A DNA stretch of 55,154 nucleotides from an uncultured archaeon. GTDB lineage: Archaea > Iainarchaeota > Iainarchaeia > Iainarchaeales > VGJJ01. Each line of letters opens with the position of its first letter. The first letter of the stretch is position 1. The translations under genes were made by a program, and so were the position numbers. Under the pieces are notes generated by a model. That model saw only the letters and a program-made list of their open reading frames with translations. It had not been told where the DNA came from and did not search any database. Below, piece after piece: positions 1 to 55,154 of the stretch. The stretch spans positions 1 through 55,154 of the forward strand of contig CAYIIU010000005.1 in assembly GCA_964363635.1 (NCBI GenBank). The letters run 5' to 3'.

Positions 1-14
1 AATCCCACATCGCA

Positions 15-842
15 TTGCCCCCACTCTTGAACCAAAAAACCGTCACCTTATTTTTCGAAAAACCTTCCACACGCACGCGTGTATCTTTCGACGCGGGAAT
101 TCATCTTTTGCACGGGCACTCTTTGTTCATCGACAAATCCATCACCCAAATGGGGCGCGGAGAGGATATGCAGGACACCGCCCTAACTTTATCACGCTAC
201 ACCGATTGTATCATGGGACGCGTTTTCGCCCACAAGGAATTGGAAATCATGGCGAAATATTCCGACAAGCCGGTCGTGAATGGATTGACGGACGAAGATC
301 ACCCGTGCCAAATCTTGTCTGATTTATTCACCATCCGAGAACATTTCGGGCGATTGCGTGGACTTACACTCTTGTATGCAGGTGTCTCGGATAACATCAC
401 GGATTCGCTTTTGGTCGGGTGCGCCATGCTGGGCGTGAACATGTACATTGCCTCGCCGAAGCAGTTTCCGGTTTCGCGAAAGTATTTGCAAATCGCCCAC
501 GCGCTGGCGAAGAAATCGGGTGCTGAAATAAAAATTTTCAATGAAATGCCCGACTCAAACACGTTGAAAAATGTGAATGTGGTGTACACGGATGAATGGG
601 AAAGCATGCACATGCACTTAGACAAGAAAAAACTCAAACCCATTTTGAGCAAATTCCAATTGAACGAAAAATTGCTTTCAAAGTGTGCCAAAGGCGCACG
701 GGGAATGCACTGCCTGCCTGCGTTGAAGGGTGAAGAGGTTTCGCAGCATGTGATGTACGTGAAGAATTCTTTAGTGTGGGAGCAAGCCCGCAACCGAATG
801 TATGTGCAGATGGCGCTGTTGAGTGCTATTTTGCGGAACTAG
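15..842 (+). CDS. argF: Ornithine carbamoyltransferase (probably 5'-truncated by the window edge)
   Basis: STRTR carbamoyl-phosphate motif, HPCQ, HCLP and VWEQARNR motifs. Confidence 0.93.
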   Translation: MPPLLNQKTVTLFFEKPSTRTRVSFDAGIHLLHGHSLFIDKSITQMGRGEDMQDTALTLSRYTDCIMGRVFAHKELEIMAKYSDKPVVNGLTDEDHPCQILSDLFTIREHFGRLRGLTLLYAGVSDNITDSLLVGCAMLGVNMYIASPKQFPVSRKYLQIAHALAKKSGAEIKIFNEMPDSNTLKNVNVVYTDEWESMHMHLDKKKLKPILSKFQLNEKLLSKCAKGARGMHCLPALKGEEVSQHVMYVKNSLVWEQARNRMYVQMALLSAILRN

Positions 843-843
843 T

Positions 844-3348
844 TCAGGAACCAAATCCTTCTCGAATATACTCATTCACCGCTTGCGCCGAGTATTCGTC
901 TCGCCAATTCCACTTGCTTTGCGCCCTTGCCTGCGTTAGGAAACCATCCAACGAAGGAGTTCCTCCTAAGGAGGACATGTACGTGGAAATGCTCCGCTCG
1001 GGGTGGGGAAATGACACTTGCGTGAGAGATGAACCGGTTTCTCCCGAATAGGAAATCCACGAGGAATAATCATGGTGTGCATCGGCGTATTCAAAGGGTG
1101 TGCTGCTCGTAGAAAAATAACGATTTCCTGAAAACGAAAGCAAGGAAGGAGGGTTGGCAAATTGAAGAGAGAGCGCGTCTCCTTGCGCGGGCATCTGGAA
1201 CGTGTTATTGTAGATGTGCGCAACCATATTGCTTGAAACCGCGAGAGCGGTACTCCCTAATTGCTGCGGGCGCGACCAATCGTACACGATGTTGTTATAG
1301 ATGTCCACATCCGAAGACGAATTATTCAGTTCGATGGCCACCACATTATACGTTGCGGGGTCGCTCCCGCCGTGCGCAAAAATATTATCGTACACGCGCG
1401 CATCCACTGCTTCGATTCTCAATCCGGAGCCGCGCGGGTCGTTGGGAGAAATATCCCTACTCTCCATGAAGACATTTCTCCGCACTTCCCCGCTTCGGGC
1501 AGGGTTGGCGTATCCGCAATTATCGTAATCGCTCAAGTTGCACCCGAAAAAGTTTCCGGAGTTTTTCAAAAACAAACTGTCTTCCATAATTCCGCCCGGG
1601 CGCAGCTGGATTCCTTCCGAAGAGGATTGGGCGCTGATGATGCCGCGCACGATGACATTTGTCACATCCGATTGAATGTAAATATTTCGACGAAAAAAAT
1701 TAGCGGGAGTAGCGCCGGGAATGGTTTCGCTCCACCCATTGTGAACCCATAATGTGTCTTCGAGCAATAGCATGTCCACGCCCGAAAAATATCCTCCTTG
1801 AACGTGGTCGTTGGATTTGGAAAACGCATCTGCAATAATGCTGCGGCGGATGGACACATCTTGACTGGAGAGGTTGTTCCATGCTTGCGTGCCGATGTTG
1901 AGGTTGTAACGCTCCACGAGAACATTTTCAATCAAAAACGAACGCACGCCGCCCAACAAAAAAATTCCCTGCGTGTCTTGAATGGAATCACTCGCACGCG
2001 AAAAATGCACATCCAACAAGGCGACGTTTGAAATCAACCCATTACTCGAAATGGTGAATCCGGTGTCGGTAACAATATGCGGCCGCTGCGTGGAGAGGCC
2101 ATAACTGGCGATGACCATTGGCTTGCTCGGCGATTCCCCCGAAAGCGACCATGAGGAGGTAAACTCTTGAGTGGCATTCCACGTATCTCCACGGCGCAGA
2201 AGCAGCCAATCCGGAAAACCATTTCGCAATGCGTTCACGCCCGCAAAAATATTTTTCTTGGGGCCGCACAACCCGGAAGCGGGAGCATCGGGGCATAAGC
2301 CCGTCCAGGAGTCATTTCCCTGCGAAGACGAAACGTAAATTATCGTGGTGTTCGCACTCGTATCAAACGTGGACCAGCCATTTTCGTTTGAAAGAGACTC
2401 GGCTAGTTCACTTGTGTCTAACGAATCGGAGCACCCTAAGTCGTATTGCCAATCCACGAGACCATCGGCATCATCGTCAATTCCATTGGAACACGCCGAC
2501 AACGCAGGACCACTCGGCGAAGTGGCAACACTCGACACGGCACTGCTTTCACTACGGTTTCCCGCCGCATCGTAGGCACGCACGCGGGCAAAATAAGTCG
2601 TATTGGACGTGAGTCCAGTCACGTTCACCAAAAGCACATTTCCAACGTCTGCATTATTCCAACTGCCCACCAAACTAGAAAAATTTTGAACCGTGGAAAT
2701 GTCCACAAAGTAACCTGACACCCCCACGTTATCCGTGGATGCATTCCACGAAAAACGAATGGATGAAGAAGAAATGGATTGCCCGGTTAATCCAGTGGGA
2801 ATGGATGGAGGGGTGGTATCGGAAACGTTTCCCCCCAAGCAAAGAGTGGTTGTAATTACACAATCATCGCACAACAAATTTCCCGATACAAAAACAGAAT
2901 CGTACGCGGCACATTGGCTAACCCCATTCCCAAACGAACCAAAATCAGAACCGTCACATGATTCGTTTCCATTCTTCACGCCATCGCCGCAAAACAAAAC
3001 AGGAGGACACGCGTTGCCGCACCCATTATTTCCAGAAGAATTATTCCCCGAATTTCCACCACCGCCCGACCCGAAGGAATTTCCAGGAAAATTTCCGCTG
3101 GTGTTAGTGTCATTTTCGGGTGGAATAACCGGCAGTGTTTCAGTCACGGTAGGAGGAACCACTATCGGGAATGGAAGACTAATGAAGTTCGTTGGAAATG
3201 CCTTCAATATAGAACCATCCTGAAAAAAATCGGCCACATTTCCATTTGAAATATTTTCCAGAAGATAAAACGAAAAAATAAAAAGTAAAATAGCGCCGGC
3301 CACGAAAAACGGACCGTTCGTCAACCACCAACTATTTTCACCTTTCAC
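844..3348 (-). CDS. Membrane-anchored surface protein: Cys-rich module, FN3 domain, Ca-binding DxDxDG motif, right-handed beta-helix (pectin-lyase-like) domain
   Basis: N-terminal TM helix, Gly/Asn linker, CGDG..ESCDG module, DTTPPSIP..W..STDNVGV..Y..RAYDAAGN (FN3), CSNGIDDDADGLVD, repeated NIF/NIV strands. Confidence 0.75.
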   Translation of the reverse strand: MKGENSWWLTNGPFFVAGAILLFIFSFYLLENISNGNVADFFQDGSILKAFPTNFISLPFPIVVPPTVTETLPVIPPENDTNTSGNFPGNSFGSGGGGNSGNNSSGNNGCGNACPPVLFCGDGVKNGNESCDGSDFGSFGNGVSQCAAYDSVFVSGNLLCDDCVITTTLCLGGNVSDTTPPSIPTGLTGQSISSSSIRFSWNASTDNVGVSGYFVDISTVQNFSSLVGSWNNADVGNVLLVNVTGLTSNTTYFARVRAYDAAGNRSESSAVSSVATSPSGPALSACSNGIDDDADGLVDWQYDLGCSDSLDTSELAESLSNENGWSTFDTSANTTIIYVSSSQGNDSWTGLCPDAPASGLCGPKKNIFAGVNALRNGFPDWLLLRRGDTWNATQEFTSSWSLSGESPSKPMVIASYGLSTQRPHIVTDTGFTISSNGLISNVALLDVHFSRASDSIQDTQGIFLLGGVRSFLIENVLVERYNLNIGTQAWNNLSSQDVSIRRSIIADAFSKSNDHVQGGYFSGVDMLLLEDTLWVHNGWSETIPGATPANFFRRNIYIQSDVTNVIVRGIISAQSSSEGIQLRPGGIMEDSLFLKNSGNFFGCNLSDYDNCGYANPARSGEVRRNVFMESRDISPNDPRGSGLRIEAVDARVYDNIFAHGGSDPATYNVVAIELNNSSSDVDIYNNIVYDWSRPQQLGSTALAVSSNMVAHIYNNTFQMPAQGDALSLQFANPPSLLSFSGNRYFSTSSTPFEYADAHHDYSSWISYSGETGSSLTQVSFPHPERSISTYMSSLGGTPSLDGFLTQARAQSKWNWRDEYSAQAVNEYIREGFGS

Positions 3349-3497
3349 GAGCCCAAAAGATGACCGCCCCTAATAAGGAAGATGTGAGTGCGATTGCCAC
3401 AAAACAAATGTACAGGGAGCGTGGGGAGGGAGATTCAATACGCACTCCTTTTTCTTTTGATAAAAAAAAGTAGACGCCCAGTCAAAAAGAAAACTAG

Positions 3498-3519
3498 GGG
3501 GTATTGCGTGCAATACCCC
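3498..3519. repeat. Type-A hairpin (GGGGTATTGC-GT-GCAATACCCC)
   Basis: Perfect 10-bp inverted repeat; similar to hairpins at 3717, 18489 and 45917. Confidence 0.75.
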
Positions 3520-3537
3520 GTTTCTCGATTGGTCCAA

Positions 3538-3593
3538 GAACCTTTTAGAAAAAGGTTCATCAAAATTTCGATGAACCCTTTGTTAAAGGGTTC
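3538..3593. repeat. Head-to-head doublet of type-B REP-like palindromes
   Basis: GAACCTTTT-AGA-AAAAGGTTC-ATCAAAA followed by TTTCGAT-GAACCCTTT-GTT-AAAGGGTTC. Confidence 0.8.
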
Positions 3594-3603
3594 CGAAACT
3601 GGA

Positions 3604-3676
3604 CGGGGGGAGGGAGATTTGAACTCCCGTCTGCACCTCCCGAAGGTGCAATCCTACCAGGCTAGACTATCCCCCC
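3604..3676 (-). tRNA. tRNA-Pro(CGG)
   Basis: Acceptor GGGGGGA/TCCCCCC, anticodon arm GCACC-TT-CGG-GA-GGTGC, T-loop GTTCAAAT. Confidence 0.95.
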
Positions 3677-3704
3677 AACCAAATTATCCATATGGTTGAT
3701 CGGT

Positions 3705-3771
3705 GGACTACACTTAGCGGGATTTGCAATCCCGCAGTAGGCCGATACTAACTTTTGACCCAAGAACCCTT
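3705..3771. repeat. Composite palindromic element (GGACTAC, type-A hairpin, GTAGGC, degenerate TTTTGACC..GAACC)
   Basis: Aligns with 18478-18542 with a compensatory CTAC/GTAG versus CTAT/ATAG change. Confidence 0.7.
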
Positions 3772-3797
3772 AAAAATGGCATTTCACACGTTAGCGC

Positions 3798-5012
3798 ATG
3801 GAACCCTTCAAACGCATCACGCTCGTCTACGCTCTCTTTGCATTCGCCGCGGTGCTGATGGACCCCATCTTCTCCGTATATCTCGTGTCAAAAGGATACG
3901 ACACGGCGTGGATGACAATTATCCTCTCCTCGTTTTCACTCACCATGATTATGGTAGCCCCCCTCATCGGAGGAATTTCAGACACGTGGGGGAGACGGCC
4001 CCTCATTTTGGGAGGAATCGTACTCGAAATAGCGGTCGTGCTGTCGTACGCGCTGGTCACGCACCCCTTTGTCGTTTTCGCCACGCGCATCGCAGAAGCC
4101 ATAGCGTATGCGTGCGTCATCTTTGTTGCGATTGCCAAAATGGAAGACATTGTATCGAGTCAAAAGAAAAAAAATGTGGGAGAACAAGTCGGAAAAAGTT
4201 TATCGATTGGAAAACTCGGCCACGTATTTGGACCGCTCGCAGGAGGACTCATTGCCACCACATTCGGGGTCACCGCCCCCTTCTACGCAAGCGCCATTAT
4301 TTTAGTATTGTTAGGAGGATGGTATTTTTTTGAAAAACATAATGTTCATCCAAAACCGCCCTTTGAAAAATTGACATTCAACCCATTCCCGCGCATCAAA
4401 GAATATTTGAAAATAAAACCATTGAAAGGACTGGCCATTTTGGAAGGAGCGCACCAGTTCAGCATGCCCGTGCTGTTTGTGTTCATCCCATTATTCTTGG
4501 CGCGCGACTTGGGATTTACGCTCGCACAGGTAGGATTAGTCATTTTTGTGAGGGAATTTCCCATGCTCTTCCAATTTTGGGGTGGAAAACTCTCCGATAA
4601 ATGGGGGTCGCAAAAAACACTCTTGTTAGGAACCACACTCGCAGGAATAGCATTGCTCGCATTGTCGCAAGTACGCACGTTCGACTGGATTCTCCTCACG
4701 TCATTCTTGTTCGGACTCGGCACGAGCATGTTGGGAATCAGCGGACTCTCCCTGCTTTCGGGAATAGCACAGAAAACAAAACAAGAAGGAACGTTTTTGG
4801 GAGCACAGGTCGCGACCATCAAAATAGGGGCGTTCTTCGCCTTCCTCGTTGCGGGAACGGTCGTTCAAATCACGTCCATCCCCACCCTATTCCTCCTCAC
4901 GGGAGCAGTCATCCTATTAGGAGTCATTTTGGGAGAAAGTTTCCTAGGATTCCAATCCTTCCCTTTGCCCTCGCCCAAACGCCTAATCAATGGAATATTC
5001 CACCATCGTTGA
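3798..5012 (+). CDS. MFS transporter
   Basis: About 12 hydrophobic segments; motif A GGISDTWGRR and GKLSDKWGSQ. Confidence 0.92.
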   Translation: MEPFKRITLVYALFAFAAVLMDPIFSVYLVSKGYDTAWMTIILSSFSLTMIMVAPLIGGISDTWGRRPLILGGIVLEIAVVLSYALVTHPFVVFATRIAEAIAYACVIFVAIAKMEDIVSSQKKKNVGEQVGKSLSIGKLGHVFGPLAGGLIATTFGVTAPFYASAIILVLLGGWYFFEKHNVHPKPPFEKLTFNPFPRIKEYLKIKPLKGLAILEGAHQFSMPVLFVFIPLFLARDLGFTLAQVGLVIFVREFPMLFQFWGGKLSDKWGSQKTLLLGTTLAGIALLALSQVRTFDWILLTSFLFGLGTSMLGISGLSLLSGIAQKTKQEGTFLGAQVATIKIGAFFAFLVAGTVVQITSIPTLFLLTGAVILLGVILGESFLGFQSFPLPSPKRLINGIFHHR

Positions 5013-5079
5013 ACGTGAACAACTGACGAGGGTTTAAATTTTCGCTGACCCTTTTTGAAGAGTAAGGATTGTAAAAAAA

Positions 5080-6990
5080 ATGCCAACGAATGAACATGCT
5101 CACTACGCTGTTACTTGCGGGCTGGAAATTCACCAGCAATTAGACACGGGCAAACTCTTTTCACGATGCCCCACCGTGCTGAGGGATGATGCGCCTGAAT
5201 TCACATTCTCCCGACGCATGCACGCCGTAGCAAGTGAAACGGGAAAGATGGACCACGCGGCGTTGGAGGCAGTGCACAAGAAACAAACGTTCGTATATCA
5301 GGGCCATCATGAAAACACCTCACTCGTGGAAACGGACGAAGAACCGCCACATGTTATGGACAAGGACGCGCTGAATGTGGCACTCGAAGTATCATTACTA
5401 TGCGACGCGACGCTGGTGGATAATATGATTGTGATGCGCAAGACGGTTGTAGACGGAAGCAACACGTCCGGGTTTCAACGCACCGCGCAGGTGTCATTCG
5501 GCGGACAAATCACGCTCAACGATGGCACACTCATCCGCGTACAAGGATTAGCTGTAGAAGAAGACTCGGCGCGGCCCATAGAACGAAAAGAACACGAAGT
5601 GATTTACCGCTTAGACAGGCTGGGCTTTCCTCTGATTGAACTCGCCACGATGCCCGACATTCACACGCCGGAACACGCTAAACAAACGGCACTCAAAATT
5701 GGAGAAGCGATGCGCATTACAGGAAAAGTCAAACGTGGATTGGGAAGCATCCGCCAAGACATCAACATCTCCGTTCCCGGCGGAGCACGTGTGGAATTGA
5801 AGGGTGTGCAAGAACTGGATTTGATTGACGAATATGTTAGGCGCGAAATGCAGCGGCAAAATACACTCTTGAAAATAAAAGAAATGCTGAAAAGCGAAGG
5901 ACTGACGCACGACATGGTGAACAGCCAAGCGGGAATAGATGTTACCACCCAACTTGGAAAATCCTCCGCCAAAATGATTCAATCCGCACTGCAAAAAAAA
6001 CAATCCATTCACGCCGTCCGTTTACCATTCATGCATGGAAAAATGGGAATGGAAGTCCAGCCCTCACGCAGAATTGGGAGCGAAGTCTCCTCCTATGTAA
6101 AGGCACGCGCCGGACTGCAAGGATTGCTGCACGGAGACGAAGACATGGTGAAATACGGGTTTTCAACAAATGAAATATCCGCGCTCCGCGAAACGCTGCA
6201 CTGCCACGAAAAGGATTCATTTGCACTCGTCATCGGCGAGCACGAAAAATGCACACATGCCATTGATGTGATCAAGCACCGCGTGGCGCAATTACTAGAA
6301 GGCGTTCCGGAAGAAACGCGCAACGCACTTGAGGGGGGAAATTCCGAATACTCTCGACCATTGCCGGGAGCGGCACGAATGTATCCGGAGACGGACGCGT
6401 TGGACATCCCCATTCGAGAAGAAATGCTCACGCAGATTCGAAAGAACCTCCCCACATGGGCGGGTGAACGAAAACAACTGTACATGAAAAAAGGCCTATC
6501 CGAAAAACTCGCCGAAGAGATGAAACTAGACAACAACGCGCGCTTCTTCGAACATGTGCTCGCGGAAGGATACGACCCCACGACCGCGGCCACGCTTCTA
6601 CTCAGCACGCTCAACATTGTCCGCAAGGAAAATCCGAATGTGAACAAACTCACGGAAGAACAATTGGAGAACTTACTTGCGGCGGAAAAAAACAAACTCG
6701 TGCTGCGTGAAAAGTTTACGGACATTGTGAGAGAGTGGGCAAGCCATCCCGAGGATAGTTTGAGCCAAATCATGACCCACATGAAAATGGAAAACGTCAA
6801 TGATGATGAAGTTTCCCGCGTCGTGCGCCAGATCATGGACAAAAATGAACACTTAATCATCGCCAAAGGAATGAACTCTCAACAGGCATTCATGGGATTA
6901 GCCATGCAGGCGCTGCGCGGAAAAGCACAAGGGTATTTCATTGCTCAAGCCGTGGAAAAAGAACTGAAAGCGCGCACCGGAAAAAACTAG
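5080..6990 (+). CDS. gatE: Glu-tRNA(Gln) amidotransferase subunit E
   Basis: GLEIHQQL, VDGSNTSGFQRT, YRLDRLGFPLIE, RGLGSIRQD, RPLPGAARMYPETD. Confidence 0.96.
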   Translation: MPTNEHAHYAVTCGLEIHQQLDTGKLFSRCPTVLRDDAPEFTFSRRMHAVASETGKMDHAALEAVHKKQTFVYQGHHENTSLVETDEEPPHVMDKDALNVALEVSLLCDATLVDNMIVMRKTVVDGSNTSGFQRTAQVSFGGQITLNDGTLIRVQGLAVEEDSARPIERKEHEVIYRLDRLGFPLIELATMPDIHTPEHAKQTALKIGEAMRITGKVKRGLGSIRQDINISVPGGARVELKGVQELDLIDEYVRREMQRQNTLLKIKEMLKSEGLTHDMVNSQAGIDVTTQLGKSSAKMIQSALQKKQSIHAVRLPFMHGKMGMEVQPSRRIGSEVSSYVKARAGLQGLLHGDEDMVKYGFSTNEISALRETLHCHEKDSFALVIGEHEKCTHAIDVIKHRVAQLLEGVPEETRNALEGGNSEYSRPLPGAARMYPETDALDIPIREEMLTQIRKNLPTWAGERKQLYMKKGLSEKLAEEMKLDNNARFFEHVLAEGYDPTTAATLLLSTLNIVRKENPNVNKLTEEQLENLLAAEKNKLVLREKFTDIVREWASHPEDSLSQIMTHMKMENVNDDEVSRVVRQIMDKNEHLIIAKGMNSQQAFMGLAMQALRGKAQGYFIAQAVEKELKARTGKN

Positions 6991-7559
6991 TTGGAAACAA
7001 ACGCATCGCTTTCATTCCAAATTTTTTGAAACTCATCTGCAAATTTTGAATTCAGCTCCGGCGAGGCGATAACTAATACATTCTCATTATTTTCTCCCAC
7101 TCCATTGCCCGTCCAGTTCATCGAACCATTAATTAATTTTTCCGAATCGATGACTGCAAACTTATTGTGCATGAAATTGGGATTTGAATCAATGCGCACG
7201 GAAATTCCATTCGTTGAGAGTGCAACATGCTGCGAATACTGCGAACCCGCCTGCTGTTTTTCTACGATTACACGCACATCCACGCCGCGCGCGTGCGCAC
7301 GAATGAGTGCATCGGCAAAGTCTTGGTTGGTAAATGAATACATCGCGACCCAAACACGTGAACGGGCAGAGTCAAGCGCAGCGATGGGAAGTGCAGTGCA
7401 CTCCGCGGAGGGGCAGAATGCGGTTTGAATGGAAGAATAAGGCACACTTTCCACAGGAGCACTTTCTCCGATTCCAAATGAAAAAAAACTCGCAGCAGAT
7501 GCTCCAGCAAGGAAAGCGATGACCAAAAGCCCAGCAACCCAAGAGAAGGATAATTTCAT
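6987..7559 (-). CDS. Secreted phospholipase D family (Nuc-like) protein, single HKD motif
   Basis: Signal/TM N-terminus; MHNKFAVID..GSMNWT; NNEN. Confidence 0.88.
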   Translation of the reverse strand: MKLSFSWVAGLLVIAFLAGASAASFFSFGIGESAPVESVPYSSIQTAFCPSAECTALPIAALDSARSRVWVAMYSFTNQDFADALIRAHARGVDVRVIVEKQQAGSQYSQHVALSTNGISVRIDSNPNFMHNKFAVIDSEKLINGSMNWTGNGVGENNENVLVIASPELNSKFADEFQKIWNESDAFVSN

Positions 7560-7596
7560 ACACGCTCAACGGGGCGGGACGCTTAAAAATATACGT

Positions 7597-9015
7597 TCAA
7601 ATTGATTGAAATCGGCGCAAATAAACTGTGCTTCCACCACCGTGGTGCGTTTCAAGGAAACCTTCCTTCTCTAAAAATTCAAAAATGGGGAGCCTATCTT
7701 TATTCATGGTTCTTCGTGCGGCATCGATCGATCTTCCCCCGGAACCAATATATGTAAGCCCGCGCGCCAGTTGTTCGTAAGCACCTTCTCCAAAACGCGA
7801 AGTAAAACTTGGGTTCGTCGCAGCAATAGTAAAAATGCGCTGGACTAATGATCCTTGAATGTAGAGTGATTGAACGCTGCGAGACGAAATAACTCTTTTT
7901 TCGACTAATCTTGAAAGCAAGTCAGCAGTTGGTGAAGATTCTTTTCTCATTTCGGCGATAGAATAAGCGACTGGATTGAAGGCCCTTGCCGAAAGAGTAT
8001 TTGAAAAGGATTTGCTCAAAAGGGCACTTCTTCTGTCTAAAGGGGATTCCTTCGGAGCGTAAGAGGCCATACGATCCCCTCGCGAACCCGATTTTACAGA
8101 GTCCGAACCGGCACGAGCAGCCACCTTCCCACGACCCTTTTCACGGCGCATGAAGGTAGCCATTGAATTGGAATAAACCGACTGAACTAATTCCGTAAAG
8201 GCAACCACAAAATAATTCGATTCATCCCCATTCGCAACTACGGATGGCCACGCCGCCTTTTGGGAGGAAGACATCGCATCCCACTTCTGAAGGATTTCAT
8301 CGACGCCGCGAACCACGCCTTTTCGAACTTGGATGAGTTGGTTTGCAGATAGATGCAGGCCTTGCTCTCGTAAAGTGGAGGCGATAATCTTCGTCAGTTC
8401 ATTCTTCAACTCATTTGATTGAATGGCTTTTGCACGCCGCTTTTTCATTATTCGGATATATCTCCTCTCGATGTTTTTCCAATTTAGTTCAGCGTTGTCA
8501 AATTCAGCCTCATCGGTAAAACGGACAATCTTTACTATTTCTGGAACAATTGGAATCCGACGTGCTCTCATGTAGTTCTCGATTTCCATCCAAATTCGAG
8601 GTTTAAGATTCGCCATTTCACGGGGCACTGCTCGGTTAGACATCACAATCACCATGTCTTTCGCCACCCCTTCAGGAATATTCTTAATAAATTCTTCAGC
8701 ATAGGCCGCGTTCAATTTTCTTTTAGGATGTCTTCCGGAATACCTTTCTATCGCTTCTAAAAATGACCGCCAATTCTGGCGAAATAATATTTTTCGTTGT
8801 TCAAGAGAATAGTTTTCTGGATGAGTAACCATTTCCAACAACTGCCGGTAAATTGGAGAAAAAAATTCTACACCTTTATTGAGATGTTTCTTCCGAATAT
8901 CCACCCGTTCTTGCCTAGACTGCTTCACCCAAACAGAACTTCTTCCTCGTCGAGCAGACCCCGGAGAGTAGCGTATCGTCTCTGACACCGGGCGGGTTCC
9001 TTTTCCACGAGCCAT
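7597..9015 (-). CDS. Hypothetical basic protein (orphan; possible C-terminal winged helix)
   Basis: 472-aa open frame, Arg/Lys-rich N-terminus, no recognised family motif. Confidence 0.7.
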   Translation of the reverse strand: MARGKGTRPVSETIRYSPGSARRGRSSVWVKQSRQERVDIRKKHLNKGVEFFSPIYRQLLEMVTHPENYSLEQRKILFRQNWRSFLEAIERYSGRHPKRKLNAAYAEEFIKNIPEGVAKDMVIVMSNRAVPREMANLKPRIWMEIENYMRARRIPIVPEIVKIVRFTDEAEFDNAELNWKNIERRYIRIMKKRRAKAIQSNELKNELTKIIASTLREQGLHLSANQLIQVRKGVVRGVDEILQKWDAMSSSQKAAWPSVVANGDESNYFVVAFTELVQSVYSNSMATFMRREKGRGKVAARAGSDSVKSGSRGDRMASYAPKESPLDRRSALLSKSFSNTLSARAFNPVAYSIAEMRKESSPTADLLSRLVEKRVISSRSVQSLYIQGSLVQRIFTIAATNPSFTSRFGEGAYEQLARGLTYIGSGGRSIDAARRTMNKDRLPIFEFLEKEGFLETHHGGGSTVYLRRFQSI

Positions 9016-9098
9016 GCTGGATTACTTTTTTCTGAATTTTAAGGCTGTCTGGTAGGGGAGTTAAAAGGATATCCCGCACTTTTTCTTTAACGATAGTT

Positions 9099-9171
9099 AG
9101 CCCTATCGTCTAGTGGTCAAGGATATCGGGCTTTGGACCCGAGGACCTGCGTTCGAATCGCAGTAGGGCTA
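9099..9171 (+). tRNA. tRNA-Gln(TTG)
   Basis: Acceptor AGCCCTA/TAGGGCT (archaeal A1-U72), anticodon arm TCGGG-CT-TTG-GA-CCCGA, T-loop GTTCGAAT. Confidence 0.95.
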
Positions 9172-9176
9172 ATACC

Positions 9177-9749
9177 ATGTTACGAAATGAAACGATTTGG
9201 GATAAAATCTATCAAGAAGGGAAAACGCCGTGGGACTTGCGAAGGGCCGAACCCTATCTCGTCAACCTGACCATCCCCCCGTGTCGCATGCTTGATATTG
9301 GCTGCGGCCCCGGAAACGAATCCATTTCCATGGCTAAAAAAGGATTCGATGTCACAGGAATTGACATCTCCCACGCTGCCATCAAACAAGCCAATGACCG
9401 CGCACACGCGGAGAATGTTAACATCCATTTCATTCGATCCAATTTTCTTGAGTTTGAAACGAATAAATCATTCGACTTTGCATTAGATCGCGCCTGCTTT
9501 CACTTTTTTGACGAAAAAGAACGCAACCAATATATCGAAAAAATTGCTAAACTCCTACGATCGGGAGGAACGTTTCTATTATTCGTTTCGAGCGATCAGG
9601 AAACACCTAAAGGGCCCTTCCAATTTTCAGAAAGTGATATTCGCCAATTATTTTCAGCATATTTTACCATTACAAAAATAGAACTTGTCACTTTGGAAAA
9701 CCACGCCGAAAGACCCATGCCGTACGTATGCACAATGACGAGGAAGTAG
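9177..9749 (+). CDS. Class I SAM-dependent methyltransferase (TPMT/TehB-like)
   Basis: W..IY..GKTPWD, LDIGCGPG, DRACFH. Confidence 0.88.
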   Translation: MLRNETIWDKIYQEGKTPWDLRRAEPYLVNLTIPPCRMLDIGCGPGNESISMAKKGFDVTGIDISHAAIKQANDRAHAENVNIHFIRSNFLEFETNKSFDFALDRACFHFFDEKERNQYIEKIAKLLRSGGTFLLFVSSDQETPKGPFQFSESDIRQLFSAYFTITKIELVTLENHAERPMPYVCTMTRK

Positions 9750-9792
9750 AGTATCGCCTATATTAACCCCACGATGCAAAATAGTTGTTCCT

Positions 9793-11433
9793 ATGCCCCA
9801 TACGCACGATTTACACGCCAAACATCCTCATCGAGCGGCCACTGAAAAAGACGCAGAAAAGAGTGAGGCAAAACCCATCCATTTCTCACAGCCCGTGCAG
9901 CAAGCGGTGAAAGAGTTAGGCTACGTGACGTGGACGCCCATCCAAGAGATGACCATCCCCCTCATTCTCGCAGGCAAGGATGTCATGGGACAATCCATGA
10001 CGGGAAGCGGAAAGACTGCGGCATTTGGTTTGCCAATCATTGAAAAGATGCGCCCGACGGGAGTGGTGCAAGTCCTCATCCTCGTACCCACACGTGAATT
10101 ATGCGAACAAGTCATGCAAGAGATGAGAAAGTTCTCCAAGCACAAACGAATGTCCGTTACGGCCGTATACGGCGGCGCCGCGATGGGATTGCAAATCCAA
10201 CACCTTCGTAGAACGGACATCGTGGTGGGAACACCCGGACGCGTGTTAGATCACATCGAACGCGGAACCTTACGCTTGAATGCCATTCACACCCTTGTCT
10301 TAGACGAAGCCGACCGAATGCTCGACATGGGATTCATCCAAGATATGAAAAAAATCATCCGACTCATACCTATCCAACGGCAAACCCTTCTTTTTTCCGC
10401 AACTTTTTCGCACGAAATTCAACAGATTGCCGCGCAACATATGAAACACCCTCAACTTGTCAAAGCACAAACGTACGTGGACAAGGGAAAGCTCGAACAA
10501 ATCTATTATGATTTGGACAAGAAAGCCGACCAAAAATTTGGACTTTTGGTTCACGTTCTCAACACCGAAAAACCCCCCCTCGCCATTATTTTTTGCGGCA
10601 CGCGAAGAAACGTGGACAAAGTGGAACGCAATTTGAACGCGCAAGGGATTAAGGCCGAGGCGATTCACGGCGGACTCTCTCAAAACCAACGTAAACGCAC
10701 CCTACAAGATTTCCACTCGGGACGATTCCACGTTCTCGTGGCAAGCGATGTGGCCGCGCGCGGATTAGACATCAAGAATGTCTCGCACATCATCAACTAT
10801 GACATTTCACGCACCCCTTCGGATTACATTCATCGCTCGGGACGCACCGCACGCGCGGGAGAAGCCGGAAAAATCATCTCACTCTTGGCACCACTGGACT
10901 ATGATTATTTCCGCTCGATTGTGAGAGACAAGTCACACAACATCACCGAATTGCCCTTGCCCGAATTTGCATCGATTGCCTATTCAACAGGAAAAGGACG
11001 CGCGCACATGGAACAAGCGTCCGAGCACACGCAACGCGCGAGCGGCGGACACGGACGCTCATTCGGCGGACGACGCGAAACCTTTCAACGAGCGGGAAAT
11101 TTTGCCCCGCACAACCGAAGCCCGTCGCATAGACACACGTACACGCCTTCGCACGCACCCGTGCATTCGGAAGGAAAATCATTCTCGCAGCAAGAGGCAA
11201 CTGGACAAGCGTATGGAAACCGAGACCGGACGCACAAACCTTCATTCGGAAACCGAAAGCCCTTTGAGAAACACGACTCGTACGGAAAAAAGCCTTACGG
11301 AAGCAAGCCCTTTGGGAAAAAGCCTTTTGGAAAACCCGGAATGAAAAGCGGAAAGGGCAACGCTTACGGTGACCAAGAATTCAAAATTGTCAAGCACTTC
11401 GGATTGAAACACGCGAAGAAAGACGACCAGTAA
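9793..11433 (+). CDS. DEAD-box RNA helicase with basic low-complexity C-terminal tail
   Basis: TGSGKT, PTREL, TPGR, DEAD, SAT, ARGLD, HRSGRTAR; KPF/YG repeats in the tail. Confidence 0.95.
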   Translation: MPHTHDLHAKHPHRAATEKDAEKSEAKPIHFSQPVQQAVKELGYVTWTPIQEMTIPLILAGKDVMGQSMTGSGKTAAFGLPIIEKMRPTGVVQVLILVPTRELCEQVMQEMRKFSKHKRMSVTAVYGGAAMGLQIQHLRRTDIVVGTPGRVLDHIERGTLRLNAIHTLVLDEADRMLDMGFIQDMKKIIRLIPIQRQTLLFSATFSHEIQQIAAQHMKHPQLVKAQTYVDKGKLEQIYYDLDKKADQKFGLLVHVLNTEKPPLAIIFCGTRRNVDKVERNLNAQGIKAEAIHGGLSQNQRKRTLQDFHSGRFHVLVASDVAARGLDIKNVSHIINYDISRTPSDYIHRSGRTARAGEAGKIISLLAPLDYDYFRSIVRDKSHNITELPLPEFASIAYSTGKGRAHMEQASEHTQRASGGHGRSFGGRRETFQRAGNFAPHNRSPSHRHTYTPSHAPVHSEGKSFSQQEATGQAYGNRDRTHKPSFGNRKPFEKHDSYGKKPYGSKPFGKKPFGKPGMKSGKGNAYGDQEFKIVKHFGLKHAKKDDQ

Positions 11434-11456
11434 TTTTTCATTCGATTATTTTTCCA

Positions 11457-11705
11457 TCATTCCTTATTTTTTATTAATTCCAATTTCTTTTTCCTCGAAA
11501 ATGTTTTGATTTCCGCCTCGCGGCGCATCGCCGTCCGTTGAGAGGAGAATTTTTCAGAATAAACCAATTTGACGGGGAGACGCACACGCGTGAATCTGCT
11601 GGCACGCCCAAGCTGATGCATCTTCAACCGGCGCTCCATGTTATTCGTGTACCCGCAATAGAGTTTTCCGTCCGAACAAGCCAGCAAATACGTCCAAAAC
11701 ACCAT
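11457..11705 (-). CDS. GIY-YIG nuclease family protein (UPF0213/YhbQ-like)
   Basis: TYLL..DGKLYCGYTNN..RRL..H, FTR.R.PV.LVY.E, A.RRE..IK. Confidence 0.9.
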   Translation of the reverse strand: MVFWTYLLACSDGKLYCGYTNNMERRLKMHQLGRASRFTRVRLPVKLVYSEKFSSQRTAMRREAEIKTFSRKKKLELIKNKE

Positions 11706-11783
11706 GAATACGTAAAGTGTCCCGCCTATTTATGACCGCCATCCAGCCAGCATTAAAAAACTCATCGGACACCCGATAGATAC

Positions 11784-13544
11784 ATGGTCATTATCCCCGG
11801 ATGGAAATTCCTCCGCGAACATAAGAAAACGATTGCATTAGCCATGGGACTGGCGGCCATCAACCAGCTCTTTTCCCTGATGGACCCGCTCATCTTTCGA
11901 TTTATTATCGATGATTATGCCACCAAAGTCACGACACTCTCAACAAGTCAATTCCTTTCGGGAGTAGTCATGCTTCTCCTTGCCTCGATGGGAGTGGCAT
12001 TCGTTTCCCGCACAGCTAAAACATTCCAAGACTATTACACGAATGTTATTACGCAGCGCGTGGGAACGGAAATGTACTCGCGCTCGGTGGAACATACTTT
12101 TTCTCTCCCATATTCTGTTTTTGAAGACCGCCGTTCGGGAGAAATATTGCAAAAACTCCAAAAGGCCCGCACGGACATCCAAGGGTTTATCGAAAGCGCT
12201 ATTGGAATATTATTTTTCTCCATGGTGGGAATTGCATTTGTTCTAGTGTACGCATTCCTGACTCACTGGGCCATCGGAGCAGCGTACGTGCTCATGATCC
12301 CCCTTTTGGGGAGCATTACATTTGTACTCTCCACACGAATTAAGTCCGCGCAAAAAGCGATTGTCATGGAAACAGCTGAATTAGCCGGAAGCACCACGGA
12401 AACCATTCGAAATGTGGAACTTGTCAAGAGTATGGGGCTTGAATCACAGGAAATTGCACGACTAAATCACGTCAACGAAAAAATTTTAGGACTGGAATTG
12501 AAAAAAGTGCGGCTCGTACGGACGCTTGGATTTGTGCAGGGCACACTCATCAATGCGCTGCGCACCGGATTGTTAGGACTCATGCTCTGGCTCGTGTTCC
12601 AGCAACAAATCACTCTCGGGTCGCTTTTTTCGCTCTTATTTTATTCGTTTTTCATCTTTGGACCGCTCGCGGAATTGGGAACGGTGGCGCAACGCTATCA
12701 GGAAGCACGCGCCTCGTTGGACGCGCTGGATGAAATACTCGCCCTTCCTCCCCAAGCACGGCCCAAAAAACCTGCGGCACTCGAAAAGATTACGCACATC
12801 ACCTATGAGGATGTCTCGTTCACGTATCCCTCCACGAAAATTCCCTCGGTGAAGAACATTTCCATCGACATCCGCGCGGGAGAAACCATTGCTTTCGCCG
12901 GTTCATCCGGGAGCGGAAAGTCCACACTCGTCAAACTACTCACAGGACTTTACTTGCCTACGCAAGGAAGAATCACCATTAATGGTACGGACATGAAACG
13001 CTTGGACTCGGAACGCGTACGCGCGCGCATTGGAATTGTAGCGCAGGAAACACAATTATTCGCGGGGACGCTGCGCGAGAATTTATTGTTTGTCAACCCG
13101 CGCGCGAGCGAAGAAGAATGCATCGCCGCGCTCAACCACGCGAATGCGCAGCATTTGATTCAGCGCGGAGAAAAAGGATTGGACAACAAGATTGGCGAAG
13201 GCGGAATCAAACTCTCCGGTGGAGAGAAGCAGCGCCTCGCCATTGCACGCGCCTTGTTGAGAAACCCCGATGTGTTGATTTTTGATGAGGCCACATCGGC
13301 ATTGGACTCAATAACGGAACACTCTATCACAGAAACGATTCAACAGATTAAGAAGAACCGGCCGCACACGATTTGCGTGATCATTGCCCACCGACTCTCA
13401 ACGATTGCCCACGCGGACCGCATCCTCGTGTTGGAAAAAGGACGCGCAGTAGAAGAAGGCACTCATGCTCAACTGGTTCGAAAGAAAGGACTATACTACG
13501 CATTCTGGAGACAGCAAAGCGGATCTTCCAACGGCGACGAATAG
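11784..13544 (+). CDS. ABC exporter, fused permease/ATPase (MsbA-like)
   Basis: N-terminal TM domain; GSSGSGKS, LSGGEKQR, DEATSALD, AHRLST. Confidence 0.93.
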   Translation: MVIIPGWKFLREHKKTIALAMGLAAINQLFSLMDPLIFRFIIDDYATKVTTLSTSQFLSGVVMLLLASMGVAFVSRTAKTFQDYYTNVITQRVGTEMYSRSVEHTFSLPYSVFEDRRSGEILQKLQKARTDIQGFIESAIGILFFSMVGIAFVLVYAFLTHWAIGAAYVLMIPLLGSITFVLSTRIKSAQKAIVMETAELAGSTTETIRNVELVKSMGLESQEIARLNHVNEKILGLELKKVRLVRTLGFVQGTLINALRTGLLGLMLWLVFQQQITLGSLFSLLFYSFFIFGPLAELGTVAQRYQEARASLDALDEILALPPQARPKKPAALEKITHITYEDVSFTYPSTKIPSVKNISIDIRAGETIAFAGSSGSGKSTLVKLLTGLYLPTQGRITINGTDMKRLDSERVRARIGIVAQETQLFAGTLRENLLFVNPRASEEECIAALNHANAQHLIQRGEKGLDNKIGEGGIKLSGGEKQRLAIARALLRNPDVLIFDEATSALDSITEHSITETIQQIKKNRPHTICVIIAHRLSTIAHADRILVLEKGRAVEEGTHAQLVRKKGLYYAFWRQQSGSSNGDE

Positions 13545-13607
13545 CACGCGCGCGAACGATTACACTCAAATGGAGAGTTTTATAACCCCGATTTTAGTGC
13601 ATGATGC

Positions 13608-15374
13608 ATGTACGCTCAACAAATTGAAAAAATTCCCGTGTGGAATCTGAAACAATTGTACGCGGACGAGAAAGCGCTGAAGAAAGACTTGAAAATCGTG
13701 GCGCGGCAGACGGAAGACTTCCTCAAATACCGAAAGCTGCTCGAGCGAAAACCCACTCGTGAATTAGTCGAAGAGGCGATGGAGAAGAATGAAGAAATGG
13801 CCATCCTTTCCCACAAGATGGGAACGTATTCCATGTTAAAGTTCGCGCAAAACACGCAGGATGAAGAAGCGAAAGCATTGCAAAACAATTTGACGCAATT
13901 CTTCACCAACATGGGAAACCAAACGCTGTATTTTGGACTGTGGTGGAAAAATTTAGACGATAAAACGGCCAAAAAACTGGCGCCGCACAACAAAGAACAC
14001 GCGTATGCATTAAACGAAATGCGAAAATACCGCAAGCATCTGCTTTCGGAAAAAGAAGAGCAGATTATCAACCTCAAAGATGCCAATGGAAGCGATGCTC
14101 TCGTTAAACTCTATGAAATTGCCACGTCGGGGTATACGTTCCCGTGGAAAAAGGGACTGAAAACGATTCACATCTCGGAAGAAGAACTGCGCCCGCACAT
14201 TCAGGGAAAGGACCCTAAACTCCGCGTGAAAGCGTACAACATGCTGTGGAAAAAATTCGGCGAACATGCCGGAGAATTGGGAGAAATATACGTGGATTTG
14301 ACGCATAATTATTGGAATGAACACGTCACGTTGAGAAAATTTGAATCACCCATCTCGGTGCGCAACAAAGCCAATAATTTAGACGACGAAATGGTGAAAA
14401 ATTTCCTGCGCGTGTGCGAACAGAACACGGACATCTTTCAAGAATACATGGAGTGGAAAATGGACTTGCTGCACGTGCCCTTTTCACGCTATCACACGTA
14501 TGCACCGCTCCCGCACCCGAACAAAAAATACACGTTCGAGGAAGGATACGCCACCGTAATGTCCGCGTACGATAGTTTTTCCCCCCGATTCAAACGTGAA
14601 GCTAACCGTGTGCATGCTCAAAAAAGATTGGACGCTCAACTCCGAAAAGGAAAACGCGGCGGAGCCTTCTGTGCGAATGCCACACCCAACGAGACGGCAT
14701 TCGTGCACATGAATTGGAATGGGAAGCTGCATGACGTGTTCACCCTCGCGCATGAATTGGGGCACGCAGTGCACGACCACGTGTCGGGGCACCATTCCAT
14801 TTTTTTGCAGCAAGCCGGTTTGCCCCTCGCGGAAACCGCTTCCACTTTCGGAGAAATGCTCCTCGCGGAAAAACTCAAAAGAGAAAACGGACACTCGAGC
14901 ATGGGAAAATACCTCCTCGCGCAGCAATTGGACGATGCCTATTCGTCTATTCAACGGCAAGCATTCTTCTGCAAGTTTGAAGTGGATGCGTTTGATGCGG
15001 TGCATGCGGGAAGCAGCGTGACGGAGTTGAATGAATTGTATTATGAAAATCTGCGCACGCAATTCGGAAAGAAAATGGATATTCCCATCGAAGCCTCGTA
15101 CGAATGGTTGATGATTCCCCACATCTTTGAGGCGCCGTTTTACGTGTACGCATACGCTTTCGGCCAGCTCTTGGTCACGGCGCTGTGGGAAATGTACCAG
15201 AAAGAAGGGAAGGATTTCGTTCCGCGCTATGAGAAGTTTTTATCGTACGGCGGAAGCAAGGATCCTGAAAAAATGCTCCTCGAAATAGGATTCGACCCGC
15301 GACGCAAACAATCGTGGCAGAGCGGATTTCACGTGCTGCGCAACAAGCTTCGCGAACTGAAAAAAATGGAATAA
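13608..15374 (+). CDS. pepF: M3 family oligoendopeptidase F
   Basis: W.L..LY, GKRGGAF, TLAHELGHAVH, AETASTFGE, FYVYAYAFG. Confidence 0.92.
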   Translation: MYAQQIEKIPVWNLKQLYADEKALKKDLKIVARQTEDFLKYRKLLERKPTRELVEEAMEKNEEMAILSHKMGTYSMLKFAQNTQDEEAKALQNNLTQFFTNMGNQTLYFGLWWKNLDDKTAKKLAPHNKEHAYALNEMRKYRKHLLSEKEEQIINLKDANGSDALVKLYEIATSGYTFPWKKGLKTIHISEEELRPHIQGKDPKLRVKAYNMLWKKFGEHAGELGEIYVDLTHNYWNEHVTLRKFESPISVRNKANNLDDEMVKNFLRVCEQNTDIFQEYMEWKMDLLHVPFSRYHTYAPLPHPNKKYTFEEGYATVMSAYDSFSPRFKREANRVHAQKRLDAQLRKGKRGGAFCANATPNETAFVHMNWNGKLHDVFTLAHELGHAVHDHVSGHHSIFLQQAGLPLAETASTFGEMLLAEKLKRENGHSSMGKYLLAQQLDDAYSSIQRQAFFCKFEVDAFDAVHAGSSVTELNELYYENLRTQFGKKMDIPIEASYEWLMIPHIFEAPFYVYAYAFGQLLVTALWEMYQKEGKDFVPRYEKFLSYGGSKDPEKMLLEIGFDPRRKQSWQSGFHVLRNKLRELKKME

Positions 15375-15434
15375 TTCACTGAAAACACGCATTTTATACT
15401 GCAATATAATAATAGAATTGGTTGTAATTAACGA

Positions 15435-15812
15435 ATGGACGAGCCCAAAGAGATTAAACACATCATCCGACGCATCAGTGAACTGCCGGGGATTACGCGC
15501 TGGTATGTGTTAAGCGCGGACGACAAAAAATACGTCAATGAAAAAGAAGATGAGAATAATTTAGGCGTGCGCGAAGCGGTAAAACGAAAATATTGCGTGT
15601 GCGCGGTGCACGATTCCAATTGGAGAGAACCCACGCAAAATATTGTGCGCCAAGAAAAAGGGGAAATTGTCTTTCCCCCCGTTGTGTTTCCGGAAGTCCC
15701 CGCGCACAATGTGGTTTCCTCGTCTCCGGGAATTGAAATTCATGATTATTTGGCCAAAAAAATCCGTGTGGAAACAGACGAAGCCACGTTGCTCATCGGT
15801 TTCGACTTGTGA
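15435..15812 (+). CDS. Hypothetical protein
   Basis: 125-aa frame with a globular-looking composition; TATA-like TATAATAA about 25 nt upstream. Confidence 0.7.
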   Translation: MDEPKEIKHIIRRISELPGITRWYVLSADDKKYVNEKEDENNLGVREAVKRKYCVCAVHDSNWREPTQNIVRQEKGEIVFPPVVFPEVPAHNVVSSSPGIEIHDYLAKKIRVETDEATLLIGFDL

Positions 15813-15828
15813 ATCGTCCAAAACCTAC

Positions 15829-16464
15829 TCAGCGGTTTTGAAACAACGGCTTGGTCGCGGGCTTCAAACGAAATAAACATTTGACCCATACGCGAGAACC
15901 AGTGGTTTGCTGATAGTGGTGAATCACATCAAACTTGGCTGAAAAAAGTTTGATTAGTTCCTCTTCTGAAAAATACGTGAACCAGCGCTTGGTGTTATCC
16001 CCATTCTCCGCGGGCTCAAACCCTTCATCTACTCCTTCTTTCGCGCTCACAAACAATAGTCCGTTTGGTTTCAGCAATTTCGCCCACGTCTGGACCAGCT
16101 GGGGAACTCTGCTGCGGGGGATGTGCATAATGGCCGCGTGGGCCCAAATCCCATCGTACGAATATGGATAGAGTAAGGGCTGCTCCATGTCCATCTTACG
16201 CACGTTCAATCCCTTTTGGATGCAGCGCTCCAGAAAACCCTCCGAAAGATCGATTCCCAGCGCCTCGACTCCTTGTTCGCGAAAATACTCCAAATAGATT
16301 CCCGGACCGCATCCCGCGTCGAGGACTTTAGGTCCTTTTAGCTCGGAAACGAAACGTTGGACATCCGGCAAGGCGTATTCCTCAAAATGTTTTCGAAATT
16401 TGTCTTCGTGGTATGCTGGATTCTGATTATACGAAACGGCATTTTCTTTCTGGTCCAACAACAT
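15829..16464 (-). CDS. Class I SAM-dependent methyltransferase
   Basis: VLDAGCGPG, GIDLS, YDGIWAHAAIMH; GGTGA RBS upstream of ATG 16464. Confidence 0.88.
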   Translation of the reverse strand: MLLDQKENAVSYNQNPAYHEDKFRKHFEEYALPDVQRFVSELKGPKVLDAGCGPGIYLEYFREQGVEALGIDLSEGFLERCIQKGLNVRKMDMEQPLLYPYSYDGIWAHAAIMHIPRSRVPQLVQTWAKLLKPNGLLFVSAKEGVDEGFEPAENGDNTKRWFTYFSEEELIKLFSAKFDVIHHYQQTTGSRVWVKCLFRLKPATKPLFQNR

Positions 16465-16483
16465 ACAATTCACCTACATCCAT

Positions 16484-17425
16484 TCAAAACGTACGGGACT
16501 CACTAGCTATACGCATCACACCCTCTAAATCCTTTGCCTGCATGAGGCCCACCCGGGCTTGTTTCACCCCATGCAAACCCGCTAACATACCTGAAACCTG
16601 GGCTTTAATATCCGACAAATCAGACACGGGGTACTTTTGGCACCAGGCAAAATACTTTTCCAGCACTTCCGCACGCGAAGGAACACTCAACCCGGCCACT
16701 TCGGAGAAAATACTCGGGTTATTCCACGCGGCGCGGCCAATCATGACCAAATCGCAATAGTTTTGGTCAATTTTTTCCATTACATCTGCGGCGTTCTTCA
16801 CATCTCCGTTTCCAATGACGGGAATACTCACGAGATTTTTTATTTTTTTTATATACTCCCAATCGACCTTTCCGGAGTACCCTTGCTGCGCCGTTCGTGC
16901 ATGCACGGCAATACCTTTCACACCAGCGTCTTCTATTTTGCGCACGAATTCGTGAAGTACCGGAACGTCCCAGCCCATGCGCAATTTGCACGTGACGGGC
17001 TTTTTTGAAATGAAAACCGCGGCTTCAATGAGTGAAATCATTTTCTCGGGAGTTTTCAACAAATACGCTCCGCACCCGCCGCCGGTTATTTTAGGAGAAG
17101 GACAGCCGAAATTGATGTCTACCAAATCAAAGTCACGCTCAACATATTCAATAGCCGTGCACAAGTCCTTTTCGTTGGGCGCAAACAATTGCACGCCGCA
17201 CGGGTGCTCTTCCTTTACGGTGTGAACACGCGCGAAGACTTTATTGTTGCTCGTTTTTTTCCCCTCAACATTTCGCGCGATGGCAATGGCAGAAGCAAAT
17301 TCGGTGTAGGTCAACCCCGCGCCGAGCTCTTGGCATAGGAGACGAAAAGGTAATGTGGACACACCCGACATGGGAGCGAGCACGGCAGGGGAAGAGAGTT
17401 TCAATCCCGCGTAGGAGTATTTCAT
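16484..17425 (-). CDS. dus: tRNA-dihydrouridine synthase (DusB-like)
   Basis: LAPMSG, DINFGCP, VHART, GNGDV, MIGRAA. Confidence 0.93.
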   Translation of the reverse strand: MKYSYAGLKLSSPAVLAPMSGVSTLPFRLLCQELGAGLTYTEFASAIAIARNVEGKKTSNNKVFARVHTVKEEHPCGVQLFAPNEKDLCTAIEYVERDFDLVDINFGCPSPKITGGGCGAYLLKTPEKMISLIEAAVFISKKPVTCKLRMGWDVPVLHEFVRKIEDAGVKGIAVHARTAQQGYSGKVDWEYIKKIKNLVSIPVIGNGDVKNAADVMEKIDQNYCDLVMIGRAAWNNPSIFSEVAGLSVPSRAEVLEKYFAWCQKYPVSDLSDIKAQVSGMLAGLHGVKQARVGLMQAKDLEGVMRIASESRTF

Positions 17426-17524
17426 ATTCAATAGTACTACCAAAGGGTTATAGGAATTGGCTGGATTTGAACCCGCTTGAAAATTTTCCCTAGCTTTAAA
17501 ACGCTACTCTCAACCTTCGTCAGA

Positions 17525-17947
17525 ATGGCTTTACGCTTCTACATCGACACGTGCATCTGGAGGGACTACTTAGAGGAACGCTCGGACGGAATGAACGATT
17601 TGGGTCAAATAGCCCTGCACTTTATTGAAAATTGCTTAACGCACCATGCCGCTATTTTGTATTCTCAACTAGTTGGGGAAGAACTCAAGAATGCTCAACT
17701 TGATTGCTTTAATGAGATTAAACAACTGATGGGAAAGAACCTTCTTGAAATCTCCATTTCAGAAAACCAACTGAATGAAGCAAAGCAACTGGCGCAACTA
17801 AAAAAGATTTCAAAAAATGATGCCATTCATGCCATTCTCGCACGCGACAACAATGCCATCTTAATCACCCGCGATGTAGATTTTGAAGAACTATCAACCA
17901 TTACAAAATGGGAGAAGCCCGAAAACATTAGTTTTTCTTTGCTTTAA
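17525..17947 (+). CDS. PIN-domain protein (VapC-like toxin)
   Basis: YIDTCIW, DAIHAILA, LITRD.DF; start taken at ATG 17525. Confidence 0.88.
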   Translation: MALRFYIDTCIWRDYLEERSDGMNDLGQIALHFIENCLTHHAAILYSQLVGEELKNAQLDCFNEIKQLMGKNLLEISISENQLNEAKQLAQLKKISKNDAIHAILARDNNAILITRDVDFEELSTITKWEKPENISFSLL

Positions 17948-18230
17948 TGTCAGCCTCGATTTTATTAAAAATCTCTTCTCCACCCTTTCCATTCCGCCAT
18001 GCCAAAAATTCTTCATCGGTCTTAAAACGACCCTTCCCCTTCATACTCCCGTACAATTTGCGGACCCCTGCCAACGTTTTCTTCATCTGCTGCTCTTCCT
18101 CGGATTTTTTGAGTTTGTCCCGGATAGCATCGCGGATAAACTCCGTCTTCGTGGCGTAATGAAACTCCTTCATTACGGACGCAATCTTCCGAGCCATCGA
18201 AGACTCCAACTTTAAACTCACATTTTCCAT
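17928..18230 (-). CDS. Ribbon-helix-helix (CopG-like) protein, putative antitoxin
   Basis: N-terminal beta strand VSLKL followed by TKTEFIRDAIR. Confidence 0.8.
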   Translation of the reverse strand: MENVSLKLESSMARKIASVMKEFHYATKTEFIRDAIRDKLKKSEEEQQMKKTLAGVRKLYGSMKGKGRFKTDEEFLAWRNGKGGEEIFNKIEADIKAKKN

Positions 18231-18477
18231 ACTACTATGTATTACTTAGTGCTCCTTATAAAATGAGCGAAAAAAAGGCTAAAAAATGCCATTCCGAAAA
18301 ATAACACCCACTAGCCGTGAACGAACTCCCCAAGAAGATGGATTAAATCAACTCATCCAACAAAATTCGGCCTAATCTCAAAAAAAACTAGCGCGCAATG
18401 GAGATGAATCCCCTGCCAGCGGATGGGCTTTAAAAGCATTGTTTGACCGAATTTGAGTAGCATAAAGTCGCGCCGAA

Positions 18478-18542
18478 GGACTATTATCGGGGATTTCCAA
18501 AAATCCCCACATAGGCTTTTGATCGAACTTTTGCAAAAGTTC
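18478..18542. repeat. Composite palindromic element (type-A plus type-B hairpins) abutting the tRNA-Ile 5' end
   Basis: GGACTAT-TATC-GGGGATTT-CCAA-AAATCCCC-AC-ATAGGC-TTTTGATC-GAACTTTT-GC-AAAAGTTC. Confidence 0.8.
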
Positions 18543-18616
18543 GCACTGGTAGCTTAGCCTGGTAGAGCACCCGACTGATAATCGGGAGGTCGGAGGTTCA
18601 AATCCTCCCCGGTGCA
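18543..18616 (+). tRNA. tRNA-Ile(GAT)
   Basis: Acceptor GCACTGG/CCGGTGC, anticodon arm CCCGA-CT-GAT-AA-TCGGG, T-loop GTTCAAAT. Confidence 0.95.
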
Positions 18617-18868
18617 CTTCGAACATAAAAATAGGATTATTTTAGTTCGTGAGTTTGAGAATCTCACGAACCCCTCATCGGAGGCCGGCATTACTGTTTT
18701 CGGCTGCCAATTGAAAATCGAATTTTCAAGAATAAATCAAATCGTATCTTGAATTTCCGAATACATTTGGCAATGAGTGTTGGAATTAATTCCAACGGAA
18801 TCATTGTATGTAGAATACAGCATCAGAATATTTAATCTAGCTCCTCGATGCGCACCAGTTACCCACTA

Positions 18869-19261
18869 TTACCGCAAAAATAGCGTATTTTTCCCTTTCA
18901 AGTGTTCGTCTTTGCTCACGATTTTCATTTTGCGCTTTTCGCTCAGAACAATCAGGAGAGCGTCAGTATAACGGATTCGATTTTCGATTTTTTTAAGTTC
19001 AGCATGCTTAATGCCAGCGTGATAATAATCTTCAATATCTTCGTTGGTGCTCCTTGACTTTGTTTTCATCTCATAAAAATAATCTTCTACTTCTAACCCT
19101 CTTCGAGTGGCCTTGCTAATAACTTCGCTGACTACAATTCCACACGTATAGCACACGTTCTCTGGACTTTCAAGAATGTGTTTGACTTTCTCTCCTACAG
19201 GAGTACCATCAAAATACTCAATCCAAGCAGAGGAATCTAGAAGATAATTAGTCTCGGTCAT
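18869..19261 (-). CDS. vapC: VapC/PIN toxin
   Basis: LLDSSAWIEYF, SEV, TDAL, SKDEH; overlaps the upstream antitoxin. Confidence 0.9.
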   Translation of the reverse strand: MTETNYLLDSSAWIEYFDGTPVGEKVKHILESPENVCYTCGIVVSEVISKATRRGLEVEDYFYEMKTKSRSTNEDIEDYYHAGIKHAELKKIENRIRYTDALLIVLSEKRKMKIVSKDEHLKGKNTLFLR

Positions 19262-19448
19262 TCCAGCGGTCCTCGTGTGTGAAGGGACCCAACTTTCCTT
19301 TAGCGGCCCCAAACATACTTTTCTGAACCGGTTTTAATTCTGCCGACACGGTATCGCCGGAGTCGAGATTAAGCCGTTTGACCTCTTCGGCAGGAATCGT
19401 CGTCATCATCGAACCCCCAACCTTTCGCACCTTCAAAAGAACACCCAT
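19248..19448 (-). CDS. AbrB/MazE-fold antitoxin (VapB-like)
   Basis: KVRKVGGSMMTTIP.E.VKRL.L..GD.V; operonic with the PIN gene. Confidence 0.88.
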   Translation of the reverse strand: MGVLLKVRKVGGSMMTTIPAEEVKRLNLDSGDTVSAELKPVQKSMFGAAKGKLGPFTHEDRWNDRD

Positions 19449-19454
19449 ATCTAA

Positions 19455-19475
19455 AAGTTATATACGAAGTTATAT
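19455..19475. promoter_or_regulatory. Putative autoregulatory operator: AAGTTATAT direct repeat next to the TATA box of the AbrB-PIN operon
   Basis: Two exact 9-mers at 19455-63 and 19467-75, immediately upstream of the antitoxin start. Confidence 0.5.
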
Positions 19476-19522
19476 TTATAGTCATCGGAGGAAAATGGCC
19501 GATTCAGTAAGTGGGTAGAGGG

Positions 19523-19651
19523 TTATTTGCTCTCTAATTCATCCAACTTTTGCTCAATAATGGAACGCATCGCATTCGGCCAGTTTACGTTTGGATGCAT
19601 TTTCATTTTATCTTTGACTCTTTTAGGAAAATAAAGATTTATTCGAGGCAT
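19523..19651 (-). CDS. Small 42-aa RHH antitoxin-like protein (absent from the ORF track)
   Basis: Translated by hand: MPRINLYFPKRVKDKMKMHPNVNWPNAMRSIIEQKLDELESK; resembles archaeal 'HPEINWS..R..I..KL' RHH antitoxins. Confidence 0.7.
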   Translation of the reverse strand: MPRINLYFPKRVKDKMKMHPNVNWPNAMRSIIEQKLDELESK

Positions 19652-19709
19652 CGATAATAGTTATTTACTGAAAATAAAAACGTTTGGAAGCCATTCCGCC
19701 ACAATGAAA

Positions 19710-20459
19710 TTAATGAAACAGCGTGCTTTTCATCGGAATACCATTTGCCCAATAGACACCGGTTTCTCCGGAGGGGAGAATATCATACGTATATTCTTCC
19801 GCATAGGGGATGAGTTCGGATGTTATTACCATTGAACCATCCATGATATCTCCCGCTTTCACTGTCTGCACCGCGTCTCCATTGGGAAGCGGATGCCGAG
19901 GTGAAACAAATAGCTCGCGACCATCTTCTAAGAGTAAGTGAACAACACGATGCGTGGATGGGACGCTTGTCTTCGTGGCGCGCAGAATAGTAGCCTCGAT
20001 TCTATTTCCCCCTTCATCCGCGGACCACACGCGCATTCCATACGACAATTCTTTCACGTTCACTAAACCATTCGGCGTGTCAATCATGGTTTTCCCGGAA
20101 AGGCAGATGGGACACTCAAATGGGGGCTGCTTTTCAGTATAGGTGAACTCTGCGGCATTTCCATTTATCTTTTTGAGTTCCATGAAAACATTGCACCCAT
20201 TCGAAGCGGTTTCTCCCACGTAGAGTGTAATGGGAAAACCTTGTTCAAATGAAACAGGATACTCGGGAAAATTAATCCCCTCCACGCGGTCAAAAAATAT
20301 TTTCTGCACCAACAGAGAACCATACCTTTCGCCGGGACTCAAAACGATTATCGTTTCATTTGGAATGGGAGCAGGAGGTGGGGTTGATGCAAAATAGACC
20401 ACGGCTGCGGCGGCCAGTACCAAAAGCATGATAACGAGGGGGGTGGGTTTCCAGTTCAT
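19710..20459 (-). CDS. Membrane-anchored protein with C-terminal Hint (Hedgehog/intein) domain
   Basis: TM N-terminus; CPI/CLSGKTMIDTPNG (block A), SPRHP (block B), TYDI..YWANGI (block F). Confidence 0.85.
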   Translation of the reverse strand: MNWKPTPLVIMLLVLAAAAVVYFASTPPPAPIPNETIIVLSPGERYGSLLVQKIFFDRVEGINFPEYPVSFEQGFPITLYVGETASNGCNVFMELKKINGNAAEFTYTEKQPPFECPICLSGKTMIDTPNGLVNVKELSYGMRVWSADEGGNRIEATILRATKTSVPSTHRVVHLLLEDGRELFVSPRHPLPNGDAVQTVKAGDIMDGSMVITSELIPYAEEYTYDILPSGETGVYWANGIPMKSTLFH

Positions 20460-20578
20460 ATCATTACAGTGTTTTTAGCGAATATAAAACCAATCAATTT
20501 CAAAGGGAAAAAACGAACAGAATTCCCGCGCTCCCGCCCGCACCCTTAATATATCCCCTCGCGCGTTCATGAACATGC

Positions 20579-21841
20579 ATGCATACGATTATTGTGGGTG
20601 CCCAGTACGGCGATGAAGGAAAAGGAAAAATTACAGACTTTTTAGACGGCGAGCATGATTTGGTGGTGCGTTTCGCAGGAGGAAACAACGCCGGACACAC
20701 GGTGATTGTGGATGGGAAACGGTACGCGTTTCACAATCTTCCCAGCGGACTCTCGCGACGCATACCCAGTGCCATTGGCGCCGGGTGCGTGATTGACCCA
20801 CCCACGATTGTAAAGGAATTGGGACAATTTCCCGGAGAAACTATTCCATTGAAAATAGACTTTCGCGCGCACATCATTCTACCCCATCATGTGGTGCAGG
20901 ATGTGGGTCAGGAAAAGAACAGCGGCGCGCAAAAAATAGGCACCACAGGAAGGGGAATTGGGCCGTGCTACTCAGATAGGTCGCTGCGCATTGGCATCCG
21001 TTTCGGCGATTTCATTGACGAAAAAATATTCAGAGAAAAATTGGAGGAATTCCACGAGAAAAAAATAGCAGGCAACCCAGCGCTGGAAGAGAGTGGAGCA
21101 TTAGACACGAGTGCCATTTTTCACGAATACAAAGCATATGCTGCCCAACTGGCGCAATATTCGGGGGATGTTTCACTCCTTGCACATGACGCTCAACGAG
21201 AGGGCAAAAGTATTTTGTTTGAGGGAGCGCAGGGGACATTTTTGGACAAAGACTTTGGAACATACCCCTATGTAACGAGTTCAAACACCATTGCTGCGAA
21301 TGCATTCATCGGAACGGGAATCGGGCCCTTGCCTCATTGTAAAATTTTGGGAGTGACGAAAGCCTATTCCACGCGCGTGGGGGCCGGGCCCTTTATTACC
21401 GAACTAAATGATTCCACGGGAGAAAAAATCAGGCAAGTGGGAAAAGAATTCGGCACCACAACAGGAAGACCGCGAAGATGCGGATGGATTGACTTGCCAC
21501 TCTTGCGCACCGCGATTCGCCTGAATGGAATCACGGAATTAGCCATTACCAAATTAGACGTGCTCAATGACATTTCCCCCGTGCGCGTTTGTACGCAGTA
21601 CGAGTACATGGGACAAACGCTCACGGATGCCCCCACCACGCTCAACGAATTGAATGCGTGCACGCCCATCTACCGGGACTTTCCCACGTTTAACGTCGAT
21701 TCGAATGTGCAGCAGTTTGCTCAGCTTCCTGAAAATGCTCAAGGATTATTAAAATTCATCGAACGCGAAACACGCACGCCCATCACCATTATCTCCGTGG
21801 GGCCGGAACGAAACCAAACAATCGTGCGGAAAAAAGAATGA
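20579..21841 (+). CDS. purA: Adenylosuccinate synthetase (long, bacterial-type)
   Basis: QYGDEGKGK, GGNNAGHT, IGTTGRGIGP, EGAQG, GTTTGRPRRCGW. Confidence 0.96.
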   Translation: MHTIIVGAQYGDEGKGKITDFLDGEHDLVVRFAGGNNAGHTVIVDGKRYAFHNLPSGLSRRIPSAIGAGCVIDPPTIVKELGQFPGETIPLKIDFRAHIILPHHVVQDVGQEKNSGAQKIGTTGRGIGPCYSDRSLRIGIRFGDFIDEKIFREKLEEFHEKKIAGNPALEESGALDTSAIFHEYKAYAAQLAQYSGDVSLLAHDAQREGKSILFEGAQGTFLDKDFGTYPYVTSSNTIAANAFIGTGIGPLPHCKILGVTKAYSTRVGAGPFITELNDSTGEKIRQVGKEFGTTTGRPRRCGWIDLPLLRTAIRLNGITELAITKLDVLNDISPVRVCTQYEYMGQTLTDAPTTLNELNACTPIYRDFPTFNVDSNVQQFAQLPENAQGLLKFIERETRTPITIISVGPERNQTIVRKKE

Positions 21842-21861
21842 AAGAAAAAAAAATCAATTTT

Positions 21862-22341
21862 CTATATAGCTAAATCCAACAAGCTCTTTTTCCATTCGTC
21901 TGAAAGCGTGAGCTGGTTAGCTTTTCCGTGCGAGGAAATGTGAATAATTTTCCGCTCGTGCAACTTTGCAACGATTCGATGAGCTTTCAAACGGGTCATG
22001 CCGGGAAGCATAGAAAGATTGGACTGGTACGAAACGCCATTGTTTTTGACGAGAAACAAGACGCATTCTTTTTCTAAGGGATTCAGAAACGAAAGCAAAA
22101 GGGCAGACTGGTTTTGCACCGTCTGTTGCGAGGCCTGCAACTCTTGCGAGAGAAGGTAAAAACTGGCCATTCCGATGCCAATGCCTAAGAGGCCGATGAG
22201 AATCATGGCTTCGAAATGAAATTGGACAAATAAACCCACCAGCCCATTTTGAGAGGGGGCAAAATAGGAAATGGTGGTGAGCGTGAGAACGCCTAAGAAG
22301 AGCGCCGCGAAAACGAGCCAAATACCCATGCGCTTTCGCAT
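21862..22341 (-). CDS. Membrane-anchored winged-HTH transcriptional regulator
   Basis: Two TM helices, then L...EK..V..L....G...Q..L...MTRLKAHRIV..L..R.II; start uncertain (22341 or 22329). Confidence 0.75.
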   Translation of the reverse strand: MRKRMGIWLVFAALFLGVLTLTTISYFAPSQNGLVGLFVQFHFEAMILIGLLGIGIGMASFYLLSQELQASQQTVQNQSALLLSFLNPLEKECVLFLVKNNGVSYQSNLSMLPGMTRLKAHRIVAKLHERKIIHISSHGKANQLTLSDEWKKSLLDLAI

Positions 22342-22364
22342 CGAAACCGAAAATAATAGGGTTC

Positions 22365-22423
22365 GTTTCATGAAATGAAACAATGTTACAACAGTTTATA
22401 TATATTGTTTCAACCCATGAAAC
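22365..22423. promoter_or_regulatory. Two GTTTCA-N5-TGAAAC palindromic operators flanking a TATA box (TTTATATA, 22395-22402)
   Basis: Identical half-sites and spacing at 22365-81 and 22407-23, between the regulator and the copper operon. Confidence 0.75.
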
Positions 22424-22436
22424 ATATGGTGAGACC

Positions 22437-22865
22437 ATGAACAACCTGATTATTGTAGGAATAATGACCGTTTTAGTGGTGGCAGGATTTGCCATGATTG
22501 CAGGGGCGTCCAAGACCGCGACGGCAAATGGAATTAATTCGGGAAAAGGAGCCCTCGCGAATGGAACAGGACAACTCCCCCCTATAGTAGATGGGAAGCA
22601 GGATATCTATCTCAAAGCCACGCAATATGGCACATACTCTCCGGGCACGTTAAAAGTGAAGAAAGGAATTCCCGTGCGCATCCATTTCTCCGCTGACTTT
22701 GGAGCGGGATGTGGACACGCCATTATTATCCCTGAATACAATATTCGGACGAATGCCCCGGGAGAAGGAGAAACACTCCTCGAATTCACTCCGCTCAACG
22801 TGGGAACGTTTCCCTTTCATTGCAGTATGAAAATGTTCAACGGCACGATTGAGGTGGTCGCATGA
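22437..22865 (+). CDS. Cupredoxin-domain membrane protein
   Basis: TM anchor; YSP..LKVKKGIPV, GCG, FHCSMKM; GGTGA RBS. Confidence 0.85.
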   Translation: MNNLIIVGIMTVLVVAGFAMIAGASKTATANGINSGKGALANGTGQLPPIVDGKQDIYLKATQYGTYSPGTLKVKKGIPVRIHFSADFGAGCGHAIIIPEYNIRTNAPGEGETLLEFTPLNVGTFPFHCSMKMFNGTIEVVA

Positions 22866-23059
22866 AGAAAACGCTCAAAATCAAAGGAATGCATTGCCCG
22901 AGTTGTGAAATACTCTTGAAAGAAGCTATTGAAGAAGCCGGAACGAAAGTTGTTTCCGCCAACCACACGAAAGGAGAAATAGTGGTTGATTTGAAAAAAG
23001 ACGTAGAAATGACGGCCGTGAAAAAAGCTATTGAAATAGAAGGATACACAATGGTGTAA
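22862..23059 (+). CDS. copZ: CopZ-like heavy-metal chaperone
   Basis: GMHCPSC and C-terminal AIEIEGY. Confidence 0.88.
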   Translation: MKKTLKIKGMHCPSCEILLKEAIEEAGTKVVSANHTKGEIVVDLKKDVEMTAVKKAIEIEGYTMV

Positions 23060-23089
23060 CGCTAGCAAAAAAAAGGAGAATGATTATTG

Positions 23090-24013
23090 ATGACACACAC
23101 GATACAATTACCCATTCGAAATGTTTCCTGCGAAGCCTGCGAAAAAGTGATTGGACGCATCCTCGGAAAATTTTCTCATGCGAAAGTGGAATCTATTTCT
23201 CCCGACGCGAAAACACTTACCATTACCTGCGAAGAGAGCGATATTGACGCGATTAAGGAAAAACTCACCACGTACGATTATCTCGATTCCACGAAAGATG
23301 ACCAAGATTTTTTTTCATACGTAACATCGCGCATCATCTCCAATGCACCGGGTTACGAAGCAGAGCACGATTTGCTCACCCACACGCTTGGATTAGTGAG
23401 CGTTTTGTTTGCGGTGATGGGACTCGCCTACATGGTGTGGTTCAGCCAAGATGCACTCTTCGCACGCATGCTGCCCATTTTAGCATTGGTTCCATTTGGC
23501 ATTGCGGTGAACGCCGGTTCCCTCGTTCACGTCCGCCACGTGCGGCAGCATTTCAATTGTTCGAGTGGAATGATGGCGGGAATGATTATTGGCATGATAT
23601 CCGGCTTCATGAGCGGGGCCATTTTGGGAGCGACTAATGGAATGTTCATTGGAAGCGTGGGGGGAATGGCTATCGGAATGAGCGCCTCTGCCTACGCCGT
23701 GCGCAAGGCAGGAATCATGGGCGTGCTCGAAGGACTCATGGCCGGACTCATGGCGGGAACGATGGGAGCCATGTTGAGCGTCATGATGCTCGCCGATAAT
23801 TTGGTGGCGTTTTTGTATATTTTATTCGGCGTGTGCACCCTCATTCTGGGGGGAATGAGCTACTTCGTATTCAAGGAAGTGGGGCCCATTCAAGATGAAC
23901 AAAATAAAGTGGATTTTATTCCTTTGGCGATGATGAGTATTTTGTTTCTGCTTATCTTCCTCGCCCTCATGTTATGGGGACCTAAATCCGCACTCGTGGG
24001 GGGATTCATATGA
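23090..24013 (+). CDS. HMA-domain plus Met/Gly-rich multi-TM membrane protein
   Basis: N-terminal SCEAC; helices such as [18 protein letters not shown] and [15 protein letters not shown]. Confidence 0.75.
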
Positions 24014-26193
24014 AGAAACTCGAACTTGCAATAGACGGAATGCACTGCGCCAGCTGTGCTATTTTGATTACCAAATCGCTTGAAAAAGTTCCCGGAGTAA
24101 AAGTGGCGAACGTAAACTACGGAACGCAAAAAGCCCGCGTAGAGTACGATGAAAAAGAAGCCACGGAAGATGATTTCATTGGCGCCGTGAAAAAACGCGG
24201 GTATACGGCGAGCAAGGATGTTTCGACTCAACGCGAACAGGAGATTCGCGCCAAAGAAATTGGAGAATTGAAACAACAGCTAATTTTGGGAGCATTGCTC
24301 TCGTTTCCCGCGCTCATCATTGGAATGTTTTGGATGGAATTCCCCTACCGCGAATGGGTGCTTTTCGCACTCGCAACGCCGGTGCAATTCTACGTGGGAA
24401 GACACTTTTACATGGGTGCGTGGACGGCGTTACAAAACAAAACCGCGAGCATGGACACACTCATCGCATTAGGAACAAGTGCGGCGTACTTTTACAGCAT
24501 TGCCACCCTCATGGGTTTTGGTGAAGAGCAATATTTTGAAGTGGGAGCGGTGCTCATCACATTAGTCATTTTTGGAAAATACCTTGAAGCATTGGCCAAA
24601 CGGAAAACAAGTGAGGCGATTCGCAAGCTCATGGACCTCTCTCCCAAAATGGCCCGCGTGTTGCGAGGCAAAAAAGAAGTGGAGATTCCCGTGTCGCAAG
24701 TCATTTTGAACGATTTAATTGTGGTTCGCCCCGGCGAGCGCGTGCCGGTGGATGGTGTCATTACAGACGGGCAGACGAGTTTGGATGAAAGCATGATTAC
24801 GGGAGAAAGTATTCCCGCGGAAAAAAAGAAAGGAGACACGGTTATTGGAGGAACCATCAATTTGAACGGGAGTATCACGTTCAAAGCCACGGGAATTGGA
24901 AAAAACACCGTGCTCGCACGCATTGTGCAATTGGTGGAGGATGCGCAGGGAGGAAAGGCCGACATTCAACGCTTCGCGGACCAAATCTCATCCGTGTTTG
25001 TGCCGGTGGTGATTGTCATCGCGCTGGTTACATTTGTGGGGTGGCTCACGTTCGGACAAGCCACGCTGGCATTTGCCCTTGTTACAAGTGTTTCCGTTCT
25101 TGTCATAGCGTGCCCGTGCGCCCTCGGGCTAGCCACTCCCACTGCAATTATGGTGGGCACTGGAGTGGGAGCGGAGAAAGGAATTTTGATTAAGGGCGCG
25201 GAAGCGTTGGAAACGATGCACGCGATTGACACGATTGTGTTTGACAAGACGGGAACGATTACGCAAGGAAAACCTGAAGTTACGAACGTTTGGATTGCGC
25301 CCAAATTGAACGAGAAAGACACGTTTGCATTGCTGCGCGGACTCGAAGAAAAATCAGAACACCCGCTGGCGCAGGCGATTGTACAATTTATTCAAACGAA
25401 GAAAATTCCCCCCGCTAAAATAGATTCGTTCAAAGCGCTTTTTGGAAAAGGTGTCGTGGGACGAAAAAAAGGAGTGGAATACAAACTAGGAAACATCCGG
25501 TGGATGGAAGAACAAAAAATCTCCTTGCGCGAACACGAGGAAACGATTGAAGAATGGGAGAATGATGGAAAAACAGTTGTCGTGTTAACGAGCGGACGAA
25601 AAGTGCTGGCCATTTTGGGCATCGCGGACGTGCTGAAAGAAAGTGCGCGCGCCACGATTGCGGAATTAAAACACATGAACAAAGAAATTTGGATGATTAC
25701 GGGAGATAATGAACGCACCGCGCGCGCCATTGCCGCGCAAGCAGGAATCGTTCACGTCTTTGCGCACGTGCTTCCGGAGGAGAAAGCCAATAATGTGAAA
25801 AAGCTTCAAGCCAAAGGAAAAAAGGTCGCGTTTGTGGGGGATGGAATCAATGACGCTCCGGCATTGGCGCAAGCGGACTTGGGAATTGCCATGGGTTCAG
25901 GCACGGACATCGCCATTGAGGCAGGGGATATTGTGCTCATGAAAGGAAACCCGTATGATGTGGTGAACGCCCTCCTTTTGGGAAAAGCCACGATGGGAAA
26001 GATTAAGCAGGGAATGTTTTGGGCCCTCATTTACAATATTATTGGAATTCCCATCGCTGCGGGAGTGTTGTACGCGTACACGGGATGGCTGCTTTCCCCC
26101 ATTCTTGCAGGAGGGGCGATGGCCCTTTCGAGCGTTTCGGTGGTGACCAACGCCCTTTTATTGCGCGGAATCAAATTCAAGAAAGAAAAGTAA
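24010..26193 (+). CDS. copA: Cu(I)-exporting P1B-1 ATPase
   Basis: [34 protein letters not shown] and MALSS. Confidence 0.95.
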
Positions 26194-26240
26194 TGATAAA
26201 TTCAATTAAAAAAAATACAATGCAAAAAGGAGGAGAAAAA

Positions 26241-26495
26241 ATGAAAAATGGAAAAGGAAACGAGTTGAACGTCAAAGCATTCGCTCTCGCGGGTGCCGTT
26301 TTAGGATTTATTTCAGCATTTTTCATGCCGAGCATGATGACATATGGTTCGGGCATGATGGGATTCAATGGAACAGGTTACGCATGGATGATGGGCGGAG
26401 GAATTGGACTCGGAGTCTGGATGGCGCTCTGTTTAGGAATCGCTGCTGGATTATTTGCATGGGTGCACAACTGGTTCATCGAAAAATTGAATTAA
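26241..26495 (+). CDS. Small Met/Gly-rich membrane protein (last gene of the copper operon)
   Basis: AGGAG RBS before ATG 26241; two TM segments around MMTYGSGMMG..WMMGG. Confidence 0.7.
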   Translation: MKNGKGNELNVKAFALAGAVLGFISAFFMPSMMTYGSGMMGFNGTGYAWMMGGGIGLGVWMALCLGIAAGLFAWVHNWFIEKLN

Positions 26496-26506
26496 TTAAA
26501 ATAATA

Positions 26507-26547
26507 AAACGCGGATAAAAAGAGCACTTGTTCGCGTTTAATTTTTT
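26507..26547. terminator. Hairpin plus T tract between the copper operon and dcm
   Basis: AAACGCGGATAA...TTGTTCGCGTTT followed by TTTTTT. Confidence 0.55.
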
Positions 26548-26566
26548 AAAAATTACCAAAAAAAGA

Positions 26567-27583
26567 TTACTGTTGAACAACGGCTAATTTCTGCTGAATA
26601 GAATACGGTTCTTTTCTCTTCGGCTTCTCTTTAAGCGTTTTTATCACCTGTTTGGCAAGAATTTTTATGACAGGAACTGCAACAGCGTTGCCAAACTGCT
26701 TGTATGCTTGGGTGTTTGAAACGAGTATCTTGAAATCGTCAGGAAATCCCTGCAATCGGGCGCATTCTCTCGGGGTAAGCATTCTTGGATTTTTTCCTTT
26801 TTGGGGGACAAGTATTTCACTCCCGTCCTTATAATATCTGGCTGAAAGCGTTCGTGTGTAGCTGTTCAAATCAGCAAGCCCGTAGCCAAACCCATTTCCT
26901 TTTGCTTTATGCTTTGCCGCATATTTTTGCAGATAATCCCATAAGTGGTCTGTCAGAGAATGTTTTTCGGAAACATTTTTTTCAAGAATGTCTTTTATTT
27001 TTGGATTATTATCGGGAATTTCTGGAAATTCAAAATCAATTGTCCTGTCCCTGAATCCGACCATGTAAATTCTTTCCCTGTTCTGCGGAACCAGCGATTT
27101 TGCATTGATGACTTTGTGATAAAAAGAATATCCAAGTTCTTCCAGAGCGCCTTTGACTATTTCGAAAGTTTTACCATTGTCATGCCTCTCAAGATTCTTT
27201 ACGTTTTCAAGGAAAAAAGCATCTGGCTTTTTGTCTTTAATAATTCGTACAATTTCATAAAATAGCGTTCCCTGCGTTTCATCCTGAAAACCGTGCGGCC
27301 TATTAAGACTTTTTTTCTTCGAGATTCCTGCGATGGAGAAAGGTTGGCATGGGAAACCGCCGCATAAAATATTGAAATAGGGGATATCCTCCGATTTTAC
27401 CCCCCTTATGTCTCCAAGATGAAAATTATCCGGCCCAAAATTTTCAGAATACGTAATCGCGCTGTACTTATTGTAGTCGTTTGACCAAACGCATTCTGCT
27501 CCAGCTGCATCAAATCCGAGCCTTATGCCGCCTATTCCGCAAAATAGGTCGATTGTTTTAATTTCATTTTTCATACGTTTCAT
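26567..27583 (-). CDS. dcm: DNA (cytosine-5) methyltransferase, Dcm/EcoRII-like, orphan
   Basis: FCGIGG, GFPCQPFS, ENV, QNRER, TRD YAAKHKAKGNGFGYGL..RTLSARYYKDGSEIL, YKQFGNAV; start 27583 or 27574. Confidence 0.9.
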   Translation of the reverse strand: MKRMKNEIKTIDLFCGIGGIRLGFDAAGAECVWSNDYNKYSAITYSENFGPDNFHLGDIRGVKSEDIPYFNILCGGFPCQPFSIAGISKKKSLNRPHGFQDETQGTLFYEIVRIIKDKKPDAFFLENVKNLERHDNGKTFEIVKGALEELGYSFYHKVINAKSLVPQNRERIYMVGFRDRTIDFEFPEIPDNNPKIKDILEKNVSEKHSLTDHLWDYLQKYAAKHKAKGNGFGYGLADLNSYTRTLSARYYKDGSEILVPQKGKNPRMLTPRECARLQGFPDDFKILVSNTQAYKQFGNAVAVPVIKILAKQVIKTLKEKPKRKEPYSIQQKLAVVQQ

Positions 27584-27730
27584 AAGAATTTTTTCTCCAG
27601 TTCCTGACTGAATTGTTTTGCAATATGTTTCTCCCTTTAAAACCATCCCGAAGCGCATCGCCAATGTAAGCAACTGTGGCAAATTTGCCAAATTTAAAAT
27701 AGTGACACTACCGCGTGGAAAATAAGCCAA

Positions 27731-28369
27731 TCATTTCAAATCCTTCAAAAACCGCGCGAGTTGTGCTTGGCCTTTGATGGTGACGGCTTTCCAGCCGTGC
27801 AACGATGCGGAGAGGGTGTTCATCCACATGTCGTCGCAGAAGACGATGTGGTCTTTTCGCGTGCGCATGCGCTTCTCCAATGCGGTGAAAGCACTCGAAA
27901 AAGGCTTCATCAAACCCGTTTCGCACGACAAATTGACTTGGTCGAATAAAGCAAAGTGTTTTTTCCCCCGGTGAAACGACGCTTGAGCCGTGTTCATGTC
28001 CGAAAGCACGGCAAGCTTCCAACCGGCTTTTTTCAATCGTGAAAGTTCGCGCAACTCGGTGTGAGAGAGCAATCCCCGCGATGCGTACAAGCGCATGATA
28101 GTACGGTTGAACACGGCGTCCGAAATTTTTTGCTGAAAAACATGCTCATAAAATTTTTTAGCCGACATTTTTCCCAGTTGAGCGTCGCGAAGGTTGAGAA
28201 ACCAGCGCCAATAAATCGTCCACTTGGACATGTGCAGTTCTTTAGCCAGTTTGGAAAGAATCCACCGCTCGGAATTAGGGACGAGAACGCCGTGAACGTC
28301 CAACACGAGCCAAAAAGGGTCATCGCGTTGGGTTGATTTTGCACTATTCTTTTTCGCTTTCACTGCCAT
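27731..28369 (-). CDS. HAD-superfamily hydrolase
   Basis: LDVHGVL, LSD, SCETGLMKP, FCDD. Confidence 0.85.
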   Translation of the reverse strand: MAVKAKKNSAKSTQRDDPFWLVLDVHGVLVPNSERWILSKLAKELHMSKWTIYWRWFLNLRDAQLGKMSAKKFYEHVFQQKISDAVFNRTIMRLYASRGLLSHTELRELSRLKKAGWKLAVLSDMNTAQASFHRGKKHFALFDQVNLSCETGLMKPFSSAFTALEKRMRTRKDHIVFCDDMWMNTLSASLHGWKAVTIKGQAQLARFLKDLK

Positions 28370-28829
28370 GAGATGAACCGGGAAGATTGGGGATTAAATG
28401 CTTTACTCTCAACTCGCCGGAAGCGATAATCTTTCCATTCAAACTCACGGCGACCCAACCATCGGACAAGACATGCTCCGGTCGGGCATTTTCGATGGTG
28501 ACGTGCGTGCGCCCGAACAAGGACATGAGTTTGGTTTCAGGAAGCTCGATTATATTTTGCCGGATATGCTCGCCGAACAACGTAATAAAGTTGGATGTGG
28601 GGGCAAATGTTTTCCCATTGGAGAAGACTTGCAAGCCTAGCGAGAAAATGTTGAGTCCCGATGCGGCATTGGAGGCGAGGGGAACCCACGAGGAATCGAC
28701 CACAAACACGTTTTCCTTATGTTGAATCCAAGACCATTTTTTCATGGTGGAGAGGGAGATGCCATACCTTGATGTCAAATAATCCGTGTAGCGCTTCGCC
28801 TGCACGGGAGTGCAAAAAGGGATTTTCAT
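28344..28829 (-). CDS. Nip7/RsmF C-terminal PUA-like protein
   Basis: Coupled to the m5C methyltransferase; PUA-like GWVAV...IIASG...IPNLP. Confidence 0.5.
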   Translation of the reverse strand: MKIPFCTPVQAKRYTDYLTSRYGISLSTMKKWSWIQHKENVFVVDSSWVPLASNAASGLNIFSLGLQVFSNGKTFAPTSNFITLFGEHIRQNIIELPETKLMSLFGRTHVTIENARPEHVLSDGWVAVSLNGKIIASGELRVKHLIPNLPGSSHGSESEKE

Positions 28830-29767
28830 TTTTGTTCACGTCCTTTGACGAGCTTGGCGATGAAGAAGGATTGGGTATTGTGATCCTGCGGATACAAACG
28901 GCGGGCGTGCTCCATTCCAGGAGAAAAGGTTCGGTTTCGGAACGCAGACAAGCCGGGACGGCCAATCTTCCCGGGAAGGTCCGCAGGGACTATTTTGAGG
29001 GCGGGTCTTTCGTGAAGAAGGGTGGTAAGGACCCCCTCACATTCCTCAGGGGAGAGGGTGCAGACGCTGTAAACCATACTCCCTCCTTCTTTTAGGAGGT
29101 CGGCTGCCTTCAACGCCAGCTTAACCTGCAATTGGGCTTTGTGCTGGACGTATTTTTCAGACCACGACTTGAGGGTTTGGGGCTTCTTTCGGAGGAGGCC
29201 TTCTCCCGAACAGGGAGCATCCAAGAGGATTTTATCAAAACGAAGAGTTTCAGGGAGCGTTAAAGCGTCTTGCAACGCTACTCCCGCGTTCAACACGCCG
29301 GCTTTGCCCAAAACGAAACGCAGGGCTTTGGCCCTTTCTTTGTTAGGTTCGCACGCGACAATCAACCCTTCATTCTTCATCGCGGAGGCAAGCTGAATGG
29401 TTTTATTTCCGGGCGCCGCGGCCATATCCAACACATGCTCGCCGGGTTGCGCGTCGAGAAGAAGAGGAGGCAATTGCGAGGCCATTTCCTGCGGCTGCCA
29501 AAAACCCATTTGGGTCTCCCACATCGCTCCTAACAAAAAAGACAAATTATGTAATGTAAAAAGATGCGGCACGCTCTCATGCTGTTCAAAGAAAATTTTT
29601 CGCTCCGTTAAACGCGAGGCGATCCACGCGTCACTGGCTTTGAGGGTGTTCGTGCGAATCGTTTTAGGGTTGCGTGATTTTGAAATGGCCACGAACGCAT
29701 CAAAATCTTTTTTCTCGGGAAGGAGCTCACGGTAACGTTCAAGGAGGCGAGCGGAAAATACGGTCAT
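28826..29767 (-). CDS. RsmB/NOL1/NOP2 RNA m5C methyltransferase
   Basis: IRTNTLK, Q..ASQLP, LDMAAAPGNKT, LLDAPCSGEG, YSVCT..PEECE, FFIA. Confidence 0.93.
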   Translation of the reverse strand: MTVFSARLLERYRELLPEKKDFDAFVAISKSRNPKTIRTNTLKASDAWIASRLTERKIFFEQHESVPHLFTLHNLSFLLGAMWETQMGFWQPQEMASQLPPLLLDAQPGEHVLDMAAAPGNKTIQLASAMKNEGLIVACEPNKERAKALRFVLGKAGVLNAGVALQDALTLPETLRFDKILLDAPCSGEGLLRKKPQTLKSWSEKYVQHKAQLQVKLALKAADLLKEGGSMVYSVCTLSPEECEGVLTTLLHERPALKIVPADLPGKIGRPGLSAFRNRTFSPGMEHARRLYPQDHNTQSFFIAKLVKGREQK

Positions 29768-29806
29768 AGAAAATTCACGTGAACCATGGCTTAAAAATAG
29801 AAAGTG

Positions 29807-29834
29807 TTTTGACCAACCTTTTGAGAAAAGATTG
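29807..29834. repeat. Degenerate type-B REP-like palindrome
   Basis: TTTTGAC-CAACCTTTT-GAG-AAAAGATTG. Confidence 0.6.
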
Positions 29835-30037
29835 CGTCCCACAATGAATGAGAAAGTGCCGTATTTGGCAAATGGTGGGAGAATTTCAAGAGTGAAAAAT
29901 ACGTTTTAATACTCTCATACAATTTAGAATACGCTCCCAAAACTGCAGTCTTGAAAAAAGTTCAAGGCTCCCATTGAAATGCACCCATGAGTCGTCCGAA
30001 CCGTTGATGAAATCCAATAAAAAAGGTGGCCCTAGCT

Positions 30038-33000
30038 ATGAATGAAACGCAAATCCAAACCCTCATACCGAACATCAAAAAGAGAAACGGGGCTATCGTT
30101 CCCTTCAATCAGGACAAAGTCACGATTGCCATCGCCAAAGCCATTCATGCCACGGGAAAAGATAATGAAACGGCCGCACTCAAAATTTCGGACAAAGTCA
30201 TCGAACGCATTTCTCAAGAAAAATTAACGAATCCTGAAAATTCCATTCCTACCGTAGAACACATTCAAGACATCGTGGAAGAAGAATTAATGAAAGCCGG
30301 AGAAACCAAAGCCGCGAAAGCCTACATTTTGTATCGCTCGAAACGCACGGAAGAGCGCGAACTCAAACACACCATGTTGGGTTTGAATGTTGACACGAAA
30401 GTTGGAATCAACCAGCTGCGCGTATTGAAAGAACGCTACTTGTTAAAGGACGAAAATGGTCGCGTGAAAGAAACGCCCGAACAATTATGGAAACGCGTCG
30501 CGGGAAATATTGCGCAAGCCGAGCTTCAATACGGCGGCACGGAAGAAACGGTGCAGCACTGGGCGGGGAAATTTGCTACGCTGATGGAAAACATGGAATT
30601 CATGCCCAACACTCCAACGTTGATGAATGCGGGAACCGAAATCCAACAACTCTCAGCGTGTTTTGTGTTACCAATTGAGGATCACATCATTGACATCTAC
30701 GAAACGATGAAGCACCAAGCGATGATCCACCAGTCCGGAGGAGGGACGGGGTTCTCATTCTCACGAATACGGCCTCGCGGAAGCATGGTGAAAAGCACGA
30801 AAGGGGTGGCAACCGGCCCTGTGGGATTCATGAGCGTATACAACGCCTCTACGGAAGTCATCAAGCAAGGTGGAAAAAGACGCGGGGCGAACATGGGAAT
30901 CCTCCGAGTTGATCACCCAGACATCCACGAATTCATTCACTGTAAAGATGACATCACCAAAATTAATAATTTCAATATCTCCGTTGCATTAACGGAAAAA
31001 TTCATGGAAGCCGCGGAAAAAGGAGAAGAATTTGAACTCATCGACCCGCACACCAAACAAGTCGTGAGAAGGGAAAATGCCAAATTGTTGTTTGATGAAC
31101 TTGTAACGAGTGCGTGGAAATCCGGCGACCCGGGAATCATTTTCATCGACCGCATTAATCGCGACAATACTATCCCCCATATTTACGAGATTGAAGCTAC
31201 GAACCCTTGTGTGACGGGGGATACATTGGTGAGTACAGAGAAAGGGTTGATGCGAATAGAAGAACTTGTTGAAGCGTTTGCTACTGACGATATCCAAATT
31301 GGAACAGATCCGCGAATTCCAATTCAAATCATGAATGGAGATGGGACTATCGCTCTTTTGAATCAAACCCAAAATCAAATCAATCTTCGATCCATCTCGC
31401 AAGCATTCTGTAGTGGAATAAAACCTGTTTTCTCAATCACCACGAAATCCGGATATTCTTTAGAAGCGACGAGAGATCATAAAGTGTTTACACATGCAGG
31501 AAAGAAAAGGGTGGATGAATTAATTCCTATTAGAGACCACATTCTCATTCAGTGTGTGGAAGGACCATTTAATCAGGAACAACAGTTACCCTTTGCGAGT
31601 AATACAATAGACCCGGAAAACAAATTAAATCTGCCAACCCATTGGTCAAAGGAACTTGGACAAATCCTTGGGTGGTTAACCGGAGACGGATGGCTTCGTG
31701 CTGGTGATAAAAATTGTCGTGTTGGATTTACCTTTTCAAATGCTGATCGAGCATTATTGGAATACTTCAAACCCCTCATTAATCAAATGTATTGTAAAAA
31801 AATTGAAGAAGTACAACGAGAAAATGGGATTTTCCATCTATCTTATCATTCAAAATATTTTGTTGATTTTTTTATCAAATTGGGCGTCCCTGCAGTAGAT
31901 GGAGATAAAAAAACGGTTCCAGCTCGATTATTTCTGGCTCCGCGCGAAGCAGTCATTGGATATATACAGGGGTTATTTAGTTCAGATGGAACTGTTCGGG
32001 ACAGTAAAAAAAGTGGAAGTGATTGGATTGCACTCTCTTCTAAAAGCGAAAAATTGCTCAAAGGAGTCCAAATTCTCCTACTTAATTTGGGCATTAAATC
32101 AAGAATATTCAATCGTAACCGAAATGCACGAACTCATTTATTCCACTATCAGAATAAACAAGGAGAAATGAAATATTATGGAAGTGATGGAGTATTGTAT
32201 GAATTAGGTATTTTTGGTGAAAATATTGAGACGTTTAAAACAAAAATAGGATTTCTTCACTCCGTCAAACAAAAACGATTGGAAAGCTTACGATTTAAAT
32301 CACACTATTCTGTTTCATTCATGGATGAAGTTATTTCAATCACACCCCTTGGCGAAAAAAAAGTTTTTGATTTAACCGAGCCTGCTACCCATTCAATAAT
32401 TGGAAATGGCATTGTTATGTTGCAGTGCGGCGAACAACCTTTAGGACCATACGATTCATGCAACCTCGGAAGCATCAACCTCGCTAAATATTTGACGAAT
32501 GAAAACCAAGTCGATTGGCCGCGTTTACGTGAGACCATCCGCACCGCGACACGATTCTTGGATAACACGATTGACATGAACAAGTATGTCATCCCCCAAA
32601 TTGAAAAAATGAACAAAGGCAACCGACGCATTGGATTAGGTGTCATGGGCTGGGCCGACATGCTATTCAAACTCGGCATTCCGTACAACTCCGAAGAAGG
32701 CTGTGAGTTCGCCGAAAAAATGGCCAAATTCATCCGCGACGAAACGGATGCGATGTCGCAAGAACTGGGAAGGGAAAAAGGGATGTTCCCCCATATCAAA
32801 GGAAGCGTCTACGACACGCCCGCCGGACCCACGTTTAGAAACTGTGCACGCATCACCATCGCCCCCACGGGAACGATATCCATGATTGCGGATTGTTCCA
32901 GCGGCGTGGAACCATTATTCGCCATTTCGTTTGTAAAGCGTGTGATGGACGGACAAGAATTGCTGTATGTAAATGAAATCTTCAAGGAAGCCGCCATCAA

Positions 33001-33595
33001 ACGCGGATTTTACAGCGAAGAATTGATGGAAAAGATCGCACGTGAAGGGACGGCCGCGCACTGCGAGGAAGTACCGGAAGATGTGCGCAATACTTTCGTG
33101 TGCGCCCACGACATTTCTCCGTATTGGCACATCCGAATGCAAGCCGCGTGGCAAAAATATACCGATAATGCCATTTCAAAGACGGTGAACTTTTCCCACA
33201 ACGCGAGTGTGGATGATGTGCGCGAAGTGTACACGCTCGCGTACAAATTAGGATGCAAAGGCGTTACGATTTACAGGGACGGAAGCAAGGGATTTGAAAA
33301 CCAAGTCTTAAACTTGAACGTGGAAGGAAAATCAAACAAGCAAGTGGAGGACGATTTCAAAACCAAAGTTATGGGAAATACTTCTGCCGGCAATGTGCAA
33401 ACGCTCAGTGGAAATGTATCAACTCCAAAACTCAATACGTCTTCCAATACAAAATATAGCATGCCCGCAAATACCGGCCACGGTGGAGGAAAATTTGAAA
33501 CCAAAAAGTGCACCAAGTGCGGCGGAAATAAATTGCACATGCAAGAAGGGTGCGCGACATGCATGGACTGCGGGTATAGTTATTGCAGCGTTTGA
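30038..33595 (+). CDS. nrdJ: Class II (adenosylcobalamin-dependent) ribonucleotide reductase with ATP cone, intein and C-terminal Zn ribbon
   Basis: IKKRNG ATP cone, PNTPTLMNAG, LSACFV, GGGTG, NP-[intein]-CGEQ, IAPTGT, KGVTIYR, CxxC...CxxC. Confidence 0.95.
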   Translation: MNETQIQTLIPNIKKRNGAIVPFNQDKVTIAIAKAIHATGKDNETAALKISDKVIERISQEKLTNPENSIPTVEHIQDIVEEELMKAGETKAAKAYILYRSKRTEERELKHTMLGLNVDTKVGINQLRVLKERYLLKDENGRVKETPEQLWKRVAGNIAQAELQYGGTEETVQHWAGKFATLMENMEFMPNTPTLMNAGTEIQQLSACFVLPIEDHIIDIYETMKHQAMIHQSGGGTGFSFSRIRPRGSMVKSTKGVATGPVGFMSVYNASTEVIKQGGKRRGANMGILRVDHPDIHEFIHCKDDITKINNFNISVALTEKFMEAAEKGEEFELIDPHTKQVVRRENAKLLFDELVTSAWKSGDPGIIFIDRINRDNTIPHIYEIEATNPCVTGDTLVSTEKGLMRIEELVEAFATDDIQIGTDPRIPIQIMNGDGTIALLNQTQNQINLRSISQAFCSGIKPVFSITTKSGYSLEATRDHKVFTHAGKKRVDELIPIRDHILIQCVEGPFNQEQQLPFASNTIDPENKLNLPTHWSKELGQILGWLTGDGWLRAGDKNCRVGFTFSNADRALLEYFKPLINQMYCKKIEEVQRENGIFHLSYHSKYFVDFFIKLGVPAVDGDKKTVPARLFLAPREAVIGYIQGLFSSDGTVRDSKKSGSDWIALSSKSEKLLKGVQILLLNLGIKSRIFNRNRNARTHLFHYQNKQGEMKYYGSDGVLYELGIFGENIETFKTKIGFLHSVKQKRLESLRFKSHYSVSFMDEVISITPLGEKKVFDLTEPATHSIIGNGIVMLQCGEQPLGPYDSCNLGSINLAKYLTNENQVDWPRLRETIRTATRFLDNTIDMNKYVIPQIEKMNKGNRRIGLGVMGWADMLFKLGIPYNSEEGCEFAEKMAKFIRDETDAMSQELGREKGMFPHIKGSVYDTPAGPTFRNCARITIAPTGTISMIADCSSGVEPLFAISFVKRVMDGQELLYVNEIFKEAAIKRGFYSEELMEKIAREGTAAHCEEVPEDVRNTFVCAHDISPYWHIRMQAAWQKYTDNAISKTVNFSHNASVDDVREVYTLAYKLGCKGVTIYRDGSKGFENQVLNLNVEGKSNKQVEDDFKTKVMGNTSAGNVQTLSGNVSTPKLNTSSNTKYSMPANTGHGGGKFETKKCTKCGGNKLHMQEGCATCMDCGYSYCSV
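31208..32425 (+). mobile_element. Intein (406 aa) with LAGLIDADG homing endonuclease
   Basis: Starts CVTGDT; ATRDH block B; LGWLTGDG and IQGLFSSDG; VFDL..HS..GNGIVMLQ/C; visibly more AT-rich than its flanks. Confidence 0.95.
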
Positions 33596-33737
33596 CCAAA
33601 TTCCATATGGTCGTTCGGAGTAAGGGTCACTTGCTCCGCAAGGACCCAGACGGAAAAAATATTACAGATAACACTTGTGGAGGGGGTTCCCTGTCCGGTT
33701 AACCTTTTGGGGGAAGCCGGATGGGGGCCTCGCCACC
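33594..33737. other. Structured intergenic region (three hairpins) between convergent genes
   Basis: GACCA/TGGTC; CGGAGTAAG/CTTGCTCCG; long G-U-rich stem GTGG..TCCGGTT/AGCCGGA..CCAC. Confidence 0.5.
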
Positions 33738-33752
33738 TATTCTCTTTCCAAA

Positions 33753-34295
33753 TTATAATTTCTTCTCCATCAACAATATTCCCGGTTGCTTTTGAAGTGG
33801 TCCAACAACTACAAAACCGAATCCTGCGTAGTATTGAATAAGTTTATTATTATCTTTGTGAACACTCAATTCGATTTTCGGAATTCCCTGTGCACGGGCG
33901 ATTCCTTCCGTAACATCCAGAAACGTTCGATAAATTTCTAGTCCGCTTGGATTTTCTTTCACGACACGACTATCATTGTTTTTGGTAGCATTAAAACGAA
34001 AAATTCTCTCTGGGGATAAATGAAAAAAGCTTTCACCGATCTCCTCAATTTCCCGCGTTCCGGGGCGCAATGCAAATGTCTTTATCACGTTTTTAGCCAC
34101 TTGACCGGAAATTGCCATTACCCCAATTGGATTCGTATAGAAACGAGCGAATTTCAATCGAGGAAGACCCTTTAAAAAAACAGAACTGGCGCGCAGCCTT
34201 GAAAAAGAAGATGATGAAATACGGCGCAGTGCCGGTTCAGCTGCGGACCTCCTCTTCTGCGATACTACACGAGTGGTCCTATTACGCCTTCTCAT
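33753..34295 (-). CDS. Arg-rich N-terminus plus degenerate GNAT-like domain
   Basis: C-terminal ARAQGIPKIELSV..DN..LIQYY..FGF resembles GNAT motif B. Confidence 0.6.
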   Translation of the reverse strand: MRRRNRTTRVVSQKRRSAAEPALRRISSSSFSRLRASSVFLKGLPRLKFARFYTNPIGVMAISGQVAKNVIKTFALRPGTREIEEIGESFFHLSPERIFRFNATKNNDSRVVKENPSGLEIYRTFLDVTEGIARAQGIPKIELSVHKDNNKLIQYYAGFGFVVVGPLQKQPGILLMEKKL

Positions 34296-34379
34296 GAACC
34301 TACTACCCCACCCGAATAAAAAAAACTACCCTTCAATGGCAGACATCCCTTAAAATAGCTTTTCGAACGTTTAACAGCT

Positions 34380-35702
34380 ATGATACGCACCCACACCTGC
34401 GGAGAACTGCGAAAGGCTCATACCGGACACGTGGTCACACTCGAAGGGTGGGTGGACACGTTCCGCGAGACGGGAAAAATATCCTTCATACTCATACGGG
34501 ACCGAACGGGAATCACGCAAGCATTTGTGAACAAGGAACTCACCGCAGCAAACAAAGCCATGCTCAAACACGAAACCGTGGTGCGAATTCAGGGAAAAGT
34601 CAATGCACGCCCCGCTAATCAAGTGCGCGCGGAAATGCCCACGGGAGAAATAGAATTGGAAGCCACGGTGATTACCATCCTCAATGAGGCCGAACAGCCA
34701 TTGCCCGTGGACTTGATGCCGGAGACCACGACCGGATTGGATAAGCGATTGGACTTTCGTTTCTTGGATGTGCGACGCGAGAAAGTGAAAAACATTTTCA
34801 CCATTCGAAGCAAAATTTTTGCGAAGACGGTGGAGTTTTTTGAAAAAGATGGATTCATCAGCATCCAAACCCCTAAATTGACGGCAGCAGGCGTGGAGAG
34901 CGGAGCCGAAGAATTCAAATTGCCTTATTTTGGAAAAGTTGCCTCATTGGCGCAAAGCCCCCAAATATACAAGCAAATGTTTGTTGTTTCAGGATTAGAA
35001 AAAGTGTACTCCATTGAACCCATTTTCCGCGCGGAGAAATCCCACACGACGAGACATTTAACCGAGTTCACCGGTATTGACTTTGAAATGGGATTCATCG
35101 AGAATGAAAATGATGTGATGGCCGTGATTGAAAAGTATTTTCACTTCTTGTTGAGCGCCGTGAAAACAGAATGCGCTCCGGAGCTGGACAAACTTGGAAT
35201 CGAAATTGATGTGCCGCACGAAATTCCTAAACTTTCGTTGCACGAAGCACGGAAGATTTTGGCCGCGAAAGGAAAAATCATCCCCGAAGACGATGACTTG
35301 GACGCCGAAGGGGAAAAAATGATTGGCGAGTATGTGAAGGAAACGTACAAATCCGATTTTGTTTTCATGCTCGATTACCCTTGGCAAAAAAGACCATTCT
35401 ACCACATGCGACCGGAAAACGATAAAACAAGCACCAAATCATTTGATTTATTGTACAAGGGAGTGGAGATTGGAACGGGAGCGCAACGAGAGCATCGCCT
35501 CGCGGTGTTGGAAGCGCAGTGCGCGGAGAAAGGAATTGACTTTTCAAAAATGACATTTTACCGCGATATTTTCCGCTATGGAGCCCCTCCGCATGGCGGT
35601 GTTGGATTAGGACTCGATCGTATCGTGAAGCAAATGCTCAATCTGGAAAACGTCAAAGAAGCCATTCTTTTGCCGAGAGATCCGGACAGACTGACGCCGT
35701 AG
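34380..35702 (+). CDS. aspS: Aspartyl-tRNA synthetase (archaeal-length catalytic core)
   Basis: LAQSPQIYKQ, FRAE..HT.RHL.EF, GAPPHGG.GLGLDR, PRDP.RL.P. Confidence 0.93.
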   Translation: MIRTHTCGELRKAHTGHVVTLEGWVDTFRETGKISFILIRDRTGITQAFVNKELTAANKAMLKHETVVRIQGKVNARPANQVRAEMPTGEIELEATVITILNEAEQPLPVDLMPETTTGLDKRLDFRFLDVRREKVKNIFTIRSKIFAKTVEFFEKDGFISIQTPKLTAAGVESGAEEFKLPYFGKVASLAQSPQIYKQMFVVSGLEKVYSIEPIFRAEKSHTTRHLTEFTGIDFEMGFIENENDVMAVIEKYFHFLLSAVKTECAPELDKLGIEIDVPHEIPKLSLHEARKILAAKGKIIPEDDDLDAEGEKMIGEYVKETYKSDFVFMLDYPWQKRPFYHMRPENDKTSTKSFDLLYKGVEIGTGAQREHRLAVLEAQCAEKGIDFSKMTFYRDIFRYGAPPHGGVGLGLDRIVKQMLNLENVKEAILLPRDPDRLTP

Positions 35703-35764
35703 AATTTTTATTTTCAAAAATTTTCCTTAGTTTTAAAACGCTTGTGGTACCTCAAGCGTGGCAA

Positions 35765-36121
35765 ATGACTATTCGTTCTTTCGGGGATCAAGAGTGGTTG
35801 GATGAGAAAGGAAATCATGTTCTCTTCATGAATATTTTATTCGATGAAACCGCCAAAAAAATAATCAACTTCAGCGTCATTCAATTCTTCAGGGATTCGA
35901 ATGGGAAGAAGCACCAAGTAATCAAATTCGATTTTTCCCACGGGTGCTACAATATCCATCGCTACTATTTGGGCGAAACAAACCGAACGGAGATGAACCA
36001 TATTGAATTAACACCCGAATTGTACCGAGAAGCAAAGAATATCGTCCGCCAAAATTGGAAAGACTATTCACTAAAATTCCGAGTGCGCTACTTCCCCGAC
36101 GAACTAAAAGGAGAACATTAA
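35765..36121 (+). CDS. Putative toxin (TumE/DUF6516/DUF7718-like)
   Basis: VIKFDFSHG..NIHRYY motif; paired with the downstream HTH gene; start uncertain. Confidence 0.6.
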   Translation: MTIRSFGDQEWLDEKGNHVLFMNILFDETAKKIINFSVIQFFRDSNGKKHQVIKFDFSHGCYNIHRYYLGETNRTEMNHIELTPELYREAKNIVRQNWKDYSLKFRVRYFPDELKGEH

Positions 36122-36138
36122 TATAGAACAAGGAGGTT

Positions 36139-36534
36139 ATGTGTTATATGGCTAAGAAGATAGACCCAACTAAAGTCCTTACCATTATTGTAGGCGGGAA
36201 CTCCGACAAGGACGATGACCGGCTTTTCAACGACCCCCACGAATGGAAAACGCACCCGCGGCACACGGTATATGCACGCACCTACGAAGAATTGCACGAA
36301 ATGCTTTCCCCCGCCAAGATGGACCTGCTCATCGAACTTATGAATTATGACCCGCAGAAAGAAGAAAATATTGGTTTCATCGCCCAGAAAACCAATAGGA
36401 AACGTGAGGCCATCTCCCGGGACCTCCACCGCTTAGCGACCATGAACCTCGTGAAACTAAAAAAAATGGGAAAAACAGTTTTCGTCTCGACCCCCTTCGA
36501 ATCCATCCAGATACAGTTCGCGCAGAAGACGTGA
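36139..36534 (+). CDS. HTH putative antitoxin (HVO_A0114-like)
   Basis: LSPAK..LL..., I..IA....R.REAISRDL..L....LV; GGAGGT RBS. Confidence 0.75.
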   Translation: MCYMAKKIDPTKVLTIIVGGNSDKDDDRLFNDPHEWKTHPRHTVYARTYEELHEMLSPAKMDLLIELMNYDPQKEENIGFIAQKTNRKREAISRDLHRLATMNLVKLKKMGKTVFVSTPFESIQIQFAQKT

Positions 36535-36555
36535 AAGCGCAAAATGCGCAACACA

Positions 36556-36819
36556 TCAATCGTACACGTTCTCGCGCTTCCCGACTTTTACCACTAAAAT
36601 GAGCAGTTTTCCTTGGTCAATATCCGCAATCACACGATAATCGCCCACGCGCATACGATAAAAGTCCACTCCAGAAAGTTTGAAAAAATAAATGAAGGGA
36701 TTTGATTTAGCACGTTCAAGGGAATTCTTAATGCGCTCCTGCATCAAGCGTTCTAATTTGAGAAATTGTTTTTCGGCCAACGGAGTAAATTCAATCGAAT
36801 GAATCACCAGGGGCTTCAT
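36556..36819 (-). CDS. relE: RelE/ParE family toxin
   Basis: A.KQF.KL, YRMRVGDYRVI, VGKRENVY. Confidence 0.92.
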   Translation of the reverse strand: MKPLVIHSIEFTPLAEKQFLKLERLMQERIKNSLERAKSNPFIYFFKLSGVDFYRMRVGDYRVIADIDQGKLLILVVKVGKRENVYD

Positions 36820-37040
36820 AACTTCATCTTCTTTTTCAATTCGTCGAAAGAAACGGATTTGCCATCCCGATAGTCTTTACGACCTTGCTCAATTTCCTTG
36901 AGGGTTTCTTCGTTGAGCAACTTATGGTCTTCGACTAAATCCCAAATCACTCCTTCGTAGGTGTCGCGGTCGTTCATCTTGTGTCTATCAAGCTCTTTCT
37001 TGAGTTCCACACTCACTTGAATGGATGTTTTGGCTGCCAT
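36816..37040 (-). CDS. RelB-like archaeal antitoxin
   Basis: TSIQVS..LK..L...K....TYE.VI..L; ATGA overlap with relE. Confidence 0.85.
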   Translation of the reverse strand: MAAKTSIQVSVELKKELDRHKMNDRDTYEGVIWDLVEDHKLLNEETLKEIEQGRKDYRDGKSVSFDELKKKMKL

Positions 37041-37103
37041 AGTACACTATAGAAGGCAATAGAATAAATAGGTATCTCGAAAAAACGACCCACAGATATC
37101 GGT

Positions 37104-37772
37104 TCACGGAGCAAGTCTTTTTTGCACTTCTTTTTCAAGAGTTTCTAGCGCGCCGTCTATTGAATCATTCAAATCCTTTACTAACTTATGCCGAAGAAGA
37201 AATCGAGCGTGGGGATAATTTGTAGTAAAATCAAGTGCATTTGCTACCTTATTTACTTGCCACGCTCGCTGAGACAAAAAACGCCGTGTATTTCGAATTC
37301 GAACTAAAAACCGATTCAAATATTTGGCGTCTTTTCCCTTAAAATAATAGTTCAACGCTTTTTGGTTTGATGCGATTTCAGATGATCCGAATTTCCAGCC
37401 CCAATTTCCCAATCCTTTAAGCACAAAAAGAGAATCCGCGGGCATTCTTTTTCTACGAACATCAAATACTTCTCGAATAAATGCGAACTGTGCTATATCA
37501 CAAAGGTCGCCAAGTTTTTTGGTATTTGACTCAAACAACGGTGCTACGGAAAGAATATCTTGAAGTTTTGCACGTTCAAAAAAAGGAGTCAATTCGCGAG
37601 CAGTATAACGCACTGACATCATTTGCAAAAGTGCTGGAATTCCCACCGACACAGCAGGGCGAGACCTAACACCTAACACGCTCTTCAGTCTGTGCCTTGT
37701 TTTCGCTTGTCGCTCACGGTTCAACCGTTTCCTCAAGACAGATACGCTATGAACCGCAAGTCTATTTGCCAT
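37104..37772 (-). CDS. Hypothetical basic protein (orphan)
   Basis: 222-aa frame, Arg-rich N-terminus, TTTAAA box about 25 nt upstream. Confidence 0.65.
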   Translation of the reverse strand: MANRLAVHSVSVLRKRLNRERQAKTRHRLKSVLGVRSRPAVSVGIPALLQMMSVRYTARELTPFFERAKLQDILSVAPLFESNTKKLGDLCDIAQFAFIREVFDVRRKRMPADSLFVLKGLGNWGWKFGSSEIASNQKALNYYFKGKDAKYLNRFLVRIRNTRRFLSQRAWQVNKVANALDFTTNYPHARFLLRHKLVKDLNDSIDGALETLEKEVQKRLAP

Positions 37773-38038
37773 CGTGGATGAACAGAGTCCGTATTTTAAA
37801 TCCTCTCGACCCCTTTACATATAGATGCATACCTTATTGAAACACGACGCGAGCGTTTCGCCCTCGGTTTTACTTGTACGCATCAACTCCAATCGGGCCA
37901 TTTCGTAGGCCCCATCCGAAATTGGGGAGATTTCCGCTGGAAATCTCCCGGCCTACCATCCCTTTCTCGGGCTGCCACGCTCAAAAAAGGCCAAATTTTT
38001 AACCAGAATAAACCTACAAACTACGAAACGGTGATACG

Positions 38039-39334
38039 ATGGAACGAAAAATGATACAGGAACTTTTAACACGAAAACACGAAAAAGCCCACATCAAAGG
38101 ATGGGTGAAGCGCAAGCGGGACTTCAAGGGAACGCTCATTTGGTTGATGCGCGACGGAAGCGGGGAAATGCAAGCTGTCTTGTCAAGCGAGAACATACAG
38201 GACAAAAAACAATACGAGCACGCACGCAAAGCCCTCGTTGAGAGTTCTGTAGAAATCGAAGGAACGATTAAAGCAGACGAACGCGCGCCCGGAGGAAAAG
38301 AAATACAAGTCACTCATGTAACGGTTTTACATTCGGGAGATGAGTTTCCCATTGGAAAAGACTTGAGTGAGGATTTCTTGCTGGATGTGAGACATTTGTG
38401 GATTCGCTCCACGAAGATGCAGCAAGGGCTGCGCGCGAGTGCGGCCGTGTTTGAAGCCTTCCATGATTTCTGCAAAAAAGACGGGTATTTGGAAGTGCAG
38501 TGCCCCATGTTTGTTTCCGGTGCCGTGGAAGGAGGCAATGAACTCTTTGATGTGGAATATTTTGGGAAGAAAGTCAATTTGACACAATCTTCGCAATTCT
38601 ACTTGGAAGTGTACGCTTCCGCGCTGGAAAAAGTGTACACCGTTGCCCCCTCGTTCCGAGCGGAACCCTCCCGCACACGCAGACATCTCACGGAATTCTG
38701 GCACGCCGAATGGGAAACGGCCTTTACGGGATTAGAGGATTTGATGGATTGGGAAGAACGCATGATCAAGCACGCGGCGAAGTATGTTTTGGACAAGGCC
38801 CCTGCCCAGCTTGAATACTTTGGACGAAAGCCTGAAGCATTGGAAAAAGTCGTGAAAAACAAATTCAAACGCTTTACATACGATGAAGTATTTGAAGTTG
38901 CGCGAAAAAAATTCCCTGAACTCAAATGGGGGGATGATTTGCAGGAGGCGCATGAACGCGAAATCACCAAGGATTATGACGTGCCTATTTTTGTGCACCA
39001 CTATCCTACGTCATTGAAACCATTTTATCATCGCCCCGACCCACGCAAACCAACCACCGTGTTGTGCGTAGACATGCTCGCGCCGGAAGGGTATGGAGAA
39101 ATCATTGGTTCAGGAGAACGCTGCTGGAAATATGAAGAGTTAGTTGGACGAATGAAACAAGCCAAATTGAAAGAAAAAGACTTCCAATGGTACGTGGACT
39201 TGCGAAAATATGGAAGCGTCCCCCACACGGGAGGGGGATTAGGATTGAGTCGACTCGCGATGTGGCTGTTCAAAATGGAGCACATCCGAGACACGGTAGG
39301 GTTTCCGCGGACGATGAATAGGATTGCGCCGTAG
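38039..39334 (+). CDS. asnS: Asparaginyl-tRNA synthetase
   Basis: RHLWIRS, LTQSSQFYLE, FRAE.S.T.RHLTEFW, APEGYGEIIG, WYVDLRKYGSVPH. Confidence 0.93.
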   Translation: MERKMIQELLTRKHEKAHIKGWVKRKRDFKGTLIWLMRDGSGEMQAVLSSENIQDKKQYEHARKALVESSVEIEGTIKADERAPGGKEIQVTHVTVLHSGDEFPIGKDLSEDFLLDVRHLWIRSTKMQQGLRASAAVFEAFHDFCKKDGYLEVQCPMFVSGAVEGGNELFDVEYFGKKVNLTQSSQFYLEVYASALEKVYTVAPSFRAEPSRTRRHLTEFWHAEWETAFTGLEDLMDWEERMIKHAAKYVLDKAPAQLEYFGRKPEALEKVVKNKFKRFTYDEVFEVARKKFPELKWGDDLQEAHEREITKDYDVPIFVHHYPTSLKPFYHRPDPRKPTTVLCVDMLAPEGYGEIIGSGERCWKYEELVGRMKQAKLKEKDFQWYVDLRKYGSVPHTGGGLGLSRLAMWLFKMEHIRDTVGFPRTMNRIAP

Positions 39335-39391
39335 CAGTGAGAGAAGAAAAATAATAACTGAAATGAAGATGAAAAAAGAAAAAAATTAGTA

Positions 39392-39425
39392 GAAGGGGAA
39401 AAGTTCCCCTTCGAATTCTTTTTTA
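39392..39425. terminator. Hairpin flanked by A/T tracts (likely bidirectional terminator)
   Basis: GAAGGGGAA-AAG-TTCCCCTTC then TTCTTTTTT, between convergent genes. Confidence 0.6.
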
Positions 39426-39438
39426 TTACAAAATTAAT

Positions 39439-40764
39439 TTATGGTGCGGGCAAAACAAATCCAACAACCAACGCGGGAGGATTTGATCCGGGAGCTGGAA
39501 CAGTTATTCCTGATTGATAAGAGCGAAATACCCCTGATCCATCTACATCGTCACCAGTCATCATTAGATACATGTCTTGGGTAGTTGGTGTAACTAATGA
39601 TTCTACATCAAAATTTCTAGTTCGATTAATAGAAGTATCATTGGGTTGCAGTGGTCGTGCAATGAACCCCCCGCCCACACCTGACTCAACAAGAGTATCT
39701 AAACCGGCATTATTACAAGGATCGGCATACTCCCCTGCGGTCAATGTTCTAAAATATTCTTGACCCGTTGAGCCAGAAGGAGAAGCGACATTGAAAAATC
39801 GGGCAGTGGCATATGCCACTCCAATTGGAGTGGACCCCGACGGAGTATACGTCCAATGAGTGGCTATTCCATAATCCGTAAAAGTATCCCTATCAGTAAC
39901 CGACCCACCAGTAACCGGTCCGATGCTAGAAAATGTTCCACCCATACATGTCCCCTGAATCGGCCCCAGCGAAAAGACTCGGTCTTGAAGGATAGGAGAA
40001 TTATACGAACTTGCATCGCTAAAATTAAACTGCAACCAGTGAAAATTATCCACGGATAGTGAATGAAACGCTCCGCTGAAAGTTAAGTCCATTGTGTGAA
40101 TACCGGGAGTAATAACAATTCCAGTTGGCGCATTGAGAGGACCTGTTGATGCACCACTCGCGAGTGGCCCGGAAAAGATAGGGGTACCATCCAGCGCAAT
40201 AGTATCTAACGTAACGGTCGTCGGGCCAAACGTGGGTATGATTGAGCCAATAACAATATTGTTCGACCCCGTGTTGGTCAATGTCCAACCATTGGTGGTG
40301 CTAGCATTAGCAACCGGTGAAAACAAAACCTGTGTCATCGGCGCCCAATCCACCGAAGCAAAGCTGGCCATGGACGGAGGTATAATTGGAATACATGAAC
40401 CAACTTCAATCGCACAGTTTGTACAAGTCAGATTTCCCCCGCTATAGAGGCTTGGATTGAAAGTGACGCATGTTCCATCTTGCGGAGGAGCGAATGCTGT
40501 ACCATCGCATGCTTCACCAGCATGCAATTGATTGGGTGGATTCCCGCATGTTGAAGGATTTCCGCCGCCCGTGCCGCCTAATGTGACTCGATTCTGGTAT
40601 TGCGCAAGATTGTTATTGATGATGTCGTTGGTCGAACCCGTCGAGCCAATGATAATCAGCAAAACAATAGTCGCGATGAGCACCGCGCCCCCAATCAAGA
40701 GCAAATATTCCAAGGCACCCTGTCCTTTAGTAGTTTTTTTTTCGCGTACGGAAAATCGATTCAT
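39439..40764 (-). CDS. Class III signal peptide (archaeal pilin-like) surface protein
   Basis: KKTTKG/QGALEYLLLIGGAVLIATIV; Cys module GEACDG..C..GNLTC..C; GAGGGTGA RBS. Confidence 0.85.
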   Translation of the reverse strand: MNRFSVREKKTTKGQGALEYLLLIGGAVLIATIVLLIIIGSTGSTNDIINNNLAQYQNRVTLGGTGGGNPSTCGNPPNQLHAGEACDGTAFAPPQDGTCVTFNPSLYSGGNLTCTNCAIEVGSCIPIIPPSMASFASVDWAPMTQVLFSPVANASTTNGWTLTNTGSNNIVIGSIIPTFGPTTVTLDTIALDGTPIFSGPLASGASTGPLNAPTGIVITPGIHTMDLTFSGAFHSLSVDNFHWLQFNFSDASSYNSPILQDRVFSLGPIQGTCMGGTFSSIGPVTGGSVTDRDTFTDYGIATHWTYTPSGSTPIGVAYATARFFNVASPSGSTGQEYFRTLTAGEYADPCNNAGLDTLVESGVGGGFIARPLQPNDTSINRTRNFDVESLVTPTTQDMYLMMTGDDVDGSGVFRSYQSGITVPAPGSNPPALVVGFVLPAP

Positions 40765-40870
40765 GTGCGTCACCCTCACGTCAGATAGTATTCACCAACT
40801 TTTTCCACTTTATAAACAATGATACTCGCCGACTAGACGGTTGGGCATACCGCACCGAGCGAAAACGGGA

Positions 40871-40966
40871 GAGGAGAAGGTATTCCATCGCCCCATGAGC
40901 AGGAGACAAGGGGCCCTTCCCTAAAATGCGGACAACCATCCCAAGGAAAATCCATTGGCCCTTTTT
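40871..40966 (-). pseudogene. Interrupted class III signal peptide remnant (KKGQ, 20-codon insert, GAMEYLLL)
   Basis: Peptide similarity to the adjacent pilin leader; hydrophobic stretch truncated. Confidence 0.4.
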
Positions 40967-41160
40967 ATTATCCGCATGAAAAAAAGGGGGAACGTTGAAC
41001 AATGTATTACTGATTGAACGTCGCACCAAAATTGCTTTTAAAAGCCCCCGCGTCTGATATGCAGAAATTCTCCTCACGAATGGTTGGGAGGGCGGCAATC
41101 TCCTCTGCCGCACTCTTTCCTTTCTTTTTATAAGGTCCATTTACACGTTTAACGGGTAGG

Positions 41161-41562
41161 ATGGTGAATTCCATGAAGAATATCCAATTGCTCATTCTAG
41201 CCACTTTTTTGGTCATACCCCTAGTGCACGCCAACGAATCGGTGGGACTGATTACCAATCCCCTGCGCTGGCTCGCAGAAGAAGCGGGGCAATTCGACTT
41301 TTCCATCCGCATCATCGTTTTTTTGTTCTCGGCCGCAATCGCAGCCATCGGATTCACCGCTTGGAGACGCACGCCCAACACGCGCGTCAAATGGATTGCC
41401 ATCGCATTCGGATTATTCGCATTCAAGTGGCTGCTGAAAGTCATGGATATGTTTGTGAGCTCGGGAGCATTCTTCCCCGACCACGCGGAGAATGTGATAG
41501 AACTCATTTCACTGGCTCTTATCGCATACACCATCTTCGCCCCACGCCCGACAGGAAACTAA
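41161..41562 (+). CDS. Small multi-TM membrane protein
   Basis: Signal-like N-terminus plus three hydrophobic helices; co-directional with a wHTH gene. Confidence 0.7.
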   Translation: MVNSMKNIQLLILATFLVIPLVHANESVGLITNPLRWLAEEAGQFDFSIRIIVFLFSAAIAAIGFTAWRRTPNTRVKWIAIAFGLFAFKWLLKVMDMFVSSGAFFPDHAENVIELISLALIAYTIFAPRPTGN

Positions 41563-41575
41563 CGAGGAAAAAATC

Positions 41576-42169
41576 ATGGCTGATGATGCAGGGTTTGAAA
41601 AAGCACTCCAGCTTGATGTACGCAAACGGATTTACACGGAAATAGAACAATCCCCCGGACTGCATTTCAGGGAGATTCAGAGGCGCACTATTTTAGCGGT
41701 GGGAAGCCTGCAGTACCACTTGGATTATCTGCAAAAACACCACATCATCCGCACGCAAAAAGAAGGAAAATTCGTGCGCTATTATTCCGTGCGCGGACTC
41801 CAAGTTGGAAACACGGAGAACATGCACGCGGGGCAGAACACGATGGCTTCGCTCCGACATGAGAGCACGCGGAAGATTGTATTATTTTTACTGCACGAAA
41901 CGCGCGCCAACAACGAGCGCATCGCGCAGGAAATACACTTGTCTCCCTCCACCACGAGCTGGCACTTGGACAAATTGTGCGAATCGGGCGTGCTCAAGAA
42001 GGAACGCGCGGGGAGAAAAAGTTTTTTTACGCTCACCAATCCGGAAGAGGCAAGAAAGTTGCTCGTGACATTCAAACAAAGCTTCTTCGATCAGGCTGTG
42101 GATAACTTTGTCGAACTCACGCAATCACTTGCCGAGCCGGTGCAAACGCCGGACGAAAACACGCCGTGA
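41576..42169 (+). CDS. Double winged-HTH transcriptional regulator (archaeal ArsR/MarR-like)
   Basis: PGLHFREI.R....GSLQYHL..L and LSPSTTSWHL.KL. Confidence 0.88.
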   Translation: MADDAGFEKALQLDVRKRIYTEIEQSPGLHFREIQRRTILAVGSLQYHLDYLQKHHIIRTQKEGKFVRYYSVRGLQVGNTENMHAGQNTMASLRHESTRKIVLFLLHETRANNERIAQEIHLSPSTTSWHLDKLCESGVLKKERAGRKSFFTLTNPEEARKLLVTFKQSFFDQAVDNFVELTQSLAEPVQTPDENTP

Positions 42170-42204
42170 TTTTTTATTCGTTTTTGAATCAAAATACTTC
42201 GTCA

Positions 42205-42651
42205 TTAAACGCCCGAAATCTGCGCCACGTCGCCGGGAATAATCCCCCATTGCCTCGCCACGCCGGGGTTGAATTCCAGCACATACTGGGCGTTGCCCGA
42301 AGGGATGTACACTTTGCACGGGTCCTTTTCGCAGGGAAGCATCGTCTGAATGTCCACGACCTTCCCTTGAGCGTCCATCCAAATAGCATCCAATGGAATG
42401 AGGGTGTTTTTCATCCAGAATCCATAAATGTCTTCCTTCTCAAACACGAAAAGCACCCCCGCATTTCCCGATAAAGCCTGGCGGTACATCAGTCCTTGAG
42501 CACGTTCCTCAGAAGTGGAGGCGACTTCCACAATCACGCACCGCTCGCCGAAACAAACTTTAGGGATGGAAGAATAGGGGGATGCGGATAAACACCCTAA
42601 CAAGAAAACCAAAAATAAAAAAATAACTAAAACGAAAGAAAGGGATTTCAT
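42205..42651 (-). CDS. DUF192 family protein
   Basis: VEVA...ERAQGLMYR, FWMKNTLIPLD, YVLE.N.G. Confidence 0.9.
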   Translation of the reverse strand: MKSLSFVLVIFLFLVFLLGCLSASPYSSIPKVCFGERCVIVEVASTSEERAQGLMYRQALSGNAGVLFVFEKEDIYGFWMKNTLIPLDAIWMDAQGKVVDIQTMLPCEKDPCKVYIPSGNAQYVLEFNPGVARQWGIIPGDVAQISGV

Positions 42652-42708
42652 GGAATGTAAACCCTGTTCACCAATAAATAGATGTTGTTGAGAGCCAAAT
42701 AAATAACG

Positions 42709-43902
42709 CTATTTATTGGAAATAATCTCAATCACATCGCGATTTTTGAGGGTGTGGTCCTTTCCCAAGAGCATGCGGGTTTTCACGTCCACCGCTTTAA
42801 TAAAATTCTTCCCGAAATCCGTATGCAGACGGAATGCAAAATCGAGCGTGGTGGAGTGCGGGGGCATCAAGTAGCAATCAGGGAGAACATTACCGTTTTT
42901 ATCGACAAGGCCTTTCGTGCCGCCGGGAAAAATAGCCACGTATTTCAACGAGGAAAAAACGGTTTCATCCAATACGCGCTGCACGCCCGTGCCTGAAAAG
43001 GGAATCAATACTTTTTGGCGGATATAATTCAACGCCTGCCCCTGCGCCTCATTGAGGGTTTTTTTGGGAGCAAAATCCGCCTGTCCCGGAATGTACTCAA
43101 TCATTTCTCCCTTGGCGGCTTTTTTCAACGTGAGCTCGGCTTCGGATGAACAGGGGATAATCAACAAATGGGAGAATTGCTTCTTCATCTTCTCCACATT
43201 TTCTTTGGCATGCGGCAAATCCACTTTGTTCGCAGCAATCACCATGGGTTTGGATATTTTTCTCAATTCATGGATGAACAAGCGCAAATCTTCGGGCGTC
43301 CAACCCAACGCACGCTTCTCCGTCAATTTGGCATGAAACAACGCTCCATCGACTTGTTTTTCCGTCACTCCCAATCCAGAGAGAATTTTGGAAAGACCTT
43401 CCACGGTTTGCTGCCGGCTCTGCGCGGGGGAGCGGGAAAACTTTGAAAAATTGCTGTTCAAAATCCCCAGCATCCACAATTCTAATTCTTCTTCGAGAAA
43501 TAAAACGTCCTTGCATGGGTCATGCGAACCGCTTTCAACAGCCTCGCCTTTTTCGTTCGTACTGCCGCTCGCATCCACCACATGAATCAATACATCCGCT
43601 TGCCTCAAATCATCCAAAAACTTGTTTCCCAAACCCTTTCCTTCATGCGCGCCCGGAACGAGTCCTGCAACGTCAATCATTTCCACGGGAACAAAGCGCG
43701 TGTGGTTGATGCAATAGCCCGAACGGGGGTTGCACTGCGTGTTGAACTCTTTATCCACACATTCAACACGTACGAAACCAACACCTTTGTTGGGTTCAAT
43801 CGTGGTGAACGGATACGCCGCGCGCGCGACGTCAATCAAGGTTGCCGCAGCAAAAAAGGTTGACTTTCCCGATGAGGGACACCCAACAAGACCTACTAAC
43901 AT
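42709..43902 (-). CDS. ychF: Obg-family ATPase/GTPase YchF (archaeal type, TGS domain)
   Basis: [46 protein letters not shown]. Confidence 0.93.
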
Positions 43903-43987
43903 ATCGGAACCTCGGCGGTTTGGGGGGTGTCCATAGGATGAAATCCCCTGAAATAGTATTATTAATATGTCAGAAAAGTATCCGCTT

Positions 43988-44016
43988 TTTTGATTGAACT
44001 TTTTTCTAAAAAGTTC
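43988..44016. repeat. Type-B REP-like palindrome
   Basis: TTTTGATT-GAACTTTTT-TCT-AAAAAGTTC. Confidence 0.75.
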
Positions 44017-44025
44017 GAAAGATAA

Positions 44026-44547
44026 CTATATTTTGCCTTTCTCCCCATAATATTCATGAAGCTGTTTTCCTGTCCAAGGCTTCGTCTGCTCCATCGTGAA
44101 TCCTAATTTTTCAACATACTGTTTGAGGATTTCAATACTGGGCGCTTCTATTTCCAATACCGTTGGAATTCCGGGAGGCGTATCAATATCAAAATGAACA
44201 TTTCCTAATTGGTAGGACATGCGATGCTTTTGAGTTACCGCATTTTTCTGCATCCCCATTTCCGTTAAAATTTTCTCAGTTACTTCAAAGGATGAAACAG
44301 ATACTTCCCATTCATCCGCAACTTTAGCCACATCTTGAGACAGCCCCTTCTTGAGTGTCAATTCCACTTTATCACCGTGCTTGCGGAGTCGGAGCATTTT
44401 TCCATCTTTTTTCAATCGCTCATCGGAGAAATCGTATTTCCCCCCATCAATCATTCCATCAGATGTTTTCTTAGCACCCCACTTTTCAAGTTTGGCGACG
44501 ACCTCAGAAACGTTGATTTCCAAAATCTTGAGTTCAATTTCTTTCAT
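44026..44547 (-). CDS. CYTH-domain protein (class IV adenylate cyclase-like)
   Basis: EIELK, LRLR, LT.K, K.R..Y, LEIE. Confidence 0.88.
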   Translation of the reverse strand: MKEIELKILEINVSEVVAKLEKWGAKKTSDGMIDGGKYDFSDERLKKDGKMLRLRKHGDKVELTLKKGLSQDVAKVADEWEVSVSSFEVTEKILTEMGMQKNAVTQKHRMSYQLGNVHFDIDTPPGIPTVLEIEAPSIEILKQYVEKLGFTMEQTKPWTGKQLHEYYGEKGKI

Positions 44548-44549
44548 AA

Positions 44550-45191
44550 TCACACCATTCTCGCATTATTGAATTCTTTGACCAGCTTATCCGTTCCCTC
44601 GCTGTTGATGCATTGCTCCAACACCGAAGGTTTGGCGGTGATTTGACACCCTAATGCAAAGGCTTTCGCCACGTGCTCGGGTGACTGCAGCGAGGCTGCG
44701 AGAACATGCGCATCCAATTCATGCGCGTCAAACGCATCCATCATGTCTTCGATTTGTTCCCACGGGTCAATCTTGGCATCGATCATTCGACCGACGTACG
44801 GGGCAATGTAGTGCCCGCCCGCAAACGCGGCAATGATCCCCTGCGCGGCGGAAAAAACGGCCGTGAAACACAATTCAATTTTGTCATGGTTGAGTGTGGG
44901 GGCGATGGAGAAACCATTCCGGTCCGCGGGAATCTTGATGATGGCTTCAGGGAGCATCTCGTGAATGGTTCGCGCATCCTCCAACAATTCGTCGGGGGTT
45001 TCTCCCGTGGCTTGGACCATAATCAATTGCTCCTTGTTCAAGAGCATGGAAAGCTTCTGCAAATGCTCAAAACGATTGACAGGTTTTGCCGCAGAGAGGA
45101 GAAGAGGATTCGTGGTCACGCCCGTAACAAAGGGCTGTTTGAGCCACTTTTCAGCCTCTAGAATGTTGGCCGTGTCGACGAAGATGGTCAT
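44550..45191 (-). CDS. fsa: Transaldolase family protein, fructose-6-phosphate aldolase type
   Basis: DTAN, GVTTNP, IKIP Schiff-base Lys; FSA-type Gln (MVQ) and Tyr (APYVGR). Confidence 0.8.
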   Translation of the reverse strand: MTIFVDTANILEAEKWLKQPFVTGVTTNPLLLSAAKPVNRFEHLQKLSMLLNKEQLIMVQATGETPDELLEDARTIHEMLPEAIIKIPADRNGFSIAPTLNHDKIELCFTAVFSAAQGIIAAFAGGHYIAPYVGRMIDAKIDPWEQIEDMMDAFDAHELDAHVLAASLQSPEHVAKAFALGCQITAKPSVLEQCINSEGTDKLVKEFNNARMV

Positions 45192-45263
45192 AGATACGTG
45201 AAAATGCTTCACAATCATTAAAAATGGGATATCTAGCGTAAATGGGCAAGTGAGGAAAATAGG

Positions 45264-45845
45264 ATGAAAATTGGAGTGGATTTGGACGATGTTCTGATTG
45301 ATCTGAACCGGTCGCTCTCTCTCTTCCACAATGCTAAATTTGGCACAACCTACGACATAGAAGACGTGCGGAGCTTTGAACTCGAAAAGGTGTGGAATTG
45401 CACCACGGAAGAAATGATCCGGAGGGTAAATATTTTCTATAAAATCCATCGACCGCATCGCATTATGACTATTGACGGAGCAGTCGAAACGCTCAATCGA
45501 TTAAAAAATAAAAATGAATTAGTCGTCATTACTGGGAGACCCCCTTCGGTTGCAGGCAAGACCGAGGAAACAATAGCATATCACTTTCCCAACATATTCA
45601 AGGATATCTATTACACCAACTTTTTTTCAAAACGAGAACAAGCGGTGACAAAGGCAGATATTTGCCAGCAAAAATCGATTGATATTTTTATTGAAGACAA
45701 TTTTGAATGGGCCAATCAAATTGCCGAAAAAGGGATTCCAGTACTCCTGTTAGATGCCCCTTGGAATCAACTCCCAATTAATAACCCTAAAATCGCCCGC
45801 GTTCATAATTGGAAAGAAATTGAACAGAAAATTGAAAAAAAATAA
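45264..45845 (+). CDS. 5'(3')-deoxyribonucleotidase-like HAD hydrolase
   Basis: IGVDLDDVL, ITGR, K, FIEDN, PWN, RV.NW.EI. Confidence 0.85.
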   Translation: MKIGVDLDDVLIDLNRSLSLFHNAKFGTTYDIEDVRSFELEKVWNCTTEEMIRRVNIFYKIHRPHRIMTIDGAVETLNRLKNKNELVVITGRPPSVAGKTEETIAYHFPNIFKDIYYTNFFSKREQAVTKADICQQKSIDIFIEDNFEWANQIAEKGIPVLLLDAPWNQLPINNPKIARVHNWKEIEQKIEKK

Positions 45846-45852
45846 AATCTAG

Positions 45853-45978
45853 AATTCGATTCCCTTGCGTGCATATATCTGCATTCACGCCGGTTTCGCC
45901 CGGCGGAGACGATATAGGAGGATTGCAAGCAATCCCCCAGCTTTTCAAAATTCGATTCCCTTGCGTGCATATATCTGC
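45853..45978. repeat. Exact 30-bp direct repeat of the cobO 3' end, flanking a 66-bp two-hairpin insert
   Basis: AATTCGATTCCCTTGCGTGCATATATCTGC at 45853-82 and 45949-78. Confidence 0.9.
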
Positions 45979-46529
45979 TTCATGTACGGGTGCTTCTTGA
46001 GCGTCATCACCGTAATGTAATCCGCCGCTTCGAGGATTTCTTCCGGAGCGTTTCTTCCCGTCAAAACGATTTCCGTGTGCGCGGGTTTGTCTTGGAGCAT
46101 TTTTTTTACGGTGGGAATATCAACTAAATTTTTGTTCATCGCCACATTCAACTCGTCAAAAATAACCAAATCGTATTCTCCACCTAGCACGGCATTTCGC
46201 CCGCGCTCGAATGCACTGGTTGCAAGGGAATTATCAAATTCGGTTGGAACAAAACAATCTCTGCAATATCCTTTGAACGTGCCCTCAATGATTTCCGTAT
46301 CATGCTCGGCTTGATTTTTGCACTCCACATTAAACGACTCAAATGTAATGGGGATGCCAAACTTTCGCAACGCTAACACTTCTCCCGTGTAGCCTATTTT
46401 CATGAACTGTACGATGAATATTTTCATCCCATGCCCCGCGCCGCGCAACGCTAAACCCATCGACGCGGTGGTTTTTCCTTTTCCATCGCCCGTGTAAACG
46501 TGAACAAGTCCTCGTTCTAAAAAACTCAT
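45945..46529 (-). CDS. cobO: ATP:cob(I)alamin adenosyltransferase (CobO/CobA/BtuR family)
   Basis: VYTGDGKGKTTA..GLALR..G, QFMK, DE, LTGRNAP, KHP...ARKGIEF. Confidence 0.92.
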   Translation of the reverse strand: MSFLERGLVHVYTGDGKGKTTASMGLALRGAGHGMKIFIVQFMKIGYTGEVLALRKFGIPITFESFNVECKNQAEHDTEIIEGTFKGYCRDCFVPTEFDNSLATSAFERGRNAVLGGEYDLVIFDELNVAMNKNLVDIPTVKKMLQDKPAHTEIVLTGRNAPEEILEAADYITVMTLKKHPYMKQIYARKGIEF

Positions 46530-46609
46530 AATTCCCAACCGGGGGAAAAAGGGCAAAGAACTATTTAACGGCACGCTCAACGCGGCGCCGAAAAAAAAAG
46601 AAAAAAAAC

Positions 46610-49600
46610 CTACGGCTGAATATTAGGAATGCCATTCCAATAGCGTTCGACGTCGGTGGAGCAATAATCGTTCGCTCCGGCCGGAGGACAATCATATCCT
46701 TGAGCGGGACCGCAGTTGGTGGCGTTGGAGCGGTACTGCACGGCCCCGTTAAAGGGGTCGGAAGTAATGGGCCCTGAAGGGAAGTAGATTTTAGTGTCCA
46801 ATGGATACGGCTCGCCAAACCGGCCAAAGTACCCATTGGAGGGGTTTCCAGAATTATACAGCGGACAAAAGATGGGATAATGGGAGTTTTGATTCTGTGC
46901 CGTGGGGGCGGGAATCGTTCCATTGGTCCGCTCTTTCAGAGTGAACGTGCCGGCCATTCCCAGCGGCGAACCCGTAGCGGTGCATGCATTCCCCACGCCG
47001 AACGTTGAACCTGTTGCGAGGTCGTTGCGAATCTTTTTGGAGTTCCAGAAGACACTCGTCTGCCCATTCATGTTTGAAATACACGTGTAATTATTCACCA
47101 CGAGGCCCAGCATCCCTGCGAGAGAAGTGCCTTGATACAACGTGGATTCGAGCGCAGAATTTCCACTATCTAATGGAATCGTGCTCGGACTACCATCGAC
47201 TAATCCATTGGGCGTCAAAATTCGTCCCGTGGGTTTAATGGAGTTGGGGTTGCAGCCCAAGTACAAAGTGTAATCCGTCCCCGGGACACGGTAGAAGATG
47301 GAGGACAAATACGCGTTATTGTCCTCGTTTCCCGTCGAGGTAAAACCAAAAAAGTTGGAGCTGTTCGAACCGGGAAGAGGAGTGGTGGGGCACGATATTC
47401 CAGATAGGGGGTTGGAGTCCAGCGCCACGCTCGAAATGTACGCGTTGGCCCCGCCATCCACGCAAATATCACAATTGTTCCCCGTGCACGAAAGAACGGG
47501 CTGCTTTTTGATGGACGCAAAGGGGGTCCACTTTAACAAGGTAGAGCCGGACAAAAACGCGGAGGAAGAAACTTCCTTGATGGCGTAATACGCGTCGCCT
47601 AATCCATTGAGTTTAGACGACCATTCCAGCGCAAGCGGGGTAGGAATGCTCGGACGCACGTACAATATCCCCTGCGCGCGGTCCATGCGGAATAGTTCTC
47701 CGCGCTGCTGCGTGTTAAGCGCTACTGCATCAGGCTGTGCGGAAATAGAATACGTGTTCAGCGCGGTGTTGCCCGGCTGATTGGGGTATGAACGCAGCGG
47801 GAGCATTCCTGAAATGGAAGGAACCAACTCGACCATGGCGCCGGTGAATGCAGTGCCGTACCCGTTGCGGTGCATCGTGATGGGAGTCTGGCTATCGTCC
47901 ACGCCCACAATCCCATCTAAAGGAAGTTCCAGCAATTCAGTGTAGCCGGATAACGCCGAAGCGTCGGCGAGTTTGGTGAGCACCACATTGATGCGCGCGT
48001 GCGGAGAGCTGGCGAGGAAAAATTCCCCATTGCCGCCATCCCACGCAATATCGATGCGCGCGCGGTACAATCCTGGAGAAGAAATTTGAACCGCACTCTC
48101 AACTCCGTCCACTTCAAACGACAAGCGGTCGGGGGAAATAACATAGTCGCTCCAAACTCCCGCCCCCACTCCCGTGTCTTTGAAATAAGATGGAGCATTC
48201 GCCAAAACCTGGTTCTCAAAATAGTCCACGAAATCGGCGCGGAAGTCGTCGCTCAAACCATCGTACATGAGGTAGGAATCAAAGTTTTCGAGCGAGGGAA
48301 TGGAAGCAATCTGCATGGAAGTGGCGGTGGGGGAATAGGCTAACTCCAACTCGCGGAGTTTTTGGACGAGAGATACGAGGAATTGGGTAGAGTCGCAATA
48401 CTTGAAATTGGACGGGTCATTCAATTTGGCGTCACACGTGTCTTTTTGGATAGTATTCCAGCGCCAATCATACGCTACGTGAGGAAATGCACTCGCACCA
48501 CTCACACCCACTTCGCCATTTTCTCCAATGCAGGCATTCGCGGGCTGTGCAACCAATTTGACAACCATCATCTCCTGCGCGCGGGGAAAAACCTTCTGGG
48601 CCAAACGAAGACCCACTTTGTTGTAGGACGCGTATTCCCAGACAAACTGATTATTAGTGTTGATGATTTGAGAATTATCCAACGCTTCAACGAAACCATT
48701 TGTATTGGAGGCAAACTGCTGATACATTTGAATAGCATCCGGCGCCACGTCAGGGTTGTCATTGGGATTGAAATGAGTGACTGAGGCGGACTCCAAAGGG
48801 GTCTTGTACAACACCACGCCGCGAATACCATTATTCAAAACAGAATTCAGCGCATTGGAAGCACTATCCACGAGGGCTTGCTCCACGGGCGCGTCCCACG
48901 CATCGCTCAACACTTTATCGCTTAGACCACTGGGCTTGTTATCAGTGAGGATGACCATCACCTTGTTAGGGCTCTGCCAAAAGGAATGGGACGAAAACTT
49001 CTCCGCCGCCCAAGCCCACGCTTCTTTGAGGTCATGCTTGTCCGGATCGTACGCGGCGCCTGAAACCTGTCCGGTAAAACTAGCTGAGTTCAAAATAACG
49101 GTGCCGGCGGGCCAGTCATTCAAACACGGAAGATTCTGTGCGGGGTTGGTTGATTTGTGATAGAAATTGCTGACGTCACCCATCAAGGCAATTTTCAAAT
49201 TAATCTGCGCACCCGAATAGTATTCAAGGGAGTCCTTCAAGTGTTTTACAACGGAGCACAATCCTTCCTGGCGAATGCCGGATGTAAAACTGGTATTTTC
49301 ATCGCGCTCATTCAATACCATGCTTGAGGAGGCATCGACTAAAATTCCTAAATCAATTGAACTGCCGGTGCTGGGGCTTCCAGTGGAATAATCCTCCAAC
49401 GTAACCACGCCGTATTGCTCCCCATTCAGCGCGGTGTTCTCTACCACCACATTCTGCTGAACCGAAGGATTGTCAAAGCCCACATACTGCGCACGCACCG
49501 CTCCGCCGTGTAGGAATGCGCGAATCGCCGGATTGTCAGTGGAAACATTCACGTATGCCTGTTTCAACGAGTCGAGGCCCCCTTTGTTCAAAAGAATTTT

Positions 49601-52600
49601 CAAGATGTCAGTGCCCTCGGGACTAGCCCACAGCGAACCAGCTGCGACGGGAGAGTAGTTGTTCACTGCGGGAATAATGGAAAAACCGCCCGTTGCAGTG
49701 TAAGCGCCGTTCTGGTTATTTTCATTCGAGAAAACGCTTCCGTATTCCGGACTCAAATGAAATCCTTTACCCGCACCATTGGAGAGTCTAGTGTAATTGC
49801 CCACACAATCCGCACCGCACGATGTTCCGGTGGCGGGCAAATCAGAATATTTGACGATAATCCAATAGTTCGTCGCACTCCCTTTGTAGATAAAGATTTG
49901 AATCGAATGAGGACCGGGAGCAAAATAATAGTTGGAGATGGAACATCCGCCGGTGGGAGAACTCTGCACGACTTTCCCATCAATCTTAACAGTCATATCG
50001 GCCAAACTGTTCGAAGCAAAACAAATGGTATCGATCGTGACCCCATTCGCCACGACGAATGTACTTTCAAACATGACCGAACGCACCGATGCAGGAGTGG
50101 CCCAAGGAGTTTGTTGAGGGCTGCCGGGGCTTTCTAAATAGAAGTTGCCCCCATTCCCCCCAAAAAACTGTGAGTCGGAAATATTTTGAAAAACGACACC
50201 CGGCAGAGGTTGACCCTGCGCATTGACATACGATTGGCGGTCATCCAAAAACTGCGACGCGCCATTAATGGCGTAGCGGGACCAGTTCCCGTCGCCAAAT
50301 GCCAGACGGGAAAAGTCGGTGTGATTCACATCGGAGTTGAACGAGTTATTGTAGTCCACGTTTACGGTGTAATTGAACGAAATGGCCGCGCCCGGATTCT
50401 GCAACTCAGGAGTGAGAACGGAAGGAATGGCATGCGCATACACTCCATTCACGGGAAGTGTTACACGGGGATAAAATGCATCGTTCACGAGCGGATTGCA
50501 GTTGTTCACGACTTGTGCGGCATCGGAACCACCCTTGAGATTGAACATATATTTGGAGAGATTCAGACAATTGTTATTTCCTAAAAGAGGCTGAACAAAA
50601 ACATCAACATTTTTCACCAGCGAAAAACCAACTTGCGCGGGCTGATTATCGTATTTGGCATACACATACAAGGGGTACATTCCGAAGCCGCTGGAAGGAT
50701 TGTACACCGTCAAATCTTTGGACGCGGTGGCACCTAATGAAAGGGGATTTGAAACCGTAATCTGCTGATTTCCCGCCGGAGCGAAAGGGTCCTTCAAATC
50801 CAATTCAATTACGGAACCCGAAGCGGGGGTAAATCCCACGTTGTACAGCTTCAATCCGGACGGACAATTCTGCGTGCTCACGTGCAGGGTTCCAGTATTT
50901 CCCAGCGCGAATGTCAAAGGGTTATTGGGCGATTGAGCGTGCGTCAAGGTAAGGCAGGTAAAGTCCTGCGAAAAATTGAGGGCAACCTGACTCGTGATGA
51001 GGATATTTTCCACATCCGAAAAATAACCGGATGCAGAAGCGGTGATTTCAAGCGTGCTTCCATCCGGGGAAGGAGGAATGGCCCCGGAGAAAATATTGAA
51101 CACAGACGATGTGAAAGGAATCGAATTTCCAACCGGCTGCCCCGCCGAATTTTTCACCTGGCCCACGACTTGAACACCTTGAGCAGGACCCACGACCGCA
51201 TTCAACTGGTCCTTCACCACGACTTGAACCAACTGGGGTTGAGAAGGAATCAAATACGCAGGAGACACGCTCATGAAAAGCGATTTGGCGGGCGTGGTGA
51301 AAATCTTGATGGGAAACGCAGGAGGAGAACTCCCCCCGACGCCGCTCAACGTGGGAGTGAGAGTGGCGCAGTAGGTCACATTGCTCCCGCACGCAAGAGT
51401 GGAGCGCAGCGTGAAGCTGCCTGAAATGGTGGCGTTGTTATTCATGGGAACGGAAATGGAATTGACGCTTGTGGAGAGCGTGGCGACATCCTTGATGAGG
51501 TTCATCACCCCATTCGGGTGGTTGCTCCCGGAAGTGTTGGAGAGTTGATAATTGATTGTGTAATCCGAGTCTTTCTCCAATACGATTGGATAGGCTGAAT
51601 TAATCTGCACCGGCACACTGCTCCCGGACGCGGTGACGAAAAATACGAATGAAAAATTACTCTGATTGAGGGGCTGTCCAATGGTGTACGATTCAAAATA
51701 TTCCGAAGAAAGATTGGCAGCGCTTTTTGCTTGAAAACGGACGTCCAGCTTGTCCGTCTGAAGGACGGCGCCTGCCTTGATTTTGATGAAAACAATGAGC
51801 TCATACGAGGCCGCCCCCGCGATGTCGCCGAGGGTGTTCAATGCGACCTTCGCAGGGGTATTCGAATCGACAGAATTAGCTGGAGAAAAAACGTCCGCGG
51901 GATTGTGAGTGGTGTAGAATGCGATGGCCCCCTTCGCGGCTTGACCGCCTAAAACGTATCCCACGTCCGCAGGAGATTGGGGAGAAGAATTATCCCCATT
52001 CACGCGGACAACCGCCTTCAATTGGTCCTGCGCGACGAGCGATTTTACCGTAAAGTGGAACGCATACAAACCATTGGCCACCAAACTCTGCGCCAACATG
52101 GACGCACCATTCGCAGAAATCTGGTCAATGCGCTGCAATGCAATATCCGCAGCCTGCGAAGAGGAAGTGAGGGCGACTTCAATGTTAATCGTGTGAGCGT
52201 TGTCTTTGATGACATCAAACGGAACCGAAATGAAGGGCAAGTACGTGGCTTTCTCGACTTTCACATAGACCTGCTGCCCCGTGGACACGCCCAATTGGAC
52301 AAAACCCTGTGCATTCGTCGTACCGCGCGACTGCAGGGCGCCGCCATCCACCGAGTACACGGACACATTGGCATCAGTAACAAACGAATTCAACTCATCC
52401 TTGACAGTTACTTTGATGAGCGCGTTGCCCAAGGTAATCGTCACGGGAATAGTAACAATCTGCCCCACGCTGCCTTGAACGACGGTACTGTTGCCATCCG
52501 CGGCGGACGTGTTCACGGTCGCTTGGTACGAGCCCGCGGGAAGGTTGGAAAACCGTGCGATACCCAGCGCGTCCGTACGAACCATGCTCCATGTGATACC

Positions 52601-54031
52601 GCTCTCATCAGGAGTATGCAAATAGGCGGCGGCATTAAACACCGGCAAGCCCACTTCATCGGTGACTTTCACATTGATGATGAGGGCGTTGGGAATCGCC
52701 CCATTGGTATTAGCGGCCTGCAAAGGGTCCAGAAGAATGGGAATTGGCGCCTGTTGATCCTCGGGAACAATCCCCGTGTTGGGAGAAATCTCCGTGACGT
52801 AATTAGAATGCTCTACTAGAAGAGTGGTATCCCCGTTGAAATCCGCGAGAGGCTGGTTGACGATGCCATTGGAATCGCTGGTGTATGAATCGTATTCAAT
52901 AAAATTTCCCAGCGAAGTCTGCGCAAACAACGTGACGGCGGCCCCGGATATAGGCAACTGATTCAAACTGCTCACCAATTTAACAAAAATTTTCCGTTTG
53001 CTGCTCGACACGGGAACGGTGATTGTCTGCACAACCGTTTCGCCGGCATTGACTTGAAATTCCGCGCCCGTCGTCTGTTTGTAGCCTATTTTGGAAATGA
53101 TTACGACGTGTCTGCCCGGAGACACATTCTCAAACAACCCCAACCCATTCGGGTCGGAAAGGGTTTGGTGGGCCAAAACATTTGAACCGGCTGCAGGAAT
53201 CTTGTATAATTTGATCTGCGTCTGATCGATGCCCATTCCATTGGACGTTTTGGCGAAAATCTCCACGGTTCCCCCCGTTGGAGGAGCATTTTCAGGAGGA
53301 CCCAGCGCGGCCGAATCCTGAAGCGAAATAATGGTGGTGTCGCTCCCAATCGTTTGCGTTTTGGAAATAAAACCCGATGCGGAAACATTGACGCTCAAAC
53401 CCGCACAATTTCCGGGCTGGAGAAACGTGACATTTCCACTCGCGGATGTTTGAGAAGCAGGAGGAGTGCCGCTCTGGCATGAAAAAGAAAGCAAAATAGA
53501 AACCGACGAGAGAACACCCAACACGTTTCCTGAACTGTCTTGAATCAACAACACGCGCTGCTTGGCGGGAGAAACCAAATCCTTCAGCGTGAAAATCTGC
53601 GACTTGTTTTTAGTCAATTCCACTTCCTGAAAAAGAGACTCGAAACCATCCTTGATGGCACGAAGCTGGTACGTGCCCGAAACAACGGACAATTCCACTT
53701 TACCATTGGTCTTAGTAGTTTGCGACTCAATGACCTTGCCATCTTTTTCGAGCGAGACCACGACACCGCTCAACGTAGTGCCGGAGGAATCATTCATCGT
53801 CAATGAAAGCGTGACCTTTTCCCCGCCCAACAATCCCCCCGCCACGGAGAACAATCCGAAACCCACGAGCGCAACCACCAACGCCAAAAGGATTCCAAAA
53901 CTGGGAAGAATTTTATCCACGGGGTCTACAACAGAATATATGGGGACTTTCTTCTGGATTTTATCCAGCAGCGCGTAATAATGGTCCTCCAATGAAAAAT
54001 AAAAACCGCTCAACGCGCTCCGCAAACCCAT
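46610..54031 (-). CDS. Giant (2473 aa) membrane-anchored surface protein with carboxypeptidase-regulatory/prealbumin-like repeats and a VWA domain
   Basis: Single N-terminal TM helix; repeated A.V.....TD..G....L..G.Y modules; DLGILVDASSSM MIDAS motif; Cys pairs at the C-terminus. Confidence 0.8.
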   Translation of the reverse strand: MGLRSALSGFYFSLEDHYYALLDKIQKKVPIYSVVDPVDKILPSFGILLALVVALVGFGLFSVAGGLLGGEKVTLSLTMNDSSGTTLSGVVVSLEKDGKVIESQTTKTNGKVELSVVSGTYQLRAIKDGFESLFQEVELTKNKSQIFTLKDLVSPAKQRVLLIQDSSGNVLGVLSSVSILLSFSCQSGTPPASQTSASGNVTFLQPGNCAGLSVNVSASGFISKTQTIGSDTTIISLQDSAALGPPENAPPTGGTVEIFAKTSNGMGIDQTQIKLYKIPAAGSNVLAHQTLSDPNGLGLFENVSPGRHVVIISKIGYKQTTGAEFQVNAGETVVQTITVPVSSSKRKIFVKLVSSLNQLPISGAAVTLFAQTSLGNFIEYDSYTSDSNGIVNQPLADFNGDTTLLVEHSNYVTEISPNTGIVPEDQQAPIPILLDPLQAANTNGAIPNALIINVKVTDEVGLPVFNAAAYLHTPDESGITWSMVRTDALGIARFSNLPAGSYQATVNTSAADGNSTVVQGSVGQIVTIPVTITLGNALIKVTVKDELNSFVTDANVSVYSVDGGALQSRGTTNAQGFVQLGVSTGQQVYVKVEKATYLPFISVPFDVIKDNAHTINIEVALTSSSQAADIALQRIDQISANGASMLAQSLVANGLYAFHFTVKSLVAQDQLKAVVRVNGDNSSPQSPADVGYVLGGQAAKGAIAFYTTHNPADVFSPANSVDSNTPAKVALNTLGDIAGAASYELIVFIKIKAGAVLQTDKLDVRFQAKSAANLSSEYFESYTIGQPLNQSNFSFVFFVTASGSSVPVQINSAYPIVLEKDSDYTINYQLSNTSGSNHPNGVMNLIKDVATLSTSVNSISVPMNNNATISGSFTLRSTLACGSNVTYCATLTPTLSGVGGSSPPAFPIKIFTTPAKSLFMSVSPAYLIPSQPQLVQVVVKDQLNAVVGPAQGVQVVGQVKNSAGQPVGNSIPFTSSVFNIFSGAIPPSPDGSTLEITASASGYFSDVENILITSQVALNFSQDFTCLTLTHAQSPNNPLTFALGNTGTLHVSTQNCPSGLKLYNVGFTPASGSVIELDLKDPFAPAGNQQITVSNPLSLGATASKDLTVYNPSSGFGMYPLYVYAKYDNQPAQVGFSLVKNVDVFVQPLLGNNNCLNLSKYMFNLKGGSDAAQVVNNCNPLVNDAFYPRVTLPVNGVYAHAIPSVLTPELQNPGAAISFNYTVNVDYNNSFNSDVNHTDFSRLAFGDGNWSRYAINGASQFLDDRQSYVNAQGQPLPGVVFQNISDSQFFGGNGGNFYLESPGSPQQTPWATPASVRSVMFESTFVVANGVTIDTICFASNSLADMTVKIDGKVVQSSPTGGCSISNYYFAPGPHSIQIFIYKGSATNYWIIVKYSDLPATGTSCGADCVGNYTRLSNGAGKGFHLSPEYGSVFSNENNQNGAYTATGGFSIIPAVNNYSPVAAGSLWASPEGTDILKILLNKGGLDSLKQAYVNVSTDNPAIRAFLHGGAVRAQYVGFDNPSVQQNVVVENTALNGEQYGVVTLEDYSTGSPSTGSSIDLGILVDASSSMVLNERDENTSFTSGIRQEGLCSVVKHLKDSLEYYSGAQINLKIALMGDVSNFYHKSTNPAQNLPCLNDWPAGTVILNSASFTGQVSGAAYDPDKHDLKEAWAWAAEKFSSHSFWQSPNKVMVILTDNKPSGLSDKVLSDAWDAPVEQALVDSASNALNSVLNNGIRGVVLYKTPLESASVTHFNPNDNPDVAPDAIQMYQQFASNTNGFVEALDNSQIINTNNQFVWEYASYNKVGLRLAQKVFPRAQEMMVVKLVAQPANACIGENGEVGVSGASAFPHVAYDWRWNTIQKDTCDAKLNDPSNFKYCDSTQFLVSLVQKLRELELAYSPTATSMQIASIPSLENFDSYLMYDGLSDDFRADFVDYFENQVLANAPSYFKDTGVGAGVWSDYVISPDRLSFEVDGVESAVQISSPGLYRARIDIAWDGGNGEFFLASSPHARINVVLTKLADASALSGYTELLELPLDGIVGVDDSQTPITMHRNGYGTAFTGAMVELVPSISGMLPLRSYPNQPGNTALNTYSISAQPDAVALNTQQRGELFRMDRAQGILYVRPSIPTPLALEWSSKLNGLGDAYYAIKEVSSSAFLSGSTLLKWTPFASIKKQPVLSCTGNNCDICVDGGANAYISSVALDSNPLSGISCPTTPLPGSNSSNFFGFTSTGNEDNNAYLSSIFYRVPGTDYTLYLGCNPNSIKPTGRILTPNGLVDGSPSTIPLDSGNSALESTLYQGTSLAGMLGLVVNNYTCISNMNGQTSVFWNSKKIRNDLATGSTFGVGNACTATGSPLGMAGTFTLKERTNGTIPAPTAQNQNSHYPIFCPLYNSGNPSNGYFGRFGEPYPLDTKIYFPSGPITSDPFNGAVQYRSNATNCGPAQGYDCPPAGANDYCSTDVERYWNGIPNIQP

Positions 54032-54114
54032 AGAAGAAGTGCAGTTTTCCGGTATTTAAAAAGACGCCTGCGTTTGGGGATAAAACACACATCTTAGACA
54101 CGAGGCAGAGAAGT

Positions 54115-55116
54115 TTACGAATACGATGCCAGCACTTTCTGCTTCGCCTCATCAAGTGAACGAGCAGGAATGCCCAATTCTTTCGTGATAGAAAGCGCGA
54201 GCTCGTGTTCAAAGCCGTGGTGCGTGAACACCTGCTTGGGCTGCGCCTCTCTCACGTATTGGAGTAATTGTTCATAGTCCGCATGATCGGACAACGCAAA
54301 ATTTCGATCGTAACTCTCTTTCCACACCCACCCGGTGCACTTCGCGGAAACAATGGGGCGTTTCGCTGAAACACTAATCGCATGCAGCACGTGCGGAGAG
54401 CACAAACTTGGGGGCAAAATCAATAACTCAGCATCTTTCAAATTGTGATTAATTTTTTCATAGTCTCCCAACGAATGACCGTGCTTTTCATGAATTTTAT
54501 TTTTTTCAAAAATACTGTCGTGAACAAATGGAGTGAGAGAAGAATACTCATTCACAATTTTTGTCAACTCTTGCGCCTTCCCCGTAGCATATCCCGCAAG
54601 CACGGGCAATGCATTTTCTTTCTGCACGTGCTTCATCCATGCAGCCATTTCCGCATACACGTTTTCGCGCGAAGGAAAAGAAAATTGTTTCAAGCCGAAT
54701 GTGGATTCCATGACTAAAATATCACACGGAACAATCTCTGCACCCCGCATGACAAGGGAATCCTGCAGCTTGAAATCAGTAGTGACGCACACTTTCTTCT
54801 CCCCCTCCACCACGATTTGAGAGGAACCCAAAATGTGGCCCGAATTAACGAGGGAAATTTTTTCCTCCCCCGCGCGAAAATGCTTCCGAAAACCCATATG
54901 ATGCGTCAACGCTTTCTTTGGAATCTTCGCCTCAATCATTCCGTGGGTGGGCGTGGACATGTAGTAGGGAAATTCATTCTTCGCGCCGATGCACACGTGA
55001 TCAGAGTGCGCGTGCGAAACCAACACACGGTCGGCCGAGACCTTCTTGCGGTGCGGATCCACCATCACTTTTTCAGAGGCATGAATGACCACGCCATGCT
55101 CCTCATACACATTCAT
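54115..55116 (-). CDS. Metallo-beta-lactamase/beta-CASP-like nuclease
   Basis: SHAHSDH, GHILGS, DFK, ESTFG, SDHAD, HHG. Confidence 0.88.
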   Translation of the reverse strand: MNVYEEHGVVIHASEKVMVDPHRKKVSADRVLVSHAHSDHVCIGAKNEFPYYMSTPTHGMIEAKIPKKALTHHMGFRKHFRAGEEKISLVNSGHILGSSQIVVEGEKKVCVTTDFKLQDSLVMRGAEIVPCDILVMESTFGLKQFSFPSRENVYAEMAAWMKHVQKENALPVLAGYATGKAQELTKIVNEYSSLTPFVHDSIFEKNKIHEKHGHSLGDYEKINHNLKDAELLILPPSLCSPHVLHAISVSAKRPIVSAKCTGWVWKESYDRNFALSDHADYEQLLQYVREAQPKQVFTHHGFEHELALSITKELGIPARSLDEAKQKVLASYS

Positions 55117-55154
55117 AAAAAAACTCTTTTCCTGCGGGAATGAAAACAAGGAAT

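Follow-up and report, generated by a model that had tools for sequence, protein, structure and literature searches.

The window, a stretch of 55,154 nt that was analysed as a whole, comes from the 1.29-Mb genome of a DPANN archaeon whose nearest named relatives are Candidatus Iainarchaeum MAGs and which belongs to a group of very small archaea from groundwater. It hosts genes for tRNA-Pro(CGG) and tRNA-Ile(GAT), as well as protein genes such as cobA and a ribonucleotide reductase, and the spacers between these genes carry two recurring hairpin types, A and B (Table 1). A first-pass annotation had described both types, and all of the hairpins that it listed lie where it had placed them. Both are real and far beyond chance: a strict B pattern matches three times in the window against 0.00 times in 100 shuffles, and GGGATT..AATCCC matches twice against 0.03. 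The hairpin at 18645-18671, which had been taken for a diverged type A, is present without the family flanks. The two types had also been said to bracket both tRNA genes, which holds for tRNA-Pro, while tRNA-Ile has A and B upstream only. With Rfam 15 at the gathering score only three tRNAs pass in the window, with no family for A or B, and permissive scans of both tRNA loci returned nothing credible for either type. The first-pass annotation had missed the E-framed hairpin unit behind the ribonucleotide reductase gene, the conserved frames in which A sits, and the F-C module.

Table 1. Hairpin modules, repeats and tRNA genes of the 55,154-nt window
Positions	Strand	Feature	Basis
3420..3435	-	Second copy (15 of 16 nt identical) of the 3′-terminal segment of tRNA-Pro(CGG), starting at T-loop AATC (3604-3619); bounds inserted block	repeat comparison
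3436..3493	-	F-C module, made up of a pseudo-T-loop end and a long T/A palindrome that is degenerate at this locus, followed by a T-rich stretch of TTTTGAC type	pattern match 3466-3487
3498..3519	.	Type A1 hairpin, GGGGTATTGC type, 10-bp stem	
3538..3565	-	B element (reversed): heptamer TTTTGAT and palindrome with 9-bp stem	
3566..3593	+	B element: TTTCGAT and GAACCC palindrome, head to head with B at 3538..3565	
3600..3677	-	tRNA-Pro(CGG)	
3680..3743	+	E frame (CCAAATTATCCATATGG..CGG), GGACTAC, A2 hairpin 3717-3735 (8-bp stem), GTAGGCC; abuts tRNA-Pro 5′ end in divergent orientation	
3753..3776	+	TTTTGAC and half-palindrome; the latter contains a canonical TATA box, CTTAAAAA, ~26 nt upstream of the ATG of the MFS gene (3798)	
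18475..18516	+	A2 unit: GACTATTATC, hairpin 18489-18508 (8-bp stem), ACATAGGC	
18517..18543	+	B element; palindrome ends on tRNA-Ile position +1	
18543..18617	+	tRNA-Ile(GAT)	
29807..29838	+	Imperfect B-like element, flanked by divergently oriented RsmB-like and ribonucleotide reductase genes	
33596..33650	+	E frame and GC-rich imperfect hairpin, directly 3′ of ribonucleotide reductase stop codon	
37903..37958	.	A-like hairpin with 11-bp stem (37925-37949) between GTAGGCC and GGCCTAC	
43988..44016	+	B element in CYTH-GTPase spacer; lacking in four congeners that share this gene order	
45853..45882	-	Original cobA gene end, a copy of the final 30 nt of the gene; ancestral TTC TAG context still follows	
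45883..45948	+	Inserted block: small T-arm-like hairpin 45888-45905, type A hairpin 45920-45935 (7 bp perfect, longer if one A.C is allowed), TTTT	
45949..45978	-	Identical 30 nt (perfect direct repeat), now the working 3′ end of cobA (45945-46580)	

Across the genome, A and B belong to a set of at least five modules. B consists of a TTTTGAT or TTTTCGC heptamer and a perfect palindrome with a T/A core, in units of 28-34 nt with palindrome stems of 9-12 bp. There are 122 convincing copies, with 104 distinct palindromes; 73 have the heptamer TTTTGAT and 27 have TTTCGCC or TTTTCGC, and all four Watson-Crick pairs occur at the five outer stem positions. The copies are intergenic and often form inverted pairs, and tandem arrays are also seen. 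Within the phylum the element occurs in 51 of 151 genomes, and viral contigs contain 66 stretches with it. Type A is a hairpin that is rich in GC and set in conserved frames. At all 22 loci of its flank-defined form, A2, the stems are perfect (7-10 bp) and built from 19 distinct arms, which together with the diversity of the B palindromes bears out the compensatory changes noticed earlier. Other modules are small T-arm-like hairpins and the F-C unit, which ends in a pseudo-T-loop, and the RNase P RNA gene is followed by E, A and B. These copy numbers agree with the proposal of a multi-copy, structured, non-coding repeat family in a DPANN archaeon. The treatment of A and B as one system fared less well, since their behaviour differs and they need not belong together.

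Placement beside genes and duplicated gene ends

A GC-rich perfect hairpin is found no more than 80 nt from 26 of 46 tRNA 3′ ends and 19 of 45 tRNA 5′ ends, against 36 of 933 ORF 3′ ends, 25 of 917 ORF 5′ ends (the ORF counts here and below derive from crude longest-ORF calls) and 49 of 3000 random windows. TTTT follows 16 of the 26 tRNA-trailer hairpins. This terminator-like pattern stands beside the low count at ORF 3′ ends and the occurrence of the tRNA-flanking units in both orientations, the latter as first noted in the window.

Presence/absence polymorphism, on which the idea of a mobile family depended, is found at orthologous sites. The tRNA-Ile leaders of 14 congeners have kept a conserved TATA box, which lies upstream of any modules; the spacer is module-free (25-32 nt) in three, and holds A and B in one, another hairpin with B in six and a reversed A in three. 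B is nested in the loop of A in one congener (G012), and another (G009) is without that B. G013, G010, G007 and G003 share the order hairpin, TAACGC, heptamer, palindrome, tRNA-Ile and show compensatory changes in the stems. At orthologous loci the hairpins differ in sequence but remain perfect, and host selection, not turnover, could be the reason. The tRNA-Pro trailer is empty in three of 13 congeners and contains a block with its duplicate in six, the cobA 3′ end is filled in two of nine relatives and empty in seven, and the B element of the CYTH-GTPase spacer is missing from four congeners. As judged from sequence comparison, modules are shown to have been gained, lost and exchanged at orthologous sites.

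Comparison of the repeats with their host genes further shows that each A-containing block has a duplicate of the gene's terminal segment at its boundary, so that the host gene stays intact. The segment from the T-loop to the 3′ end of a tRNA (13-18 nt) is duplicated at 12 loci, and that from the 5′ end to the D-loop at four, each duplicate matching the tRNA of its own species. At cobA the duplicates measure 30-33 nt, and the 30-nt and 33-nt repeats are perfect and therefore recent. The claim that a type-A hairpin lies between duplicated gene 3′ ends at two loci of the window was correct, as both the 30-nt and the 16-nt direct repeats are real. The blocks are homologous, share a module order, span 93-184 nt from start to start and occur at more than ten different tRNAs in several species. 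Taken together, the occupancy differences and the terminal-segment duplicates argue for insertional cassettes. The blocks have no terminal inverted repeats and their duplicates, 13-33 nt long, end at a gene terminus, which sets them apart from MITEs, with their transposon-related terminal inverted repeats and short target duplications of fixed length.

Tyrosine recombinases integrate at tRNA genes, and integrase-less remnants flanked by att sites are known as cis-mobilizable elements. The blocks resemble these in their direct repeats, which extend between a tRNA loop and the exact end of the tRNA and leave the gene intact. Furthermore, the same genome contains six Phage_integrase genes, five of them long tyrosine recombinases, and larger integrase-bearing elements with tRNA-end repeats (tRNA-Glu/C38-C15; repeated tRNA-Tyr ends on C29/C39). 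Unlike such integrations, the blocks are only ~70-170 nt long, are built of hairpin modules, and occur at one protein gene end as well as at more than ten tRNAs, with duplicates that match their own target. A generic integrase model leaves the own-tRNA match of each duplicate unexplained. The two integrase-linked elements examined carry no A or F-C modules at their ends. Within the genus, the F-C module is found in 12 of 16 congeners, and the four without it are the four without a long-integrase match (related, incomplete genomes); this co-occurrence, 12 of 12 and 0 of 4, is a correlation only.

B elements and gene starts

The B palindrome ends at position +1 of 12 of the 46 tRNAs, with the heptamer always distal, and the same arrangement is seen in another family (G031). 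The heptamer lies 20-32 nt before the tRNA +1, its distance from that position varying from 26 to 32 nt, and the palindrome centre lies ~10 nt before +1. The canonical TATA box of this genome is TTTAAAA at -29 to -23, centred on -26, and the GC-type B heptamer is not TATA-like. Of 61 copies on viral contigs, 20 have the start of an ORF of 45 codons or more at -3 to +23 nt past the palindrome, and 3 have one on the heptamer side. In this genome there is no such excess: ORF starts beside B number 18 and 27 of 122 on the two sides vs 19.9 expected, and B falls in tandem, convergent and divergent spacers (53, 20 and 26) much as expected by length (52.8, 18.2 and 28.0). We infer that B may be a portable, promoter-like 5′ element.

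Putative mobile promoters are homologous promoter pieces found upstream of unrelated genes. B is similar in that it lies directly upstream of unrelated tRNA genes and of viral-contig ORFs. However, it is a candidate promoter only: it does not look like the canonical TATA box, and in the genome no gene follows most of the copies. B also touches on HgcC RNA (RF00062): ten ~165-nt units that start with a reversed B match this family at full length, although the best score of 37.3 bits is below the gathering score of 50. All ten of these HgcC-like stretches are on the side of the heptamer, i.e. in the opposite direction, and are outside the original A/B finding.

Competing explanations

We see about an even chance that A and B are lineage-wide hairpin cassettes beside stable-RNA genes, with the A/F-C blocks produced by recombination at tRNA loops, B a separate portable 5′ element and no part played by an HUH enzyme. 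The cassettes would occupy DNA whose transcript is thrown away, or that is dispensable in some other way: the leaders and trailers of tRNAs, the trailer of RNase P RNA and the 3′ ends of a few ORFs. Site-specific recombination in T-loops or D-loops would place the A/F-C blocks, as suggested by their conserved right end, which imitates a T-loop, and by the five long tyrosine recombinases. B would be self-contained, most likely a promoter or 5′-leader hairpin with the gene starting behind the palindrome, and may also spread as an orientation-neutral intergenic repeat. Hairpin A with its T-run may also stop transcription, and an A-B pair would then act as a stop-start cassette between tRNA genes.

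It is possible, if doubtful, that we are dealing with a new miniature mobile cassette, 70-170 nt of stacked hairpins that home to tRNA T- or D-loops and to a protein gene end and bring their own stop (A) and start (B). Such a cassette would have neither terminal inverted repeats nor a gene of its own, and its targets would include the final codons of at least one protein gene. The segment from entry point to gene end would be duplicated, so the host gene would survive. It would rewire tRNA expression in streamlined DPANN genomes, with B as a portable archaeal promoter common to viruses.

Rather unlikely, in our judgement, is that the modules are host-selected and essentially immobile signals of stable-RNA genes, B being a tRNA/sRNA promoter or RNase P leader hairpin and A with its T-run a terminator, and that species differ through ordinary divergence and compensatory change. 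Such signals would fit the fixed place of B at tRNA +1, the module order kept before tRNA-Ile, the T-runs in tRNA trailers and the conservation of the B motif across the phylum and on viral contigs. They fit poorly with the congeners that have no module at tRNA-Ile or tRNA-Pro, the ancestral TATA box retained upstream, the many orientation-neutral B copies near no gene start and the tRNA-flanking units in both orientations. The terminal-segment duplications and nested copies are insertion signatures.

We find it improbable that the duplicated gene ends are worn-down att scars of larger elements, with unrelated hairpins accumulating later in dispensable DNA. The integrase elements at tRNA-Glu and tRNA-Tyr could supply such scars, but homologous blocks with the same module order at so many tRNAs are unlike random decay, and the cobA repeats are too perfect to be old.

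The REP/REPIN elements of bacteria are served by RAYT (Y1 HUH) enzymes, and their guide motif is GTAG. B is REP-like in several respects, as it has a conserved 5′ motif and a short palindrome, is multi-copy and intergenic, forms head-to-head pairs and tandem arrays, and has no target duplication. Its heptamer, however, differs from the REP motif, its stems are perfect with a T/A core, and it belongs to an archaeal lineage, is fixed at tRNA +1 and occurs on viral contigs. No HUH enzyme gene lies in the window, as the first-pass annotation had said. Its suggestion of a Y1_Tnp/RAYT gene flanked by A or B elsewhere did not hold: the only Y1_Tnp gene in the genome (C2:965-1435, intact) is flanked by hairpins unlike A or B, with neither type beside it, and TnpB zinc-ribbon searches gave no match in the genome. 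Among 41 related genomes, B is present in 22 and Y1_Tnp (PF01797) in eight, with no correspondence. B occurs without Y1_Tnp in G003 (38 copies; 96% complete, 9 contigs), G011 (33) and G023 (27), as well as in the B-rich G012, and Y1_Tnp without B in G001, G017, G029 and G037. A link to HUH/RAYT/TnpA enzymes is unsupported, as B-rich genomes are mostly without Y1_Tnp.

According to a study of haloarchaeal PATEs (PMC3119063), these are by definition without target duplication and carry near their ends two palindromes akin to those of a resident IS605-type element; in Haloquadratum they moved although the tnpA genes are pseudogenes, and small repeats (SMR-A) insert into their palindromes. Like these PATEs, the modules are transposase-free palindromic repeats that vary between strains, with repeat-in-palindrome nesting (here B inside the A loop). 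In contrast, the IS200-type element here has unrelated hairpins and the A-blocks, unlike B, are flanked by 13-33-nt duplications. Even with one intact Y1_Tnp gene and the Haloquadratum precedent in its favour, a REP/RAYT-like or IS200/IS605-derived PATE system, in which a Y1 HUH transposase moves hairpins with a 5′ guide motif in trans, is very improbable.

Significance for DPANN genomes

DPANN genomes are very small and densely packed, yet in this one exchangeable hairpin modules surround more than half of the tRNA genes. A census reports very high MITE densities in some DPANN genomes (PMC11602168). Our literature search, which covered titles and the starts of abstracts, returned no description of such elements in this lineage. 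The duplicated gene ends provide a clean computational marker for dating insertions.

Eukaryotic retroelements that target tRNA genes use a safe-haven strategy. Mobile stop-start cassettes directed at the ends of tRNA genes, if that is what the modules are, would be its archaeal counterpart and would add a new source of promoter turnover. Should B prove to be a true promoter, it would represent a second, non-canonical promoter class that is common to hosts and viral contigs, and would be useful for small-RNA annotation and for linking viruses to their hosts.

Hairpin types and module anatomy

The hairpins that the first-pass annotation placed in the window are all there. The strict type-B pattern occurs three times against 0.00 expected from 100 shuffles, and the GGGATT..AATCCC core of type A twice against 0.03 by shuffling. 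The observation is thus confirmed, and it is extended by a genome-wide reading, in which A and B form two parts of a wider module grammar. The genome (G000) comprises 1.29 Mb in 60 contigs and is 89.6% complete, the window being its complete contig C5. Its DPANN assignment holds, because the window encodes archaeal proteins (GatE, a class III signal peptide and HVO-type HTH domains) and the closest named relatives are Candidatus Iainarchaeum MAGs.

Type B consists of a heptamer, TTTTGAT in 73 of 122 convincing copies and TTTCGCC or TTTTCGC in 27, followed by a perfect palindrome with a T-run/A-run core, a stem of 9-12 bp and a loop of about 3 nt. Type A is a GC-rich hairpin found in two alternative frames, either (G)GACTAC-n-hairpin-n-GTAGGC(C) or a hairpin placed after the CCAAATTATCCATATGGTCGYTCGG frame, which we call E. 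Stems of at least 8 bp lie between A flanks in 38 of 518 cases versus 2 of 1642 between reversed control flanks. The covariation claimed for these families is borne out: loci of the A2 subtype, picked by their flanks alone, have perfect 7-10-bp stems in 22 of 22 cases with 19 distinct arms, and the 122 B copies hold 104 distinct palindromes, with all four Watson-Crick pairs seen at each of five outer stem positions.

Further modules include small T-arm-like hairpins immediately 3' of tRNA 3' ends and the F-C unit, which runs from TTTTGAC through a long T/A palindrome to an end that imitates a T-loop. Rfam has no family matching A, B or these further modules. On visual inspection the A frame fits no C/D-box, H/ACA or bulge-helix-bulge structure, and an analogy between B and integron attC sites (AAC..GTT) was dropped because B is far shorter than an attC site. 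Our literature search, which covered titles and abstract openings, returned no description of such elements. Within that scope the nearest published material concerns the PATE/SMR elements of Haloquadratum (PMC3119063), and a MITE census reports high densities in some DPANN genomes (PMC11602168).

Gene ends and turnover at orthologous sites

A GC-rich perfect hairpin lies within 80 nt of 26 of the 46 tRNA 3' ends and 19 of the 45 tRNA 5' ends. The same search gives 36 of 933 ORF 3' ends, 25 of 917 ORF 5' ends (both from crude longest-ORF calls) and 49 of 3000 random windows. E, A and B also follow the gene for RNase P RNA. In 12 of 46 tRNAs a B palindrome has its end at position +1 (offsets -2 to +1), with the heptamer distal in every case, and variant palindromes, identified by eye, stand at +1 of four more; in G031, from another family of the order, B likewise ends at +1 of tRNA-Ile. 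The reverse complement of E adjoins +1 in four tRNAs, including the tRNA-Pro of the window, and partially in two more.

The filled and empty orthologous sites expected of a non-autonomous repeat family, as first proposed, were seen, and support that reading. Fourteen congeners retain a conserved CTTTAAAAGCATTC TATA box in the leader of tRNA-Ile, and the DNA between it and the gene varies. This leader is empty (25-32 nt from the TATA box) in G002, G016 and G005, has A and B in G014 as in the window, a different hairpin with B in six genomes, a reversed A with a small hairpin in G012, G009 and G004, and yet another form in G001. B is nested in the A loop in G012 and absent there in G009; G000 shows such nesting too, at C1:3933. 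In most congeners tRNA-Ile comes after the Dus gene, at a distance of up to about 100-250 nt. The tRNA-Pro(CGG) trailer is empty in three of 13 congeners (G002, G010 and G013), carries a block, that is, an inserted stack of modules, plus a second tRNA-end copy in six, has an A1-type hairpin alone in three, and is cut by a contig end in one. The 3' end of cobA is filled, with the gene end duplicated, in G000 and two of nine relatives, and is empty in the other seven, including the two closest (87% and 85% protein identity). The CYTH-GTPase spacer measures 123 nt with B in G000 and 40-52 nt without B in four congeners of the same gene order.

Contigs from four DNA runs, which give thin cover of 29000-46100, contain no joints that skip an element; B at 43988 is spanned by contigs of runs X2, X4 and X8, and 45853-45978 by an X2 contig. 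In one contig of the groundwater run X8, position 33651, where an E+hairpin unit downstream of the reductase gene ends, is joined to 45947 in the cobA stop codon; five extra nucleotides separate the two parts, and the shorter part is 33 nt long. A related strain may have a different hairpin block at cobA, or repeats may have caused an artefactual join.

We counted 75 local direct repeats of at least 13 nt in the genome, mostly tRNA ends. In tRNA orientation the tRNA is followed by a block and then by a second copy of 13-18 nt, from the T-loop AATC to the 3' end, spaced 93-184 nt start to start. The block end before this copy is conserved (GTGCGT-ATTG or -TCYG) and mimics the first half of a T-loop, and the duplicates in congeners match their own species' tRNA variant. 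At cobA the repeat is perfect over 30 nt and extends as far as the stop codon. Since the ancestral TTC TAG context is still found at the distal copy, it is the new copy that serves as the gene end. The duplicated ends are marks of gene-preserving insertion, not of a static signal. Further repeats, of the tRNA-Tyr end, suggest that cassettes have integrated in tandem at this one tRNA.

Candidate enzymes and other repeats

The first-pass annotation attributed movement to an HUH enzyme of the REP/PATE kind, and this part fails. The end hairpins of the Y1_Tnp gene are unrelated to A and B, G000 has no TnpB match, and across 41 relatives Y1_Tnp (in 8) and B (in 22) do not correspond; G003 (96% complete, nine contigs), for instance, lacks Y1_Tnp and carries 38 B copies. 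A casposase or a reverse transcriptase was rejected as the moving enzyme, as the 89.6%-complete G000 has no Cas1 or RVT_1 match.

There are six tyrosine recombinase genes in G000; one is Xer-like, the other five encode 425-503 aa, and two of these five adjoin tRNA genes. Larger elements in the genome have similar tRNA-end repeats. F-C occurs in 12 of 16 congeners and in none of 24 other genera, and a long-integrase match is absent in exactly the four congeners that lack F-C (G004, G009, G010 and G013). This co-occurrence gives a lead and falls short of proof, since the genomes are related and 79-92% complete. The ends of the two integrase-linked elements examined bear no A/F-C modules.

The reading we favour, with confidence that stands about level, is one of portable hairpin cassettes that would insert themselves at the termini of stable-RNA genes, copying the gene end, the A/F-C blocks probably being placed by tyrosine recombinases and B being a separate portable 5' element. 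Host selection offers the main rival account, in which the modules are transcription or processing signals that are merely diverging. Stems in orthologous tRNA-Ile leaders stay perfect though their sequence differs, which fits such signals equally well; the duplicated gene ends speak for insertion, and we consider the host-signal account unlikely.

The genome has other repeats. Ten copies of a conserved HgcC-like unit, each about 165 nt long, are bounded by TCATT..GTCATT and start with a reversed B; their matches to HgcC RNA are full-length and sub-threshold (best 37.3 bits against a gathering score of 50). Another repeat of about 150-190 nt has two different hairpins, ATAGGGGC..GCCCCTAT and CCGCCGGTC..GACCGGCGG. 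It lies at many contig ends and therefore probably breaks the assembly, and it may be the true MITE- or PATE-like element of G000.

Locations of repeats and neighbouring features (G000 unless another genome or IMG/VR is named)
Feature	Location	Details
PIN-domain genes and extra DNA	window 17477-19312	about 1 kb extra between Dus gene and tRNA-Ile and past it
Ribonucleotide reductase large subunit	window 30026-33595	intein; LAGLIDADG homing endonuclease domain (Pfam)
IS200-type Y1 transposase gene (L001)	C2:965-1435	single, intact, 156 aa; own flanking hairpins unlike A/B
T-loop-to-3'-end duplicates		Ser-GGA, Trp, Ser-CGA, uncalled tRNA-like locus on C23, Lys-CTT, Ile-TAT, Pro-GGG, Arg-TCT, Leu-GAG, Val-TAC, Arg-GCG, window Pro-CGG (15/16)
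5'-end-to-D-loop duplicates		four loci: Pro-TGG, Ser-GGA, Arg-CCG, Ser-TGA
tRNA-Tyr end repeats	C29:11244-16326; C39:1730-9657	3'-terminal 16 nt recurring downstream, exact or one mismatch; separate small gene cassettes
HgcC-like units	C2:15107-15218; C2:25400-25514; C2:33817-33931; C3:14810-14920; C9:1544-1658; C35:5969-6081	four more
ATAGGGGC/CCGCCGGTC hairpin repeat	e.g. C37:713-867; C26:1600-1754; C45:7419-7573	also starts of C29, C39, C44, C47
Tandem repeat	C20:15780-15942	114 nt, perfect 49-nt cores; apparently within coding sequence
GC-rich stretches behind B (IMG/VR)	L189, L208, L213; L199, L234, L235; L203, L211, L227; L228, L229	
B arrays and contig ends, other families of the order	G018:C3:66407-66559; G023:C23:1009-1247; G047 contig starts	42-nt period in G018

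Possible roles of B and A

The B pattern is present in 51 of 151 sampled genomes of the phylum and 26 of 62 genera, with the reversed control at zero in every genome. Elsewhere in the order, genomes of other families carry B in tandem arrays and at contig ends. Within G000, 99 of the 122 copies lie in spacers, which make up 11.8% of the genome, and their distribution over tandem, convergent and divergent spacers (53/20/26) is as expected from spacer length (52.8/18.2/28.0). With this even spread, and with no excess of ORF starts on either side of the 122 copies, a general role for B as mRNA promoter or terminator was rejected for this genome. No target duplication or target motif was found flanking B, except one extra T.

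In IMG/VR, B occurs in 66 stretches of viral contigs of 28% G+C, and the outer stem pair is complementary in 58 of 69 copies. Of 61 distinct copies, 20 have an ORF of at least 45 codons starting -3 to +23 nt behind the palindrome, and just 3 have one on the heptamer side. Taken with the tRNA +1 rule, these starts point to B as a portable 5' element, which would be either a promoter or a hairpin with which the transcript begins. Several features count against a classical promoter: the TATA signal of G000 itself is TTTAAAA centred at -26, mostly at leaderless genes; the heptamer stands 26-32 nt from the tRNA; the GC-type heptamer is not TATA-like; and the ten HgcC-like units lie on the heptamer side of B. 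As a guide to which strand of B is transcribed, wobble pairs number 11 sense and 23 antisense among 93 mismatches, an indecisive lean in a set that includes false candidates. The RNase P RNA is present, so the idea that a lost RNase P obliges tRNAs to be transcribed without leaders was rejected. Some AT-rich viral contigs share conserved GC-rich, apparently structured stretches directly behind B, which are possible small RNA genes.

An A hairpin together with the opening T-run of B looks, from its sequence, like a stop signal. An A-B pair between two tRNA genes, such as that from Lys-TTT to Lys-CTT on C25, may therefore be a stop-start cassette.
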